Assembly (NCBI GenBank): GCA_965207735.1 | Contig: OZ242296.1 | Coordinates: 1,824,001 to 1,888,000, forward strand | Length of the DNA: 64,000 nucleotides | DNA from: Candidatus Versatilivorator sp. | GTDB taxonomy: Bacteria > Acidobacteriota > Terriglobia > Versatilivoradales > Versatilivoraceae | Direction: 5' to 3' | Part shown: in pieces, positions 1-64,000 of the stretch | How positions within the stretch are numbered: the stretch's first letter is position 1 | How the letters are laid out: each line of letters begins with the position of its first letter | Translations under genes and position numbers: made by a program | The notes under the pieces: model-generated | Databases searched by the model: none | The model's input: only the letters and a program-made list of their open reading frames with translations | Told to the model about the DNA's origin: nothing

Positions 1-2851
1 ACCCGTAGTCGTTGTGGCGTTGACCGGCGCTGGACTGGAAGAAGCCGGACGAGGAGCCGAACAGGCCTCCCTGGACATCGTTCAGGCTCTTGGACCAGTT
101 GAACCAGCCTCGGAAATAGATGCCGCTGGAGAACTGCCTGGTCAACTCCAGCTCCAGGGCGTTGTACTTGGAGTTGCCCCCCAGTTGCAGGGCGTGGACG
201 TTGGCGAACTTGGAGGTGTCGAAGGGCTGATAGCTGCTGCCCGGACGGATGGCCTGGAGGTCTTCGATGTAGGGCCAGGACACTCCCCTGGACCCCACCC
301 AGGAGGCGCGCCCCGACCAGCCGAGGCCGAACTCCTTCTCCAGGGTAAGGTTCCACTGCTGATCGTAGGGCCAGTTGTTCTTGCGCAGGTCAACATCGGC
401 CGAGGTCAGACTGGTGGGTCCCACGGTTCCGGCGGGGAAGGGACGCTCCCAGGTAAAGTTGGGAACCCCGTTGACGATCTCGTTGTCCTGGAACAACTCG
501 CTGAACTGGTAGGGGCCCCAGACGTGACCGGCCAGGATTCCGGCGCGGTCGAACTCCCCGAAGACGTTGGCGATGGCCCAGGCCGTCGACTTCACGAAAG
601 GAACGTGGAAGACGCCGTAACCGCCCCGAATGACGAAGGAATCGGTGACACGGAAGGCCACACCCAGGCGGGGATCGACCAGGACGCTCTTGAAATTCCT
701 CAAGCCGGAGGGGTAGCCGGCCTCCCCGGCCGTGACCACGTCAACGGGAAAGCCCGGAGCGATATGCTGGAGCGCCCTGTCGTTGGGCACCACCACTTTC
801 TGGGTCGCCTGGTCGAAGTTGTAAATGGTATCGCTCAGGACCTCTGAGGGAACCCCATAATGCTGGAAGCGAATTCCAGGCGTGATGGTAACCCTGGGCG
901 TCACCTTCCAGTCATCCTGGAAGTAGAAGCCGAACTCGTTGTGGCGGGCCTCGGCCCTGGGACGGACACCGTCGATCTGGGTGGTGAAGGGCAGTCCCAG
1001 CAGGAGATCTCCATAGTCGTAGCCGGTGAACTTTCCGCTGAAGTCGAAGATCCCGAAGGGCGCCGGGATGCTGATGGTGCTGAACATGTGCGGGGACTGA
1101 TGACGAAACTCGATCCCGGTCTTGAAGAGGTGGGTCCCCCGATTGATGGAGACATTGTTCCGCCACTGCTGGACCTCGCCGTCTTCGTAGTCGGTCTCAC
1201 CCGAAAAGAGCGACCCGATGAGGGTGGAGGGCAATGGGTTGAAGGATCCCAGATGCGAGCTTGTTTGCCGCCCCAAGGTGCGCACCTTGATGTGGGGAGT
1301 TCCCACCCCTTCCCGCAGGACGCGGCCGCCCAACTCCGTGACTCCCAGGATCTGGGTCAGATAGTCCCGCCCCTGCACGTCTCCAACGGCCCAGACCGAC
1401 TGCTGCCGGTTCCAGGCGTACTGAAATTCGTTGACCACGTTGGCGCCAAAGGTGTGGCTGTTGGAAATGCTGATGGCCCGGGTATTACCGGTTTCCACGA
1501 AGCCGGCGTTGGGAAAGGGGTCGCCCCGGCCTTCGGGAGAGACATTGTTGTAGCGGTAGTGGGCGATGGTCAGCGTGTTGGTATCGGTGATGGCGTGGTC
1601 GAAGGTGTACTTCTGCCAGTTGTTGTCGGATGCATTGTAGGAAATGTAGCGGAAGTTATCGAACAACGCCCCCGGTGGTCCATAGTTGGGCAGAGGCAGA
1701 ACGCCGGTGTTATCCAACACTCTTCGGGCAATGGGGCTGATCATGCTCTCGGGAACGATGTTTCCCGGGAAGGGCTGCTGAATCCCGTTGACCACGTCGA
1801 AGGGGTTGGTCGGACAGGGCACGGTGGGGTTGGGATTGGCGGTGCTGGGGAACACACAGTTGGAGAAACCGACGAACTCGTTGAGGTCACCGGCGCGCAT
1901 CCTGGCGGTGGGAACGACCCGGCCCGTATTGAAGACAGGGTTCTCTCTGGAGGCCGGCTGATAGAGAAAGTGGAAGAAGGTCTTGTTGCGGCCGTCATAC
2001 AGCTTCGGGATCCAGACGGGGCCGCTGACCTCGTAAGACCATCGCTTGTTCGTCTTGGCGGGCGGCCTGGGACCTGAATTTCCGGAACTCAGGGCATTGA
2101 GAGCCGGATTCGAGAACTCCCCGAAGATCTCGCCGTGAAACTGGTTGGTTCCCTGCTTGCCGATGCCGAAAACGTTGGTCGGCACCCGATACTCGGCGGC
2201 AGCATTGAAGTCGACCTGGTGGACTTCCTGCAGGGTCTCCTGGGTCGCCCGGAAAGAGCCGTAGGCGTTGGTGGGGATTCCGTCCTGCTCCTCGCTCAGG
2301 TTGTTGGCGAAGCCGCCGTGCACCTGGGCGCGAGCTTCGGTTCCGGGGTTCTGGTAGATATTGTAAATGAGAGCGGCCCCGATATTGGCTCCATAGACCT
2401 CCTGATTTCCGAGGCGGTGCTTGATGACCGAGGTGTCGGTGTCGATGGTAGCTCCCTCCTCGGAGACCGTGATCTCGGTGGCTTGCTCGCCGATTTCGAG
2501 CTCGACGTCTACCCGTCGAACGTCACCGGCATACACCACCACTCCCGTATTGACGTACCGCTTGAAACCCGGCAACGTCACTGCAATGGTGTAGCTTCCG
2601 TTGTCGAGTCCTCTCAGTTCATAGTCGCCGACCTCGGTGGTCACGGTGGTACGAGAGATACCACTCCCCTCGTTGGTGGCCGTGACTTCGGCGTTGACAA
2701 TGGCGGCGCCGCTGGGATCGGTGACGGTCCCGCGGAATCCGGACAACTGGACCTGGGCTTCCAGCAGGGCCGCGTTGAACGACACGCCCGCGACCAGAGC
2801 CGGAATCAAGGCCAGGATCAGAAAAGCCTTGTTGAAAAGTAGAGACTTCAT
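1..2851 (-). CDS. TonB-dependent receptor with N-terminal carboxypeptidase-regulatory-like domain (3' part runs off the window)
   Basis: Manual translation of the minus strand from ATG at 2851 (RBS GGAGG upstream): MKSLLFNKAFLILAL...GTVTDPSGAAIVNAEVTATN...PGFKR...KQGTNQFHG...GPVWIPKLYDGRNKTFF, typical of Acidobacteria TBDRs. Absent from the ORF track because its stop lies outside the window. Confidence 0.9.
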   Translation of the reverse strand, partial: MKSLLFNKAFLILALIPALVAGVSFNAALLEAQVQLSGFRGTVTDPSGAAIVNAEVTATNEGSGISRTTVTTEVGDYELRGLDNGSYTIAVTLPGFKRYVNTGVVVYAGDVRRVDVELEIGEQATEITVSEEGATIDTDTSVIKHRLGNQEVYGANIGAALIYNIYQNPGTEARAQVHGGFANNLSEEQDGIPTNAYGSFRATQETLQEVHQVDFNAAAEYRVPTNVFGIGKQGTNQFHGEIFGEFSNPALNALSSGNSGPRPPAKTNKRWSYEVSGPVWIPKLYDGRNKTFFHFLYQPASRENPVFNTGRVVPTARMRAGDLNEFVGFSNCVFPSTANPNPTVPCPTNPFDVVNGIQQPFPGNIVPESMISPIARRVLDNTGVLPLPNYGPPGALFDNFRYISYNASDNNWQKYTFDHAITDTNTLTIAHYRYNNVSPEGRGDPFPNAGFVETGNTRAISISNSHTFGANVVNEFQYAWNRQQSVWAVGDVQGRDYLTQILGVTELGGRVLREGVGTPHIKVRTLGRQTSSHLGSFNPLPSTLIGSLFSGETDYEDGEVQQWRNNVSINRGTHLFKTGIEFRHQSPHMFSTISIPAPFGIFDFSGKFTGYDYGDLLLGLPFTTQIDGVRPRAEARHNEFGFYFQDDWKVTPRVTITPGIRFQHYGVPSEVLSDTIYNFDQATQKVVVPNDRALQHIAPGFPVDVVTAGEAGYPSGLRNFKSVLVDPRLGVAFRVTDSFVIRGGYGVFHVPFVKSTAWAIANVFGEFDRAGILAGHVWGPYQFSELFQDNEIVNGVPNFTWERPFPAGTVGPTSLTSADVDLRKNNWPYDQQWNLTLEKEFGLGWSGRASWVGSRGVSWPYIEDLQAIRPGSSYQPFDTSKFANVHALQLGGNSKYNALELELTRQFSSGIYFRGWFNWSKSLNDVQGGLFGSSSGFFQSSAGQRHNDYG

Positions 2852-2976
2852 GGGGTTCGATTCCTCCAAATGGGGTGCAAGGGAGACTAAAGTCTTAAAG
2901 TGCATTCAGGCCGATATACGGTCCGAGTCGGTAGCGGGTTTCGATACCGCTCAATGACCACTATCGTGATTTGAAA

Positions 2977-2993
2977 TGCAATTCGCCTGCCAA
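2977..2993 (-). promoter_or_regulatory. sigma54 (-24/-12) promoter candidate for the TBDR
   Basis: Minus strand reads TTGGCAGGCGAATTGCA: GG-N10-GC with TGGCA and TTGCA, about 125 bp upstream of the TBDR start. Confidence 0.6.
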
Positions 2994-3100
2994 TGAACGA
3001 TAAGGGAGCATTTTTTGCAGAATACTACAATTGATAGAGAAAAGACAGGATTTTACGTCGTTGGCAAACCAGGATCTTGCCATCGGACTGCTGAACACGC

Positions 3101-4831
3101 CTACGATCCAGCAGCGGCTTTCTCCTCGACAATTGCGTGATAGCGATTGGTTTTGAGTCCGGAGAGGCGCTGCCGTTGGCCGCTGGGCCATTGGACGGTG
3201 ACGCCCACTCGTTCGGGGCCGGCCCCGCCCAAACCAAAGATGAGGCGCTTGTCATGGGAGGCCAGGAAGCTTCCCCCTCCGGTCAGCCAGCGGACCCGTC
3301 GGTGTTCCCCCCAGTCGATCTCCACACGGGCGCCGATGGCGTCGCGGTTGCTTCGGGTTCCCTCCAGCCGGAACCCGATCCAGGTCGAGTCCTGGCCCCG
3401 GTTGTTGCGCAGAAGCAGCGGACGTTGGTTGAGCCGGACCAGCAGCGCGTCGGCGTCGCCGTCGTTGTCGAAGTCTCCCGTAGCCAGTCCCCTGGCCGCG
3501 TGACGGTTCCTGAAGACCGGCCCGGCCTGCTCCGCCAGATCCTGCAGCTTCCCCCGGCCGTCATTGCCCAACAGCAGGGGCGGCTGCAGGTAGGTGATGT
3601 CTCTGCGGGCCAGCTCGATGGTTCGGGTGACGTGGCCGTTGACGATGATCAGGTCCTGGTGGCTGTCGTTGTCGAAGTCGATGAAGCGAACGCCCCAGCC
3701 CACGTAGGGCACGGTGAAACGGGTGAGTCCGGAACTCCGTGAAAGCTCGCGGTAGGGAAATTTGCCGCCGTTGCGGTAGAGGGCGTGAAACTCGTCGTGA
3801 AAATTGGTGACCACGAAATCGGGGTTCCCGTCCCCGTCGAAGTCTCCGGCGTCGATGCCCATGCCGGACCGGGCCACCCCCTCCGAGTTGAAGGCCATGT
3901 CGGCCTCGAAACCCACTTCTTCGAAAGTTCCGTCCTGCCGGTTGAGCAAGAGCAGATTGGGTGTGGCATCTCCGGCGACCAACAGGTCCTGCCAGCCGTC
4001 GCCGTCGGCATCGATGCTCACCACTCCAAAGGCCCTGCTCTTGTGCCGGTCAATTCCCGTAGCCTGGCTGACGTCCTCAAAGGCGCCGTCGCCCCGGTTG
4101 CGATAGAGCCTGGACCGGCTGGGAAGGTAGGACTTCTGATCGCAATAGGCGGGAATCCCCTTGTGATCGCAGGTGACGGGGTTGGAGAATGACAGCTCGG
4201 CGTAGTTGCACACGAACAGGTCCAGCAGGCCGTCGCGGTCATAGTCGATCCAGGCCGCGCTGGATCCCCAGCGTTCCGGATTCTCCACACCGGCGCTCTT
4301 CGATACAGTCTCGAAGGTGCCGTCGCCATTGTTGCGAAACAGCGCCGAGAAGGGAAACCCGGTGACGTAGAGATCCTGATCGCCGTCGTTGTCGTAGTCG
4401 GCGGCCGCCGCCCCCATGCCATAGAAGTCAACCTGTGCGACCCCCGCCTGGTCCGCCACCTCCTCGAACCTGCCCTCGCCCAGATTGCGGTAGAGCGCAT
4501 TGCGCACGGGCGCCGGGCTCTTGCCTCTCGGCGTCTCGCCCCCGTTGACCAGGTAGATGTCCAGCAGTCCGTCCCCGTCGAAATCCAGGAAGGCCGCTCC
4601 CCCGCAGGAGGTTTCGATCAAGAAGCGGTCGGGGGATTCGCCGTTGAAGTGCTTCCAGGAAATGCCGGCCGGGCCGGTCACGTCGGTGAAGGCAGGAGTC
4701 CGGCCGGAGGCCCCGCCCTGTCCCGCCCGGCCCGACGGAATCGTGAACAGTGCCGCGAAAACCCCCAGCAGCAGCCCTATCCAGGGAAGCCGGGGCCTGG
4801 TACCGATGCGACTATGGCAAGAACGGGGCAA
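3101..4831 (-). CDS. CRTAC1-family protein (FG-GAP repeats + ASPIC/UnbV C-terminal domain), secreted
   Basis: Signal peptide, repeated DxDxDGxxD motifs, C-terminal SNRDAIGARV...GGGSFLAS...FGLG...WPSG. Confidence 0.9.
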   Translation of the reverse strand: MPRSCHSRIGTRPRLPWIGLLLGVFAALFTIPSGRAGQGGASGRTPAFTDVTGPAGISWKHFNGESPDRFLIETSCGGAAFLDFDGDGLLDIYLVNGGETPRGKSPAPVRNALYRNLGEGRFEEVADQAGVAQVDFYGMGAAAADYDNDGDQDLYVTGFPFSALFRNNGDGTFETVSKSAGVENPERWGSSAAWIDYDRDGLLDLFVCNYAELSFSNPVTCDHKGIPAYCDQKSYLPSRSRLYRNRGDGAFEDVSQATGIDRHKSRAFGVVSIDADGDGWQDLLVAGDATPNLLLLNRQDGTFEEVGFEADMAFNSEGVARSGMGIDAGDFDGDGNPDFVVTNFHDEFHALYRNGGKFPYRELSRSSGLTRFTVPYVGWGVRFIDFDNDSHQDLIIVNGHVTRTIELARRDITYLQPPLLLGNDGRGKLQDLAEQAGPVFRNRHAARGLATGDFDNDGDADALLVRLNQRPLLLRNNRGQDSTWIGFRLEGTRSNRDAIGARVEIDWGEHRRVRWLTGGGSFLASHDKRLIFGLGGAGPERVGVTVQWPSGQRQRLSGLKTNRYHAIVEEKAAAGS

Positions 4832-4885
4832 CTCATCAATCCGGCAAGGGGAGGACCCGAACCGGGGCCGGTCGGGCCAATATTT

Positions 4886-6244
4886 TCAAGACGCCGGCAG
4901 GGGGGCCGGGCTCAGAGGGACGGTCTTCCGTTCCCCTTCGTGACCGACCTCGACTTCCAGCCAGGACAGGACACGACTCAACTTCTCCACGCCCTCCCGG
5001 ATCTGGTCGGCGGTGACAATCAGAGGCGGGGCGATCATCAGCAGATTGGCGCGAGCCAGCAGGTGCAAACCTTCCGCCCAGGCCTGCCGGCGAATACGGA
5101 TGGGCAGCTGGGCATCCACAACCGGCGGAGCGAGCGGCTGCCGGGTAGCCCGGTCGGTCACCAGCTCGAGGCAGGTCAGCAGACCCTTGCCCCGAACATC
5201 GCCGATAATGGGGTGCTTTTGCCTGAGGCCCTGCAGTTCCTCCATCAGCAACCGGCCCATCCTTTGGGCATTGTCCACGCAGCCTTCCTCGCGATAGGCG
5301 ACCAGGCAGGCCCGGGCCGCGGCCGTGGCCAGCGGACTGGCCGCATAGGTGCTGCCGATCGGCAGCAGCCGGCTCTCGAAATGGCTGCTGATGCGGGGAC
5401 GAACCACCACGGCGCCCATGGGGACATAGCCGGAGGTGATCCCCTTGGCCATGACCATCAGGTCGGGAACCACCGAGTCGTGGTTGACGCCGAACCAGGC
5501 GCCGGTACGGCCGAAGCCGGTGATGACCTCGTCGGCAATCAGCAGGATCCCGTGGCGGTCGCAGAGTTCCCGCAGTCCGGCCAGGTAGCCTTCGGGAAGG
5601 GGAAAGCCGCCGGCGGCACCGGTGACCGGCTCCACCACCACCGCGGCCACGGTCGCCGGGTTTTCCAGCTCGATCTGCCTTTCCAGGGCCTTCAGGCAGT
5701 GAATGCCGCAATCGGGGTAGGTGAGGCCGAAGTCACAGCGGTAACAGTAGGGATCGAAAAAGCGGACGGACCCTGCCGGCCCGGGCTCAACCGCCATGCG
5801 CCGGGGATCCCCGGCCGTGCCCAGGGTGCTGAAGGTCGTCCCGTGGTAGCTGCGGTACTTGGCGAAGATCTTGGGCCGGCCGGTCACCATGCGGGCCATG
5901 ATGAAGGCCAGCTCGTTGGCCTCGCTGCCGCTGTTGACGAACATGCATTTGTCGAGGTCGCCCGGAAGCAGAGCCGTCAGTTCCTCCGACAGCAGGGACC
6001 TCTCGGCGGTCAGGAGCTGGGGGGAGATGCAGCAGGCCTGTTCGGCCTGACTCCTGATGGCCTCGATGACACGGCGGTTTCCGTGCCCGAGGTTGCAGTT
6101 GAACAACTGCGAGAGGAAGTCGAGGTAGCGTCGGCCCTGCCGGTCCTGGAAATAGACGCCCTCGGCCCCGGCGAACTCCAACACCGGGTCCTCGCACTCC
6201 TGGACCGTCCAGGGAATGAAAATGTGCTGTCGATCGGCTGTCAT
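4886..6244 (-). CDS. Class III PLP-dependent aminotransferase
   Basis: SGSEANE, SYHG, EPVTG, LIADEVITGFGRTG, MAKG motifs; start placed at ATG 6244. Confidence 0.92.
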   Translation of the reverse strand: MTADRQHIFIPWTVQECEDPVLEFAGAEGVYFQDRQGRRYLDFLSQLFNCNLGHGNRRVIEAIRSQAEQACCISPQLLTAERSLLSEELTALLPGDLDKCMFVNSGSEANELAFIMARMVTGRPKIFAKYRSYHGTTFSTLGTAGDPRRMAVEPGPAGSVRFFDPYCYRCDFGLTYPDCGIHCLKALERQIELENPATVAAVVVEPVTGAAGGFPLPEGYLAGLRELCDRHGILLIADEVITGFGRTGAWFGVNHDSVVPDLMVMAKGITSGYVPMGAVVVRPRISSHFESRLLPIGSTYAASPLATAAARACLVAYREEGCVDNAQRMGRLLMEELQGLRQKHPIIGDVRGKGLLTCLELVTDRATRQPLAPPVVDAQLPIRIRRQAWAEGLHLLARANLLMIAPPLIVTADQIREGVEKLSRVLSWLEVEVGHEGERKTVPLSPAPLPAS

Positions 6245-6399
6245 CTTGAAACTCGCCACCACTCTACCCAAGGTCCGGTCAAGGTGTCAAAAGATTCCTG
6301 GCACGCGGCATGCGAACGAAATTGCCTGTTGATGCGTTCTGAATGACCTGTGATAGGATATACGCAGGCTATACATACAGTCTATTCGGGAGACGGTTC

Positions 6400-6648
6400 A
6401 TGTTGACCAGGGTTCAGAAATGGGGAAACAGCCAAGGGCTTCGATTCAGCAAGGCTATCTTGAACGAAGCTCGGATCGAGGTGGGCGACACAGTGAATGT
6501 CTCAGCCCGCAAGGGGCGGATCGTGGTTGAGCCTGCGACCCGAGTGCGAGGGAAATACGAATTGAAGGCGCTGCTGGCCAGAATGCCGAAAGGCTATTTG
6601 GCGGAAGAGGTGGAGTGGGGACCGCCCCCTGGAAAGGAAGTCTGGTAG
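6400..6648 (+). CDS. mazE: AbrB/MazE-family antitoxin
   Basis: MLTRVQKWGNSQGLR...EVEWGPPPGKEVW; directly upstream of a PemK/MazF toxin. Confidence 0.92.
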   Translation: MLTRVQKWGNSQGLRFSKAILNEARIEVGDTVNVSARKGRIVVEPATRVRGKYELKALLARMPKGYLAEEVEWGPPPGKEVW

Positions 6649-6993
6649 GTGCCGGGTTACGTGCCACAAAAAGGGGATTTCGTGATCCTGACCTTTGATC
6701 CGCAGGCAGGGCACGAGCAAAGAGGCCGCCGCCCGGCTCTAGTCGTCAGCAATACGCCGTTCAACCGCCATACCGGGCTGGCCATGGTCTGCCCCATCAC
6801 CAACACCTTCAGGAATATTCCCTTTCACGTTTCAGTCCCCGAAGAGTCGTCTCTCTCCGGATATATCATGGCCGAACAGATCAAGTCCGTCGACTTCGCG
6901 AGCCGAAAGGTGAAGTTCGTCGAGAAGGCGCCGGGGCCGGTGATCAACGAAGTCCTGAGCCTCTTGGATGCTTGCCTCTATGACCCGGGGTGA
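6649..6993 (+). CDS. mazF: PemK/MazF-family endoribonuclease toxin
   Basis: YVPQKGD...FDPQAGHEQRGRRPALVVS...CPIT...EQIKSVD. Confidence 0.93.
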   Translation: MPGYVPQKGDFVILTFDPQAGHEQRGRRPALVVSNTPFNRHTGLAMVCPITNTFRNIPFHVSVPEESSLSGYIMAEQIKSVDFASRKVKFVEKAPGPVINEVLSLLDACLYDPG

Positions 6994-7065
6994 CTCCGTT
7001 GCCGGCCCCTCGCCTGAAGCCGGAATTCAGTCCGCCAGTCGGTTCGGACTCCTTCCCTTGAACGG

Positions 7066-8442
<1,377 letters not shown>

Positions 8443-8762
8443 GGTAGGTCTCACTCCTCAGTGGATTAGTTTGAAACAAACTCTCCGCCCAGGGGGCTTC
8501 GAATTCGAAAACTATAGGGATGGATGGGGAGGCCGCTGTCAGGCGGTGAGTTCTTGCGAGTGGCCAGAGTTTGTATACTACAGAAACGCTCCTGCTTCAA
8601 ACGAATTGTTGGCCAAAAACCGGATTTGACCGCGCAAACCGGGCTCGCCTCGATTCTGCGGTTGGACTACCTCATACCGACCTGATTTTAACCGGCATTT
8701 CCCTAAGGGCAGGCGGAAAACCGGAGGCCTGACCCGCCAGGCGTCGACGGCTCGAATTCCCC

Positions 8763-10193
8763 TTAAGCCATCTGAAACGCACGGGCCCGAAACAGGAAAT
8801 CCACGATATTGCCTTCGTGAGGCTGGTGCCAGTTGAGGCGGATGGTGGGAACCGGACCCAGATTGAGGCGGTCGATGTTGCGGGCGTCCACCAGGGCCCG
8901 CCGAAAAGACTCGTCGCGGGTGATCCCGGTGGCCACCAGAGTGGGACCGATGGAGTCGATCATCTTGGCCTGAGGACAGCGCACCACCGAGACGAATGGG
9001 TACATGTACTCCTTGCCGGCCAGGACGGCTTCGGGCGACCGGCAATGCACCACCGTGGGCCGAAGGTAGTCGCAGCGCTGCTTGCGGACCAGCCGTTCGC
9101 CCTCCCTGAACCGGCGGGTTACTTCCTCGACCCCCTCCTGCTGTAGCCCGGCATCGATGTCGTTCGAGATGGCTTCCGCCTGCCCCGGCACGGTAAAGGC
9201 GGCCAGCGCGGCCCTGTCATCCTGGGGCGGCAACGGCTCTATGGGTCCCAGCCTGCGAGCCAGGGCCTCGGCGATTTCCTCCGTATGGCGGGAGGCCCAG
9301 ATGCCCGAGCAGTTGATGCAGCTGCGACCGCTGTTGACCAGGACACTGTCCACCATCAGGTCCAGGACATTTTCCCAGTCGTCCACCTGATCGTCGCCGA
9401 TCAGGATCTTGGTGAACCCGGGACCATGGACCTGGACCGCCGGATTGGCCTTGTACAGCTCCACCGTGGGGGTCCCGCCGAAGATCAGGCTTCTGGGGCA
9501 GTGGCCGACCACGGCGGCTCCCACTTCCCCGCCGCCGGGATAGAGCGCGATGGCTTGCTTGGGAATGCCTGCCTGAAAGAAGGCCTGGGCCATGCGCCAG
9601 GGGGTCCAGGGCTCCTGGGGACCGGGCTTCAGAACCAATCCGATCTGAAGCGGAATCACCGGAAGCCAAAGGCTGTGGACGCCGGGAGAATTGGAGGGGA
9701 GCACCATGCCCAGCACCGGAGTGTTGGCCTGGTAGCTGCGCATCAGTCCATCTTCTTCTCCATATCCACGACCCAGCAAACCCAGATCCAGATCTCGCGT
9801 CAGCGAGCGCAGGATATTGCCGATCTCGTCCAGGACGTACCGGAGCTTGTCCATGTTCATGCGGCACATGTGCTCGGGCAGGCCCGTGGTCGCCGACTGT
9901 TGCCGGACGAACTCCTCGGGAGTCTGAGTCCCCTCTCCCAGCGGCAGCTCGGCCGAGGAGAACAGGCTGCCGGCCCTTTGGATCCTGGCCAAGAGCTCCT
10001 CGGATGGGATCTCGCGCAACACCTGGCGGGCCCGCTCGGCACGGCGCATGTCCCTGGCCACCAGACCGGGATTGGCCTGGCTGACCTCGGCCACCGGCTC
10101 TCCGGTGGCGAAATGGACCACCTTCTCGACTTCCAGGCTCTTGTAAGGCTCTCCCCAGCGCAGCACCGGAAAGTGAATCACGCCGTCCTCCAT
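8763..10193 (-). CDS. Aldehyde dehydrogenase-fold protein (GriD/acyl-reductase-like)
   Basis: LPSNSPGVH, LKPG, HGPG, NSGRSCIN (catalytic Cys), EYMYPF; co-oriented directly downstream of a GriC/EhpF-like gene. Confidence 0.8.
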   Translation of the reverse strand: MEDGVIHFPVLRWGEPYKSLEVEKVVHFATGEPVAEVSQANPGLVARDMRRAERARQVLREIPSEELLARIQRAGSLFSSAELPLGEGTQTPEEFVRQQSATTGLPEHMCRMNMDKLRYVLDEIGNILRSLTRDLDLGLLGRGYGEEDGLMRSYQANTPVLGMVLPSNSPGVHSLWLPVIPLQIGLVLKPGPQEPWTPWRMAQAFFQAGIPKQAIALYPGGGEVGAAVVGHCPRSLIFGGTPTVELYKANPAVQVHGPGFTKILIGDDQVDDWENVLDLMVDSVLVNSGRSCINCSGIWASRHTEEIAEALARRLGPIEPLPPQDDRAALAAFTVPGQAEAISNDIDAGLQQEGVEEVTRRFREGERLVRKQRCDYLRPTVVHCRSPEAVLAGKEYMYPFVSVVRCPQAKMIDSIGPTLVATGITRDESFRRALVDARNIDRLNLGPVPTIRLNWHQPHEGNIVDFLFRARAFQMA

Positions 10194-10245
10194 TTCATCC
10201 GGGGGCCAACCTGCCCTCCCTTTGAGGGTCCCGCGGCCGCCTGTC

Positions 10246-11352
10246 TCAATAAACCCCCACCGTGGTGGCGGCGGCGAAGCGGCTGAAGGGCCGCAGCCCG
10301 CTCACCCCGTCCCAGGGATAGGCCTCGCAGGGCGGCTCCCGTTCCCCCTCGTCCCGTTCCAGAAAACGGGGCAGGAAGAACTCCCTGGTGAGCGTGGTCA
10401 GCATGACGCGGCCGGTCCCACCGTAGTCCACCAGCCGCGAGCTGTCGTCGAAATCCACCAACTGGATCACCGCCCTGGGCTGGGGCGGGTAGTAGGTGAT
10501 CTTGTAGCCGTTCTCGGGACCGCTGGGACCACTGGCAGCCAGTCCCATCAACGTGTTGCCGTAGGTGGGAGTCAGGTAGACGCTTCCCAGGAGCTCCTCT
10601 CTGGCAAAGCGGTGCCACTGGGGAGTGAACTCGGTGCCTCCCGAGAAGATCCCCTTGATTCCGCACTGCTCCAGGCTGGAATTCTCATCCTCCAGCCGAT
10701 TGGCCAGGGCTTCCAGAAGCTTGGGCGTGGTGAACAGGCACTGGATATCGTGGCCTGCGCCCAGGAGGTTCATGGCCTGGTCGATGACATGGTCCTGGTA
10801 GGCCTTGAGATGATCCATCCAGCCCTTCCTGATCAGTTTGATCACCCAGCGCGGGTCCAGGTCCACGCAGAAACAGATGCCCCCACGGAAGTGGGCCAGA
10901 TGCTCGACAGCCAACCTCAGGCGCCGGGGACCGCTGGGACCCAGCATGAGCCAGTTGGAGCCTCTCGGAAAATATTCGTCCGGAAGGGTCTCGGAAAACA
11001 TTTCGTAGTCGATGCGAAAATCTTCGATGTTGATCCGGCTCTTGGGAATGCCGGTGGTGCCGCCGGTTTCAAAAACATAGACCGGTCGGTCGGCCAGGGC
11101 CTTGGGCACCCAGCGGCGCACCGGGCCCCCTCGCAGCCACTCGTCCTGAAAATGGCCGAATCGGTCCAGATCGGCAAAGCTGCGCACCTCCCGGCGCGGG
11201 TCCCAACCGGCCGAGGCGGCCCACTCCAGCCAAAAAGGACAGCCGGTGGCGGGATCGAAGTGCCATTGCACCGTCTCCACCACGTGGGCATCCAGTCGCT
11301 TCCGGGCCTCCTCGAATCTTTCCCGGTTGGATTCACCGGTTGCGCTGCTCAT
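10246..11352 (-). CDS. GriC/EhpF-like truncated adenylate-forming (ANL superfamily) protein
   Basis: WHFDPATGCPFW N-terminus, ETGGTTGIPK P-loop-like motif, YGNTL, GRVMLTTL, ERD motifs; lacks the C-terminal ANL subdomain. Confidence 0.7.
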   Translation of the reverse strand: MSSATGESNRERFEEARKRLDAHVVETVQWHFDPATGCPFWLEWAASAGWDPRREVRSFADLDRFGHFQDEWLRGGPVRRWVPKALADRPVYVFETGGTTGIPKSRINIEDFRIDYEMFSETLPDEYFPRGSNWLMLGPSGPRRLRLAVEHLAHFRGGICFCVDLDPRWVIKLIRKGWMDHLKAYQDHVIDQAMNLLGAGHDIQCLFTTPKLLEALANRLEDENSSLEQCGIKGIFSGGTEFTPQWHRFAREELLGSVYLTPTYGNTLMGLAASGPSGPENGYKITYYPPQPRAVIQLVDFDDSSRLVDYGGTGRVMLTTLTREFFLPRFLERDEGEREPPCEAYPWDGVSGLRPFSRFAAATTVGVY

Positions 11353-11729
11353 GAGAGTGCTTGGGGATTCAATGAAGCTGGTTCGGACACCGGCGGCTCA
11401 GCCGGTGGGTCTTCCCCTGCGGGCGCCGTCCCTTTACCGATGCGGACGGAAGGCGGATTATAGCCCAACTCGGCCGAAAACGGCATCTTTATGGCCTGGG
11501 AGGATTGGACGGGGATCATGATATTGTGGATTGATGATTTTGGATTTTGGATTGATGATTGTTAGCCCGCATTGGCAGGATGATGCCGGTCAGCGTTTCA
11601 ATTTTCCCTGAACCCTTCGGACTACCAGCCAGGAAACCGCCAACCGCGGATTGGTGATGCCATCACTGGCCCGGCTCAGGCTCCCTCGTCCGGGCATCCG
11701 CGCATGCGACCGTTCCATGGAGGACCTCA

Positions 11730-12608
11730 ATGACCTCGTTCCCTTTGCCTCAACCCGGTGCCGTCAGACCCGTCCGGGCGCACTCTCTCGAATACTACTC
11801 CGAAGGCCCGGTGATCGACCGGGAGGGCAACCTCTATATATCCCACGGGACTTCGATTTCCAGGGTGGCGCCCGGCGGCGAACCCGTCGTCTGGGCCACC
11901 TCCGGGGCTCCAAACGGCCACAAGATCCTGACCAATGGAGACCACTTGGTCTGCGACGCCACACAGCACGGCGTGCTGCGGTTCGATCCGGACGGACGGC
12001 CGCTGGGCCGGGCCGCCGGGGGGCGCTGCCAGGACCTGGAGATCGACGGCCCCAACGACATCTGCCTCCATCCCGGCGAGGGGTTCTACTTCACCGACTG
12101 TCTGCCCAAGAAGGGCGCCGTCATCTTCGTGGACCTGGAGGGAAGGCAAAACGTGGTGGCCCGGGACATGGACACGCCCAACGGCATCGTGCTGTCGGCC
12201 GACGCTCGAAGCCTGTTTGTCTCCGAAAGCCTCCCCAACCGAGTGACCCTGATTCCCCTGGCCGGGCCCGGCCGGGCCGCGGGACCTCCCCGGGTCTTCG
12301 CCGAACTTCCCCGCCATCCCGACGGCGAAGCGGACGGCAAGAACCTGCCGGACGGCATGGCCCTGGACCGGGACAAGCGTCTCTGGGTCGCCCACTACGG
12401 AATGGCGGCTGTGCAGGTGCTGTCCCCCGAGGGCCGGCTCTTGGCCAGTTACGACACCGGCATGCGCTGCACCAGCAACATCTGCTTTGCCGGCCCCGAC
12501 CTGGCCACGGCCTTTGTCACCGGGGGCGACGGGGAACCCCGCCCCGGTGGCCTGGTTCGTCTGGGCGTGGGCGTTCCGGGCTTGCCTATCCTGCCGACCG
12601 CCGAGTAG
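11730..12608 (+). CDS. SMP-30/gluconolactonase/LRE family beta-propeller
   Basis: EGP, PNG, PND, PNGI, PDGMALD, SNICF motifs. Confidence 0.9.
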   Translation: MTSFPLPQPGAVRPVRAHSLEYYSEGPVIDREGNLYISHGTSISRVAPGGEPVVWATSGAPNGHKILTNGDHLVCDATQHGVLRFDPDGRPLGRAAGGRCQDLEIDGPNDICLHPGEGFYFTDCLPKKGAVIFVDLEGRQNVVARDMDTPNGIVLSADARSLFVSESLPNRVTLIPLAGPGRAAGPPRVFAELPRHPDGEADGKNLPDGMALDRDKRLWVAHYGMAAVQVLSPEGRLLASYDTGMRCTSNICFAGPDLATAFVTGGDGEPRPGGLVRLGVGVPGLPILPTAE

Positions 12609-12614
12609 AGGAAT

Positions 12615-13151
12615 TCAGTCGAAACAACAATGACACAGGACATGCTGCGTCTCGTGAGCCAGCACACCGGCCAACTCCTCGGGAGACCCGCTCTGTCCCA
12701 CCAGCGCCGTGTGCACCACCACGAAGCCGCCCGGCGCCGCAAAGGCGTTGATGGAGCGGTCTCTCTTCAGAAAATAGCGAAAGCGGTAGCCATGGGGTGG
12801 AACGGCTTCCAGCAGGCGGTCGCCGATTCCTGTCAGGACCTGGGTGCAGACCGGGTCCCATTGGCGGTCCTCCGGTGAAACCAGCATGCCCACGGCCGAC
12901 CGGCCCAGCTGTTCTTCCCAGTAGACCGGAACTCGGCCGGCCATGGCCTCGGCCATCGCCGGAATCCCCCACAGGTAGAGGGCGGCGCCCAGGAGAGGGA
13001 GGCAAAGCGCGGCCAGCAGGGTGAGCTTGCGGCGGAGGGGGCGCCTGGCGGGATGGTGGAAGGCGGTTCGCTCGGGCGCAATGGCGTGGATAGCGGTCAG
13101 GAATTCGGCGTCGTCGACCAGCAGGGCCTCGGGAAGCGGTCCCCTTCCCAT
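12615..13151 (-). pseudogene. Truncated M48 metallopeptidase fragment
   Basis: TM helix, then INAFAAPGG...EELAGVLAHETQHV, and a stop 7 codons after HExxH; the third zinc ligand and C-terminal half are absent. Confidence 0.75.
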
Positions 13152-13268
13152 TCTTGTCCCTGCCCCGGCGGGGTCGGACGAATGGGCATTGACAGATACC
13201 GAGGCGATGTTAGTCTGTTAAGCTCAGACGAAAATAACGATCTCGGAAAGGCAGGTCGCGGGGGCACG

Positions 13269-13703
13269 ATGCGAAAGGGATTTTCTCTAATCGAGTTGCT
13301 GATTGTGGTGGCGATTATCCTGATCATCGCAGCCATAGCGGTCCCCAACCTCCTCCGGGCGAGGCGCTCGGCAAACGAAGCCTCCGCCACCGCTTCCATG
13401 CGAACGATCGGTACCGGCCAGCTCATGTATCGCTCCACCCACGGCACCTTCACCAACCTGGCCGGTCTGGCGGCGGACGGTGTCGTTCCCGCCGATCTGG
13501 GATCGGGCACCAAGAGCGGTTACAAATTCGATTCCCAACCGGGTGAAAACCCGGCGCAGCAGTTCACCGTAACCGGGGTTCCCGAAATCCCCGACGGGGC
13601 CGCCGCCACCGGCACCCGAACCTTCTTTACCGATGAATCGCAGGTAATACGCTTTGCCATCGGGTCCGAGGCCAACGCTACCAGCAAACCGGTGGGAGAT
13701 TAA
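13269..13703 (+). CDS. Type IV pilin-like protein (prepilin N-terminal cleavage/methylation motif)
   Basis: MRKG|FSLIELLIVVAIILIIAAIAVPNLLRARRSANEASA...TKSGYKF...TGTRTFFTDES. Confidence 0.92.
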   Translation: MRKGFSLIELLIVVAIILIIAAIAVPNLLRARRSANEASATASMRTIGTGQLMYRSTHGTFTNLAGLAADGVVPADLGSGTKSGYKFDSQPGENPAQQFTVTGVPEIPDGAAATGTRTFFTDESQVIRFAIGSEANATSKPVGD

Positions 13704-13707
13704 AGGC

Positions 13708-13920
13708 TAGTGATTAGTGGATAGTGGATAGTAACTTGATCGATGCGTTTAAGCATGTTGTAGATCTCGGCGACGAGAATGACTACATCCCGGATTCACA
13801 TCGATGGACAGGATTTTTGTTGATAGTCTGGGATGGATGCTCCGGGATAAGAGTTTTCATCACCTTCCACTCTCCACTCTCCACTCTCCACTCCTCACTC
13901 TCCACTGGCCACTAATCACA
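13708..13920. repeat. Inverted arrays of heptamer repeats (AGTGGAT... / TCCACTC...) enclosing about 130 bp
   Basis: GTGATTAGTGG (13710-13720) pairs with CCACTAATCAC (13909-13919); tandem TCCACTC units at about 13866-13906. Confidence 0.7.
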
Positions 13921-13989
13921 CCCTGTATGCTCCGGCCCGTTGTATGGGGCGGAGGCGCTGCTGAGCAGGTACCGATACGGGATTGGTTG

Positions 13990-14357
13990 GGGCAGGTCTG
14001 TAAGCCGAATTCTGTTCCCTCGAAGAGGGCAGCGGTCATTCCTCTAGCCCGGGAGTTGCCTCCCGGATCCAGCATTCTACCCGGATGTCAAGCGGCGCGG
14101 GTCACGCCTCCATCCCTATTTGAACTTGCTCCATGTGGGGTTTGCCAAGCATGCCCGTTGCCGAGCACCCGGTGCGCTCTTACCACACCATTTCACCCTT
14201 ACCCCTTGCGGGGCGGTATATTTTCTGTTGCACTTTCCGTACCCATGGAGAACCTCCATGAGCCCCCCGCGTTACGGGGCACACTGCCCTGTGGAGTTCG
14301 GACTTTCCTCCCGCTCAATGCCTGAGCAATGAGCCGGCGACCGCTCACAACCTGCCC
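13990..14357 (-). ncRNA. rnpB: RNase P RNA (type A)
   Basis: Minus strand has GAGGAAAGTCCGAACTC near the 5' end, AGTGCAACAGAAA internally and ACAGAATTCGGCTTA at the 3' end; P1 helix GGGCAGG/CCTGCCC closes both ends. Confidence 0.97.
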
Positions 14358-14632
14358 GACGGCATTTTAGCCCGCATTTCTCGCCAGGTCGCTTATTTGA
14401 AACAAAAGAAAAAAGAAAAAGAAAAAAAGAGTTGTCCACGAAGGGACACGAAGAACGACGAAGGGGCACTAAGGCGCTGAGGTTGACCGCGACGGGGTAT
14501 CGAGTTCGCGAAGGGATGGTCGATTTCTGATTGTTTCACTCTATGTATGATCCGCACACCAGGGCGGGGGCCCGGCTTGCCAGAAATGCGGGCTTGGTCC
14601 GGACCGAGAGGGGCGTCAAGGCGCCGGCAGGA

Positions 14633-15477
14633 TCAACCGAGCCCGACAGCGGGCTGAGGCCGGAAAGGGGGACTGTCCCCGCTCCAGTCCAGCGGCAGCA
14701 GGGATTGTCGCCACAGTCCCGGCTCCAGCAATGGCCCTGCTGAAGGCGGCTTTCTTCCGAGCTGGTACCGGTCGCACAACTGGCGGATGAGATCGGAAAT
14801 CCGCTCGCGATAGATCTTCAGCCTGCCCTGTGGGAGCCCATAGAGGTCCCGGTATACCGGCACCAGCTCCGGAAATCGCTCCCGCAGAAAGGGCACCCAT
14901 ACTCGCTCGATGGAGGAGGTGACAAACAGGACCCTGGCAGCCAGATAACCCGCGCCCCGGCGCTTGACGCTGCGCACCAGTGCCTCCAGGTCGGCGGTGC
15001 CGTCGGTAATCCGAGGAAGCACCGGCATGACCAGCACCCCTGTGTTCAAGCCCGCCTGCGACAACGCCTTCAAGGCCAGCAGCCTCCGCCGGGGCGTGGC
15101 CGCCCGAGGTTCCAGGAGCCTGGCCAATTCGGAGGAGAGGGTGGTAAGAGTGATGTTGAGATGCACCTCGTTGCGGGAGGCGATCTCCCGCCACAACTTC
15201 AGGTCCCGCAGGACCAGGTCGGACTTGGTGGTCAGCGAAATGCGGAGTCCCCGCCATTCGGCCAGCCTCTCCAGCATCGCCCGTGTCAGCTTGAAGCGCC
15301 TCTCAGCCGGCTGATAGGGATCGGTGGCGGTGCCGATGGCAATGGGCCGGTCTCGCAGCCTGGCCGAAAGCAGGTCCTTTTCCAGGACGGCATCCCCCTT
15401 CCGCTTGGCGAAGATCTCGGACTCGAATTGGCCTGCATCCTCCCGGCCCATGTATTCGTGGGTATAGCGGGCATAAC
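14633..15477 (-). pseudogene. Radical SAM protein (Rv2578c/SplB-like), 3' part, interrupted by the ICE
   Basis: YARYTHEY...IAIGTATDPYQPAE...TTKS..RD...LEPRA..RRL...MPVLPRITD; lacks CxxxCxxC, which is found at 59262-59463. Confidence 0.9.
15464..15477 (+). repeat. att site, integrase-proximal (core GGGCATAAC 15469-15477)
   Basis: ATAGCGGGCATAAC matches ATAGTGGGCATAAC at 59257-59270 at 13/14 positions, exactly at the gene breakpoint. Confidence 0.9.
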
Positions 15478-15596
15478 TGTCCCTTATAGATCTTATACCG
15501 TCCATAGCCGTCCATAAACATCTTCTAAGACATGTTATTTCAAATATATATGTAGACTAACTGTCTAACGGCGTCCAATAGTACTGCTTGACATCC

Positions 15597-15628
15597 GAGG
15601 GCAACTCGGGGCAATATTGGGGGCAACT
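15597..15628 (+). promoter_or_regulatory. Putative integrase arm-type sites (3 x GGGCAA[CT/TA])
   Basis: GAGGGCAACT, CGGGGCAATA, GGGGGCAACT in tandem; the same motif occurs twice near the other att site. Confidence 0.65.
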
Positions 15629-15653
15629 CAGGAGACACTACAGGCAACCCTAT

Positions 15654-16889
15654 ATGCCTCTCACCGATATTGCGATACGTCATGCCCGCCCCGGCACCAA
15701 ACCCAGGAAGATATTCGATGGGAGTGGACTGTATCTGGAAGTGGCCCCCAGTGGCGGTAGGTGGTGGCGGCTGAAGTACCGCTTCGCAGGCAAGGACAAA
15801 CGGATCTCCCTGGGCGTCTATCCCGACGTGTCGCTGAAAGAAGCCCGGCGGCGGCGTGATGAGGCCCGCCAGCTGTTGGCCAAGGCGATAGATCCGAGCG
15901 AACACCGTAAAACACAAAAAGCAGAGAGAGACCAACGCTCAAAGAATAGTTTCGAAGCCGTGGCCCGGGAATGGTTTGGCAAGTACTCCACAAACTGGGT
16001 CCCCGATCATGCGGGTCTGGTCCTCAAACGACTGGAGCGTGACATCTTCCCTTGGATCGGAGGCAAGCCAATTGCTGAGATCAATGCTCCTCAACTGCTG
16101 ATTGTCGTCCGCCGGATCGAACAACGTGGAGCCCTGGAAACTGCCCATCGGGCGCTTCGAAACTGTGGTCAGGTCTTTCGCTACGCCGTGGCTATCGGAT
16201 GTGCCGACCGCGACCCATCTGGAGATCTGCGAGACGCGTTGCCACCGGTCAAGAGAACACACTTTGCCGCCCTCACTAATCCGAAGCGGGTTGGCCCCTT
16301 GCTGAGAGTGCTGGACGCCTATGAAGGGTCACTCATCGTTCGTTGCGCTTTGCGGTTTGCACCACTGGTTTTCGTCCGGCCCGGCGAGCTCCGCCGAGCC
16401 GAATGGTCAGATATCGACCTGGAAGCGGCCGAATGGCGTTTCACCATCACCAAGACCAATACGCCGCATCTAGTTCCCTTATCCCGGCAAGCGGTAGAGA
16501 TTCTGCGCGAACTCTACCCGCTGACCGGACACGGGCGCTTTGTCTTCCCGAGTTCCCGCGCTCCGAGAGGGGACCGTCCCATGGGTACCAATACCTTTCT
16601 GTCCACCCTACGGTTCATGGGTATCGGAAAGGAGGAGATGACAGGCCACGGCTTCCGGGCCATGGCGAGAACCCTCCTGGATGAAGTGTTGGGCTATCGA
16701 CCCGACTATATCGAACACCAACTGGCCCATGTGGTGCGTGATCCTCTCGGTCGGGCCTACAATCGCACGGCTCACCTGCCGCAGAGGCGAGAGATGATGC
16801 AAGCGTGGGCCGACTATCTGGACCGGCTCAAATCCGGTGAGGTTGACACGCCGATCAGGACAACTGCCAGTCAAGGAACGTCACAGTAG
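15654..16889 (+). CDS. Tyrosine integrase, P4/IntA family with arm-binding domain
   Basis: MPLTDIAIR..KP..DGSGLYL..W.LKYR..SLGVYP; catalytic RPGE, HGFR, LAH and AY residues. Confidence 0.96.
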   Translation: MPLTDIAIRHARPGTKPRKIFDGSGLYLEVAPSGGRWWRLKYRFAGKDKRISLGVYPDVSLKEARRRRDEARQLLAKAIDPSEHRKTQKAERDQRSKNSFEAVAREWFGKYSTNWVPDHAGLVLKRLERDIFPWIGGKPIAEINAPQLLIVVRRIEQRGALETAHRALRNCGQVFRYAVAIGCADRDPSGDLRDALPPVKRTHFAALTNPKRVGPLLRVLDAYEGSLIVRCALRFAPLVFVRPGELRRAEWSDIDLEAAEWRFTITKTNTPHLVPLSRQAVEILRELYPLTGHGRFVFPSSRAPRGDRPMGTNTFLSTLRFMGIGKEEMTGHGFRAMARTLLDEVLGYRPDYIEHQLAHVVRDPLGRAYNRTAHLPQRREMMQAWADYLDRLKSGEVDTPIRTTASQGTSQ

Positions 16890-17388
16890 AGAGCAAGACC
16901 TGACAAGTCCCGAAAGAACCAAAGGCATCACCAAGTCCCCACTCAGCAAGCATCGGTTTGAGTCCAACGACGCGATGAGCAAGAGAGAACAGTTAGCACA
17001 GTCACGTGAACTCATCACCGCATAGTTCTTCCCCGAATAATTCTCGACGAGGGGCCATCCCACCAGTCTGCTAATCTCCCCATGCAATCCTCTTAGTCAC
17101 GCCTTAGTCACGCCAACGACTTCACATTCGCCTTCCAAGCTAAAACCGCCGGTGCAGCCTTCCGGGGGCCGAAACATCTCCGGGTCAACTGGTCGGACAC
17201 AATGCGCTTCCGTCCACCGACGCTTTGTCCATGGTGTTCATGCGGGAACAGAATCCGCAAACCAACCAGTTGACCTGCCTGGCCGTGCCGCCTGCAATCG
17301 TTCAGCGATGTTCCGGCATTCGATAATATACCGTTAAGTCTTCCAGGATCACACCGATACGGAACCAATCGTTCAAGAGGAGGGACTG

Positions 17389-19398
17389 ATGCCATCTCAT
17401 TACTCCCCCCGAAGTTTCTTCAGGCAGGCCCCAAGAGACCTGCTCGCCCGGTACTTCGAGAGCCGCGGTTTGTCCTTCAAGCCGGACTTGGCGACCGTCG
17501 CGGATACGCCTGGGGATCCGTTGTATGCGGCCTGGCTCCAATTTCCCGAGGAGCAGCGCAACGAGATGGAGCTCGATTTTCGGGAGATCTTCAAGATGAG
17601 TTGCCGAAAGGGCGTTCAGGCTATTCTCGATGCCACGCAATCGCGCCGGGTCGACACTCCCGAAAGCGCGGGTGCTTTCATCGAGTCCCTGTCGAGGATG
17701 CCGGATCACTTCCACCGCGCAATGGCGACCTGGCTGGACCACAGGGGATGCTGGAGAGAAGCCCACCGGTTTTATGGAGGTGATGCGCCCGGTTGGTGGC
17801 GAAAGCGCAAGAACATGGGACACCGGCCGGCGGCAACCGATCCGGCCAGCCTCCGGCGCCTTGCCGACCTGATCGGCGCCTGGTTTCACCGCAGCGAAGG
17901 ACGGGGCAGCCGCTGCGTGGTGGAATCCTTCCACCGGGATGGGCTGGACTTCTATTTCGCCTACCCTGAGGACTACTCCCGGTTGAAGATGGAGTGGACG
18001 GATGGGGAGTTCAGCCCGAGACGGAGCCGGCCGGTATTCGAGGTGGTCTTCGCCTACTCGCAACGGGAGGGTTCGGTGGACCTGAGCTTCCCGGGTCCCT
18101 GCCGCGCGGTAGAACCGCTGCAGCAGATGTTCGCCAAGGCGATTCTCGGACTGGGCCGCCTGGCATCCGATCCTGCCGGCGCGCCGGTCTACGACCTCGC
18201 TCCCCTGCTCAGAAAAGACTTCGATTTCGTGTACGGTTCCGGCAGCGGGGTCGAGTCGGTAATGGTGAGGAAGCTGGGATTGGCCTCGCGGGTGCTCAAG
18301 GATTTCCGGTTCACACTGGAGCCTGGCGAGGCTTGCCCCCCCGATGACATCCACGACTATCTGCAAATGGCCGGCGCATTCGATCCGTCTCTCCTCTACA
18401 GAGTTACCCAGGCAGAGCTGGTGGCTATTCTGTCCGCTGACGGAAAAACTCCGCGCGGCAGAGTTCCGATCCACCTGGCCGTTCCGGCTTCCTGTTCGCT
18501 CGGCTACGGCGATCGGGAACTGAAGCTGCGGGAAATGGTAAGGGCCTCGGGTCTTGAGCCGGAAGGGCTCGAACGGGATCGGGACAGGAGTCCGGAAACC
18601 GTGCTGATCGATCTGGGCGCCCGTTTGTGCATCTCCCCGAACCGCAATCTCAGGATCGATTCACGGGAACTGGCCCGCTGCGCCGGCAAGGCGGTCAAGG
18701 CCCTCAAAGCCCAGAATATCCTGCGAAAGGCCCGCCCCGCCCGCAGCGCGGTGTGTCCGGGCTGCGAGCGGCATTGCCGGATGCCCGTGCACAGAGAGTC
18801 AGGGCCAGCGCGTCAAGCGACCGGGATGAAGGGTCCGGCAGCTCCTTTCATCCTGTGCGACAAGCGCGGCGACATCAACCGGGTGCCCGTAGCGGCTGAC
18901 CGGTTGACCCACTGGCAGACCGATGCGGCCAGCCTGATCCGATTCATTGCCGGCGCCCTTTCGCTGAGCGGGAGCGGCCAACGGCCACAGGAGAGGAAAG
19001 AGTTGGAAGCCGGCATGGTTTGCGGGAGGAGCCGCGGCCGGGTGGTAGGCCTGAGGATGGAGGACGAGCTGAAGCTTGTGGCGGGTTCAAGCCGATTGCC
19101 ATTTTCCAAGGTCCTGCGTTTTCGCGAGGACCGCTACGGACTGGAGGAAATGCCCGTCCGCCGCTGGCTGGACGAGGCCACCGGGGACGAGGCTCCCTAC
19201 AGCGCGAGCCGGGTCAGGTACGAGTCAAGAAAGCTCGACACCCGCAAGAAGGACCTGGCTCTTCAGAAGGCCTACCGGTCGCTGAAGCGGGAGAGGCCGG
19301 GCAGGCCTGACATCTGGTACGCGCGGCAGATCGCCAGGAGCGGGCTCGGCGGCGGACTCAGCCCGGAAACCATCCGCAAGCGGATGAAAAAAAAGTGA
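17389..19398 (+). CDS. Hypothetical protein (669 aa) with CPGCERHC Cys cluster and C-terminal HTH-like segment
   Basis: Long ORF with good RBS (GAGGAGG); ends ...IWYARQIARSGLGGGLSPETIRKRM; sits directly upstream of alpA. Confidence 0.75.
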   Translation: MPSHYSPRSFFRQAPRDLLARYFESRGLSFKPDLATVADTPGDPLYAAWLQFPEEQRNEMELDFREIFKMSCRKGVQAILDATQSRRVDTPESAGAFIESLSRMPDHFHRAMATWLDHRGCWREAHRFYGGDAPGWWRKRKNMGHRPAATDPASLRRLADLIGAWFHRSEGRGSRCVVESFHRDGLDFYFAYPEDYSRLKMEWTDGEFSPRRSRPVFEVVFAYSQREGSVDLSFPGPCRAVEPLQQMFAKAILGLGRLASDPAGAPVYDLAPLLRKDFDFVYGSGSGVESVMVRKLGLASRVLKDFRFTLEPGEACPPDDIHDYLQMAGAFDPSLLYRVTQAELVAILSADGKTPRGRVPIHLAVPASCSLGYGDRELKLREMVRASGLEPEGLERDRDRSPETVLIDLGARLCISPNRNLRIDSRELARCAGKAVKALKAQNILRKARPARSAVCPGCERHCRMPVHRESGPARQATGMKGPAAPFILCDKRGDINRVPVAADRLTHWQTDAASLIRFIAGALSLSGSGQRPQERKELEAGMVCGRSRGRVVGLRMEDELKLVAGSSRLPFSKVLRFREDRYGLEEMPVRRWLDEATGDEAPYSASRVRYESRKLDTRKKDLALQKAYRSLKRERPGRPDIWYARQIARSGLGGGLSPETIRKRMKKK

Positions 19399-19615
19399 AA
19401 AACGACGCAAAAAAGTTGGGCAAGTTCAAATCGTTTTTCTTTACCCACCCTAACTGACTCATTCCTATGGACTTATCCGAGTCCCTCGCCGCGGGCGGCA
19501 AGCCCGCGTTCCAAATCCGAATTTTCTAAACTGCTGATTATATTGCACTTGCAGGTTTCGGTCCTCCCAATTTCCGTTCTGTACTTGCCCAACTCGGGCG
19601 TTTAGCCTCGGATTC

Positions 19616-19858
19616 ATGAACGAGATCGAATCCGGCAGGGCATTGACACCGAGAATCCTGAGGCTCCCGCTGGTCCGCGAACGCACCGGACTGTCCCGCA
19701 GCAGCATCTATATGCGCATTTCCGAGGGGCGTTTCCCCAAGCCCATCTCCCTGGGGGAGCGGGCCGTCGGCTGGCTGGAGTCCGAGATCACCGAGTGGGT
19801 GAACCGGAGGATCGAGGCCAGCCGGCAGGCAGGGCCTCGAGAGGACGGTTCCAGATGA
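19616..19858 (+). CDS. alpA: AlpA-family regulator / recombination directionality factor
   Basis: ILRLPLVRERTGLSRSSIY...GRFPKPISLGERAVGWLESEI. Confidence 0.95.
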   Translation: MNEIESGRALTPRILRLPLVRERTGLSRSSIYMRISEGRFPKPISLGERAVGWLESEITEWVNRRIEASRQAGPREDGSR

Positions 19859-22152
19859 CGGGCGCATACTTGAGCCTCTACTCACAGGACCGTCCGGAAC
19901 TGGGCCGGGGGAGCGGCGCGGAGCGCATGTGCTCCTGTCCCTCGCCCGCTCACGAGGACAGAAAGCCGAGCTGCTCGGTCCAGGTGGAATCGGGAAAGTG
20001 GTTCTGCCACGGCTGCGGGGAAGGCGGCGGCGTGGTGAAGTGGCTGAGGCTCGCCCGGGGCCTGTCGGGACCGGAAGCCCTGGAAACAGCCCGGCGGCTC
20101 GGATTGGTACCGGAACACGGAGACATCATAAACAGTTCGCGGGTGAACGGAAGACTTCAGTCCGCCCCGAACGGACAGCGGCCTTACCGCCAGCCGTGTT
20201 CCGTCGAAAACGCTCCTCCGTCCGCCCTTCCGTTCCGATGCGCCGCCTGCTACCACTACCGCGCCCCGGACGGGACCGAGTACGCCCGGGTTTACCGCTA
20301 CCCCGAGAACCGGCCTGGCCGTAAGGCCGACCCTTATTCCCTGCGCAATAGGGGAGAGCACGCGGGTACCTGGACCCACCGGGCTCCGCAGAACCGCTGG
20401 CCTTACCGCGTAGAAACCCTGACTGACGCAACCCCGGTGGTGATCGTCGAAGGCGAGAAGTGCGCCGATGCCTTGGCCGGACTGGCGGAGGGATATGGAG
20501 TGCTGAGCTGGCTGGGCGGCAGCGGCGCTGTCCTGCGCACGAACTGGGACGCCCTTTCGGGGAGGGAAGTGATCCTGTGGCCGGACGCCGACGATCCGGG
20601 GCGGGAGGCGATGGCGAGGCTGGCCGGCGAGCTGGACAGGATCGGGGCGGCCGAGGTGCTGATGATCCGCCCGGAAGAGGAGCGGACCGCCGGCTGGGAC
20701 GTGGCCGACGCCATCGCGATGGAGGGTTGGGGATGGGAGGAAACCCGGCGGTATCTCCTTCAGGCCGAACCGGTCGATCAGGAAGAGTGCCGCCGGCTCA
20801 GACGGATCGCGGAGAAGGTCCTGGTGACGGCGGAGGGAATCGATCCGGATGGGATCGACTGGATCTGGGAGCCCTACCTGCCCGCCGGGGCCGTGACCCT
20901 GATGGCCGGGGCGCCCGGTTGCGGAAAGAGCTTCCTGAGCATTGCTCTGGCAGCGGAGCTGTCCCGGGGCCTGACCCCGTTTCACCGGAAGCGGACCGGG
21001 AAGGTCCCGACGGCAATCCTTTCCCTCGAGGACGATCCGGCCCGAACGATCGTTCCCCGGCTGAAGGCCTGCGGGGCCGACCTGGGTGAGATCTTGATCT
21101 TCGACTGGCGTCATCCGGAGGCGGATTCCCTGGATACGCTGTCGATGAGGGAGGGAACGGAGGGAGAGCTGCTGCGGGTCTTGCGGGAGGGAGTCAAGCT
21201 GCACGGTCTCCGGTTGGTGATCATCGACACCCTGACGGCGTTCACTCCCGCCAGGATGGACGGGCATGAGGCCGTCGCTGTCCGTCAGATGATGAAACCC
21301 ATGGCCCGGTTCGCCTCCGATTGCGGCGTGGCGGTCCTGGTGATCTGCCACGCCCGCAAGAGAAGCAGCCATGATTCGACGCACGGGGTCCAGGCGACTG
21401 TTTTGGGAAGCGTGGACTACGTGGCCGCGTGCCGGTCGGCGCTGCTGGTGCAGAAAGACCCGAAGGCGGACGAGGGGACGGCGGGCATCATGACCCATGC
21501 CAAGTGCAATTTCGGACCGTTGGGTTCCTCGCTCTCCTTCTCGATCGGCACCGACGGCTGGAAGTGGGGGGAAGAGCGGCAGGAGTCGGCCGATGAAATC
21601 GAGGAAGCGCTGCTGGCCAGGAGGGAACACAGGAGGATGAAGGAGCGGGAGGAGAGGATCAAGGCCGGGAAGGCCGAGACGAGAGCACACATTGAAGAGC
21701 GGATCCGAACCTACATGGAGCAGTACCCGGGGGAAGAGTTTTCGACCCGGGAACTGAGAGAGAACATCGAGGTCAAAAACGACACCATTGCGGGTGTGTT
21801 GCACAAGATGATGGAGGAAAAGCAGTTGATCCGCCGCAGGAAGGGCAAACAGAAGGTGTTGTGGAGCCTTGACGGTAACGGCAAGCGGCAGCGAACAAAA
21901 GACGAAGGCAATCCCTCCAAAACCGGTCCCCGTTTCTCAACCGGTCCCCAAAAATCAGAAGAAAACGGCAAGCGGTTAGTTGCTGGGAATTCAATGACTT
22001 GCCCTGTGGAAAACAAACCGGTCCCCTTGTCTCCCCCTATATACGCGCGCGCGGGGACCGGTTTGGGGGACCGGTTTTCCACAGGCGGAGAAAAAGAGCG
22101 GAAAAAAGGAAGCGGCCAGGGTCCCCCGAAACCCAAGGGGAGATCGCCATGA
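19855..22152 (+). CDS. Primase-helicase: CHC2 zinc finger + TOPRIM + AAA_25/RepA-like helicase
   Basis: CP..HED.KPS..W.CHGC; VEGEK, WPDADDPG; Walker A GAPGCGKS, Walker B VIIDT, ICH..K, KCN; ATGA overlap with alpA. Confidence 0.9.
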   Translation: MTGAYLSLYSQDRPELGRGSGAERMCSCPSPAHEDRKPSCSVQVESGKWFCHGCGEGGGVVKWLRLARGLSGPEALETARRLGLVPEHGDIINSSRVNGRLQSAPNGQRPYRQPCSVENAPPSALPFRCAACYHYRAPDGTEYARVYRYPENRPGRKADPYSLRNRGEHAGTWTHRAPQNRWPYRVETLTDATPVVIVEGEKCADALAGLAEGYGVLSWLGGSGAVLRTNWDALSGREVILWPDADDPGREAMARLAGELDRIGAAEVLMIRPEEERTAGWDVADAIAMEGWGWEETRRYLLQAEPVDQEECRRLRRIAEKVLVTAEGIDPDGIDWIWEPYLPAGAVTLMAGAPGCGKSFLSIALAAELSRGLTPFHRKRTGKVPTAILSLEDDPARTIVPRLKACGADLGEILIFDWRHPEADSLDTLSMREGTEGELLRVLREGVKLHGLRLVIIDTLTAFTPARMDGHEAVAVRQMMKPMARFASDCGVAVLVICHARKRSSHDSTHGVQATVLGSVDYVAACRSALLVQKDPKADEGTAGIMTHAKCNFGPLGSSLSFSIGTDGWKWGEERQESADEIEEALLARREHRRMKEREERIKAGKAETRAHIEERIRTYMEQYPGEEFSTRELRENIEVKNDTIAGVLHKMMEEKQLIRRRKGKQKVLWSLDGNGKRQRTKDEGNPSKTGPRFSTGPQKSEENGKRLVAGNSMTCPVENKPVPLSPPIYARAGTGLGDRFSTGGEKERKKGSGQGPPKPKGRSP
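21921..22083. repeat. Iteron-like origin candidate: 5 x AACCGGTCCCC (3 direct, 2 inverted) plus two DnaA-box-like 9-mers
   Basis: Copies at 21921, 21939, 22016 (+) and 22053, 22066 (-); TGTGGAAAA at 22005-22013 and TTTTCCACA at 22075-22083. Confidence 0.75.
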
Positions 22153-22228
22153 CCGATGCCGGCAGCGTTCACACCGGACGCCGCCCTTCGGTTGATTCGC
22201 CAAATTCCCGCAAGGAGGAAGAGCAACC

Positions 22229-22516
22229 ATGAAGTCATCTTTGTTTTCCAGCGTAGCCGTCTTTTGCCTGGGGCTCCTGCTGTTATGCCCGGGGGTGGTC
22301 TGGGCGCAGGGGACCAGTCCCTGGACAGACGCCGTGGGAGTCCTCGAAGCCGCTTTCACCGGCCCCATCGCCCGTGGCCTGTCGCTGATCGCCATTGTCG
22401 TTGGCGGCCTGATGTTCGCCTTCGGAGAAGGCGGATCGAAGAAGGCGCTGGCCGGTATCGTCTTCGGTTTGGGCATGGCCATGGGAGCGGCCAACTTCCT
22501 GGCCTGGCTGTTCTAG
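22229..22516 (+). CDS. virB2: TrbC/VirB2 conjugative pilin
   Basis: Signal peptide; SPW...FTGPIARGLSLIAIVVGGLMFAFGEGGSKK; first gene of the T4SS operon. Confidence 0.88.
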   Translation: MKSSLFSSVAVFCLGLLLLCPGVVWAQGTSPWTDAVGVLEAAFTGPIARGLSLIAIVVGGLMFAFGEGGSKKALAGIVFGLGMAMGAANFLAWLF

Positions 22517-22524
22517 GGTTTCCC

Positions 22525-22821
22525 ATGGACGGCCCGAAAATCTGGAGGGGGCATCCGACACTCAGTGCCCCCTTGAAAATGATGGGTGTCGAACGCCGCT
22601 GGTTCCTGCTGTCCGCAACGGTCGCCCTGGCGCTTTGGAACGCGATCAACTCGCTCCTTATAGGTGGCGTGATCTTCGGCGTCCTCTACACCGCCGGCCT
22701 GCTGGCCTGGAGGAAGGATCCGGCCATGCTTTCGATCCTGAAGGTCTCGGCTAGCTTCCGCGCCCGATACGACCCGGGCAAGTGGAGCAGCTTGCCCTGG
22801 GTTGTGAGAATCCGAGAATGA
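22525..22821 (+). CDS. virB3: VirB3-like membrane protein
   Basis: L..PL.MMGVERR.F, two TM helices, KDP..L, YDP; lies between virB2 and virB4. Confidence 0.8.
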   Translation: MDGPKIWRGHPTLSAPLKMMGVERRWFLLSATVALALWNAINSLLIGGVIFGVLYTAGLLAWRKDPAMLSILKVSASFRARYDPGKWSSLPWVVRIRE

Positions 22822-25238
22822 ACCTGAGAGAAGAAGCCAAGGACTTCGAGGCGGCCGGTTCCCTGGCCGACGAGCTCCCCTGGTGGGGCTGGCTCCCCGA
22901 TGGCGAGTGCCTGCTGGGCCGAAACGGCAACCTCATTGCCGTCGGTCGGCTCACTCCGGCTCCCCTGGACGGCCGCGCGCCTGTCCACCTGGACCGCGTA
23001 ATCGACCGCTGGCAACGCGCCCTGTCCAACCTCGACGACAAGATGCGGCTCTATTTCTACTTTCTCCGCCGGCCGCCGGAGATCCCGAAGCCGGTAACCG
23101 ACGCCGGCGAGGTTGTGCGCCTGTCCCAGCAGCGCCGGGGCGAGTTCCTCGCCGGCCGCGTTTCAGACGTAGCCGTCTACGTTGCTTGGTGTTATGACTC
23201 GGGCCTTCAAGCAACCAGCTCCGAGGTTGACGGCGGAGTGACAACCTGGCTGCGCCAATGGATGGCCCAGCGCAAGAAGCCCAATGAGGTTGTCTATCTC
23301 CGTCGGGCCGTGGAATCAGCCGCCGAGCAGTTTCGCCAGGCGGTCTCCGCCAGCCGCGCCCTGGTCTCCGACATCACCCCCATCGAGCTGCTTGGACCGC
23401 AGGAAGGCTCCCGGGTGCTGTCCGAACTGGTGAACCGCCCCGGAACACCCTGGCGCGGAGCCACGGGCAGCGGTCTCAACTGGCAGCTCGCCGTGTCGGA
23501 GCTCGAGGCCGAGCGGCGCTTTCTTCGCTTGGACGGTGAGCGGGCGCTGGTTTATTCCATGCTGTCCCCGCCCGGGGAGGCCAAGGCCAACTTGCTGGCC
23601 GATCTTTTCCGCCTCGATGCAACCTTGACCGTGAGCCTGGAATGGAAGCGATGGGGGCTTGACGCCGCCCGGCGGAAGATCCGCAGCGCCCAGCGCCACT
23701 ACTTCTCCAAGCGCTACTCCATGGCCGCCCACATGCAGGAGACCCAGGGAACGGCCGCCGCCATGACCGATACGGCCGCCGAGGCCGAATCGAGCCGGCT
23801 CGGCAGCGCTCTTGTCGAGCTGGAGGCCGACGGTGTCTCCTACGGCTCCATAACCTGCACCGTAACTCTCCATGGCGACTACGAGCAGATCGACCACTTG
23901 GATGCCGATGTCCGGAGGATCTTCAACACCTACGACGCCAAGGTGATCCGTGAAGGCTACGGCCAGCTCCCGGCCTGGTTCTGCCGCCTGCCCGGGCAGC
24001 CCCCCGGCCGCAACGTCCGCAGCGTCTTCGCGTCCGCCGGCCTGCTGGCCTGCCTGGCTCCAGTCTTCGGAGCTTCCACAGGCAGGCCCACCAGCAAGCA
24101 CTTGGGCCGGCCGGCCCTCGCCGTTCTGGAAACCCGGAGCAAGACCCCCTACCACTACGACCTGTTCGCCGGCGACGTGGGACACACGCTCATTCTTGGC
24201 GCGACCGGCGCCGGCAAGAGCTTCACTCTCAACTTCCTGCTGGTCTCGGCCCTCCAGTACGATCCCCGCGTCCTGATTCTCGATCTGGGCGGCTCCTACC
24301 GCTGGCTCACTTCCTTCCTGGGCGGTTCCTACCTGGAGCTTTCCCCTTCCGAGAAGGGAAGCACGACTTTCAAGCTCCGGCCGTTTTCCCTGCCCCCGAC
24401 CGAGCGCACCTGCCAATTCCTGGCCGGCTGGGTAGCGCGCCTGTTGAGGATCGGCGGCGGGGAGCTGTCCGGAGCCGACACCACCGAGATCCACGACCGC
24501 ATTGCGGATCTCTACAGGCTCCCTCCAGGCCACCGGACCCTGGGCGGCCTGGTCCGCACCCTGCCCCAGAAGATGTGGCCCCCGCTGTCCCGCTGGCACG
24601 GCTCGGGAGCCTGGGGCGCGGTCTTCGACAACCCCGCCACCGATGACGATCTCGAGCTGGCCGACTGGCAGGTGATCGACCTGGCCGGCGCGGCCGAGCA
24701 CGAGGACCTGTGCGAGGCGGCCCTTTTCTACTTGCTGGAGCGCTTGCGCCTCGCCTTGGAAGACTCGGCAGAAACCGCCCGCGTCAAGCTGATGGTTGTG
24801 GACGAGGCCTGGCGCTACCTCCGCGATCCCGCCGTGCTGTCCTACCTGGCGGAAGCCGCCAAGACCTGGAGAAAGAAGAACGCCGCCCTGATCCTGGCCA
24901 CACAGTCCGCCATCGACCTTACAGGTACCGCCGGCGCGGCGGCTCTGCTTGAGTCGCTCCCGACAAAGCTGTTTCTCGCCAATCCCGACCTGCCGTCCTC
25001 GGTCGCCGAAGTCTTTCGTTTGAACGAGGAGGAGGTTGAGGCCATCCGAGGCCTCCTGCCCAAGCGGGAAATGTACCTGCGCCGCTCCGGCGAGTTCGCC
25101 ATCCTTCGCCTCGAAGTGGACCGGCAAAGCTACTGGCTTTACACGTCCTCAGCCGTGGACGCTGAAAAGCGCTCCCGGGCCGTCGAAAAGCACGGCCTCG
25201 TGGGCGGCATCGAGCACCTTGCAAAGGGGGTACAATGA
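22818..25238 (+). CDS. virB4: VirB4-family ATPase
   Basis: DVGHTLILGATGAGKS, VVDEAW, KTWRK.N, ATQS. Confidence 0.93.
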   Translation: MNLREEAKDFEAAGSLADELPWWGWLPDGECLLGRNGNLIAVGRLTPAPLDGRAPVHLDRVIDRWQRALSNLDDKMRLYFYFLRRPPEIPKPVTDAGEVVRLSQQRRGEFLAGRVSDVAVYVAWCYDSGLQATSSEVDGGVTTWLRQWMAQRKKPNEVVYLRRAVESAAEQFRQAVSASRALVSDITPIELLGPQEGSRVLSELVNRPGTPWRGATGSGLNWQLAVSELEAERRFLRLDGERALVYSMLSPPGEAKANLLADLFRLDATLTVSLEWKRWGLDAARRKIRSAQRHYFSKRYSMAAHMQETQGTAAAMTDTAAEAESSRLGSALVELEADGVSYGSITCTVTLHGDYEQIDHLDADVRRIFNTYDAKVIREGYGQLPAWFCRLPGQPPGRNVRSVFASAGLLACLAPVFGASTGRPTSKHLGRPALAVLETRSKTPYHYDLFAGDVGHTLILGATGAGKSFTLNFLLVSALQYDPRVLILDLGGSYRWLTSFLGGSYLELSPSEKGSTTFKLRPFSLPPTERTCQFLAGWVARLLRIGGGELSGADTTEIHDRIADLYRLPPGHRTLGGLVRTLPQKMWPPLSRWHGSGAWGAVFDNPATDDDLELADWQVIDLAGAAEHEDLCEAALFYLLERLRLALEDSAETARVKLMVVDEAWRYLRDPAVLSYLAEAAKTWRKKNAALILATQSAIDLTGTAGAAALLESLPTKLFLANPDLPSSVAEVFRLNEEEVEAIRGLLPKREMYLRRSGEFAILRLEVDRQSYWLYTSSAVDAEKRSRAVEKHGLVGGIEHLAKGVQ

Positions 25239-26199
25239 TCCCAAACACCATCGCAACCATCGGCACTGGCGTCCTGACTTTCGGCCTCTGGGCTCTTGTC
25301 CTGTTCGGTGCCGACAAGGCCTCGCCGGCCGGCGAAAAGGCAGCCACTCAGCCCCTGGCGTCCTTCGCGTCCAGGCCCAACCGGACCAGATTGTCGAAGT
25401 CCGGACCAGGACCCGACACACGACGGTCCTCGTCCTGCCCCGGGGAGAAAACATCCTGGACTTCGTTGTCGGCGACTCCGACTACTGGCACCTTTCCGGC
25501 TCCGCCAACCTGGCCTATCTCAAGCCCCTCGACGAGAAGGTCCGGACCAACGTGGCTCTGGTCTGTGAAAGTGGTGCGATCTACTCATTCCTGGTGAGAG
25601 AGGCCGCCGACCCTCACCTTGTGGTGCGGATCGAAACCAAGACCGGCAACGCCGCTCCGGGCCGGCCTGCCTTTGTCGCCCGTTCGGCCATAGAGGACTA
25701 CCGGGAAATGGCCCGCGCCGCCGGCGAGGCCGCACGGGCGGCTCGCGAAGCCGCCGATCTCAGGTCCACCCGGGCCGAGGACCGAGCCGCCGGGGCCGTC
25801 AACCGGTTCAGGGCCGACTATCCCACCCGCCTGTCCTTCGCCTACCAGCTCGGCAAGAAGGCTCACGAGTGGCCCTTCCTGGTTGACGCCATGTGGCATG
25901 ACGGGCAGTTCACCTATCTCCGAAGTCGTGCCCAGGAGTCTCCCGCGATCTACGAGCTGAAGGACGGCAAGCCGAGCCTTGTCGCCTACGACCTCACTCC
26001 GGAAGGACTCTACATCGCCCGCCATGTGCTCGGGGACGGCTGGCTCCGCATCGGCAAGAAACGCGCTCGATGGCGCTTCGATCCTTCCCGCGACTTCACC
26101 CTGGCTCCCCAGAAGAAGCTCAGGCGGCTCCTGAGCGACGCCAGGCGGACCCTTGAAGGAGCCACACGCCGACCTTCCAAGGAGGAACCCAATGAGTAG
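25235..26199 (+). pseudogene. virB9: VirB9/TrbG, apparently frameshifted near 25330-25360
   Basis: The signal-peptide ORF from ATG 25235 is in a different frame from the VirB9 body (TTVLVLP.GE.I..VVGD..W, LKP, TN, WHDGQFTY, PAIY); no suitable start in the body frame after virB4. Confidence 0.7.
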
Positions 26200-27586
26200 C
26201 CAATGGAGCCGGCTCGTTGCCAAACCCGCGGGCGCGATCCCGGGCGGCCTCTTCGGACAGATTGCCGTGGCCCTGACCACCCTGCTTATCGCCGCCTTCA
26301 TCATCGCCTATGCCATCCAGGGCGGCTCGACCGAAGAAGAACCCGAGACCACGGCCGCCGAACCCGTCCTTGCCGGCGAGGGCATCCAGCGGCGTGTGGA
26401 TCACCGCATCGAGGAACAGCGCCGGCTCGAACAGCTCCGCAAAGCTGCCCAGGCCCGCGACCGCCTGCGCGCACAAATGGAGCAGTCCCGTCCGGGCCAA
26501 CAGGCGGGCCCCGGGCGGCCTGCCACGCGCACCGCCGGCATGACTCAAGGGCGAACACCCACCGGCGGCGGCCAGCCCTACGCCGGCGACGATGCGCTCG
26601 ATGGCACGATCGACGCTGAAATCGCCGAGCAGGAGCTTCTCCAGGAACTCAGACTTCAGGCCATCCGCCGCAAGCACGAGTCGCTGCGATCGGATCCGGT
26701 CTCTCTCTCCGTCAGGCCCTCACCGGGCCAGCACCGCCCGCCCCCACCTCGGGTCGGCTCCGCTCCCCGATACGGACCGGCGCCCCGAACCTCGCCCGGT
26801 CCCGAGACCGAAAACATCCGGAATTTGCTTCAGGCCACCGAAAACCTGATCGAGCTCGAGCAACAGGCCATGACTCAAGGCACAGCCCGGCCCGGCTTGC
26901 CCGCGCAGCCAGCACTGGTGCCGGCGGGGATTCCCGCCGCGGCGGCGCAAGACCAGTCGCCGGCCCATACTCCCGAGAACCCCACCAGGGTGACTACCCC
27001 TGCCGATCCGGAAGGCTTTGAACGCATCTACGAGGGGTCGTTCCTGGAAGGCGCGCTGATTACCCAACTCTCGGGAGACTTCCCCGGGCCGGCGTTGGCA
27101 CAGGTCTCCGTGCCTTTCTACTCCAACGACCGCCAGCGCGTCCTGATCCCCCGGGGAACCCGCGCGATCGGCACGGCCCAGGCTGTAACCAACCGCGACC
27201 AGACCCGCCTCGCCGTCGGTTTTCACCGCCTCGTCTTTCCCGATGGCCGCTGGGTGTCCCTCAAGTTTGAAGGCTTGGACCAGGTGGGAACGACGGCGCT
27301 CAAGGACAAGGTGAACCGACACTACGTCCAGATGTTCGCCGCAGCGGGAGCCGTCGGCATCCTGTCCGGACTCACCCTGCAGGGCAGCAATCCCTACGCA
27401 GGAGGGCTGCAGGGTTTCCGCGCCGGCGCGGGCCAGGGTTTCGGCCAGGGGGCGACCCAAATCATGCAGCGGTTCCTGAATCGCCTTCCGACAATCACGA
27501 TCCGCGCCGGCCATCGGCTCCGGATCTGGTTTACCGCCGATGTCCTGGTACCGGCAAAGGCTGATCCACAGGCGCCGAGGTTCTGA
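26192..27586 (+). CDS. virB10: VirB10/TrbI
   Basis: N-terminal TM, Pro-rich linker, EG..L..L..D..GP, VLIP.GT, RL.FPDG, KVNRHY, PTITIRAGHR. Confidence 0.9.
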   Translation: MSSQWSRLVAKPAGAIPGGLFGQIAVALTTLLIAAFIIAYAIQGGSTEEEPETTAAEPVLAGEGIQRRVDHRIEEQRRLEQLRKAAQARDRLRAQMEQSRPGQQAGPGRPATRTAGMTQGRTPTGGGQPYAGDDALDGTIDAEIAEQELLQELRLQAIRRKHESLRSDPVSLSVRPSPGQHRPPPPRVGSAPRYGPAPRTSPGPETENIRNLLQATENLIELEQQAMTQGTARPGLPAQPALVPAGIPAAAAQDQSPAHTPENPTRVTTPADPEGFERIYEGSFLEGALITQLSGDFPGPALAQVSVPFYSNDRQRVLIPRGTRAIGTAQAVTNRDQTRLAVGFHRLVFPDGRWVSLKFEGLDQVGTTALKDKVNRHYVQMFAAAGAVGILSGLTLQGSNPYAGGLQGFRAGAGQGFGQGATQIMQRFLNRLPTITIRAGHRLRIWFTADVLVPAKADPQAPRF

Positions 27587-27630
27587 TTCTCGATGCTGAA
27601 CACCAATTCAAATCCTGAAAGGAGGAAGCC

Positions 27631-28524
27631 ATGCAGTGGAAACGAATGGGAGTGATAGCCCTTAGCGTGGTCCTGGTTGCCGCGCCGGCCAGCGCGATCC
27701 CCGTCACCGATCCGGCCGCCATCGCGCAGCGAATCACCATGATGGCCAACCAGGTCTCGATCATCACCAACCAGTTGACCCAGATCCAGCAGTTCTCGGA
27801 CAAGCTCACCGAAATGAGGGACCAGGTGAGCCATCTCAAGGAGAAGGCGCTGGGAGCCTACCATTCCCTCACTTCCCCCTTCACCAGTTTGATTTCGGCA
27901 AGGACCGAGCTGGTGGGAACGGGCATGAGCTGGGTCAGTGAATTTCAAGGGACCGCCGCGCAGCTCGCCGACACCTACAAGGACCTGTCCGATGGCGTGT
28001 CCGTCCGGGGAGGATGGGACGGCCTGCTTCAGACGGCGGATACCGTCACCGAGACCGACCTGGTTGACATCTTCGTCAACCTGCCGGCTGGAGTCGGCAG
28101 CCGCGCCGGAGACCTATTCCGGCAGCAGCGGGAATCGGCCGACCGCCAGCGGGTGCTCGATCACGCCTTGGCCGATGCTTCCGGTACTCTGATCGAGTCC
28201 CTGAAGGAGGCTCAGGACGCCCTCGACAGGGTGCGGAACCAAACCGAAAAGTCCGATACCGCCCTGGCCCAGGCCAACATCACGGCCATTGCCACTCAGG
28301 CGGAGCTGATGGCCGCCCTGGCCCAGCTTCAGGCCTACCAAAGCGCCCGCGAGGCGGGCGCAAGCTATGAGCGCGAGCTGGCCCGCCGGCAGGAATTGGA
28401 GCGATGGGCCGCCGTTCTCCGCCAGTCCGAGCAGGACTTTCAGCAGGCTCAAAACGAAATTGCCGCCCTGCCGGATACCGGCGGCCGGGAAGTCCAGTTC
28501 ACCATCCATCCCCACTACCAATAG
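27631..28524 (+). CDS. VirB5/TrbJ-like protein
   Basis: Signal peptide followed by IPVTDP and Gln-rich helical body; precedes virB6. Confidence 0.65.
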   Translation: MQWKRMGVIALSVVLVAAPASAIPVTDPAAIAQRITMMANQVSIITNQLTQIQQFSDKLTEMRDQVSHLKEKALGAYHSLTSPFTSLISARTELVGTGMSWVSEFQGTAAQLADTYKDLSDGVSVRGGWDGLLQTADTVTETDLVDIFVNLPAGVGSRAGDLFRQQRESADRQRVLDHALADASGTLIESLKEAQDALDRVRNQTEKSDTALAQANITAIATQAELMAALAQLQAYQSAREAGASYERELARRQELERWAAVLRQSEQDFQQAQNEIAALPDTGGREVQFTIHPHYQ

Positions 28525-28547
28525 CGCTCAGCGCCAGGGAGTAGCCG

Positions 28548-29519
28548 ATGCCGCAGCTTACGCCAGTCACGATCCCCCCGGGGGAGGAGTGGGACGCCAA
28601 GCCGTTTTTCGACCAGGTGCTTGCCGAACTCATAGGCAATGGCGCGCCGGCAATGCAAACCGCCGGCCTGGCGATCTGGACCGGCATGGCCACCGTCATG
28701 ATCGTGTGGACCGGACTGAAGACCGCCTTCTCCGGCGATTACGACATGTGGGAGATCGTCAAGCTCGTAATCGGCCTGGGTATCCCACGGACGATGCTGG
28801 CCTTCTACGACACGCCCCTTCCGGGGACCACCATGAGCTTCCCCATGCTTATCACCGAGCAGGGCGCCTGGGCCACCAACGCCTTTATCGGCGATGCCTG
28901 GAAAGACGCCGCCACCACCCTGACCGGGGCCTACAACCACGTCTTCACTCAACTCACGGACGCCATCCGCAGCTTCGGCTATACCGATGTCTTCACCAAG
29001 GGCATTTCGTTTCTCATCGCTTCGGTCCTGGGCGGCACGTTCATGGCCATCGTTCTGGTCCTGCTGCTGCTGATGTTCTGCCTGCTCATGGCTCAGGTCA
29101 TCTGGGCGCAGTTCGCCCTGGCGGTCGCCATTCTGATCGGTCCCATCCTGATTCCCTGGATGGTCTTTCCCCCCCTGAGCTTCCTCTTCTGGGGCTGGTT
29201 CCGCACCCTGTTGACCTACACCTTCTACGGCGTCATTGCCGGGGCGGTCTTCAACATCTTCATGAACGTGGGGCTGGCTTTCCTCGACAGGCTGATCACC
29301 GTGACCTTGACCTTCGAGGACCTTTCCGGAGTGTTTCGCTGGTATCTCATCCTGTGGCCGCTGATCATCTCCGGCATCCTGGCCTCCCTGAAGGTGGGCG
29401 AGCTGGCCCAGTTGCTGGTTTCGGGAGCCGGCAGCGCGAGTGCGGGCCTCGGGACGCGAGTGCGCCAGGTCGCCATGGCCGCAAAGAGTGGCGGCGCATC
29501 CCTGGCCGTGGGGAGGTAG
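28548..29519 (+). CDS. virB6: VirB6/TrbL-like polytopic membrane protein
   Basis: Multiple TM helices with GPILIP...LFWGW motif. Confidence 0.82.
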   Translation: MPQLTPVTIPPGEEWDAKPFFDQVLAELIGNGAPAMQTAGLAIWTGMATVMIVWTGLKTAFSGDYDMWEIVKLVIGLGIPRTMLAFYDTPLPGTTMSFPMLITEQGAWATNAFIGDAWKDAATTLTGAYNHVFTQLTDAIRSFGYTDVFTKGISFLIASVLGGTFMAIVLVLLLLMFCLLMAQVIWAQFALAVAILIGPILIPWMVFPPLSFLFWGWFRTLLTYTFYGVIAGAVFNIFMNVGLAFLDRLITVTLTFEDLSGVFRWYLILWPLIISGILASLKVGELAQLLVSGAGSASAGLGTRVRQVAMAAKSGGASLAVGR

Positions 29520-29522
29520 ACG

Positions 29523-30197
29523 ATGAAAGCAGACAAGCAGGACGCCGGCAGACAGTTTGCCGACATTTGGGCTGAGGCCGTGCAGTCCAACCGCAACCTC
29601 CGCATCATCACCGTGGCTCTTGGCATGAGCCTATTCCTGGTCCTCGTCATCACGCTCCGCCTGGCCTGGCAGCCGCCTCCCAAGCCTATCGTTGTCCGCG
29701 TCGATGAGGTCGGCCGGGCCGAGGCCCTGGCCTATGAGGCGGCGACCGCCAAGGCCGATCCCCTCGACCCCACCACCAAGTATTTCCTGAACCGCTTTAT
29801 CCACGACTTCTATTCCCGAAGGACCGCGACCGTCCATGACCACTGGACGCGCAGCCTTCGCTTTCTCACGACCAACCTGGCCGACAAGGCCTTTGCCGAT
29901 TCGAGCGAGCGGATTGCCCTGGTCTCCGGTGGCTTTGCCAAGCACGAGTCCCAGGTTGAAAGCGTCGTGCTGCGGATTCACGCCGCCGAGGAGCCGCCGC
30001 ATGGAGCCACGGCGGATTTCGACCTGGTCACCCTCGCCCGCGAGCAGGAGGCCGAACGGCAGCGCTGGTCCCTGTCGCTCAAGTTCGTTTTCCTCCAGGA
30101 CGTTCCGCCCGAGCTTGTCGTCTTCAACCCCATGGGGATCATGATTACCTATCTCCAGGCCGACCGGGCGCTGGTGACCGACGAGAGGAACCGATGA
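29523..30197 (+). CDS. virB8: VirB8/TrbF
   Basis: Single TM, PIVVRVDEVGRA, C-terminal NPMGI.I. Confidence 0.85.
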   Translation: MKADKQDAGRQFADIWAEAVQSNRNLRIITVALGMSLFLVLVITLRLAWQPPPKPIVVRVDEVGRAEALAYEAATAKADPLDPTTKYFLNRFIHDFYSRRTATVHDHWTRSLRFLTTNLADKAFADSSERIALVSGGFAKHESQVESVVLRIHAAEEPPHGATADFDLVTLAREQEAERQRWSLSLKFVFLQDVPPELVVFNPMGIMITYLQADRALVTDERNR

Positions 30198-31141
30198 AGT
30201 TTCCGCACCTGCAGGGCCGCGAAAAACTGCTGGAGCCTCTTGGCTTCACCGGCCTCCAAGCTGAGTGGATCACTCTGGTATGTCTCCACTCCGGACTGTT
30301 CACCCGGGACCAGGCGGAGGTGTTCTTGGGAACCAGCCAGCCCACAGCGTGGCGCTTCACTCAGCAACTGCTCGATGCGCGACTGTCTGGCCGGCCAGTA
30401 GCGGTCGCCTCTATGACTGACGGCCGCCCTATTTGCCGGATCTTCGGCAAGTCCATCTACCGGGAACTGGGAATTGCCAACGTCCGTCACCGCCGGGACT
30501 CGTCGGTTGAGGTTACCCGGCGGAGGCTTCTGTCGCTCGACTTCGTGCTCGACCATCCGGACCTGCCCTGGTTGCCCACCGAGCAGGAAAAGGTTGCCTG
30601 CTTCGAGCAGCTCGGTATTGACCCCGAACTGCTGCCGAAACGAATCTACGCCGGCCGTGCCAACGGCCGTGTCCGCTACTTCCACATCAAGATGCCCGTG
30701 GCCGTCGAGCGGGACCGGGCCGTTTTCACCTACATCGACCCCGGCATGGGAACCCGGAGTGAACTGGACTCCTGGGGAGCCGCCCACCGGCAGCTTTGGG
30801 AGAAGCTCCGAAAGTCCGGCCGCCGTGTCGAGGTCGTTGCGGTTGCATGGGAGCAGCGCCTTTTGGACCGCGCCGAGCGAGTGCTGCAATCCTGGACGGT
30901 CCGGGACATGAGTGAGGCCGAGATAGAACTTCTCACCCTTCGCCAGGCAGTCGCACAGGCCGATGTGGACACCGTTGAACGCTATGGCGGCCTTAATGCC
31001 GCCCTCAAGAAGATCAATCAGCTCGCGCAGGAAAGCCCGGTGTCAAATGGCCGCGGAATGATCGACGATTTCCTCCTCTGGGGGTCACGGCGGTGCCGCC
31101 GTATGGGTGAATACTTTACGGAGACCAGGTTATTCACGTAG
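30194..31141 (+). CDS. Hypothetical conjugation-associated protein (winged-helix-like N-terminus)
   Basis: GFT...EW..LV.LHSG.F.R.Q; RRLLSLDFVL..P...WL.TEQEKV; overlaps the virB8 stop. Confidence 0.7.
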   Translation: MKFPHLQGREKLLEPLGFTGLQAEWITLVCLHSGLFTRDQAEVFLGTSQPTAWRFTQQLLDARLSGRPVAVASMTDGRPICRIFGKSIYRELGIANVRHRRDSSVEVTRRRLLSLDFVLDHPDLPWLPTEQEKVACFEQLGIDPELLPKRIYAGRANGRVRYFHIKMPVAVERDRAVFTYIDPGMGTRSELDSWGAAHRQLWEKLRKSGRRVEVVAVAWEQRLLDRAERVLQSWTVRDMSEAEIELLTLRQAVAQADVDTVERYGGLNAALKKINQLAQESPVSNGRGMIDDFLLWGSRRCRRMGEYFTETRLFT

Positions 31142-31346
31142 ATGGTGCACACTCTTGACAACCACATTGCTTCTCTCTCAGAGGGCGGAGCACTCGCCGT
31201 TGTGGTCAGAGACTTTCACGAATCGCCGCATCAGACGCGGAACGACAAGCATTTCGCGTGTCTGATGCGACAAAGCGAAGCGAGGCTATGCCGCGCGTGT
31301 GCCCCCCTCGCTTGGCGCGGCGGCGCGCCGCACGAGAGGGGTGCTG

Positions 31347-31457
31347 GTGGTGGGAGCGACCCCCATATTTTGGCCGCTGATGCGCCACGGGGCAGGGGTA
31401 GGTTATTCATGCCTTTATTCATCCTTTTCCCCTGCCTCTGGAGGTCGCTCCCACCAC
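31347..31457. repeat. Perfect 15-bp inverted repeat (oriT or structured-element candidate)
   Basis: GTGGTGGGAGCGACC (31347-31361) / GGTCGCTCCCACCAC (31443-31457), with an inner GGCAGGGG/CCCCTGCC stem. Confidence 0.7.
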
Positions 31458-31483
31458 AGTGATCCCTTGCGGGAAGGCTGCTA

Positions 31484-33523
31484 ATGAAGACCTGGAGACA
31501 ACTCATTCTCGTCAACCTGGCCTTGGCGGCCGTGGGCCTTCGGGTGTGGCTCGATCCCTTGCCGGCCCCGGGCGAGGTCGCCCTGCTTGACCTGATTCAC
31601 GCCACCGATCCGCTCATGTACGCCATCATCGCGGCCGTCCATATCGTCACGCCAGGCCTCGCCGTTATTCTTGCCGGCCTGCTTTCCCTTTCAATCTGGC
31701 GGATATGGCTGGCCCGCTGGCTCCAGGTCGAGGCGGCTCCCCCTACCGGGAGCCTTCCGCCCTGGCCGACCACGCCACAGGATGATTCCCTTTCTCTTGT
31801 CTTCGGCGAGGTCCACCATCCCATCGAGCCGCGCGAGGCTCCCCGGCCGGAGTGGCTCGTCATTCCCGAGCGGGGCCTTTACACCGGCATTTCCATCTTC
31901 GGGGCTGTCGGCAGCGGCAAGACCAGCGCCTGCATGCATCCCTTCGCCGAGCAACTCCTGTCCTGGGCCGCCGACGATCCGCGCCGGCGGGCAGCGGCCC
32001 TGGTCCTGGAGGTCAAGGGCGACTTCTGCTACGCAGTCCAAAAGATTCTCCAGGACGCCGGCCGGGGAGACGACTACCTGGAGATCGGCCTGGGCGGTTC
32101 CTGGCAATGGAACCCCCTGGACGATCCGGACTTCGACAGCTACTCGCTCGCCTATACGGTCTCCACCCTGCTCAACCAGCTCTTCGGCAAGTCGAAGGAG
32201 CCCTTCTGGCAGCAGGCCTACACCAACCTGGTCCGCTGGACCATCGAGCTTCACCGGATCATGCCCGGCGGATGGGTGACGCTGAGAGACATTTACCGCT
32301 GCGCCATCGATCCGGATCTGCTCTCCGAAAAGATCGAGACGGCCCGCACCTTTGCCGAGTCTGCTTGTCCGTCCCAGGTGCGGATACCCTCTAGTGTCCT
32401 TTCCCTAAATGCCGCCGCGCTCAACCGATGGGATTGGCACTTCTCTGGCGAAGAAGCCGTCGTCAACTGGACGCAACAACTTCAGGACAAGCTCACCGAG
32501 CTTGAGATTGACTGGCAGCTCGAACCCGGCCGTGGCCCTGGGCAGGTGCTCGGGGAACGGCTCGACGCCGTCGAGCGTTGGTACTCGAAGGACTGGCGGA
32601 ACCTCGATGTCAAGCTCCGGACCTCCATCGTTGAAGGCGTCAGTGTCTTCCTGTCCCTGTTCGACCAGCCCGACGTGGCCGACATCTTCTGTCCGCCACC
32701 ACCTGCCAACGGCCTTCCCGCCACTGAGGAGGCGGCGCTTCCCCACGGGGAACCTCTCCCGCCCCCGCTGCCGGGCCTGAAGCGCCGCCTCCCTCCCCTC
32801 GCCGATCTTATCGAGGACGGCAAGGTGCTGGCCTTGAACATGCCCGCCGGAACCAACCCGGCCCTGGCCCGGGCCATCGGCGTCATGCTCAAGCAGGCCT
32901 GGCTCCAGGCCTTGCTCCGCCGGCCGCCCCTGATGGCCCGAAACCCGAACCGCTACTTCCGGCCGGCCGCCTTCATTTGCGACGAGTACCAGGCCTTCGC
33001 CACGGTCGGGCAGGACGACCCGGCCGGAGACGAGCAGGCCTTCGCCCGCACCCGGCAGAGCCGCTGCATTCCCATCGTGGCGACGCAGTCGATTTCTTCG
33101 CTACGCTCCGTGGTCCACGGCGGGGAGGCCTGGCGCACCTTGCTCCAGACCCTGCGGACCCGCATTTTCCTGTCCTTGAGCGACGAGGCCAGCGCCAAGA
33201 TCGCCAGCGACATGTGCGGCCAGGTGCCACGCATGAAACCCAACTACTCGATCACCGAGACCATCGACCGGGGCGGGGTCTCGCTGCTGACGGGCCGGCC
33301 CGGCGGAGGCGGCCGGACCCAGCTTGGCACCACCAAGGGATTTCGGGAAAGCCGCGAGGCCGTCTTTCACCCCCGCGACTTCACCCTGCTGTCGAACTAC
33401 CAGGCGATCTGCCTGCCCTATGACGGCCGGCAGAGCGCCGCGCCCGTGCGGGTCTACCTGAAGCCACACTACCTGCCCCGCGACCGCAGCTACTGGAGGC
33501 TGCGGGAAGAAGGACGGATATGA
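31484..33523 (+). CDS. virD4: Type IV coupling protein (VirD4/TraD-like)
   Basis: Two N-terminal TMs, GAVGSGKT, EVKGD, WNPL, ICDEYQ, ATQS. Confidence 0.9.
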   Translation: MKTWRQLILVNLALAAVGLRVWLDPLPAPGEVALLDLIHATDPLMYAIIAAVHIVTPGLAVILAGLLSLSIWRIWLARWLQVEAAPPTGSLPPWPTTPQDDSLSLVFGEVHHPIEPREAPRPEWLVIPERGLYTGISIFGAVGSGKTSACMHPFAEQLLSWAADDPRRRAAALVLEVKGDFCYAVQKILQDAGRGDDYLEIGLGGSWQWNPLDDPDFDSYSLAYTVSTLLNQLFGKSKEPFWQQAYTNLVRWTIELHRIMPGGWVTLRDIYRCAIDPDLLSEKIETARTFAESACPSQVRIPSSVLSLNAAALNRWDWHFSGEEAVVNWTQQLQDKLTELEIDWQLEPGRGPGQVLGERLDAVERWYSKDWRNLDVKLRTSIVEGVSVFLSLFDQPDVADIFCPPPPANGLPATEEAALPHGEPLPPPLPGLKRRLPPLADLIEDGKVLALNMPAGTNPALARAIGVMLKQAWLQALLRRPPLMARNPNRYFRPAAFICDEYQAFATVGQDDPAGDEQAFARTRQSRCIPIVATQSISSLRSVVHGGEAWRTLLQTLRTRIFLSLSDEASAKIASDMCGQVPRMKPNYSITETIDRGGVSLLTGRPGGGGRTQLGTTKGFRESREAVFHPRDFTLLSNYQAICLPYDGRQSAAPVRVYLKPHYLPRDRSYWRLREEGRI

Positions 33524-34518
33524 GCCACGCCAGCGGCATCGAGCATCTTCGCCCGTTTCTCCCCGGCCTCGAGTCGGTCCTTGGAGATCCGGAGATTTCC
33601 GAGGTCATGATCAACGGCCCCCACGTCGTCTGGATCGAGCGGGAGGGCCGCCTGGTTACCTGCCCGGCTCCGGATCTTGACGGCGAAGCCCTGATGCGGG
33701 CCGCCATCCAGATTTGCCGGCCCCTATCGCTCGATCCGGCCAAGGTGCCGACCATCGACGCCCGGCTGGCCGACGGCTCCCGGGTTGCGGTCTGTGTGCC
33801 GCCGGCTTCGCCCGAAGTCACCATTACGGTACGGCGCTTCGGCAACCGCAGCTTTTCGGCCGAGGATCTGGTCGAGATGGGATCCTTGCCGCCGGAGTTG
33901 CTGGAGGAAATCCGCAAGACACTCGGGAGCCGTCGCAACATCCTGGTCTCCGGAGGCACCGGCTCGGGCAAGACCACGCTGCTCAACGCCTTGATTGGGT
34001 TGCTTCCCAAGGGAGAGCGCATCATCACCATCGAGGACACCCTTGAGCTTCGCGTCGATCATGGCAACGCGGTCCGCTTCGAGGCCGGCGGGCGGGAGGA
34101 TTCCCCCGTCACGATCCGCGACCTGGTGAAGCACGCGCTCAGGCACCGCCCCGACCACATCGTTGTCGGGGAGGTCCGGGGCGCTGAGGCAGCCGACCTG
34201 CTCCAGGCCCTCAACACCGGCCACGGCGGCAGCCTCACCACGGTCCATGCCAACAACTGCGAGGGAGCCCTGCAAAGGCTGGCGAGCTGCGCCATGATGG
34301 CCGAGGGCGGCCTGCCCTGGGAAGCCGTGTGCCGCAGCGTCGTCGATGGCATTTCAATGGTGGTTCACATGACGCGCCGGGAGGGGCGGCGCTACGTCGA
34401 GGATGCCATTTCGGTCGGCAGCTACTCTCTCGACAAGAAGCGGTTTACCTGGAAGCCCATCGAGTTCGAGCTCGTGTCCGGACCAACGGCTCGGGCAACA
34501 GCGGGACTTCCCTCCTGA
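33520..34518 (+). CDS. virB11: VirB11/CpaF-family secretion ATPase
   Basis: SEVMING, DARLADGSRV, GGTGSGKTT, IEDTLEL, RPDHIVVGEVRG, NTGHGG.LTTVHAN. Confidence 0.93.
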   Translation: MSHASGIEHLRPFLPGLESVLGDPEISEVMINGPHVVWIEREGRLVTCPAPDLDGEALMRAAIQICRPLSLDPAKVPTIDARLADGSRVAVCVPPASPEVTITVRRFGNRSFSAEDLVEMGSLPPELLEEIRKTLGSRRNILVSGGTGSGKTTLLNALIGLLPKGERIITIEDTLELRVDHGNAVRFEAGGREDSPVTIRDLVKHALRHRPDHIVVGEVRGAEAADLLQALNTGHGGSLTTVHANNCEGALQRLASCAMMAEGGLPWEAVCRSVVDGISMVVHMTRREGRRYVEDAISVGSYSLDKKRFTWKPIEFELVSGPTARATAGLPS

Positions 34519-34561
34519 GAGAATGCTGAACGGCGTATTGCCAAAGCCTTCCCCATGGTGA

Positions 34562-35449
34562 TTGATGCGAGACCAAACAGCCATTCGGTTTCTCAACAGC
34601 ATGTTCGACCGGGGCGACCGCGTGGCCATTCTCGCCATCCCCCGCGCAGGTCCCGACGCCCGAATCGAGCAACGCCTGAAGCCGGCAAAGACGGCGGCCG
34701 GCAGAACCCAGGCCTGGCTCCGCCACTTGAACGCGCATCGCTACGACATCTATCTCGGCGTCAACCCCGTCCGCCAGGACTCCACGCGGCGCGAGAAAGA
34801 GGACGTTGCCGAGGTGCGCAGGCTTCAGGTGGACCTCGACGACAACGGCCCGGAGAACCTCAAGCGACTGCTCGGTGACGCCGCCCGAGGCGTGATCCCC
34901 CAGCCGCGCCACTTGCTCCGCTCCAGCAAGGACCACTATCAAGTCCTTTGGGACACCGCGCGCGGCCAGTGGAGCCCCGACCAGGCCGAGGCCGTCATGC
35001 GCAGCCTCGCCGCCCGCTACGGCGGCGATCCCGCCTGCTCTGAGGTCGCCCGCGTCATGCGCTGGCCCGGTTACCGGAACCGGAAGGAAGGCCGCGCCCA
35101 AGAGGTCGTTCGCTGGATCGACCGGGGCGGGAAGCCGGTCTCGCCCGACGACTTCCGGGCCTTGCCCGCACCCGAGATGCGCACGGCAAGGGACGGGCCC
35201 CTCGCTCCCGGCCGGGGACGCCGGCCGGCGCGGGCGCGCCCCAACCGCATCACTCAGTCGGAAAAGGACTGGGCCTGGGTCAAGGACCAACTCAAGGCCG
35301 GGGCCGACCCCCTCCAGCTCCGGGAGGAGCTCGCCCGGCGGCGGGCCGACAAGGCCAAGCCGGAGGCCTACGCCGCACTCACCGTAGAGAAGGCAATGCG
35401 AGCCGTTGCCAATGAGACCCATCAACACGAAAGGGAGATCACCCGATGA
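34562..35449 (+). CDS. RepB-family DNA primase domain protein
   Basis: WLRHLNA..YDIY.GVNP, VDLD, SS..HYQVLW, GGDP...ARVMRWPGYRN.K. Confidence 0.8.
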   Translation: MMRDQTAIRFLNSMFDRGDRVAILAIPRAGPDARIEQRLKPAKTAAGRTQAWLRHLNAHRYDIYLGVNPVRQDSTRREKEDVAEVRRLQVDLDDNGPENLKRLLGDAARGVIPQPRHLLRSSKDHYQVLWDTARGQWSPDQAEAVMRSLAARYGGDPACSEVARVMRWPGYRNRKEGRAQEVVRWIDRGGKPVSPDDFRALPAPEMRTARDGPLAPGRGRRPARARPNRITQSEKDWAWVKDQLKAGADPLQLREELARRRADKAKPEAYAALTVEKAMRAVANETHQHEREITR

Positions 35450-35637
35450 TTACCGAAACCAGAACCGAGCGTGGCAGGACCGTCTTGAGGGTCGAAACCC
35501 AGCAGGAGTTCGACCAGGCCTTCGGCCGGATGCTGGACGATCACTCCATCGACATCGAAGCTCCCCCCGAGCTGCTCGAAAGGAACGGGATCTTCGATTC
35601 GGCCGAGGAACACGGCCTGCTCGATGAGACCGACTGA
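35446..35637 (+). CDS. Small acidic hypothetical protein
   Basis: ATGA overlap with the preceding gene, RBS AAGGGAG, 63 aa, acidic. Confidence 0.55.
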   Translation: MITETRTERGRTVLRVETQQEFDQAFGRMLDDHSIDIEAPPELLERNGIFDSAEEHGLLDETD

Positions 35638-36021
35638 AGCCAGCCCAGCGGCCTGTCCTATGAGCGTGCCTGGTGAAACGAGCGCGCTCACCGGCCGGCC
35701 CCACAACAGCGGGGCTTCGCCCCTGAGAGCCACTGAGCGACGCAATGAAGCCAGTCCACGATCTTGAGACCGATCCGGTGAAAAACGAGGCCGCAGGATG
35801 CGCTGTGCCGGACTTTCGGGGGGTCCGACGACGTGGAGTACCCGGGGAATCAGGCTCTCCCGTTCGTTCCCCGGGACCCGGACAAGCCGGCCTCCACGCA
35901 TACAGCCGGTTCGGCATCGCGCATCCTCTGCGTTTGCTGATCGCCGAGGCCTCCGCGAGGCACAGATGTTGTGCCCTCGGGATGGGACTCCGAGAGGCCA
36001 TGACACCCACAAGGGGGAAAG

Positions 36022-37581
36022 ATGGGGAAACCAGACAAACATCAGGAGCGCGCCGAGCGCTATCACAAGGAGTTTGCGGCGCAGCTCATTGAGCAAGTCA
36101 AGAAGGGCACCGCGCCCTGGCAGAAGCCCTGGAAGGTTGGAGAGCGCATAGGGCCGCGCAACCTCGCCAGCGGCCGGCCCTACAGCGGCAGCAACACCCT
36201 TCGCCTGATGGCCGTGGCTGCGGATCGAGGCTATTCCGATTCCCGGTGGGCGACGTACGGACAAATCCAGGCGGCCGGCGACCAGATCCGCAAGGGCGAG
36301 CGGGGAACCCACATCCTTTCCTTCAAGACCCATCGCCGCGTTGCCGTCAAGGACGAGAAAGGCCAGCCCGTCAAGGACAAGAACGGGGAGCAGGTCTACA
36401 GGCACGAGAAACTGGCGCGGCCTTTCACCCGCATCTATACCGTCTTCAACGTCGAGCAGGCGCGCGGCCTCAAGCCCGAGCCGAAGCCGGAGGCGGGCAA
36501 GGCCTGGGAGGCCCACAAACGGGCAGAAGAAGTCATCAAGGCCTCCGGCGTCCCCGTCAAGCACGTCCAGGGAGACCGTGCCTACTACTCGCTCGGCAGC
36601 GACCAGGTTGTTCTTCCCGAAAAGAGCCAGTTTCCATCCGCCGACCACTACTACCAGACGGCGCTGCACGAGCTGGGCCACGCCAGCGGCCATCCCGACC
36701 GCCTCAACCGCGACACTCTCCAGCAGGGCCTAAACGACGGCTTCGGCTCCGAGTCCTACGCCCGGGAGGAACTGCGGGCTGAAATCAGCGCCATGATGAC
36801 CGGAGACCGGCTGGGCACCGGACACGACCCCAGCCGGGGAGCGGCCTACGTTTCAAGCTGGGTCGAAGTGTTGGACAAGAACCCCCAGGAAATCGTCAAT
36901 GCTTCGGCTGAAGCCCAGCGCATGTCCAACTACCTCATCAGCCGCACCGAGGAGCGCCAACAGGACCAGGGCGAAAAGACACAGGAAGCCGCTGTTCCCG
37001 GACAACAACAAGAGACGCAATTCCGTGTTGTCCTGGACAAGACACAGACCGCCTGGCGCGTTGAGAACGCCAGCGATCCCGGCGAGAAACTCCCCTCCTA
37101 TGCCCGGCGGGACTTCCGCAACGTCTTCGATGCCAAACAGGCGCTGAAGCGTCTTCAGCAGGACCAAGCGCGGCCCGCCTACATCGAGGAAGCCAGGCAA
37201 CGGGCAGCCGCGCGCGAGCGAGCCAACAAACCCGGCCGGCAGTATCGCACTGTCCCGGTTCCACATCGGGCGGGCGTCTACCGCATCCAGGACGCCAAAG
37301 ATCCCAGCCGGCCGGTCCCCAGCCCCTACGGAACCATGTACGCCGGCAAGGCCGCGGCCGAGAAGGCCATCGCCAGGCTCCAGCAGGACCGGAAACGAGG
37401 CACCCTGCCGGCGGAGCCCGTCCGCGCCCAGCCGGGCGTCATAGTCGAGGAAAAATCTGCGCTTCCCGGCGGCCGGCCCGCTGCCCGCGTCGCATCCCAA
37501 AATGCGGGCCCTGTCCGGGGATCCGGCCGGCCTGGCGTCCGCCAGGACCAGTTCCCCGGCCGCACAACCCCCGAGAGGTAA
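36022..37581 (+). CDS. ardC: ArdC-family anti-restriction protein (ssDNA-binding N-domain + zincin-like metallopeptidase) with C-terminal extension
   Basis: APWQKPW, N..SGRPYSG.N, W.TY.Q, RKGE.G, VFNVEQ, LHELGH, YAREELRAE. Confidence 0.9.
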   Translation: MGKPDKHQERAERYHKEFAAQLIEQVKKGTAPWQKPWKVGERIGPRNLASGRPYSGSNTLRLMAVAADRGYSDSRWATYGQIQAAGDQIRKGERGTHILSFKTHRRVAVKDEKGQPVKDKNGEQVYRHEKLARPFTRIYTVFNVEQARGLKPEPKPEAGKAWEAHKRAEEVIKASGVPVKHVQGDRAYYSLGSDQVVLPEKSQFPSADHYYQTALHELGHASGHPDRLNRDTLQQGLNDGFGSESYAREELRAEISAMMTGDRLGTGHDPSRGAAYVSSWVEVLDKNPQEIVNASAEAQRMSNYLISRTEERQQDQGEKTQEAAVPGQQQETQFRVVLDKTQTAWRVENASDPGEKLPSYARRDFRNVFDAKQALKRLQQDQARPAYIEEARQRAAARERANKPGRQYRTVPVPHRAGVYRIQDAKDPSRPVPSPYGTMYAGKAAAEKAIARLQQDRKRGTLPAEPVRAQPGVIVEEKSALPGGRPAARVASQNAGPVRGSGRPGVRQDQFPGRTTPER

Positions 37582-37584
37582 CCC

Positions 37585-38574
37585 GTGAGCCGCTGGCCCC
37601 CCAATGTTGACCCTCGCCAACCGCCGCCGCATCGGGCCGCCGTTGAACAGAGCAATGCCCAACAAAGCGGAGAGGTCGGCCAAGTCGGACAGCGGGCCAG
37701 GGAAAGAAGCAAGCAGTATGGAAAGCTTCCACGCGACCATCGCCAGGTCGATCCGCGCACCGGCCACCGCCACGAGTTGGGCCGCACACGCCACAAGGGT
37801 CGGGACATGACCGAGCGCACGCATGCCTGCCTGCAGGACGTGGGCCTTTACCGTTGCGCTTCGCACCGCGATCTGGTCGAGGCCCACTTCTCGGGCAACC
37901 GCTTCGCCGCTGCGAAAGGACTCGAACGCCTGGTCCGCTCCGGAGCCATGCGGCAACACCAGGCCCGAGGTCCCAACGGCGGCACATTCACCCTATACAC
38001 GCTAACCAAAGCGGGAGCCGCCCTGGCCCAACGCCTTGCCGTCAAGCGCGGCCTTGACCCCGGGCAACGGGCCTGGTCCGGCATGGTGAAGCCCCGCGAG
38101 GCGGCCCACGACTCCGATGTCGCCAAGGCCTGCCGCAAGGAGATCGAGGCCCTCACCGCCCAAGGAGCACGGCTGCGCCGCATCCTGATCGACGCCGAGC
38201 TGAAAGGCATCCTGGCGAAACGCAGCGAAACCGCCCGCGCCCGGCAGGGCAGAAAAGAAGCCGACCGCGCCCGGCGGAAAGCGGCCGACGAGCTGCACCT
38301 GCCCTGCGACGAGCAGGGCCACGTGCAGATCCCCGATGCTCAGATCCAGTACGTTGACGAGGCCGGCAACCTGGGCCGCGTCAACGTCGAGGTCGCTTCC
38401 GGCCACTACCGGGAGGCCAGCGTCAAGGCCAAGAGCGCCGGCGGTTTCTCGATGCACGGCGGAAAGAGCGGTCAGTCACCGAACACCCGCTCCAGCTTGT
38501 CCTCGCTGGGAGGCGGCGGAGGACGGCGCGGCGGCGGGCGAAGCAGCAGCGATCCCGCCTCAGTGGAGATCTGA
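37585..38574 (+). CDS. Winged-helix + PD-(D/E)XK-like protein (replication-relaxation / MOB_C-like relaxase candidate)
   Basis: L.DVG.YR...DL, LT..G, AHD, QIPDAQI.Y...VEVASGHY...K; start codon uncertain. Confidence 0.55.
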   Translation: MSRWPPNVDPRQPPPHRAAVEQSNAQQSGEVGQVGQRARERSKQYGKLPRDHRQVDPRTGHRHELGRTRHKGRDMTERTHACLQDVGLYRCASHRDLVEAHFSGNRFAAAKGLERLVRSGAMRQHQARGPNGGTFTLYTLTKAGAALAQRLAVKRGLDPGQRAWSGMVKPREAAHDSDVAKACRKEIEALTAQGARLRRILIDAELKGILAKRSETARARQGRKEADRARRKAADELHLPCDEQGHVQIPDAQIQYVDEAGNLGRVNVEVASGHYREASVKAKSAGGFSMHGGKSGQSPNTRSSLSSLGGGGGRRGGGRSSSDPASVEI

Positions 38575-38575
38575 C

Positions 38576-38890
38576 ATGCACCCTTGGAGGGTCAGCTTTG
38601 GCTTGACCTGCACGCTGGCCGCCCTGACCGTTCTGTTCGGCTTCGAGCGGCTGGTATATCTGAGGCCCTACGCTTCCCTGATTTGGGAACAGTACTCGGG
38701 CCTGATCCTTGCGCACCTCGTGGTGCTGTTCCTGTCGGTAGCCGCCGGCATCCACTATCTGGCCCGGCTCGTGGGCCTGGGCGATGCCGGGCGCAAGGTC
38801 GAGCAAGTTGAGCTCGCAGTCCGGCGCGGACAGGGCGATCCTGAACTGGCCGCCGCCCTGCAGCGCGACAGTGAAGGAAGATGGGAATAG
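38576..38890 (+). CDS. Small membrane protein (2 TM), hypothetical
   Basis: ATG one base after the preceding stop; two hydrophobic helices. Confidence 0.6.
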   Translation: MHPWRVSFGLTCTLAALTVLFGFERLVYLRPYASLIWEQYSGLILAHLVVLFLSVAAGIHYLARLVGLGDAGRKVEQVELAVRRGQGDPELAAALQRDSEGRWE

Positions 38891-38997
38891 GCTTTCTTGT
38901 CCGATTGCGCCGGGGCTTCCTGGTCGGAGGCCTCCCGGGCTTGGTGTGCTGCATCGGTCTCACCTGGAACCAATGAACCCACCCCGAGAGAGGACTT

Positions 38998-39240
38998 ATG
39001 GGCATCGACCCCCACCTGCGGCTCACCTGCCGAACCTTATCGCTCAACCAGCCGCTCGCCTAGATCTGGAAGCAGGTCTACGTCCGGCATGGCCCCTTCC
39101 CGAAAAGGCCGGCGACAACGTAACCGTTGAGGCCTTCCGCAAGAAGTTTCTCCGGGAACTCATGAAGATCAAGCGCGCCTGGCCCGATCTGCACTACACC
39201 ACCGAGCGAGCGATGGCGGCTCATTCTCCATCCGACACCG
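38998..39240 (+). pseudogene. Plasmid-type RepA (RepA_C-like) C-terminal remnant
   Basis: MGIDPHLRLTCRTLSLNQPLA*IWKQVY... then, after a frameshift, VEAFRKKFLRELMKIKRAWPDLHY, resembling the RepA C-terminal LDLY.WL.YR...F...F.R.L..I...WP pattern. Confidence 0.6.
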
Positions 39241-39620
39241 GGGCAGATCCCCAGGTCGAAATCCGGACGCCTACGCCTGAGTGTGCGCCTTACGCCTCCA
39301 CTGCCCTGCTGCGCTTCTCTCCTGGTGACTGCTGGGCCTCCAGCCTCGCCACTCGCTTCCCTGCCCCATCCTTCACTAGGGCCTTTGGTTGCCTCCAGCC
39401 GCTCGCCTGGCGCTTGATCCGCTGGGCCGGCGCAAGCCAGCTGCCGGAACGCTTCTGCTCGCCCAACGGGGCGTCTGTCAACATGCCCTGCCCATGCCGC
39501 CCTTGCGCGGCCCTGCACTCGGCTCCGCTTCGTCCTCCCGCTGTCGGGTTTGGCCGTTGCCGCCAGTCCCGGGTGAGCGGCAAACGCTCACAAACCCTTA
39601 ACGCTTAGGAGGAACAACAA

Positions 39621-39887
39621 ATGGCAAACCAAAGACCCACCGCAACCGTTCGGATCGGCGCTGTCAAGGCCGCGATTTGGGAAAATCAGGCTGGCGAGCG
39701 CACCCGCTACAACGTCACCTTCTCGAAGCGCTACCGAGACGCGGAAGGCCAGTGGAAGACGACGCACAGCTTCGGCCGCAAAGACCTGCTGGTTCTCGCC
39801 AAGGTCGCCGATCAGTCCCACTCCCGGATTGTCGAACTGGAGCAGGGCGAAGACACCAACGGGCAGGATGACGATGAGCCACCATAG
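39621..39887 (+). CDS. Small putative ssDNA-binding protein of mobile elements
   Basis: RBS AGGAGG; RIGAVKAAIWEN...YNVTFSKRYRD..GQWK.T.SF...DL; acidic tail. Confidence 0.75.
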   Translation: MANQRPTATVRIGAVKAAIWENQAGERTRYNVTFSKRYRDAEGQWKTTHSFGRKDLLVLAKVADQSHSRIVELEQGEDTNGQDDDEPP

Positions 39888-39893
39888 CTCGGC

Positions 39894-39923
39894 GGGCGGC
39901 GGGTACGTCCCGCCGCCCTTTTT
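39894..39923 (+). terminator. Rho-independent terminator
   Basis: GGGCGGCGGG-tacgt-CCCGCCGCCC followed by TTTTT. Confidence 0.85.
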
Positions 39924-40210
39924 CCCGTCACAACGGGACACATCCCCCGGGGGTTTCTTACTGTACCGCCCCTGATTTCGTGGACAGAAAAGATCCAGTA
40001 TTCTCAAGCGGCCGTTTGCGGTGCAAGGTGTTGACGCAACCGCAGCCTCTGGCGCCAACCGAACCGTCCCACAAACGAAACTCACGCCGGCGGCGAGAGA
40101 AGGAAAATGCTGTACTCCCGGCGGCGCGAGCTTCAAGGGCGCGGCCCGGTCGGCAAGACGGCGATCGGCGGCGTGAAACTCACAGCAAGAAAGTGTGTGT
40201 AATACGTATA

Positions 40211-40405
40211 ATGAAAATCGCGGAGCTTATTCGCAGACTGAAACGGGATGGGTGGGTGTTCCGGAACGTGCGCGGAAGCCATCACCAATTCGTTCACCCC
40301 GAAAAACCCGGACGAGTCACCGTGAAACACCCCAGCAAGGAGATTCCCATCGGTACTCTGCGCAACATCTATCGGCAAGCCAACTGGAAACGGGAGGACC
40401 GCTGA
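40211..40405 (+). CDS. hicA: HicA toxin
   Basis: LKRDGW...RGSHHQF.HP..PGRVTV.HP..EIPIGTL..I.RQA. Confidence 0.93.
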   Translation: MKIAELIRRLKRDGWVFRNVRGSHHQFVHPEKPGRVTVKHPSKEIPIGTLRNIYRQANWKREDR

Positions 40406-40406
40406 T

Positions 40407-40814
40407 ATGCGATACCCGGTTGTGATCCACAAAGATGTCGAGAGCGTTTACGGGGTTACCGTACCGGACCTACCTGGCTGCTGTTCGGCTGGCGAGACGC
40501 TTGAGGAAGCCGTCGAGTCTGCGCAGGAGGCCATCGCCTGCCATTTGGAGGGACTCCTCATGGATGGAGAACCGATACCTGCGACGGAATCGCTCGAAAC
40601 GCATCAAGCGAGCGATGATTACAAGGGTGGGATTTGGGCACTGGTCAATGTCGATATCTCCAAGCTGTCGAGCAAGACGAAACGGATCAACATCACGGTG
40701 CCTGCTCGCGTTCTGGCGATCCTGGACGAAGCTGCGGCGCGAGAAGGGGAAACACGGTCTGGTCTGCTCGCTCGCGCAGCGCTCAGCTACATAGAACGTC
40801 AGTCCACGGAGTAA
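40407..40814 (+). CDS. hicB: HicB antitoxin (RHH C-terminus)
   Basis: YGVTVPDLPGC.SAG.T.EEA...EAI; KRINITVP...D...TRSG.LA. Confidence 0.93.
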   Translation: MRYPVVIHKDVESVYGVTVPDLPGCCSAGETLEEAVESAQEAIACHLEGLLMDGEPIPATESLETHQASDDYKGGIWALVNVDISKLSSKTKRINITVPARVLAILDEAAAREGETRSGLLARAALSYIERQSTE

Positions 40815-41146
40815 CTGGTACACCTAACGCGCTCGCGGACAGACGCAGACATGTCGGGCTGAGCATAGACCCCCGCTGCGATCTCCCGCATGCAGGAGGC
40901 GAGGAAGCCCCGAAACCCGGACGGGACGGGTCACGATCACGCACATCGGCACCAAACCTCTGACGTCGTCGGGGAACAGGGGGGCCTGATTCGGCGTGGA
41001 GTGCTACCACATACCAAAGAGCCCGACCGAAGGAACGCGGTTGTCGGGATGGTGACAAGTCGAGATCGCCCCGATTCAACCTGCGAAGTGGACCCATCCG
41101 GGAGCGCATCGGGTTTTCGAATATGAACGGGGAACAGGAGCAGCGC

Positions 41147-44100
41147 ATGAAGCTTGAAGATCTCCAGGCCAACGCTGCGGTGCGCGGCATCCTGTCCGAC
41201 GGCCTTGTCACGGTGGTCAGCGTGCAGTGGTTCGGCTCCGAAGCGCTTGAGCTGACGTACAAGACACCGACGGGTAAGGTCGCTAATGAGCTCTTGTACC
41301 GTCACGACGAACCCCGGATCGAGATCGTCGAGGTCGGCCGCCCATGGAGCTTCGACGGCGACGGCGCGCTGTTCCGTCTGGTCTCCGAGGCGCAGCGGAT
41401 CCGCCTGGCGCATCTCTTCGACCCGGTGCTCGCCGTGCACACCTCGGTCGTCGAGCCATTGCCCCATCAGATCACCGCGGTCTACGAATCCATGCTGCCC
41501 CGTCAACCCCTTCGCTTTCTTCTCGCCGATGACCCGGGCGCCGGCAAGACGATCATGGCGGGGTTGCTCATCAAGGAGTTGATCGCTCGCGGGGATCTGC
41601 AGCGGTGTCTGATCGTCTGTCCCGGCAGTCTCGCAGAGCAATGGCAGGATGAGCTTTACCGCCGGTTCCAGTTGCCCTTCGACATCCTGACGAACGACAA
41701 GCTCGAAGCCGCGCACACGGGAAACTGGTTCCTGGAAGCCAATCTCGTCATTGCCCGGCTGGATAAGCTCTCTCGCAACGAAGACGTTCAGCAGAAGCTG
41801 CAGGTTCCGGATTGCCGCTGGGATCTCGTCGTGTGCGACGAGGCGCATAAGATGTCGGCGACGTTCTTCGGTGGTGAAGTCAAGTACACGAAGCGCTACC
41901 GGTTGGGGCAACTGCTGTCGAGTCTCACCCGTCATTTCCTGTTGATGACGGCCACGCCGCATAACGGAAAAGAGGAAGACTTTCAGCTCTTTATGGCGCT
42001 TATCGACGGGGACCGATTCGAGGGGCGCTTTCGCGATGGCGTGCATGCCGCCGATGTCTCGGACCTGATGCGGCGCATGGTGAAAGAGAATTTGCTCAAG
42101 TTCGACGGCAGACCGCTATTCCCGGAGCGCATTGCCCACACGGTGCCCTACACCCTCTCCGAGGCGGAAGCCCGCCTTTACAAGGTCGTCACCGCCTACG
42201 TACGCGAGGAATTCAACCGTGCCGAGGCGCTTGAGAACGAACAGCGGGCCGGCGCCATCGGCTTCGCCCTGACGATTCTGCAGCGCCGGCTCGCCTCTTC
42301 ACCGGAGGCCATCTATCAGTCGTTGCGCCGCCGCCGCGAGCGTCTGGAGAGCCGGCTGCGTGAGCTCGAGGTGCTGCAGCGTGGCGGGCAGGCCCCCATC
42401 GCGTTAACGACCGCCGGGCCGGGGCTTGACGCCGAGGATGTCGAGGATCTGGACGAGGCTCCCGAGGACGAAGTCGAGACGGCCGAGGAGGAAATTCTTG
42501 ACCGGGCGACGGCGGCGCGCTCCATCGCGGAGCTGAAGGCTGAGATTGAGACGCTCAAGAATCTGGAAGGTCTTGCGCTTGAAGTGCGGCGCATCGGTGC
42601 GGACACCAAATGGCGAGAGCTGGCAAGCCTGCTCGGTGAAATCTTCACAGCCGGCGGGTTGGCCGGCCGGATCGCGGAACCGGATGTCCCTTACGGCGCG
42701 GGTGAGATCCCGCCCCCAAAATCCTCTCCCCGCCAGAAAATCGTCATCTTCACAGAGCATCGGGACACGCTGAGTTATTTGCACGATCGGATTACGACCT
42801 TGCTGGGGCGCGTGGATGCCGTGGTTCTGATTCACGGCAGCATGGGCCGCGAGGATCGACTCAAGGCCCAAGAGGCCTTCCGCCACGACCCGCACGTGCA
42901 GGTGCTGCTCGCCACGGATGCCGCCGGCGAAGGCATCAACCTGCAACGCGCCCACCTGATGGTGAACTACGATCTGCCCTGGAACCCCAACCGATTGGAG
43001 CAGCGGTTCGGCCGGATTCACCGCATCGGCCAGACCGAAGTGTGTCACCTCTGGAACCTCGTCGCGGATGAAACCAGGGAGGGCGACGTCTATCGCAAGC
43101 TCCTCGACAAGTTGGAGCAAGCGCGGCACACCCTGGGCGGGCAGGTGTTCGATGTGCTCGGCAAGCTCCACTTCGAGGGGCGGCCCCTCCGCGAGCTCCT
43201 GGTCGATGCCATCCGCTACGGCGAACAACCGGAGGTTCGAGCGCGCCTCACGACGGCGGTCGATCATGCCCTGGACCGCGGCAGGCTCCAGGACCTGCTG
43301 GAAGAGCGCGCTCTCGCGCACGACGCCATGGACGCGAGCCAAGTCCACCGAATACGCGAGGAAATGGAGCGGGCCGAAGCCCGCCGTCTACAACCGCACT
43401 ACATCGAATCGTTCTTTCGGGAGGCGTTCCAACGCTTGGGCGGTTCCGCCAAGCAGCGTGAGATGCATCGCTACGAGATCACCCACGTTCCTGCACCGGT
43501 TCGAAATCGAGACCGATTGATTGGGATTGGAGACCCGGTCCTTCTCCGGTACGAGCGCATCGCCTTCGAGAAATCCCTGGTGGCGCCCCAAGGACAGCCG
43601 CTGGCGGCGTTCGTGTGTCCCGGGCACCCCTTGCTGGATGCGGTCATCGACCTGACGCTGGAACGGCACCGCGATCTCCTGAAACGGGGCGCAGTGCTGG
43701 TCGACGAGCGGGACGAGGGCGACAAGCCGCGTGTGCTCTTCTTTCTGGAGCACGCGCTCCAGGATGCGAGCCTGACGCGCTCGGGAGATCGTCGGGTCGT
43801 CTCCAAGCGCATGCTGTACGTGGAACTGGATGCGGACGGCATGACCCGCCATGTCCACTATGCGCCCTACCTCGACTATCGGCCGCTCGCTGAAGACGAT
43901 CCCGGCCTGGAAGAAATCCTCGAGCGGCCGCAATGCGCCTGGATCGACCAGGACATGGAAAGGAAGGCGCAGGGCTACGCCGTTGCGAACGTGGTCCCGG
44001 AGCATCTGGCGGAGGTGCGCGATACGAAGTTGGCGTTGATTGCCAAGACCGAAGTGGCTGTCAAGGATCGCCTCACCAAGGAAATCACCTACTGGGATCA

Positions 44101-44725
44101 TCGCGCCGAGCAACTCAAACTGCAGGAGCAGGCGGGCAAGACCGGGGCGCGTCTGAATTCAGGCGAGGCCCGCAAGCGCGCGGATACGCTGCAAGCACGT
44201 CTCCAGAAGCGCCTTGCGGAACTCAGGCTCGAAGCGCAAATCTCGCCGCTCCCCCCGGTGGTGCTGGGAGGATTGCTGGTCGTGCCCAAGGGGCTCATCG
44301 ATGCAATGAACGGGCGTGGGCCGGCGGATGCAAGAACGGCCGTCGATACACAGGAATCGGCCGCCCGGGCGCGCAACATCATCATGGAGGTTGAGCGAAG
44401 CCTTGGGTTTGACCCGACCGACCGGGAGTTCGAGAAACTGGGGTACGACATCGAGAGCCGCGTGCCGAAGACGGGCAAGCTTCGATTCATCGAGGTCAAG
44501 GGCCGGGCCACCGGCGCGTCAACGGTCACCGTCACTCGCAACGAGATTCTGTACTCCCTGAACAAGCCCGAGGACTTCATCCTCGGGATCGTCGAATTCG
44601 TTGACGGAACAGACCACCGAGTCCACTATGTTCGTCAGCCTTTCCAGCGCGAGCCGGATTTCGGTGTGACCAGTGTAAACTATGACTTCGCGGAGCTACT
44701 TGCGCGGGGGGGGAAGCCGTCATAA
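41147..44725 (+). CDS. SNF2-family helicase with C-terminal DUF3883 (PD-(D/E)XK) nuclease domain
   Basis: LLADDPGAGKT, DEAH, TATPH, EGINLQ, PWNP.RLEQRFGRIHR; C-terminal GYDIES...FIEVKG; RBS AGGAG. Confidence 0.92.
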   Translation: MKLEDLQANAAVRGILSDGLVTVVSVQWFGSEALELTYKTPTGKVANELLYRHDEPRIEIVEVGRPWSFDGDGALFRLVSEAQRIRLAHLFDPVLAVHTSVVEPLPHQITAVYESMLPRQPLRFLLADDPGAGKTIMAGLLIKELIARGDLQRCLIVCPGSLAEQWQDELYRRFQLPFDILTNDKLEAAHTGNWFLEANLVIARLDKLSRNEDVQQKLQVPDCRWDLVVCDEAHKMSATFFGGEVKYTKRYRLGQLLSSLTRHFLLMTATPHNGKEEDFQLFMALIDGDRFEGRFRDGVHAADVSDLMRRMVKENLLKFDGRPLFPERIAHTVPYTLSEAEARLYKVVTAYVREEFNRAEALENEQRAGAIGFALTILQRRLASSPEAIYQSLRRRRERLESRLRELEVLQRGGQAPIALTTAGPGLDAEDVEDLDEAPEDEVETAEEEILDRATAARSIAELKAEIETLKNLEGLALEVRRIGADTKWRELASLLGEIFTAGGLAGRIAEPDVPYGAGEIPPPKSSPRQKIVIFTEHRDTLSYLHDRITTLLGRVDAVVLIHGSMGREDRLKAQEAFRHDPHVQVLLATDAAGEGINLQRAHLMVNYDLPWNPNRLEQRFGRIHRIGQTEVCHLWNLVADETREGDVYRKLLDKLEQARHTLGGQVFDVLGKLHFEGRPLRELLVDAIRYGEQPEVRARLTTAVDHALDRGRLQDLLEERALAHDAMDASQVHRIREEMERAEARRLQPHYIESFFREAFQRLGGSAKQREMHRYEITHVPAPVRNRDRLIGIGDPVLLRYERIAFEKSLVAPQGQPLAAFVCPGHPLLDAVIDLTLERHRDLLKRGAVLVDERDEGDKPRVLFFLEHALQDASLTRSGDRRVVSKRMLYVELDADGMTRHVHYAPYLDYRPLAEDDPGLEEILERPQCAWIDQDMERKAQGYAVANVVPEHLAEVRDTKLALIAKTEVAVKDRLTKEITYWDHRAEQLKLQEQAGKTGARLNSGEARKRADTLQARLQKRLAELRLEAQISPLPPVVLGGLLVVPKGLIDAMNGRGPADARTAVDTQESAARARNIIMEVERSLGFDPTDREFEKLGYDIESRVPKTGKLRFIEVKGRATGASTVTVTRNEILYSLNKPEDFILGIVEFVDGTDHRVHYVRQPFQREPDFGVTSVNYDFAELLARGGKPS

Positions 44726-44850
44726 GAGGAAGGAACAAAGAAACGCTCCTATCTGGGCGTCGGGCTGGCGATATTATCGCCAGCGGGGTTATGCAGCGAT
44801 GGCTAAGGTCAGCGCTGCGAATTTTCAACGACGCATCCACTATTAACTCG

Positions 44851-44925
44851 CATTGCAGGTTCGTCGAAGTCGCTCACCCGCTCGATGCCATGACCAAGGA
44901 ATCTGTCCAGAAGCAACCGTTCCGG
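44851..44925 (+). pseudogene. Relic 5' end of a DUF1156 methyltransferase gene
   Basis: HCRFVEVAHPLDAMTKESVQKQPFR aligns by eye with [26 protein letters not shown] at the start of the intact gene at 48990. Confidence 0.65.
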
Positions 44926-44977
44926 TCCTGGCTCGACAGGCTTCCAGCAAGCGGCCTGTACCAACATGAGGTGCCCC

Positions 44978-47680
44978 GTGGCTGCCGATGATGTGATCAC
45001 CAAGGCAAGGGAACTCCCGAACGGCGCGGTGTTCCATCGTTGCGCGCTTCAGGTGAACCCTCACCACTACGATTCCATGTACCGGGGCAGCGCACCTTCC
45101 GGCGATGCTGTCGTTCACGCCGGGGCAATCGTTCAGAAAGCGTCGGACCTCGGCGTCTCCGTGCTCGCCATTACCGACCACAACCATGTCGGCGGCGTCG
45201 CCGCGTTCCGCGCCGCCGCCGAAGGACGTGGCATCCACATCTTTCCCGGCTTCGAGTTGTCGTCGAGCGAGGGTATTCACGTTCTGTGCATCTATGCCCC
45301 CGACACCGCGGACGACCTCCTCGCGCGCTACCTGGGCGGGTTCGGCATCAACGACCCGGAGCCCTCAGCCAGGTTGGCTGACAAGACCTTTGTGGACATC
45401 CTCGCCAAGGTAGGCGAGCAGGGCGGTGTCGCGATTGCTGCCCACGTGACCAACAATAGAGGGCTACTCAAGGTCCTCACCGGTCAGGCGCGCATCCAGG
45501 CGTGGCGGAGTGGGGACTTGCTGGCGATCCAGATTCCCGGCCCCGTTGCCGAATTGCCCCACGGCATGAAGCAAATCGTGGAGAACACGAACCCCGACTA
45601 CCGGCGCGACCCTGCCGCCAAGGATGGGCTCGCCATCGCGGTCGTCTACGCGAAGGACATCGCCAAGCCCGAAGACCTCGACGATCGCTCGGCCACCTGC
45701 TGGATCAAGATGTCAGAGGTGACGATCGAGGGGCTGCGCCAAGCCTTTCTGGATCCCGGCTCGCGCATCCGCAATCCCAAGGAAGGCAAGCTGGAGCCAG
45801 AGGAGCACGCCGAGCTCGTCGCGCTCTCCTGGGAGGGAGGATTTCTCGACGGTGCCGCTATCCACTTCAATCCGAACCTCAACGTCCTGGTCGGGGGCCG
45901 CGGGACCGGCAAGTCGACCGTGATCGAGAGCATCCGCACGGTGTTGGGCCTCGAGGCCATCGGCGACGAGGCGAGTAGGGCCCACCATGGCATCATCCGC
46001 CACGTCCTAAAGAACGGGACCAAGATTTCGCTCCTGGTCCGCGCCCATCGCCCGGCGGTTCGTGAGTACCGCATCGAGCGCACAATCCCGAATCCGCCGC
46101 TGGTCCGGGACGATCATGGCGAGGTGTCCAATCTCTCGCCCCAGGACGTGTTGCCGCGCGTCGAGGTCTTCGGCCAGCACGAGATCTCGGAGCTGACCAA
46201 GAGCCACGAGAAGCAGACCCGCCTGCTCGACCGCTTCGTCGATCGCGATGACGACCTCCCGCGCAAGAAGGCCGACCTGCGCCGCGCGCTGGAGAAGAGC
46301 CGCAAGAGCCTGCTCGACACGCGCGCCGAGTTGGCACAGATCGAGGAGCGCCTGGCAGCGCTTCCGGGCCTCGAAGAGACGCTGGAGCGCTTTCGTGAAG
46401 CCGGGCTCGAGGATCGGCTCAAGGAGCAGAGCCTGCTCGTGCGGGAGGAGCGACTGCTTGCCTCCATTCCGGACCGCCTCGCATCATTCCGCGAATGTCT
46501 CGAGACCCTGAAGCGCGAGGTCCCGATGGACCATGTGTTCCTCTCTGCAAAGGCTCTCGAGGATCTGCCCGGGAAGAAGATCTTGCAGCGCCTGAACGGC
46601 GTCTTCAAAACGCTCGACCTCGAACTCCAGCGAATCGCGAAGGACCTGGAGCAGGCGCTGGCGCGCGCCGACGAGGGTGTCGCCCTGGTGCGCACCGAGT
46701 GGGAGACGCGCAAGAAAGATGTCCAAGAGGTCTACGAGAAGATCCTCCGCGAACTGCAGAAGTCGCGCGTGGACGGCGAGGAGTTTATCCGCCTGCGGCG
46801 GCAGATCGAGGAACTGCGGCCTTTGCGCGAGCGGCAGGCCTCAGCCCGGCGCACCGAGAAGGAGCACGCCGACCGCCGCCGCAGCCTACTGGCGGAGTGG
46901 GAGGACTTCAAGGCGCAGGAGTTCCGACGCTTGGACGGCGCGGCGAAGAGAGTCAACAAGAAGCTCCGCGATCGGGTACAGGTGGAGGTGACCGCGGCAG
47001 GCGACCGCGAGCCGCTGTGCAACCTCCTCCGGGAGAAGGTTGGCGGGCGATTGTCCGAAGCGATCGAAATCCTCCGGGGCGTTCGCGATCTCTCCCTCAC
47101 TCGGTTCGTCGAGGCCTGCCGTTCCGGCGCGGAGGCGCTGAACAAGACATTCGGCATCACGACAGCCCAGGGTGAGCGCCTCGCCAAGGCTGAGCCCGAG
47201 GTGCTGATGCGCGTCGAGGAACTCGACCTGCCCCCGACGACCGCGATCCGACTCAATACGGCTCCCGCCGGGGAGCCCCCGGCGTGGCAGGCGCTCAACA
47301 ATGGCCTCTCCACCGGCCAGAAGGCCACCGCGGTCCTGCTCCTGCTGCTGCTCGAGTCCGAAGCGCCGCTCATCGTCGATCAACCGGAGGACGATCTCGA
47401 CAACCGCTTCATCACCGAGGGCGTCGTCCCGCGCATGCGCGAGGAGAAGCAACGCCGGCAGTTCCTTTTTTCGACCCACAACGCCAACATCCCGGTACTC
47501 GGTGATGCCGAGCTGATCGTTGGCCTTTCCGCCACTGGCGAGGCCGAGCACGGCCGCGCGCGCATCGCCCCTGAGCACATGGGCTCGATCGACGCCAAGC
47601 CCGTGCGCGAGCTGGTCGAGGAGATCCTCGAAGGCGGGAAGGAAGCCTTCGAGCGCCGGCGCCGGAAGTACGGGTTTTGA
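44978..47680 (+). CDS. PHP-domain + SMC/ABC-like ATPase (TrlF/Ppl-like)
   Basis: AITDHN, GFE...IHVL; Walker A GGRGTGKS, long coiled coil, signature LSTGQ, Walker B IVDQPEDDLD, STHN. Confidence 0.88.
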   Translation: MAADDVITKARELPNGAVFHRCALQVNPHHYDSMYRGSAPSGDAVVHAGAIVQKASDLGVSVLAITDHNHVGGVAAFRAAAEGRGIHIFPGFELSSSEGIHVLCIYAPDTADDLLARYLGGFGINDPEPSARLADKTFVDILAKVGEQGGVAIAAHVTNNRGLLKVLTGQARIQAWRSGDLLAIQIPGPVAELPHGMKQIVENTNPDYRRDPAAKDGLAIAVVYAKDIAKPEDLDDRSATCWIKMSEVTIEGLRQAFLDPGSRIRNPKEGKLEPEEHAELVALSWEGGFLDGAAIHFNPNLNVLVGGRGTGKSTVIESIRTVLGLEAIGDEASRAHHGIIRHVLKNGTKISLLVRAHRPAVREYRIERTIPNPPLVRDDHGEVSNLSPQDVLPRVEVFGQHEISELTKSHEKQTRLLDRFVDRDDDLPRKKADLRRALEKSRKSLLDTRAELAQIEERLAALPGLEETLERFREAGLEDRLKEQSLLVREERLLASIPDRLASFRECLETLKREVPMDHVFLSAKALEDLPGKKILQRLNGVFKTLDLELQRIAKDLEQALARADEGVALVRTEWETRKKDVQEVYEKILRELQKSRVDGEEFIRLRRQIEELRPLRERQASARRTEKEHADRRRSLLAEWEDFKAQEFRRLDGAAKRVNKKLRDRVQVEVTAAGDREPLCNLLREKVGGRLSEAIEILRGVRDLSLTRFVEACRSGAEALNKTFGITTAQGERLAKAEPEVLMRVEELDLPPTTAIRLNTAPAGEPPAWQALNNGLSTGQKATAVLLLLLLESEAPLIVDQPEDDLDNRFITEGVVPRMREEKQRRQFLFSTHNANIPVLGDAELIVGLSATGEAEHGRARIAPEHMGSIDAKPVRELVEEILEGGKEAFERRRRKYGF

Positions 47681-47691
47681 GGAGCGGTGCG

Positions 47692-48993
47692 ATGAACCGA
47701 ACCGAGCTGGAAGAGCTGATCCGCAACGGCGAGAACTCGGGCGTCGAGTTCAAGCGTGACGATGTCGTTCCTGAGCGACTTGCCAAGGAGTTGGCGGCGC
47801 TGCTGAACCTGGAGGGGGGGCATCTCCTCCTCGGCGTTGAAGATGACGGCACCGTTACGGGTTTGACCCGCGAACCGAAGCAGGTCGAGGAATGGATCAT
47901 GGAGGTCGCGCGTGTCCACCTTCGCCCGGCGGCCATTCCGTTCTGGGAGACCCTGACGCTGGACGATGGAAATGTCGTCGGAGTCATCTCGCTTCCCGCC
48001 GACGCGCCGGACAAACCCTACAAGGCCAAGCGCGGAACGGCGTGGATGACGCAGGTTCGGGTGGGCACGACCACCCGCGATGCGACGGACGCAGAGGAAG
48101 CGCGCCTCTACATGCAGTCCGGGCACCTACAGTACGACCGCAAGCCGATTCCCGGCGCGACGATTGACGACCTCGACTTGCGACGCCTGGTGAACTACTT
48201 CCGTGACTTGCGCCAGCAAGGGGCCCCAGAGTACACAGACATCGAGTCCTGGCTCCGCCTGCTGGTCAACACAGAGTTGATGGTCGAGGACCACACCCGG
48301 CCAATGCCGAGCGCGGGCGGGCTGCTGCTGTTCGGCCTGAAGCCAAACCGCTTCCTCCCCCAGGCCGGAATCAGCGCAGTGGCCTACTCCGGCGCTAAGA
48401 AGGACTATGACGCAAAGGCCCGAGCGACGCTACGAGGGCCCGCAGTGTCCCTGTTCCCAGCCCCGTCGGACGATCCCGGGCAGCCGCTCTACCCCCTGCT
48501 GCCACGTGCTTTTTCCGAAGCTGGCAACGCCGGCAACGCCGTTGAAGCTGGCGTCATCGAGCAAGCCCTCGACTTCGTGTGCCGCAACATCGAAATGACC
48601 GCCTGGATCGAGAACGGTGGGCGGCGCCTGGAGCGCTGGGACTACCCGCTCGAAGCCGTGCGCGAAGCGCTGGTTAACGCGGTCGCGCACCGCGACTACA
48701 CCATCACCGTGACCGACATCGAGCTTTCCATCTACACCGACCGGATCGAGATCATCTCTCCCGGGCGCCTCCCGAACACGGTCACCGTCGACAAGATGCG
48801 GGCCGGATACCGCGCCTCGCGCAACGAGTTGATCAAGGAGGTGCTGCGCGACTACCGCTACATCGAAGCCACCGGCCTTGGAGTGCCGCGCAAGATCATA
48901 GACGGGATGCGCACGCACAATGGCACCGAGCCTGACCTCATCGAAGAGGATGATCGCTTTTTGGTGCGCCTGTGGAAGGAAGCGAGATCGTGA
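47692..48993 (+). CDS. AlbA_2 (Schlafen-like) domain + HATPase_c_4 domain protein
   Basis: [25 protein letters not shown]; [23 protein letters not shown]. Confidence 0.88.
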
Positions 48994-51992
48994 CCCACCT
49001 GAAGAAACTCATTGAAGTCGCCTTGCCGCTTGACGCGATCAACACGGCCTCGGCCAGGGAGAAGTCCATCCGCCACGGCCACCCAAGCACACTGCACCTT
49101 TGGTGGGCGCGTCGACCGCTGGCGGCAGCCCGGGCGGTGATTTTCGCGCAGATGGTGGATGATCCGTCCGAATATGTCGACGTGCTGCTCTCGGACCCCA
49201 AGCAGAAAAGGGCCGCGGAGCGGGAATTGAAGAAACGCCTCGCGGCGCACGCGGCGAAGCGCTCACTGGCCCGCGACGACGCGATCGCCGAAGCTCGGCC
49301 GACGCTGGAAGAGGTCATCGCCGAGCAAGAGCGCGACCGGCTATTCGCGATTATCGAAGACTTGGTTCTTTGGGAGAACACCACGAACGAAGAGGTGCTC
49401 GAACGGGCGCGGCGAGAGATCTGGCAGAGTTGGCGGCGGGCGTGCGCGAAGAATGCGGCCCATCCGAGAGCCACGGATATTTTCGATCGGCAAAAGCTCC
49501 CGGCTTTTCACGATCCGTTTGCGGGCGGAGGAGCGCTCCCGCTGGAGGCGCAACGGCTGGGGCTGGAAGCCCATGCCAGCGACCTCAACCCGGTGGCGGT
49601 GCTGATCAACAAGGCCATGATCGAAATTCCACCGAAATTCGCTGGCGAGGCACCTGTGAATCCGGAGTCTCGCCAGGAAAAGAGACTGATCGAGCGCGAC
49701 TGGACTGGGGCGCAGGGACTGGCCGAAGATGTGCGCTATTACGGGCAGTGGATGCGCGACGAGGCGGAGAACCGCATTGGGCACCTATATCCCAAGGTCG
49801 AGGTCACCGAGAAGATGGTCGCAGAGCGGCCTGACCTGGAACGCTACAAGGGCCGCAAGCTGACGGTGATTGCGTGGCTGTGGGCGCGGACGGTGAAAAG
49901 CCCCAACCCCGCCTTTGCCGATGTCGAGGTGCCGCTGGCGTCCACCTTTATGCTCTCGACCAAAAAGGGCAAAGAAGCGTACGTCGAGCCGGTGATCGAG
50001 GACAAAGAGTACCAGTTCACGGTTAAGGTAGGCGAGCCGCCGGACGTGGCGACGACGAAGACGGGGACGAAGCTGTCCCGCGGCGCTAACTTCCGGTGCC
50101 TGATGTCCGGGACGCCAATTGCGCCCGACTACATCAAAGCCGAAGGCATGGCCGGACGCATGGATGCACGGCTGATGGCGATCGTGGCCGAAGGTGATCG
50201 TGGTCGGGTCTATCTCAATCCGACTACGCAGATGGAAGAAACGGTGCAGACGAAAGAGACAGTATGGAAACCAGAGCAGCCGCTTCCCGATAATCCCAGG
50301 TGGTTTTCCCCTCCAGATTATGGAATGCCAACCTTCGGCGACCTCTTCACTAGCCGCCAACTCGTCGCCCTGACGACCTTCTCGGACCTAGTGGCGGAGG
50401 TGCGTGCGCGGGTGGAGCGTGACGCCATCGTTGCTGGCCTTTCCGACGACAGCACGCCTCTGCGCCATGGCGGCACCGGCGCCACGGCATATGCAGAGGC
50501 TGTTTCAGTGTATTTGGCGTTTGCAGTGGATTACGCGGCTAATTATTGGTCGGTAATTGCGACGCCAGCGGATGGTTTTATCCGGGGCACGTTCGCACGA
50601 CAAGCCCTACCGATGACCTGGGATTTTGCGGAGGCTCCTCCGTTCGGTAATACCAGTGGCAACTGGCTTGGAGGAATCGAATGGATTTCGAAAGTGCTTG
50701 ATTTGTTGCCCTGCATGACTCTTGGCCACGAAGCAACGGGCCTTCAGGCCGATGCAGCACGCCAGACATACAGCTTGAATTCAATTATTTCCACAGACCC
50801 ACCCTATTACGACAACATTGGTTACGCGGACCTGTCCGATTTTTTTTACGTCTGGTTGCGTCGGGTGCTGAAGCCAGTATTCCCAGAGTTGTTTGCGACC
50901 GTGGCTGTGCCGAAGGCGGAGGAACTGGTAGCCAGCCCTTACCGCCACGGCAGCAAGACGCAAGCAGAAACCTTCTTCCTGCATGGCATGACCCAAGCGA
51001 TGCGCCGCCTGTCCGAACAGGCCCATCCCGGATTTCCAGTCACCATCTACTACGCCTTCAAGCAGGCCGAGACGAAAGGGGGCGAGGGCACTGCCAGCAC
51101 CGGTTGGGAGACCTTCCTCGACGCCGTGATCGCGGCCGGTTTCTCGGTCACCGGCACTTGGCCGATGCGCACTGAGCGCGGCGGGCGCATGATTGACATC
51201 GGGACCAACGCCCTCGCCTCCAGCATCGTCCTGGTCTGCCGCCAGCGCCCTGCGGATGCCCCGATGGCCACTCGCCGGGAGTTCGTTGCGGCCCTCAAAT
51301 CTGCATTGCCAGTGGCCCTGACTCACCTGCAGCGCGCCAACATCGCACCGGTTGATCTGGCGCAGGCGGCCATCGGCCCGGGAATGGCGGTCTATACCCG
51401 CTACGCCAAGGTGCTCGACGCCACGGGCAAGGCTCTCCCGGTGCGCGATGCACTGGCGCTCATCAACCACACCCTCGACGAGGCGTTGGCCGAACAGGAG
51501 GGCGACTTCGACGCCGACAGCCGCTGGGCGCTCGCCTGGTTCGAGCAGTTTGGCTTCGACAAAGGCGAATACGGCATCGCCGAAATGCTCTCCAAGGCCA
51601 AGAACACCAGCGTCGCGGGCATGGTGGATGCGGGTATTCTGGCCTCAAAAGGCGGGACGGTCCGGCTGCTGAGGCCCGAGGAACTACCTCCGGATTGGGA
51701 CCCAACGACCGACCCGAGGCTGACCGGTTGGGAGATGGTGCATCATCTCGTACGAGCACTGGAGGCCAGCGGCGAGAACGCCGCGGCCGAACTTGCTGCC
51801 CCACTCGGCGCCAAGGCCGAGGCGGCTCGCGAGTTGTGCTACCGTCTGTACACGTTATGCGACCGCAAGAAACGCACGGCGGCGGCACTCTCCTACAACA
51901 GCCTGGTGCAGAGTTGGCCCGAGATCAGCCGCTTGGCCCAAGAAGTCGGCCGCCACGGTGCCAAGCAGTCTGGACTTTTCGGGGAGGATTAG
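48990..51992 (+). CDS. DUF1156-containing amino (likely N6-adenine) DNA methyltransferase
   Basis: [27 protein letters not shown] (SAM binding), TDPPYYDN (catalytic), TWPMRTE, NALASSI; GTGA overlap with the upstream gene. Confidence 0.93.
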
Positions 51993-51994
51993 CC

Positions 51995-53185
51995 ATGCAT
52001 GTCGAATCCATAAAGCTAAAAAACTTCAAGAGTTTCAAAGAGGTGACGATGCTGGATATTCCGCACTATTGCGTAATCGTCGGCGCCAACGGAACGGGAA
52101 AAAGTACTCTTTTCGATGTTTTTGGATTCCTCAAAGATTGCCTGACCTACAATGTCCGGCAGTCCCTGCAAGTTCGTGGGGGCTATGCCGAAGTCGTAAG
52201 TAGAGGGGATACCGGCGGGGCCCCAATCGAATTGGAGATTCAGTTTCGTATGGAAATATCTGGGGTCAACCGTCTTGTGACCTATGTTGTTCATATTGGC
52301 CAGGAAAAAAACAGACCGGTGGTGGCCCGGGAAATACTCCGCTACAAACGCGGCCGTTATGGATCACCGTTTCATTTTCTGGACTTCGCGCAGGGCAACG
52401 GCTATGCCATAACGAACGAAGAGGATTTCGACAAACCAGATGAAGAACTGACCCGCGAATATCAGTCGGTCGCCCGGGATGTGCTGGCCATAAAGGGACT
52501 GGGGCAGTTTGAACGCTTCAAGGCGGCCAGCGTCTTTCGACAGTTAATTGAAAACTGGCACGTCTCCGATTTCCACATCAACCTTGCGCGCGGCAGTAAG
52601 GACGCCGCAGGCCCGAACGAGCATCTCTCCGTTACAGGAGACAACCTCCAGTTGGTGGCACAAAATATCCTCGAAAGCTCACCCGACACCTTCGAGAGAA
52701 TTGTCGAGGCAACGAAAAGGCGCATCCCCGGCATAGATGAAATCGTACCCGTCTCTACACCGGACGGCAGGCTCTTGCTGAGATTCAGGGACGGCGCTTT
52801 TGCCAATCCGTTCATCGACAAATATGTATCCGACGGCACCATCAAGATGTTCGCCTATCTGATTCTTCTCTACGACCCCGAACCCCATCCCCTGCTGTGT
52901 ATCGAGGAACCGGAGAATCAGTTGTATCCTGACCTGCTGAGCGAATTAGCGGAAGAATTCCGGTCCTATGCCGACCAGGGAGGTCAGGTTTTTGTCTCGA
53001 CTCATTCGCCAGACTTTCTGAATGCCGTCGAACTCGAAGAAGTGTTCTGGCTGGTCAAGAGCGGCGGCTATACCGAAATACGGCGCGCTCGGGATGACGA
53101 GCAGATCGCCGCCTACATGGCCGATGGCGACAAAATGGGGTATTTGTGGCGACAGGGATTTTTTGAGGGGGCCGATCCTCAATGA
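51995..53185 (+). CDS. AAA_21/ABC-type ATPase
   Basis: NFKSF, GANGTGKS, SDGT signature, IEEPEN, STHS. Confidence 0.92.
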   Translation: MHVESIKLKNFKSFKEVTMLDIPHYCVIVGANGTGKSTLFDVFGFLKDCLTYNVRQSLQVRGGYAEVVSRGDTGGAPIELEIQFRMEISGVNRLVTYVVHIGQEKNRPVVAREILRYKRGRYGSPFHFLDFAQGNGYAITNEEDFDKPDEELTREYQSVARDVLAIKGLGQFERFKAASVFRQLIENWHVSDFHINLARGSKDAAGPNEHLSVTGDNLQLVAQNILESSPDTFERIVEATKRRIPGIDEIVPVSTPDGRLLLRFRDGAFANPFIDKYVSDGTIKMFAYLILLYDPEPHPLLCIEEPENQLYPDLLSELAEEFRSYADQGGQVFVSTHSPDFLNAVELEEVFWLVKSGGYTEIRRARDDEQIAAYMADGDKMGYLWRQGFFEGADPQ

Positions 53186-53751
53186 ATCAATTGGTCTTTT
53201 TTCTTGAGGAGCCCTCAGCGCGAGAAATGTTAAAGAACCTTCTCCCCCGAATCCTGCCCGATTACGTAACGGTTCGCTACGTGGTGTTTGAGGGCAAACA
53301 GGATCTGGAGAATCAGCTTGGACGAAAACTGCGTCGCTGGCGCGTGCCCGATACCCGCTTTGTTGTCATGCGGGACAAGGATCAAGCGGACTGTCTCACA
53401 GTCAAGTGCCGTTTGGTCCGGATTTGTCGGGATGCTGGAAAGCCGGACGTGCTGGTCCGAGTTCTTTGCCATGAATTGGAAAGCTGGTACCTCGGAGATT
53501 TGAACGCTGTTGAGCAAGGACTTCAAATAGCTGGACTGGGCCGGAAACAGGAACAATCAAGATACCGAAGCCCTGACCGGATTGCCAATCCCGTGCAGGA
53601 ATTACGAAGGCTCACACGAGACAGGTATCAAAAAATCGACGGCTCCCGGGCCGTCGGCCCCCACCTATCGCTGGATGGAAATCGATCCCATAGTTTCACG
53701 GTGTTCGTGTCTGGCCTCCGGCGTCTTGTTCAGAGCTGTACCGGTGGTTGA
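53182..53751 (+). CDS. DUF4276-family (TOPRIM-like) protein
   Basis: FFLEEPS, FEGK.DL, MRDKD, ELESWYLGD, YQK, NRSHSF; ATGA overlap with the ATPase. Confidence 0.82.
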   Translation: MNQLVFFLEEPSAREMLKNLLPRILPDYVTVRYVVFEGKQDLENQLGRKLRRWRVPDTRFVVMRDKDQADCLTVKCRLVRICRDAGKPDVLVRVLCHELESWYLGDLNAVEQGLQIAGLGRKQEQSRYRSPDRIANPVQELRRLTRDRYQKIDGSRAVGPHLSLDGNRSHSFTVFVSGLRRLVQSCTGG

Positions 53752-53791
53752 AACATTCATGCAATTCGGAGCGAAATAGGATAGGAGGGAT

Positions 53792-56700
53792 ATGGCCACG
53801 ACCAATCACGAGCGGGTCGGCAAGGCACTGGATTTGCTCAAAACGGGCCTGGGCCCGTTTGTCGACCGTGAAGTCCAAGGCGCCCTGGAGTCGCGAAAAT
53901 TGGCCGCCCGCCGATTGCGCGACTACGGGGAAGATCGCGCGTTGGGGAGCAAGCCGATCCTCGAGTGGGACGTGGCCGGGCTGCTGAAGCTGATGTGGGA
54001 TACCTGGCACGAAGTCTTCCGTGAGATTCTGGGGCGGGCGGAGCGGAGTCTGGTCAGCGAATTGCGCGACCACCGCAACAAGTGGGCACACCAGGAGAGT
54101 TTTTCCAGCGATGACGCCTATCGCGCTCTGGATTCGGTGGGGCGACTCCTTGCCGCGGTATCCGCGCCGCAGTCCGAAGAGCTCGAGAAGCGCAAGCTGG
54201 AACTGCTGCGGGTACGCTTCGACGAACAGACCCGCGGAGAACGGCGCAAGCAGTCGGGAACGGCGATTGAAAGCGCCGCCGCGGCCAGACTGACGCCCTG
54301 GCGGGAAATCGTCACCCCTCACAGGGACGTCGCGAGCGGGGGATACCAGCAAGCCGAGTTCGCCGCCGATCTCTGGCAGGTCCATCTGGGTGAAGGCACC
54401 GATGAGTATCGAGACCCCGTCGAGTTCTTCCGGCGCACCTATCTGACGGAAAGCCTGAAGGGGCTGTTGGTTGGGGCAATACGCCGCCTCGCGGGCAGAG
54501 GAGGCGACCCCGTCGTTCAGCTCCAGACGAACTTCGGCGGTGGCAAGACCCACTCCATGCTGGCCCTGTATCACCTGTTCTCCGGGACAGCCTCCGCGGA
54601 ACTGGATGGGATCGACCGCGCTTTGCTGGAGGCGGAGGCCACGAAACTTGGGGAGGCGCGCCGCGTCGTGCTGGTTGGAAACAAGATCTCTCCAGGGAAC
54701 CCGGTCGCCAAGCCGGATGGCACCCTCGTCCGAACGCTCTGGGGCGAGCTGGCGTGGCAACTGGGCGGCAAGAGGGCGTTCGCGCGCATCGCGGCCGACG
54801 ACGAAAAGGCAACGAGTCCAGGCGATGCACTGCGGGAACTCTTCAATGAATATGGTCCCTGCCTGATCCTCATCGATGAGTGGGTTGCCTACGCCCGCCA
54901 GCTGCATGACCAGAGCGACCTGCCCGCCGGAGGCTTCGAGACCCAGTTCAGTTTTGCCCAGGTGCTCACGGAATCGGCCAAACTCGCCAACAACTGCCTG
55001 CTCGTGATCAGCTTGCCGGCCTCGGACACGACCGGGTCCCCCCACACCCAGGCGGACGATGTTGAGGTCGGTGGGCAACGCGGGCGGGAGGCACTCGATC
55101 GTTTGCGGAACGTCGTCGGGCGCATCGAATCGTCCTGGCGTCCGGCCAGTGCCGAGGAAAGCTTCGAGATTGTACGGCGCCGCCTTTTCGAGCCGTTCAC
55201 AGATCCTGTCCAATTCAGGGACAGGGATGTGGTCGCCCGCGCATTTGCCGAGTTCTATCGGACGCAGCATCAAGAGTTCCCGCCTGAGTGTCGAGACGCA
55301 GACTACGAGAAGCGGATCAAGGCGGCCTATCCCATACACCCCGAGATCTTCGATCGCCTGTACACGGATTGGTCGACGCTGGTGAAATTCCAGCGCACGC
55401 GTGGCGTGTTGCGGTTGATGGCGGCCGTGATTCACAGCCTGTGGGAGAAAGACGACAGGAATCCGCTGATTCTGCCGGCGAACATAGCGATCGACGATAC
55501 ACGCGTACAGTTCGAGCTGACCCGGTATCTCCCCGACAACTGGGTGCCGGTGATCGAGAAAGACGTGGACGGTCCCAGCTCACTGCCGCTACGGATTGAC
55601 GGCGCGGTTCCGAACCTCGGAAAGTTCCACGCTTCCAGGCGCGTCGCGCGAGCGATTTATCTCGGATCCGCTCCCACCGCCGCTGCGGCGCATCGGGGTC
55701 TTGAGGACCGCCGCGTCAAACTCGGCTGTGTCATGCCGGGGGAGTCTCCGGCTGTCTTCGGCGACGCGCTGCGGCGTTTGGCCGGCGCGGCAACCTACCT
55801 CTACCAGGATGGTCCTCGTTACTGGTACTCCACACAGCCAACCGTCACGAAGCTGGCGGAGGATCGCGCCGAGCAGCTGAAGCGGAACCCCGACAAGGTG
55901 GTGCAGGAGCTCGGTTCGCGACTCCGATCGGATCTCCGCAACACGGGCGACTTCAATCGAGTGCATCCCCTCCCGCAATCCGGGCAGGATGTTCCGGATG
56001 ACCTCGATGCACGACTCGTGGTGCTCGGAAGCGACACGCCCTACAGCAAAGAGAAGGGAAATCCCGCAGAGACCGCGGCGCAAGCCATCCTGGAATCGAG
56101 AGGTAGCGCACCAAGGATTTGTCGTAACACGCTCGTGTTTCTGGCCCCGGACAAGACGAGGCTGCAGGATCTCGATGAGGCGCTCCGGCGGCACTTGGCA
56201 TGGGAATCGATACTCGGTGAACGGGAACAGCTCGATCTTTCGCCTCACCAGGTCAAGCAGGCCGAAAACCAAAAGGAAGCGGCGTCCAGCGCGGTAACGG
56301 CCCGGCTCCCGGAGACGTTCCAGTGGCTCCTGGTTCCGGTTCAGGCCCGTCCCGAAGCTTCGATGGAGTGGCAGGCCATGAGGCTGTCGGGCCAGCACTC
56401 GCTCGCATCCAGAGCGAGCAAGAAACTGAAAGGCGATGAGCTGCTGGTGACCGGCTTTGCCGCCACTCGGCTTCGGATGGAGCTTGATCGCGTGCCTCTC
56501 TGGCGCGGCGACCATGTACCGATCAAACAAATCGTCGAGGATTTTGCGCGGTATCCCTATCTGCCCCGGGTCAGCGACCCGACGGTCCTGCTAAACGCAA
56601 TCAGCGATGGCATTGCCCTCCTTACCTGGGAACAGGATGCGTATGCGTTCGCAGAAAGCTTTGACGATGAGGCAAAACGATATCGCGGTTTACGCGGTGG

Positions 56701-57133
56701 AAAAGTTGTTTCATTGCCGGATGCGGATGCTCCCGGATTGCTCGTCAAGTCGGATATCGCGCGTCAACAGCTTGATGCCGAGAGTGCACAGCCACCGGGC
56801 GGCGGAGAAGTTGCTGGCGCAGGGACGGGTGGAGAAAGCTCGGTCCCAGGGGGAGGACCGGGTCCCGGGGAGGATCCGCCGGGCGCCCCGTCGTCGCACC
56901 CGAAGCGGTTTCATGGGACTGCTATGCTTGATTCCGCTCGGGTAGGCCGCGACGCGAGCCGGATTGCGGACGAGGTGATCGCGCATCTTTCCAGCCTGGT
57001 GGGAGCCAAGGTCACAGTGACCCTAGAAGTAGAGGCCGAGATCCCGGCCGGAGCCCCGGATCACGTTGTTCGTACGGTCACGGAGAACAGCCGGACACTG
57101 AAGTTCACAAGCCAGGGCTTTGAAAAAGAATAG
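53792..57133 (+). CDS. DUF499 AAA+ ATPase with N-terminal Swt1-like HEPN domain
   Basis: ELRDHRNKWAH (RxxxxH), L.PWRE..TPH.DV, EFAADL, FGGGKTH, LIDE, YPIHP, FQRTRGVLRL; RBS AGGAGG. Confidence 0.92.
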   Translation: MATTNHERVGKALDLLKTGLGPFVDREVQGALESRKLAARRLRDYGEDRALGSKPILEWDVAGLLKLMWDTWHEVFREILGRAERSLVSELRDHRNKWAHQESFSSDDAYRALDSVGRLLAAVSAPQSEELEKRKLELLRVRFDEQTRGERRKQSGTAIESAAAARLTPWREIVTPHRDVASGGYQQAEFAADLWQVHLGEGTDEYRDPVEFFRRTYLTESLKGLLVGAIRRLAGRGGDPVVQLQTNFGGGKTHSMLALYHLFSGTASAELDGIDRALLEAEATKLGEARRVVLVGNKISPGNPVAKPDGTLVRTLWGELAWQLGGKRAFARIAADDEKATSPGDALRELFNEYGPCLILIDEWVAYARQLHDQSDLPAGGFETQFSFAQVLTESAKLANNCLLVISLPASDTTGSPHTQADDVEVGGQRGREALDRLRNVVGRIESSWRPASAEESFEIVRRRLFEPFTDPVQFRDRDVVARAFAEFYRTQHQEFPPECRDADYEKRIKAAYPIHPEIFDRLYTDWSTLVKFQRTRGVLRLMAAVIHSLWEKDDRNPLILPANIAIDDTRVQFELTRYLPDNWVPVIEKDVDGPSSLPLRIDGAVPNLGKFHASRRVARAIYLGSAPTAAAAHRGLEDRRVKLGCVMPGESPAVFGDALRRLAGAATYLYQDGPRYWYSTQPTVTKLAEDRAEQLKRNPDKVVQELGSRLRSDLRNTGDFNRVHPLPQSGQDVPDDLDARLVVLGSDTPYSKEKGNPAETAAQAILESRGSAPRICRNTLVFLAPDKTRLQDLDEALRRHLAWESILGEREQLDLSPHQVKQAENQKEAASSAVTARLPETFQWLLVPVQARPEASMEWQAMRLSGQHSLASRASKKLKGDELLVTGFAATRLRMELDRVPLWRGDHVPIKQIVEDFARYPYLPRVSDPTVLLNAISDGIALLTWEQDAYAFAESFDDEAKRYRGLRGGKVVSLPDADAPGLLVKSDIARQQLDAESAQPPGGGEVAGAGTGGESSVPGGGPGPGEDPPGAPSSHPKRFHGTAMLDSARVGRDASRIADEVIAHLSSLVGAKVTVTLEVEAEIPAGAPDHVVRTVTENSRTLKFTSQGFEKE

Positions 57134-57289
57134 GGCGGTGCTCCCCCCGTATCCCCCCTTCATCCTGATAGGTAGCGCAATCAGCTACGCTGGACACAAG
57201 ATGAAGGGTGCTCCCATCACTCTCGACTGGCGGTTCGAACTCCTCCGTCCTTTTTCCAATGTCCATATGCAGGGCCTGCAGGACTTCCA

Positions 57290-57327
57290 TGGATTGTTTG
57301 CGGGAAGGGGCGAAATACTACGCCAAG
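57290..57327 (+). mobile_element. Degenerate 38-bp Tn3-family terminal inverted repeat
   Basis: TGGATTGTTTGCGGGAAGGGGCGAAATACTACGCCAAG resembles GGGG...ACGCTAAG Tn3-family ends and abuts the 3' end of the tnpA remnant. Confidence 0.6.
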
Positions 57328-57686
57328 CGTCTCCACCCTGGAGGTGAATCGGCATCCGGCCAACGGTATTCTCCGGTCAAGTGGATGGGCTCCCATCCAA
57401 AAGGCGAGATATCGTCACACCCAGCACATCCCGCCCCCTCTGCCGCTCCCTGCGGCGGACCTGAGCTGATGATCGCAGAACCAGGCCAGATAGACACTGA
57501 CCTCCGAGACCCAGCCGGCCAAAAACCGTCTGCGCCGATCCAGAGCCACCCTGACGACCTCGCTACCCTCGGGCGCCCGGGCCGGTGGAGACTGGGCCGG
57601 CGCATGTCGGGCTCCGTGTTCTGATCGATCATGAACAGCGAGCGTTCGATGCGGCCGACTTCCCTCAGGACGGTTCGCCAAGCCAT
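57318..57686 (-). pseudogene. Tn3-family transposase C-terminal remnant
   Basis: LREVGRIERSLF and ISPFGWEPIHLTGEYRW match conserved Tn3 TnpA C-terminal motifs; internal deletions or frameshifts. Confidence 0.85.
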
Positions 57687-57941
57687 CCTCTTGCGCTCGA
57701 CGTATGCAAGGGGGATTACATACTTGACTAACCACGCTACGAATCCGCATTACTTCGCCTTAGCTCCTCAGCCAAGTGGTGTAGTACAGTGAGCAAGAAG
57801 GTCCAGAAGAAGCACCACTATGGACGCCCTGCCTCGCCTTGATAAAGTTGAACGCGACAATGGAGGAAGTGGCGCAGTGGATATTTTCTTACGCGAAGAA
57901 GCCAGATGGTTCTATACGGATTTACAACAGGCCAAAGGTGA

Positions 57942-59039
57942 GTGATGGAACTACATCGGCGACTCGATGTTGAAGTTTCCGCTGTGGATAACCAGTTCGA
58001 TCTAGTACCGGTCAGTTCCGCAGGCAACCGAGCCATGTCAGACTACCTTGGTCGCTCTGTGGAGTCCCACGTCCCTGTTCGGATGACAAAAGAACAGTAT
58101 CGGCACTTCTGCGCTCGACGCTACGTATTGTCCATTGGTATACGCCGAGAATTCTTAGGGCAGCGAAGGCATGCCGCGGCGGATTTCTCCGAGAGCCTGT
58201 CGTATGATCTATTGAACCGTGTGGACGTTGATCCGACAATACTTCATGTTCGGGACCATGACTTCGTGGTTGCTTGCGGCCGCTATGGGCCATCTTTACA
58301 GGAAGAACAGGAAGAATTGTACAAGGTTACAAAACCCAGTTATACACCCTTGGCTTCCTTAGCCATAAGCCTTGGCACCTTGGATTACTACCGCGCCACG
58401 GCTGACAACAATGAAGGCTCTTTCACTGCTTCTTCCAACAACTGGTTATTCCGCACGCTTGATGGCGAGGTGGTCGCTGATTCAAGCAGTCTTGAACGGT
58501 TGAACATTAGCATGAACCCCTCTTGGATATATTGTGCGACAATCGTGTCCCGCCGAGACGGAATGAGTCCAGAACAAGTCGAATGGTTCAAAGAAAGTAG
58601 GCGTGCGACTCCGATCGTAGCACCTGTCAACCACTTCGCTATGATGCTCGGACTTAGCTTTGGCGCTTGGTCTAAGCCGCGCATTCGGCAGGTGTATGAG
58701 TGGATTGAGAGCGTTGATACACTGAGGTACATTGACAATGGAATCCTGGTCATTCACGGAGAGGTTCGATACATGGACCCGAGGGAACGTGATCGTTACC
58801 TTGAGGGGCTATATCGTGAAAATCGCCAGTTGTGGAGGTACGAATCCGTTTTCACAAAGAACGTTGAGTTTGCGCCGGAGCGCGAGTACAGGTTTGGCAT
58901 ATGGGGGTGGGGTCCGCCCTTAAAGAACCATATTGTGCTTCCTGTAACGAACCAGTTGTTAGAGTGCTACGGGCCTAGTGTAACGGTCGCGTGCTTGAAG
59001 CTGTCTGGCTCAAATCACCGCGATCACTTAAACCGTTAG
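57942..59039 (+). CDS. Hypothetical protein, lower GC (DUF2971-like motifs)
   Basis: 365-aa ORF; SLGTLDYYR, WIYC, FTKN..F..EREYRF; start uncertain (57942 or 58035). Confidence 0.65.
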   Translation: MMELHRRLDVEVSAVDNQFDLVPVSSAGNRAMSDYLGRSVESHVPVRMTKEQYRHFCARRYVLSIGIRREFLGQRRHAAADFSESLSYDLLNRVDVDPTILHVRDHDFVVACGRYGPSLQEEQEELYKVTKPSYTPLASLAISLGTLDYYRATADNNEGSFTASSNNWLFRTLDGEVVADSSSLERLNISMNPSWIYCATIVSRRDGMSPEQVEWFKESRRATPIVAPVNHFAMMLGLSFGAWSKPRIRQVYEWIESVDTLRYIDNGILVIHGEVRYMDPRERDRYLEGLYRENRQLWRYESVFTKNVEFAPEREYRFGIWGWGPPLKNHIVLPVTNQLLECYGPSVTVACLKLSGSNHRDHLNR

Positions 59040-59177
59040 AATATCATCGGGATTCATCTATAAGCTCAAGGGTGACCTCAAGTTGCTTGTGAAAAAGGCG
59101 CGAGAGTACGCTGTTGTTTACAAGTGTTTCATGTGAAATATATCAGATGACAGTATTCGGCAATGGCATTCAAAAAC

Positions 59178-59200
59178 TAGGGGCAACTTTAGGGGCAACT
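59178..59200 (+). promoter_or_regulatory. Putative integrase arm-type sites (2 x TAGGGGCAACT)
   Basis: Perfect 11-bp direct repeats at 59178 and 59190, about 60 bp inside the att core, same motif as 15597-15628. Confidence 0.7.
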
Positions 59201-59256
59201 ATATAAATCTAGAGAGTATAAATTATTTATAATCAGTAATTTATGAATTTATACTG

Positions 59257-59270
59257 ATAGTGGGCATAAC
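59257..59270 (+). repeat. att site, integrase-distal (core GGGCATAAC 59262-59270)
   Basis: Direct repeat of 15464-15477; preceded by a very AT-rich stretch. Confidence 0.9.
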
Positions 59271-59463
59271 AATACTTGCAGCCGAACTCGCAGCCCCGAT
59301 AAGGGTTGATGGTCCAGTAGAACGGCATTTCCGGGTTCGAGCAGCGGTTCAGCACCGATTTGACCTCGATGGACAAATAGCGGGCCCGGCGCTTTTGCAA
59401 CAATGGAGTGCTCTCCGCAGCCAGTCGGGCAATGCCTACCAGTTTGTCGGATTCCTTGGTCAT
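59262..59463 (-). pseudogene. Radical SAM protein, 5' part (67 codons including CxxxCxxC)
   Basis: MTKES...KSVLNR...MPFYWTINPYRGCEFGCKYCYA; reading runs into ICE sequence and stops at 59233. Confidence 0.92.
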
Positions 59464-59471
59464 AATTATAT

Positions 59472-59486
59472 ATTCGCTTTTTATTC
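59472..59486. promoter_or_regulatory. LexA-box-like direct repeat ATTC-N7-ATTC
   Basis: TATTCGCTTTTTATTCGC lies between a minus-strand TTGACA (59493-59498) and the ATG at 59463. Confidence 0.55.
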
Positions 59487-60016
59487 GCCCTATGTCAAGC
59501 TTTTTACCCGGCGGTCAATAAGCCTCTCTCAGAGAGCAGGTGGTCCATGGGCTGACGCCCACGGCTAAGTGCTGCCGCCGCCTTGGCGGCTGTCTGGAAC
59601 CCCGGGCCGGCGCCCGGGAGATGATCATTCTGTATGATCCTTCCCTTCGCCCGAGACCATCGCCGGAGTCTGCGTTTCGTGCTGCAGGCTCTGGTCCTGG
59701 TTATCCTGTGCATCCTGTGCATCCATGTTCAATTTATAGTCCTTCTCGATTGATCTTCCCCGTGGCGGGCCTTGGCTGCGCCCAAGGCCCCGATTCCAGG
59801 TCGGCGTCCCGTGCAGCGGCCTCTGGTCCTATTAATCCTGTCCCTTGGGTTGCCGCTCAGTTTCCGTGCGATGCGGTTCGTCTTCAAAAACGATCGGCGG
59901 TTTCCCCCCCGAATAGACCGCACGGCATGGCCGAGGCCCGGTTGACCACATACCGGACATGCTCCTGAGCCGGCCCGGTTTACAGCTTCGGCGATCTGGG
60001 CTAATCTGTCTCGGCC

Positions 60017-60850
60017 ATGCCCTTCCTGAAAGCCCTGACCATTGCCGGCTCCGACTCGAGCGGCGGCGCCGGAATCCAGGCCGACCTGAAAACCTTCGCA
60101 GCTTTGGGGATCTACGGCACTTCGGCCATCACCGCGGTGACGGCCCAGAATGCCCTCCGGGTCGATGCCCTGACCTGTCTCCCGGTGAGCCTGGTGGTTT
60201 CGCAAATCCGGTCGGTTCTTTCCGACATCGGGGTTGAGGCCATCAAGACCGGGATGCTGGGCAGCCCGGAAATCATCCAGGGCGTGGCCTCGTCTCTGAG
60301 CCGCTACCCCGGCATTCCGCTGGTGGTGGACCCGGTCATGGCAGCCACCAGCGGCTCCGCCCTCCTCGAGGAGGGTTCGCTGGAGGTCCTGCGCCGCCAG
60401 CTCCTGCCCCTGGCACGGATTGTCACTCCCAATCTGCCGGAAGCCGAAGCGCTGGTTGGAAGCCAATTCAGGGACGAATCCGACTGCATCCGCGCAGCCC
60501 GGGAAATCCATGCCATGGGTCCGGGGTGGGTCGTCCTGAAAGGCGGCCATCGCCGAGAAAAAGTATCCGGTCCGGCGGGCGCCAGGGAGGTGGTCGACCT
60601 GGTCTTCGACGGCAGCGAGCTGCACCGGGTCAGCGGACCCTATCTTGAGGGGGGTCCCAAGCGGGGCACGGGATGCACCCTTTCGGCGGCCATCGCAGCC
60701 TTCCTGGCCAAGGGGCGCTCGGAAATGGAAGCGGTGCGCGAGGCCCGTGAGTACCTGAGCAGGACCTGGCGGTCCTCCGGCGAGTCAGGCCAAGCCGGCG
60801 GTCCACTGCACCATTTCCACGCATTCTGGCCGAAATCCGGGGATGGGTAG
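60017..60850 (+). CDS. thiD: Hydroxymethylpyrimidine/phosphomethylpyrimidine kinase
   Basis: [48 protein letters not shown]. Confidence 0.96.
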
Positions 60851-60903
60851 GGAGTGGTTAGTGGCTGGTCTGCCTGGGAGGAGTGAGAAAGACCGGTTCA
60901 GCC

Positions 60904-61521
60904 TCAGCCGGCTTTCCCGTCTCCTCCCAGGCTGACCAGCAGTTGATCCAGGATCGAGCCGATGCTGCCGGAAGCATTGACCCTTATCAGAATTCCCTGT
61001 CTGCGGTAGTGACTGAGAATGGGTTCGACCTCCAGGAGGTAATTCCGAAAACGCCCCTGGACAACCTCGGGGCGGTCGTCGTCGCGGCGCCTGGTGTGGA
61101 CTCCCGCGGGAGGTCGATTGCTGTCCAGGTTATAGGACCGTCCCTGATCGTCGATCACCCGGCCGGCGACTCGGGACAGAACGCCTTCCTCGGTGATCTC
61201 GAAGAGAACCACGGCCGAAAGGCTCAGGAGGGCGTCCAATGCCTCGGCTTGAGCCAGGGTGCGGGGATACCCGTCCAGAATATGCCCTTGATCGCCGTTT
61301 CTGTTGACGTATGTCTTGAACAAGTCGAGGACAATGGGTTCGGGGACCAGCTTGCCCGCTTTCAGATTGGCCGCGGTTTGCTTCCCCAGTTCCGTTTCAC
61401 TGCCCACCTCCATTCTCAGCATCTCTCCAAGAGAGAAATGCTTGAGACCGAAATGAGCGGCCAGGAGCTTGGACTGGGTTCCCTTGCCGCATCCCGGCGG
61501 ACCGAGAACAGCAATATTCAT
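60904..61521 (-). CDS. adk: Adenylate kinase
   Basis: GPPGCGKGTQ, G.LVP, LDGYPRT..QA, R.DD. Confidence 0.93.
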   Translation of the reverse strand: MNIAVLGPPGCGKGTQSKLLAAHFGLKHFSLGEMLRMEVGSETELGKQTAANLKAGKLVPEPIVLDLFKTYVNRNGDQGHILDGYPRTLAQAEALDALLSLSAVVLFEITEEGVLSRVAGRVIDDQGRSYNLDSNRPPAGVHTRRRDDDRPEVVQGRFRNYLLEVEPILSHYRRQGILIRVNASGSIGSILDQLLVSLGGDGKAG

Positions 61522-61749
61522 CGTCGTTAACCTCTGCCATTCAGCCGAGAAGCTGGATTTATACGGCCCAGTGAGCGACAAAGGGCCGCTTGACCGAGCG
61601 CTCAGTCTAACCCAAACGACCTCATTTCAGGAACCCCTTTCCCTGACCCTGGTCGCACGCCGCTCACCGGGGGCCGCGTTCCCACACGGAGAGACTTCCC
61701 TGAGGTGATTGCAGCGACGGAGGACTCGGTCGCTATTCCGGCATTGAAC

Positions 61750-61778
61750 TTGACAGCCGTCCCGGCGACGGCCACAAT
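61750..61778 (+). promoter_or_regulatory. sigma70 promoter candidate for the GT4-ABC operon
   Basis: TTGACA-17 bp-CACAAT; the spacer is itself palindromic (GCCGTC/GACGGC). Confidence 0.6.
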
Positions 61779-61857
61779 CGCCTCGGTTTCAGTGGAGACC
61801 GCCCAACCCCCGGTGCTCACCGGGCAGCGGCTCCCAGGCACCAGGCCAATTGATTTC

Positions 61858-63180
61858 GTGAAGATCCTCTCGATCACCGCAGGCGCGGCCGGCATGTACT
61901 GCGGCAGTTGCCTGAGAGACAATTCCCTGGCCGCGGAATTGACGCAACTGGGGCACGACGTCATCCTCCTGCCCGTCTATACCCCTACCCTGACCGACGA
62001 ACCCAATGTGAGTCAGGGCCGCGTATTCTTCGGTGGACTGAGTGTCTATCTCCAGCAGCTCCACCCCCTTTTTCGGAAAACTCCCTGGCTCCTCGACAGG
62101 GTTTGGGATTCCCGAGCCGTGTTGAAGCTCTTCTCGGGGCTGGGGGTCAAGACCGACCCCCGTCAACTGGGAGCCCTGACCCTGTCCATGCTGCAGGGGG
62201 AATCCGGCCATCAGAAAAAAGAGCTGCTCAAGCTGATCTCCTGGCTGAAGCAACAGCCTGCGCCCGATATCATCGTTCTGCCAAACTCCCTGCTGATCGG
62301 ACTGGCCGAGCCGCTGCGGGGCGCACTTCAACGGCCGGTCTGCTGCACTCTCCAGGGGGAAGACCTCTTCCTCAAAGGACTGCCGGAGCCCTACCGCAGC
62401 CAGGCACTGGAATCGATGCGCCGGCAGGTCCGATCGGTAGACGGATTCGCTCCTGTGAGCCGTCACTGCGCCGTCGCCATGCAGGAGCTGTTGGGGATCG
62501 ATCCGGACCGAATGCACCTGATCCCGCTGGGGGTTCGGCCAGGGGACTATGGAAACCGGCGGTCGCCGCGGTCAGATACTTTCCGCGTGGGGTATCTCTC
62601 CCGAATCGCCCCGGAAAAAGGTCTACAGGAGCTGTGCCGGGCCTACCGGCGCCTGAAGCAGCTAAGGGACATCGGCCCGACCCGGCTCGAGGCAGCCGGT
62701 TACCTGGGGCCGGAACACCGTGCCTATATGCAGCAGATCCGCAAGCAGATCCGCCAGTGGGGGCTGGAAGGAGAATTCTGCTATCATGGCTCCCTGGATC
62801 TTCCGGCCAAGATACGCTTCCTGGAGAGCCTGGACGTGCTCTCGGTCCCGGCCATCCACGACGAGCACAAGGGGATACCCATCCTGGAAGCCATGGCCAG
62901 CGGTATTCCGGTGGTGCAACCCCGCCGCGGCGCTTTTACCGAAATGATCGAGAAGACTTCCGGGGGCCTGCTCACCGATCCGGACCAGGAACACAGCCTG
63001 GCGGAAGGGCTGCATGCCATCTACCGGGATCCAGGCCTGGCCGATCGCCTGGCCCGAAACGGCCGGCAGGGAGTGCAAAACCACTATAGCCTGTCCCGCA
63101 TGGCCGCAGCGGCGGTGGAAGCCTATCGAGCCATCGCGCGGCGAGCTTCCTCCGAGGCATCGGGGGCAATCGCTCCCTAA
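61858..63180 (+). CDS. Glycosyltransferase family 4 protein
   Basis: GAAGMYCGSCLRD N-terminus; SRIAPEKG, E.KG...LEAMASGIPVV; GTG start assumed. Confidence 0.9.
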   Translation: MKILSITAGAAGMYCGSCLRDNSLAAELTQLGHDVILLPVYTPTLTDEPNVSQGRVFFGGLSVYLQQLHPLFRKTPWLLDRVWDSRAVLKLFSGLGVKTDPRQLGALTLSMLQGESGHQKKELLKLISWLKQQPAPDIIVLPNSLLIGLAEPLRGALQRPVCCTLQGEDLFLKGLPEPYRSQALESMRRQVRSVDGFAPVSRHCAVAMQELLGIDPDRMHLIPLGVRPGDYGNRRSPRSDTFRVGYLSRIAPEKGLQELCRAYRRLKQLRDIGPTRLEAAGYLGPEHRAYMQQIRKQIRQWGLEGEFCYHGSLDLPAKIRFLESLDVLSVPAIHDEHKGIPILEAMASGIPVVQPRRGAFTEMIEKTSGGLLTDPDQEHSLAEGLHAIYRDPGLADRLARNGRQGVQNHYSLSRMAAAAVEAYRAIARRASSEASGAIAP

Positions 63181-63184
63181 TCCC

Positions 63185-63850
63185 ATGCTCGAAATCAGCG
63201 GGCTCTCCAAGGACTATCCGACACCGCGGGGACCTCTCCATCTGCTCGAAAACGTATCGCTCTCCCTGGCCGGGGGCGAAGCCGCCGCCATCATGGGGCC
63301 TTCCGGCAGCGGCAAGAGCACCCTGCTCTACATCCTGGGCACACTGGAGCCGCCGACGGCCGGCGATGTGGTTCTGGACGGATGCCATCCCTTCCAACTG
63401 GCGGAGCGGGACCTGGCCAGATTCAGAAACCGCCACATCGGCTTCATTTTCCAGGACCACTGCCTGCTGCCGCAGTGTTCCGTTTTGGAAAACGTGCTGG
63501 CCCCGACCCTGATCGAGAAAGCCGCCGAAGACTACCGCCGGCGAGCGCTGGAACTGCTGGGCCAGGTGGGCCTCAAGGACCGCATGGACCACCGCCCCGC
63601 CGAGTTGTCGGGCGGCGAGAAACAGCGGGTGGCCATGGCCCGCGCCATGGTTCGCAACCCTTCGCTGCTGCTGTGCGACGAGCCTACCGGCAATCTGGAC
63701 AGCCGCTCGGCGGCGTCGGTGGCCGACCTGCTGGTTGAGCAGCACCGCCAGCATGGCTCCATTCTGCTGGTGGTGACCCACAGTCCGACCCTGGCCGCCC
63801 GTTTCCCGGTGCAGTACCGGTTGACGGACCGGCAGCTGCACAGAGTGTAG
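63185..63850 (+). CDS. ABC transporter ATP-binding protein (LolD-like)
   Basis: GPSGSGKS, GFIFQ, LSGGEKQR, CDEPTGNLD, VTH. Confidence 0.95.
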   Translation: MLEISGLSKDYPTPRGPLHLLENVSLSLAGGEAAAIMGPSGSGKSTLLYILGTLEPPTAGDVVLDGCHPFQLAERDLARFRNRHIGFIFQDHCLLPQCSVLENVLAPTLIEKAAEDYRRRALELLGQVGLKDRMDHRPAELSGGEKQRVAMARAMVRNPSLLLCDEPTGNLDSRSAASVADLLVEQHRQHGSILLVVTHSPTLAARFPVQYRLTDRQLHRV

Positions 63851-64000
63851 CAGGGACCCCCACCGCATTCGACGGGCGACGCATACGGGGGGAAAGATGT
63901 CATGGCATGAGGGATTCCTGGGAGTGCGCGGCCGGCGCCCGGGGCCCAATTTTTCCCAATATGAACATCGATGGACAGGATAAACAGGAGGAAAGGTTGC

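Follow-up and report, generated by a model that had tools for sequence, protein, structure and literature searches.

The window, the whole 64,000-nucleotide stretch of DNA that was analysed, contains a 43.8-kb element that interrupts a radical SAM gene. In the explanation we favor, to which we assign a probability of roughly 0.57, the P4-type integrase of this element has been re-targeted from tRNA T-loops to a dedicated site in the radical SAM gene, which is knocked out for as long as the element is resident. Evidence for this reading includes a 118-nt attachment-site geometry, an attP without a tRNA 3' copy, an integrase clade of its own, and a second lineage at the same junction. Against it stand the known carriers, which belong to two lineages only, and the surveyed integrase loci, none of which lies at this gene.

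The split gene and its resident element

The minus strand carries a 9-bp direct repeat, at 59270-59262 and again at 15477-15469. The two copies are identical over 9 bp, lie 43,793 bp apart, and mark the ends of the element, while the chance of a given 9-mer at one given place is p ~4e-6. When the interval and one repeat copy were deleted in silico, the two parts joined into a 1038-bp radical SAM frame of 345 codons with a terminal stop only. Excision would restore the gene exactly, and the preliminary description, which had a 43,793-bp element splitting a radical SAM gene, was correct on this point. It had placed the split at the Fe-S motif, which can now be refined: the cut falls directly 3' of the CxxxCxxC motif (C58, C62, C65), leaving all three cysteines on the 5' part, and the core spans codons 65-68. 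It had also stated that the element supplies no replacement 5' half, and none was found in the element. The 5' part continues for nine codons into the element before reaching a stop, and the only in-frame start offered by the element, an ATG at 15505, would give a 290-codon 3' product without the cysteine motif. No replacement radical SAM fragment was present among eight phage matches either (28-34% identical, 57-72% of the query covered).

Both parts match the radical SAM models NF033668 and NF038135. They are contiguous in 12 of 13 same-genus genomes, the 13th (G012) having only a contig-edge fragment of the gene, and the element is present in 1 of 14 genomes of the genus. Two runs from one sample, X1 and X2, which are probably the source, gave an identical unbroken contig across 14552-16439, so the integrase-side junction is not an assembly artefact. 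Depth at 15412-15512 amounted to a single spanning contig in X1, X2, and X3, the last being a run from another study, and X6, the one run with a small word share that was included, had no cover there. The attB and attP junctions anticipated earlier did not appear among the contigs at the junction in four runs, although contigs drop rare forms.

Table 1. Coordinates of the split gene, the attachment sites, and the genes of the element in the window.
Feature	Position	Strand	Remarks
Radical SAM gene, 3' part	14633..15468	-	codons 68-345; barrel domain, PF04055
attR core, 9-bp direct repeat	15469..15477	-	at T-loop position of tRNA-targeting relatives
Three arm-type repeats upstream of integrase	15599..15628	+	common to relatives
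P4-type tyrosine integrase	15654..16889	+	411 aa; PF13356, PF22022, PF00589; catalytic motifs present
669-aa protein	17389..19398	+	no match to known family
AlpA-family protein	19616..19858	+	likely excisionase; PF05930
Primase-helicase	19855..22152	+	CHC2 zinc finger, AAA_25
Type IV secretion genes	22229..30197	+	virB2, B3, B4, B9, B10, B5-like (weak), B6, B8
VirD4-like coupling protein and VirB11 ATPase	31484..34518	+	
RepB-type primase and ArdC anti-restriction protein	34562..37581	+	
Candidate relaxase	37585..38574	+	weak Replic_Relax match, E 0.002, below cut-off
HicA-HicB toxin-antitoxin pair	39980..40814	+	
Defence cargo	41123..57133	+	HmaA at 41123, TrlF/Ppl-like PHP-ATPase at 44966, Schlafen-AlbA2 protein at 47677, HmaB at 48972, HmaC at 53792
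HEC-01 pair	51995-53751	+	defence cargo
Two arm-type repeats, integrase-distal end	59181..59200	+	
attL core, 9-bp direct repeat	59262..59270	-	gene 5' side
Radical SAM gene, 5' part	59262..59463	-	codons 1-67; holds all three CxxxCxxC cysteines
Predicted LexA (SOS) box	59473..59488	-	direct repeat GCGAA-N6-GCGAA

As shown in Table 1, the element looks like an intact ICE by its gene content, combining a P4-type integrase and AlpA with VirB/D4 genes and a cargo of Hma and HEC-01 systems. The integrase is accompanied by att core repeats at both ends, with arm-type repeats (GGGCAAC/T) just inside them, and mating-pair genes occur together with a coupling protein. The frames for VirB2, 3, 4, 6, 8, 9, 10, and 11 and the VirD4-like protein are intact; VirB/VirD4 frames scored below the NCBIfam equivalog cut-offs and mostly above those of Pfam domains. 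The candidate relaxase had an Atlas score of 0.90 at rank 10.

The split gene had been labelled Rv2578c/SplB-like. It does match related models, but the intact orthologues (4/4 scored) reached only 233-240 against curated cut-offs of 430 (Rv2578c, NF038135) and 360 (PA0069, NF033668). The lyase part of the label found no backing, as the intact orthologue L083, compared by sequence with PDB for spore photoproduct lyase (SplB proper), matched no PDB sequence at E <= 0.001. Judged by these profile scores, the gene is related to the Rv2578c and PA0069 families and is a member of neither. A match to the family was found in 251 of 401 phylum genomes, a tally that takes in the unpublished G069, a genome used for no other result. 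Among the 150 of 290 matches listed, the five apparent splits that were inspected proved to be short in-frame insertions inside one open frame, with no elements, and were discarded. No foreign tail followed the cysteine motif among the best 120 of 343 short N-terminal homologues, and the junction pattern had no match in viral contigs.

Integrase relatives and attachment-site geometry

Elements of the P4 / CP4-57 type occupy tRNA/tmRNA 3' ends, and the closest ones, from the same genus, sit at tRNA-Ser, Ala, Arg, and Met genes with integrases 74-78% identical in amino acids. The element studied here shares their integrase domains (Arm-DNA-bind_3, Phage_int_M, and Phage_integrase), the AlpA partner, the arm repeats, and the spacing of the crossover site. 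It departs from them in having a protein-coding target that is left broken and an attP without a copy of the target end, in place of an attB in a tRNA/tmRNA gene whose 3' end is restored by attP.

We compared 177 related integrase loci (55-79% identical), comprising 80 from GTDB, 80 from metagenomes (among the matches listed), and 17 from the genome itself or its genus, with a few records represented twice. Full tRNA/tmRNA genes flank 106 of them and T-loop fragments another 42, whereas none of the 177, among the matches listed, lies beside this radical SAM gene. The same was true of 81 further loci (80 viral and one from the class), and a search of 400 genomes of the class returned no integrase relative closer than 78%. 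In the phylogeny, the integrase forms a clade with P0122 and P0123 alone (89-90% amino acid identity; support 100/100; stem 0.14), and the tRNA-Ser, Met, and Arg integrases of the genus likewise form separate clades. The absence of the radical SAM gene from all 177 loci implies that there is no wide dedicated integrase clade, only a small one. The earlier suggestion of a dedicated target gains support from a second lineage at the same junction, but does not extend to the wider family.

The distance from the core to a conserved TTGAC motif is 118 nt, and that from the T-loop to the same motif is 117-119 nt in 20 of 25 tRNA/tmRNA-targeting relatives. The core thus occupies the exact place where relatives have the tRNA T-loop. 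Searching with a crude pattern, we found a tRNA-type 3' end in 136 of the 165 relatives with enough upstream DNA, among them 11 of 19 without a full tRNA, versus none after the core in the attP of this element. Its best match to the tRNA ends of its own genome covered 9/24 letters.

On the re-targeting model, the integrase would recombine a 7-bp overlap that has weak inverted repeats on either side of it in both attP and attB. With the element in place, host products of the gene would be limited to an N-terminal stub of 76 aa and, at most, a C-terminal piece lacking the cluster, so that the enzyme would be off. The gene would be rebuilt incidentally by excision, a step that the element would have to take to be transferred by conjugation. 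A conserved, single-copy, non-essential site is likely of benefit to the element, which likely pays its host in anti-phage cargo. Given the predicted repression by LexA, a host without the gene would lose little as long as its DNA is undamaged.

Predicted LexA control and selection on the split gene

A TTGACA hexamer on one side and the radical SAM start codon on the other flank the predicted LexA box, which is kept upstream of orthologues at 20 of 26 loci. When the motif was ranked across the genome, lexA came second and an imuA-like/imuB operon fourth, while no copy preceded recA in the genome scan. The box is predicted to tie the radical SAM gene to DNA damage. There was no strong copy before int or alpA of the element. 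A motif-like match at 21891 was set aside, as it lies inside the primase coding sequence and is conserved in paralogues too. Promoter scans yielded nothing beyond chance.

In X3, one contig of 2016 bp crosses the integrase-side junction with 97 differences from the window. At least 72 of 831 sites differ in the host gene (at least 8.7%), as opposed to at most 23 of 962 in the element (at most 2.4%). None of the listed differences falls between 15453 and 15530, and host differences begin 17 bp outside the core, which implies that the element brought no host flank along. With the same spot occupied in a second lineage, the site is likely a genuine one that is used repeatedly. The synonymous divergence (dS) was at most 0.09 for the integrase and 0.15-0.165 for the host gene (P = 0.036 for the whole 3' part and 0.12 for its core alone). 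Given how modest this gap is, the two lineages may share one ancestral insertion.

The preliminary description had raised selection on the split gene, and the answer differs between its regions. In the enzyme core of the 3' part, dN/dS was 0.25, both split alleles were free of stops, and the non-synonymous to synonymous changes numbered 5:9 on the window branch and 6:11 on the X3 branch (P = 0.005 and 0.002 versus neutral). By these counts, purifying selection has acted on the enzyme core along either branch, as would also be the case if the alleles had split before each insertion took place. Of 153 invariant columns, the window allele deviates at 3, and intact orthologues deviate at 0-9. In contrast, the C-terminal tail of X3 looks to be evolving neutrally, with a dN/dS of 0.94 and 20 of 25 derived changes non-synonymous.

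Alternative explanations and implications

The gene could instead be an SOS-coupled switch, in which damage both lifts LexA repression and triggers excision, the enzyme appears in no cells but damaged ones freed of the element, and the element re-integrates later. Such an arrangement is familiar from regulated gene integrity elements, namely sigK/skin, spsM/SPbeta, and comK, with which the element shares a split gene, no replacement sequence, and exact restoration on excision. Unlike them, it is sporadic in its genus and is a full ICE with defence cargo. One study presents an attP without a replacement copy as a hallmark of regulated gene integrity (PMC10111431), which our attP fits. The exact join, the intact integrase and AlpA frames, and a LexA box in common with lexA and the imuA-like/imuB operon agree with a switch, as does the conserved enzyme core, which would reflect selection on the split gene if a single insertion was inherited. 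However, contigs gave no excised form, the element retains its transfer genes and cargo, and its own int and alpA lack a strong LexA motif. Its presence in a single genome of the genus means that relatives regulate the gene without it, and the tail of X3 looks neutral. In addition, disruption of a related gene by the Streptomyces phage Samy had no evident fitness effect (PMC12924846). The excision switch proposed at the outset thus keeps its exact rejoining and its predicted operator, but we regard it as unlikely for a complete, cargo-laden ICE. An extended version, in which a putative repair enzyme requires both LexA cleavage and ICE excision, and in which the CxxxCxxC codons are a convergent landing site, we consider similarly improbable.

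A single accidental insertion at a secondary site, made by a tRNA-targeting element and inherited by both lineages, would leave the gene dead and decaying. The overwhelming preference of the wider integrase family for tRNA/tmRNA sites suits this idea, as does the near-neutral tail of X3. The orthologue in G002, uninterrupted by the element, has a frameshift near codon 288, and hence the gene may be dispensable. Off-target insertions are reported to be frequent in some integrase clades (PMC10111431). A fresh event should nevertheless have retained a tRNA 3' copy beside the integrase, the two cores match perfectly, the enzyme core shows purifying selection on both branches, and the window allele falls within the range of intact orthologues at invariant columns. 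We therefore find an accident doubtful. Mis-assembly of this metagenome-derived genome is largely refuted and highly improbable, as the run check, while confined to the integrase-side junction, found an unbroken contig in all three runs, identical in X1 and X2 and diverged in X3, and the arm repeats and core geometry fit site-specific integration.

The view that the target is little described is not supported. Samy, a precedent for the favored reading, integrates site-specifically in a single-copy Rv2578c-like radical SAM gene and inactivates it, and its authors also doubt the SplB label (PMC12924846). The phage uses a serine integrase and its target belongs to the Rv2578c family, whereas here an ICE with a tyrosine integrase occupies a related gene under the cut-off of that family. 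In the literature searched, we came across no ICE with a tyrosine integrase inserted in this radical SAM gene family, and PMC8787282 and the preprint 10.64898/2026.09.08.750204 contained nothing pertinent. The Rv2578c family also has an intein (NF038136) at the third cysteine (profile positions ~77-335, HMM coordinates only), within a few codons of our core in model coordinates. The intein is spliced from the protein and the enzyme stays active, whereas the element must leave the DNA.

Returning to re-targeting, a tolerated knock-out is more likely than a regulated switch. The integrase appears to have exchanged a tRNA T-loop for a protein-coding site as its target, keeping the arm spacing and losing the replacement sequence. 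With close tRNA-targeting relatives at hand, it offers a tractable case for studying how tyrosine integrases change specificity. With this finding, an ICE with a tyrosine integrase joins the few elements known to disrupt radical SAM genes, and a LexA operator can be predicted for this group of Acidobacteriota. If true, the placement of an actinobacterial intein and an ICE at the same codons would mean that CxxxCxxC attracts unrelated selfish elements convergently. Were excision damage-inducible and needed for survival, the gene would represent a new regulated-gene-integrity switch in the SOS response.

The split gene and its junction

The element does split the radical SAM gene. Copies of the 9-bp core at its two ends are spaced 43,793 bp apart, and deleting the interval restores, as the preliminary description had claimed, an open reading frame of 1038 bp and 345 codons whose only stop is terminal. 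The core spans codons 65-68, and the motif cysteines C58, C62 and C65 therefore all lie on the 5' part. This part reads through nine codons into the element before a stop, while an in-frame ATG within the element could start a 290-aa 3' piece without the cysteine motif. The gene is single copy in its own genome, and both parts are contiguous in 12 of 13 same-genus genomes (3' part identity 70-90%), the thirteenth (G012) having only a contig-edge fragment. An identical unbroken contig covers 14552-16439 in sequencing runs X1 and X2, which come from one sample and are probably the source of the window.

Intact orthologues are radical SAM proteins related to the PA0069 and Rv2578c families but below both families' cut-offs. 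No PDB sequence match was found for an intact orthologue. The named close relatives of gene and integrase alike are Acidobacteriota. In one uninterrupted orthologue (L091, genome G002), a core codon is changed (A67T) and a single base shifts the frame near codon 288, which may reflect decay, an excision scar or assembly error. In another family, orthologues L219-L228 (genomes G392, G357, G348, G252 and G301) have short in-frame insertions just past the motif region, at about query residues 75-81.

Coordinates of features in the window and of matching sites in its own genome (G000)
Feature	Position	Remark
9-bp core copies	59270-59262; 15477-15469	minus strand
In-frame ATG of 3' piece	15505	within element
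GCGAA-N6-GCGAA copies	window 59473-59488; G000:C1:2698664 and 1454228	radical SAM gene; lexA and imuA-like/imuB operon
Defence cargo	41123-57133	TrlF/Ppl-like PHP-ATPase and Schlafen-AlbA2 gene between hmaA and hmaB; HEC-01 between hmaB and hmaC
315-aa and 106-aa frames	30126-31611	no known family
669-aa frame	17389-19398	no Pfam or NCBIfam match
365-aa frame	57942-59039	no Pfam or NCBIfam match
Short high-copy repeat	14400-14580	just downstream of gene; contigs break there in all four runs

Predicted LexA control and known parallels

Upstream of the radical SAM gene, a TTGACA hexamer is separated from the start codon by the direct repeat GCGAA-N6-GCGAA, which is present in 20 of 26 orthologue loci. 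When the genome was scanned with a matrix built from orthologue loci, the lexA promoter ranked second and an imuA-like/imuB operon fourth; a 2-Mb shuffle gave no score equal to the top three genome hits. The repeat was not found before recA. The LexA of Acidobacterium is reportedly linked, by the title of one study, to the Alphaproteobacteria group. The alphaproteobacterial motif, as described in PMC3323433, is the direct repeat GTTC-N7-GTTC, which shares its 11-bp period with the repeat here, and splB-like genes are reported to be SOS-regulated in several groups (PMC8565304 and PMC3323433). We predict LexA control of the radical SAM gene because of the conservation of the repeat, the lexA and imuA-like/imuB sites and these published parallels, and the repeat is a candidate LexA operator for the host's group. 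The "DNA repair" role of the gene rests on source names and this predicted regulation.

Elements that break a gene and bring no substitute for it form an established class (PMC10111431). Phage Samy targets and inactivates a Rv2578c-family gene with a serine integrase (PMC12924846), whereas the element here has a tyrosine integrase. The NF038136 intein occupies, by model coordinates only, about the same codons as the core. We found no report of a tyrosine-integrase ICE in this gene in the literature searched; Mageeney 2020, outside that search, may bear on novelty.

The predicted LexA box and the exact join of the gene halves are in line with an SOS-coupled version of the gene switch that the preliminary description proposed. 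However, the element is sporadic, no excised form was seen among the assembled contigs examined, and a strong LexA motif was not found before int or alpA, which makes this explanation unlikely.

The element and its integrase relatives

The element encodes a P4-type tyrosine integrase with catalytic motifs, an AlpA-family protein, a primase-helicase, VirB2/3/4/5-like/6/8/9/10/11, a VirD4-like protein, RepB primase, ArdC, HicAB and a weakly supported candidate relaxase. As cargo it carries an Hma system (HmaA, B, C) in which a HEC-01 pair is embedded, along with a TrlF/Ppl-like ATPase and a Schlafen-AlbA2 protein. With arm-type repeats inside both ends and open frames in 20 of 20 backbone genes checked, it reads as a working ICE rather than a relic. 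Across the genome, dozens of sequences resemble the 315-aa and 106-aa frames at 68-88%, many of them near other tyrosine integrase genes, and may represent small integrative elements of one widespread family; the 669-aa frame belongs to a cluster of only 2 members.

We sorted 177 integrase loci of ≥55% identity by their surroundings, leaving out the window and counting a few records twice, with ARAGORN applied to the first 80 of them. The integrase adjoined a full tRNA or tmRNA gene in 106, a T-loop fragment in 42 and other sequence in 21, while 8 were too short. None of the 177 had the radical SAM gene beside the integrase, nor did 81 further loci. The suggestion that homologous integrases might share this gene therefore fails at the distance covered (none at 55-79% identity), loci with readable context being at most 79% identical to the window's integrase. 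Within the genus, integrases this far apart are already sorted by target, with separate clades at tRNA-Ser, Met, Arg and Ala. In a 41-row tree of loci with ≥72% identity and enough length to translate, the window integrase and its nearest proteins, P0122 and P0123, form their own clade (89-90% identical, support 100/100).

The integrase has 45 matches in its own genome. One of them is a 77%-identical paralogue at tRNA-Ser(tga) (L112), and another lies broken into pieces near 4,251,877-4,254,441. At L077, L078, L016, L047, L187 and L209, related integrases occupy non-tRNA places with a tRNA-like 3' end still beside them, which makes each a candidate for off-target or tandem insertion.

From a conserved TTGAC motif to the core is 118 nt in the window, and 20 of 25 tRNA-targeting relatives have 117-119 nt from TTGAC to the T-loop (30-157 nt in the other five, mostly pattern mis-picks). 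By a crude pattern, a tRNA 3'-end copy lies on the element side in 136 of 165 relatives with enough upstream DNA, including 11 of 19 without a full tRNA. No such copy was found in the window element, for which the best match to any tRNA end of its genome reaches 9 of 24 letters. Both the spacing and the missing copy are signs of a probable re-targeting of the integrase. Flank inverted matches around the putative 7-bp overlap (6/9 in attP, 5/9 in attB) are weak taken alone. The family's tRNA/tmRNA habit would suit a single accidental insertion in a gene now decaying, but one would expect a fresh off-target insertion to retain the tRNA copy, which has been lost here.

Selection and a second lineage

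One 2016-bp contig spans the gene-integrase junction in run X3, which belongs to another study and carries another organism label; it has 97 differences from the window over 14547-16439. There are 45 across 14841-15530 (none in 15453-15530 among the 38 listed) and at least 36 across 14586-14824, a lower bound from 40 of 127 rows. These regional counts give at least 72 differences in 831 sites for the host 3' part and no more than 23 in 962 for the element. At synonymous sites the two lie closer together: dS reaches at most 0.09 in the integrase, compared with 0.15 in the gene core (P 0.12) and 0.165 overall (P 0.036). In the host flank (14200-14473), 10 differences fall among about 270 sites. 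These comparisons favour separate insertions of the element into diverged alleles.

For codons 69-266, a comparison of the split alleles gives a dN/dS of 0.25 (22.5 S, 15.5 N; P 1e-4 versus neutral) and shows no stops, and intact-versus-intact controls give 0.18-0.27. When polarised on six intact orthologues, this core is constrained on both branches. Of 153 invariant columns, the window allele deviates at 3 and intact orthologues at 0-9. Relaxed selection on the 3' part is thus not seen in the core, but the tail (last 63 codons) has a dN/dS of 0.94, with 20 of 25 X3-derived changes non-synonymous. Window-versus-intact tail comparisons give 0.21-0.46 in nine of ten cases, the tenth being saturated; the tail is poorly constrained anyway, with a frameshift there in G002. 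The conserved core would also fit the SOS-coupled switch, but the tail counts against a maintained one in X3. The same tail would agree with accidental insertion and decay, which the constrained core opposes and which we likewise regard as improbable.

We give a probability of roughly 0.57 to re-targeting, by which the integrase would have acquired a conserved, single-copy, dispensable site in the radical SAM gene. The enzyme would then be off while the element is resident, and excision would restore the gene as a by-product only.

Follow-up and report, generated by a model that had tools for sequence, protein, structure and literature searches.

The Locus and Its Integrative Conjugative Element

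Seven open reading frames, all on the plus strand and free of internal stops, occupy positions 41147-57133 of the window, which is the whole stretch of 64,000 nucleotides that was analysed. They are intact, co-oriented genes, and every Pfam assignment made in the preliminary description of this DNA stands. The genes, with the evidence for each, are the following:

41147..44725, plus strand: hmaA, Swi2/Snf2 helicase with a C-terminal NOV_C (DUF3883) PD-(D/E)xK nuclease (PADLOC HmaA, Pfam, motifs)
44966..47680, plus strand: trlF, N-terminal PHP domain and Rad50/SMC-like coiled-coil ABC ATPase (NCBIfam TrlF, structure model, motifs)
47692..48993, plus strand: trlG, Schlafen (SLFN_AlbA_2) RNase domain and GHKL-type (HATPase_c_4) domain (Pfam, Photorhabdus homologue, fold matches)
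48990..51992, plus strand: hmaB, DUF1156 DNA methyltransferase of N6-adenine type (PADLOC HmaB, motifs)
51995..53185, plus strand: HEC-01 ABC ATPase (OLD-type, AAA_21), a low-G+C insert (PADLOC HEC-01 model, G+C)
53182..53751, plus strand: TOPRIM-like HEC-01 partner, DUF4276 (PADLOC HEC-01 model, sequence)
53792..57133, plus strand: hmaC, HEPN (HEPN_Swt1) domain fused to a DUF499 AAA+ ATPase (PADLOC HmaC, Pfam, motifs)

The helicase gene is followed by a gap of 240 nt, and the remaining gaps lie between -4 and +40 nt, depending on start choice. The AAA_21 and DUF4276 genes have a G+C content of 0.525 and 0.537, against 0.62-0.655 for the other five genes and 0.619 for the genome. Counts of internal promoters and terminators in the locus were no higher than in shuffled sequence, and target-site duplications flanking either insert did not rise above the shuffled background in the window and 14 related loci.

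The locus is carried as cargo by a 43.8-kb integrative conjugative element (ICE) with a defined empty site, whose junction was present in all five genomes of the same genus. A radical SAM gene is the target of the element; a tRNA target was ruled out, the window holding no tRNA. The principal features of the ICE are:

15464..15477, no strand: left att core, a 14-bp direct repeat with one mismatch to the right copy (empty-site junction)
15588..16889, plus strand: tyrosine integrase (Pfam Arm-DNA-bind_3, Phage_int_M, Phage_integrase)
22156..34518, plus strand: type IV secretion genes VirB3, B4, B9, B10, B6, B8, coupling protein and B11 (Pfam, NCBIfam)
36022..37581, plus strand: ArdC-family anti-restriction gene (ArdcN and MPTase-PolyVal)
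40214..40814, plus strand: hicAB toxin-antitoxin pair immediately upstream of hmaA (Pfam)
59257..59270, no strand: right att core, partner of the left direct repeat

The Scaffold Is an Hma System

The helicase, methylase and DUF499 genes match the PADLOC models HmaA (1695.7 bits, residues 1-1190), HmaB (1540.2 bits) and HmaC (1158.7 bits, residues 166-1111), with scores far exceeding those of the DrmD (398) and Gao_RL models. HmaA possesses all four nuclease residues (D1101, E1116, K1118 and E1133), matched by motif to D1084, E1104, K1106 and E1121 of Liu et al. HmaB contains the DPFAGGG and DPPY motifs of an N6-adenine methyltransferase, and HmaC has the Walker motifs of DUF499 together with the HEPN motif R95-x4-H100. 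The three genes lie on one strand with no more than three embedded genes per junction, the limit for Hma loci taken from Payne et al. 2024. These models and motifs identify the scaffold as Hma, a system already in print (Payne et al. 2021, PMC8565338; Liu et al. 2024, PMC11232893) and also described as the Type-1 BREX-related system, or Type-1 BR (PMC12839542). Locus and system share the A-B-C order, the NOV_C nuclease on the helicase, the DUF1156 methylase, the DUF499 ATPase, the HEPN fusion (reported in 1370 of 2446 taxa for Hma / Type-1 BR) and inserts at both junctions. The scaffold itself does not differ from Hma, and only the particular pair of inserts sets the locus apart.

The preliminary description had proposed a restriction-like scaffold of three genes that differs from Gao_RL, and in this it was correct. 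Gao_RL, or Type-2 BR, consists of DUF499, DUF3780, DUF1156 and a PLD-helicase, and shares with the locus the DUF499, DUF1156 and SNF2 families. A Gao_RL variant was rejected, as the NCBIfam scores of 99-187 stand against cut-offs of 1000-1200. The PLD/HKD nuclease expected at the N-terminus of the Gao_RL helicase gave no PLD Pfam match, and phospholipD_antiphage scored 158.5 against a cut-off of 1100. No DUF3780 was found by Pfam among the seven proteins, as had been noted before; a genome-wide search for DUF3780 returned zero matches, but its control matched nowhere either, and the result carries little weight. The supposed novelty of the subtype is lost with the match to characterised systems, in the scaffold as in the inserts described below. 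The arrangement holds nothing new; it is a further example of Hma with embedded genes.

HEC-01 and the Exchange of Inserts

The insert between hmaB and hmaC is, by its model matches, HEC-01: the ATPase scores 705.1 bits over residues 1-396 and the DUF4276 partner 271.7 bits (PADLOC), the latter bearing E9/E10 and D65-x-D67, acidic residues of TOPRIM type. Like HEC-01, it is an ABC ATPase and TOPRIM (DUF4276) pair embedded in Hma, and no difference was found. In E. coli, a HEC-01 representative gave no defence in a single published test (Payne et al. 2024, bioRxiv 10.1101/2024.01.29.577857).

Inserts are exchangeable among Hma scaffolds, near-identical ones included. In a relative with HmaA 93% and HmaC 91% identical (L014) the hmaB-hmaC junction is empty, in another at 90% (L002) it holds SIR2-HerA, a third (L115) carries PDC-M45 as an insert, and in a fourth (L116) hmaA is followed by an OLD nuclease. 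The junctions are insertion hotspots, as had been suggested, and embedded inserts are published for 931 of 1485 Hma loci (Payne et al. 2024). The idea of hotspots and the analogy to PrrC had already been put forward by Payne et al. 2024 and Liu et al. 2024.

TrlF and TrlG

The insert between hmaA and hmaB is, by family score and domain content, TrlF-TrlG, the temperature-restriction pair of Photorhabdus. Its first protein scores 512.9 bits with the NCBIfam TrlF model NF045780 (cut-off 350). The second has the Pfam domains published for TrlG, AlbA_2 and HATPase_c_4, and is 40% identical to a protein of a Photorhabdus sp., the comparison being with that protein and not with P. laumondii TrlG itself. 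A new HEC number was considered and set aside: no HEC or PDC model fits, but the insert is TrlF-TrlG, and no model of PADLOC 2.0 covers the two as a pair.

The Temperature Restricting Locus (TRL; Hapeshi et al. 2020, PMC7554251) has the same succession of a TrlF-family gene over the cut-off and an AlbA_2 and HATPase_c_4 gene. In Photorhabdus it lies between polA and dsbA, whereas here the pair lies inside Hma. The 79-aa regulator trlR, which is conserved in few genera only, has no counterpart upstream of trlF: the longest plus-strand frames in the 240-nt gap are 38-66 aa. Heat-induced growth arrest by TRL is known only for P. laumondii; loss of trlG relieves the arrest, the selection yielded no trlF mutants, and phage are not mentioned in that paper. 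It was also the only report of the pair found in the literature searched for TrlF-TrlG as a defence system; the pair may be listed in Krishnan et al. 2020, Gao et al. 2020, Xu et al. 2026, or the supplementary material to Payne et al. 2024 and PMC12839542.

TrlF shares its architecture, a PHP domain and a Rad50-like ABC ATPase, with Ppl, a validated single-gene defence protein that acts alone and is reported as embedded in Halomonas Hma loci (Liu et al. 2024). It differs from Ppl in falling below the Ppl cut-off (193.2 bits against 1000, NCBIfam), in its altered PHP metal motifs and in having a Schlafen gene as partner. The metal site is remodelled, with QxN for HxH and DI/DV for DxH, and three canonical histidines are missing from the clade that holds the TrlF of the locus, so the exonuclease activity of Ppl may not carry over. 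The idea that the PHP ligands were lost as TrlG became the effector was rejected, because some QxN TrlF have a trlG partner and others do not, and TrlF with the canonical HxH are found paired with trlG as well. A sequence search found no solved structure of a TrlF relative; the structure model (pLDDT 85.7) has fold matches to SMC, JetC, LmuB and PHP.

TrlG carries the motif E14-x4-E19-x-K21, of the form E-x4-(E/D)-x-K reported for prokaryotic Schlafens and present in 77 of 81 TrlG. Its fold matches DIP2311, SLFN11/14 and SAMD9. Two of seven Schlafens tested in E. coli were protective, neither of the kinase-fused type.

Distribution and Linkage of the Pair

TrlF exceeds the cut-off in only 14 of 301 genomes of a phylum sample, a patchy spread, and copies at 90% identity or more occur across phyla; no match was found in phage genomes at 1e-20. 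The gene trlG directly follows trlF in 73 of the 78 closest loci, and behind 9 of the 15 full-length TrlF genes of the phylum sample. Order is fixed and spacing near zero down to 25% identity. Over 81 pairs, the identities of TrlF and TrlG co-vary (r 0.84; best of 999 permutations 0.27). The link is not obligate: trlG is absent from seven of the nine plasmid TrlF regions inspected, and among the 11 closest TrlG of the phylum sample four lack a neighbouring trlF, one of the four with only 2.8 kb of upstream contig. These solitary TrlG weaken the notion of TrlF as an obligatory antitoxin. All four plasmid TrlG matches adjoin trlF.

The pair is found in four unrelated scaffolds and at either junction. 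Besides Hma, it lies between hsdS and hsdR in a type I restriction-modification (RM) locus, between pglX and pglZ in BREX, and inside a Gao_RL-type locus (L024). Many TrlF copies stand among housekeeping genes, and 36 of the 52 loci with full flanks have no DUF1156 or DUF499 gene (Hma B/C) within about 9 kb.

Proposed Function and Alternatives

The most plausible account, which we hold with reasonable confidence, is that of an ICE-borne Hma trio with HEC-01 and TrlF-TrlG at its two junctions, together providing layered anti-phage defence. HmaB would mark self DNA with N6-methyladenine, HmaC would scan, and HmaA would attack phage DNA, with the HEPN domain of HmaC as a possible last-resort RNase. 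Anti-phage activity is known only for the Halomonas HmaA homologue, whose nuclease nicks supercoiled DNA and which alone blocks T4; overexpression of HmaB had no effect on T4 (Liu et al. 2024). Each insert would be a self-standing module of ATPase sensor and nuclease, hitch-hiking on the operon rather than wired to Hma. TrlF-TrlG is likely a back-up anti-virus module, in which TrlF, by analogy to its relative Ppl, might respond to DNA ends or to a loss of nucleotides, and TrlG would cleave tRNA and halt growth. As the two genes turn up side by side in Hma, type I RM and BREX loci and in housekeeping regions, the temperature restriction seen in Photorhabdus is probably the misfiring of an abortive-infection module.

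The preliminary description had the inserts guarding Hma. In such a model they would be tied to it physically or functionally and fire only once a phage inhibitor disables Hma, as PrrC does with EcoprrI. The position of the inserts within the operon, the copy in the hsdS-hsdR slot and the back-up roles proposed by Payne et al. and the BREX survey are in its favour. The inactivity of HEC-01 when tested alone counts in favour of the model and also, as the one published test, against a guard role. Guarding is nevertheless unsupported, because TrlF-TrlG so often stands without Hma, in many cases among housekeeping genes. The pair also enters four unrelated scaffolds and either junction, and PrrC, unlike this pair, was classed by Payne et al. 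as almost always embedded. We regard this as the least probable of the alternatives. Only slightly less improbable is a growth stop under heat or DNA stress, unconnected with phage, the pair residing in Hma only as such loci tolerate insertions. The sole experiments on the pair concern heat-induced arrest, the Rad50/SMC fold of TrlF is of DNA-repair type, and the housekeeping surroundings of many copies would fit. Yet the patchy spread, the high identity across phyla and the recurrent insertion into RM, BREX, Hma and Gao_RL-type operons are characteristic of genes for defence, and the related Ppl is a proven defence protein.

It is also conceivable, though still unlikely, that TrlF and TrlG are two single-gene defences merely inherited together. 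Each is found without the other, Ppl works alone, and the Photorhabdus selection gave no trlF mutants; the fixed order, the close spacing and the plasmid TrlG matches speak against it.

A wider reading, to which we would give somewhat less than an even chance, makes TrlF-TrlG a widespread and so far unrecognised two-gene abortive-infection system, in which the ends of phage DNA or a drop in nucleotides would be perceived by the Rad50-like ATPase, its PHP site remodelled, and this would release the Schlafen-GHKL RNase to cleave tRNA of the host. Such a system would move between phyla and settle in operons of Hma, type I RM, BREX and Gao_RL, with the Photorhabdus restriction as its misfiring under heat. 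It would also provide the trigger still lacking for some of the most frequent class of bacterial Schlafens, the kinase-like fusions.

The value of the locus is that it draws attention to TrlF-TrlG. Should the pair prove to defend against phage, a puzzling heat phenotype would be tied to immune misfiring, and a partner would be at hand for the Schlafen-kinase-type proteins, roughly one half of all bacterial Schlafens (34.0% + 19.2%).

Identity of the locus

The seven-gene locus at window 41147-57133 is an Hma system that carries HEC-01 and the TrlF-TrlG pair, all of which are already known. The remaining lead is that TrlF-TrlG may be a defence module. As the preliminary description had it, all seven genes (hmaA, trlF, trlG, hmaB, the AAA_21 and DUF4276 genes of HEC-01, and hmaC) are present on the + strand, with the domains it named and without internal stops. 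Their intergenic distances lie between -4 and +40 nt, except for 240 nt 3' of the helicase gene. PADLOC scores the scaffold proteins, over nearly their full length, at 1696 (HmaA), 1540 (HmaB) and 1159 bits (HmaC), whereas its Gao_RL models reach only 100, 81 and 158 bits on the window proteins, which rules out a Gao_RL variant. The NCBIfam Gao_RL families likewise score far under cut-off. The proposed distinct three-gene subtype is thus rightly set apart from Gao_RL, but it is not new, being the system named Hma by Payne et al. 2021 (PMC8565338).

A 2026 survey describes Hma as Type-1 BREX-related and counts 2446 taxa, of which 1370 have the HEPN-DUF499 fusion and 1921 the fusion of helicase to nuclease; the Type-2 BREX-related systems are set apart by DUF3780 and an N-terminal HKD nuclease (PMC12839542). 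Work on Halomonas by Liu et al. 2024 (PMC11232893) showed that HmaA blocks T4 by itself and nicks supercoiled DNA through its NOV_C domain; no effect of HmaB on T4 was seen. Window HmaA retains D1101, E1116, K1118 and E1133, matching the residues of the homologue; HmaB retains DPFAGGG and DPPY, and HmaC retains R95-x4-H100 and the Walker motifs. By analogy, the trio is most likely a restriction-modification-like or helicase-nickase defence, in which HmaA would nick DNA, as its homologue does, and the trio would presumably also methylate and scan it. HmaA homologues occur in 16 of 61 genomes, its own included, and in 5 of 13 within the same genus. In two same-genus loci (L113 and L114, from genomes G008 and G013) Hma is rearranged: hmaA-hmaC comes first, and hmaB follows at a distance, either inverted or present twice.

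Insertion hotspot and HEC-01

The suggestion that the Hma junctions are insertion hotspots is borne out, since inserts differ among the related loci compared here, and it is already in print: Payne et al. 2024 (bioRxiv 10.1101/2024.01.29.577857) found 931 of 1485 Hma systems to hold inserts, and they take up the analogy with PrrC. The hmaB-hmaC junction is empty in the related locus L014 (HmaA 93%, HmaC 91% identity), holds SIR2-HerA in L002 (90% identity) and PDC-M45 in L115, and a further locus, L116, has an OLD nuclease 3' of hmaA. In the window this junction holds HEC-01 (PADLOC model scores 705 and 272 bits), which gave no defence in the E. coli test described by Payne et al. 2024. The G+C of its AAA_21 (0.525) and DUF4276 (0.537) genes, against 0.62-0.655 for the other five genes and 0.619 for the genome, points to a recent and separate arrival of the pair. 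On an archaeal plasmid (L085, 5989-10475), TrlF-family and DUF262 genes lie reversed between the DUF499 and DUF1156 genes.

The TrlF-TrlG insert

The 904-aa protein of the first insert passes the NCBIfam cut-off for TrlF (512.9 against 350) and falls short of that for Ppl, the single-gene PHP-ATPase defence (193.2 against 1000). Its predicted structure (pLDDT 85.7) combines a PHP barrel with an SMC/Rad50-like coiled-coil ATPase. In its clade the PHP site is altered, QxN replacing HxH and DV/DI replacing DxH, with D71, H72, E97, H105 and H160 retained, and the alteration is seen both with and without trlG. In the 433-aa protein, a Schlafen domain bearing E14-x4-E19-x-K21 is combined with one of GHKL type. 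The published TrlG has both of these Pfam domains, and a Photorhabdus sp. protein shares 40% identity with the window's protein.

In Photorhabdus laumondii the two genes make up the Temperature Restricting Locus: trlG carried a lesion in 20 of the 29 heat-tolerant clones that were sequenced, with substitutions in both domains, and no lesion was seen in trlF; the word "phage" is absent from the main text of that paper (Hapeshi et al. 2020, PMC7554251). Liu et al. 2024 list a PHP-ATPase and AlbA_2/HATPase pair, MCA3009-3010, in their Table S7 but do not comment on it. We found no statement of TrlF-TrlG as defence in the literature searched, including passages of bioRxiv 10.1101/2025.09.30.679545, but Krishnan et al. 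2020 and two supplement sets may list the pair. In the 2026 survey, Schlafen-kinase proteins already figure as back-up effectors close to loci of this type, in at least 1017 taxa (PMC12839542).

Linkage and independence of the pair

Among the best 80 of 509 TrlF relatives, a set skewed to close relatives, trlG lies directly 3' of trlF in 73 of 78 loci; the five exceptions are a contig end, an intervening IstB-type element, a Schlafen gene further down and two absences. Across 301 genomes sampled from the phylum, 14 have a match over the cut-off for TrlF, and 9 of 15 full-length non-own trlF genes have an adjacent trlG (six of 21 matches, partial, broken or unrecovered, were left out). The reverse search found 11 non-own TrlG loci above 400 bits, six right behind trlF, one a gene further on and four without trlF; among weaker loci 2 of 18 adjoin it. 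On plasmids, trlG accompanies trlF in 2 of 9 regions viewed out of 237 records, one pair between hsdS and hsdR and the other between pglX and pglZ, and all four TrlG matches adjoin trlF. Identities of TrlF and TrlG co-vary (r 0.84 over 81 pairs; best of 999 permutations 0.27), which indicates co-inheritance rather than binding. A strict two-part system is opposed by the solitary trlF and solitary trlG genes.

The inserts had also been proposed to guard Hma, a role opposed by the many Hma-free copies of TrlF-TrlG. A DUF1156 or DUF499 gene neighbours the pair, at either junction, in 28 of 78 loci (16 of 52 with full flanks), and the remaining loci often sit amid housekeeping genes (89 neighbouring ORFs, 35 of 36 such loci scanned). 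Of the close copies, 13 have no intact Hma next to them, and eight of these retain 44-179 bp of the hmaB start, so the eight came out of Hma loci. By record title, copies of at least 90% amino-acid identity fall in Vicinamibacterales, Bryobacterales, Latescibacterota, Longimicrobiales, Pseudomonadales and Spirochaetia.

The inserts are most likely self-standing sensor-nuclease modules. TrlF might sense DNA ends and nucleotide loss, as summarised for Ppl (PMC12904381, PMC13648713), and TrlG might cleave tRNA in the manner of bacterial Schlafens, two of seven of which protected E. coli when tested, neither of them kinase-fused (bioRxiv 10.1101/2025.07.24.666596).

The host element

The 43.8-kb integrative conjugative element (ICE) that carries the locus also has an integrase and genes for type IV secretion, together with ArdC and HicAB. 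It is bounded by a 14-bp direct repeat, and its site is empty in all five same-genus genomes tested. The ICE interrupts a radical SAM gene just past the CxxxCxxC motif; a same-genus genome with the empty site has this gene intact, so the two parts of the window copy would be joined again by excision. Features in and around the element are:

14391-14586 and about 59525-59875, dispersed non-coding repeats of ~100-200 bp
14633-15477 and 59257-59463, - strand, interrupted radical SAM gene
36022-37581, ArdC-family anti-restriction gene, in the same ICE, 3.5 kb upstream of its restriction-like locus
57590-57690, - strand, Tn3-family transposase scrap 3' of hmaC, weak Pfam match
57942-59039, 365-aa ORF, low G+C (0.51), right end of the ICE

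The 365-aa ORF has no Pfam, PADLOC or NCBIfam match, and its closest Atlas clusters are unnamed hypothetical proteins; it is possibly a further cargo defence gene. The dispersed repeats have well over 100 copies in their own genome and many in same-genus genomes. When window 15000-57200 is compared with the genome, several copies related to hicAB and to portions of the ICE backbone are seen at other places on the same chromosome, suggesting that it holds more such elements.
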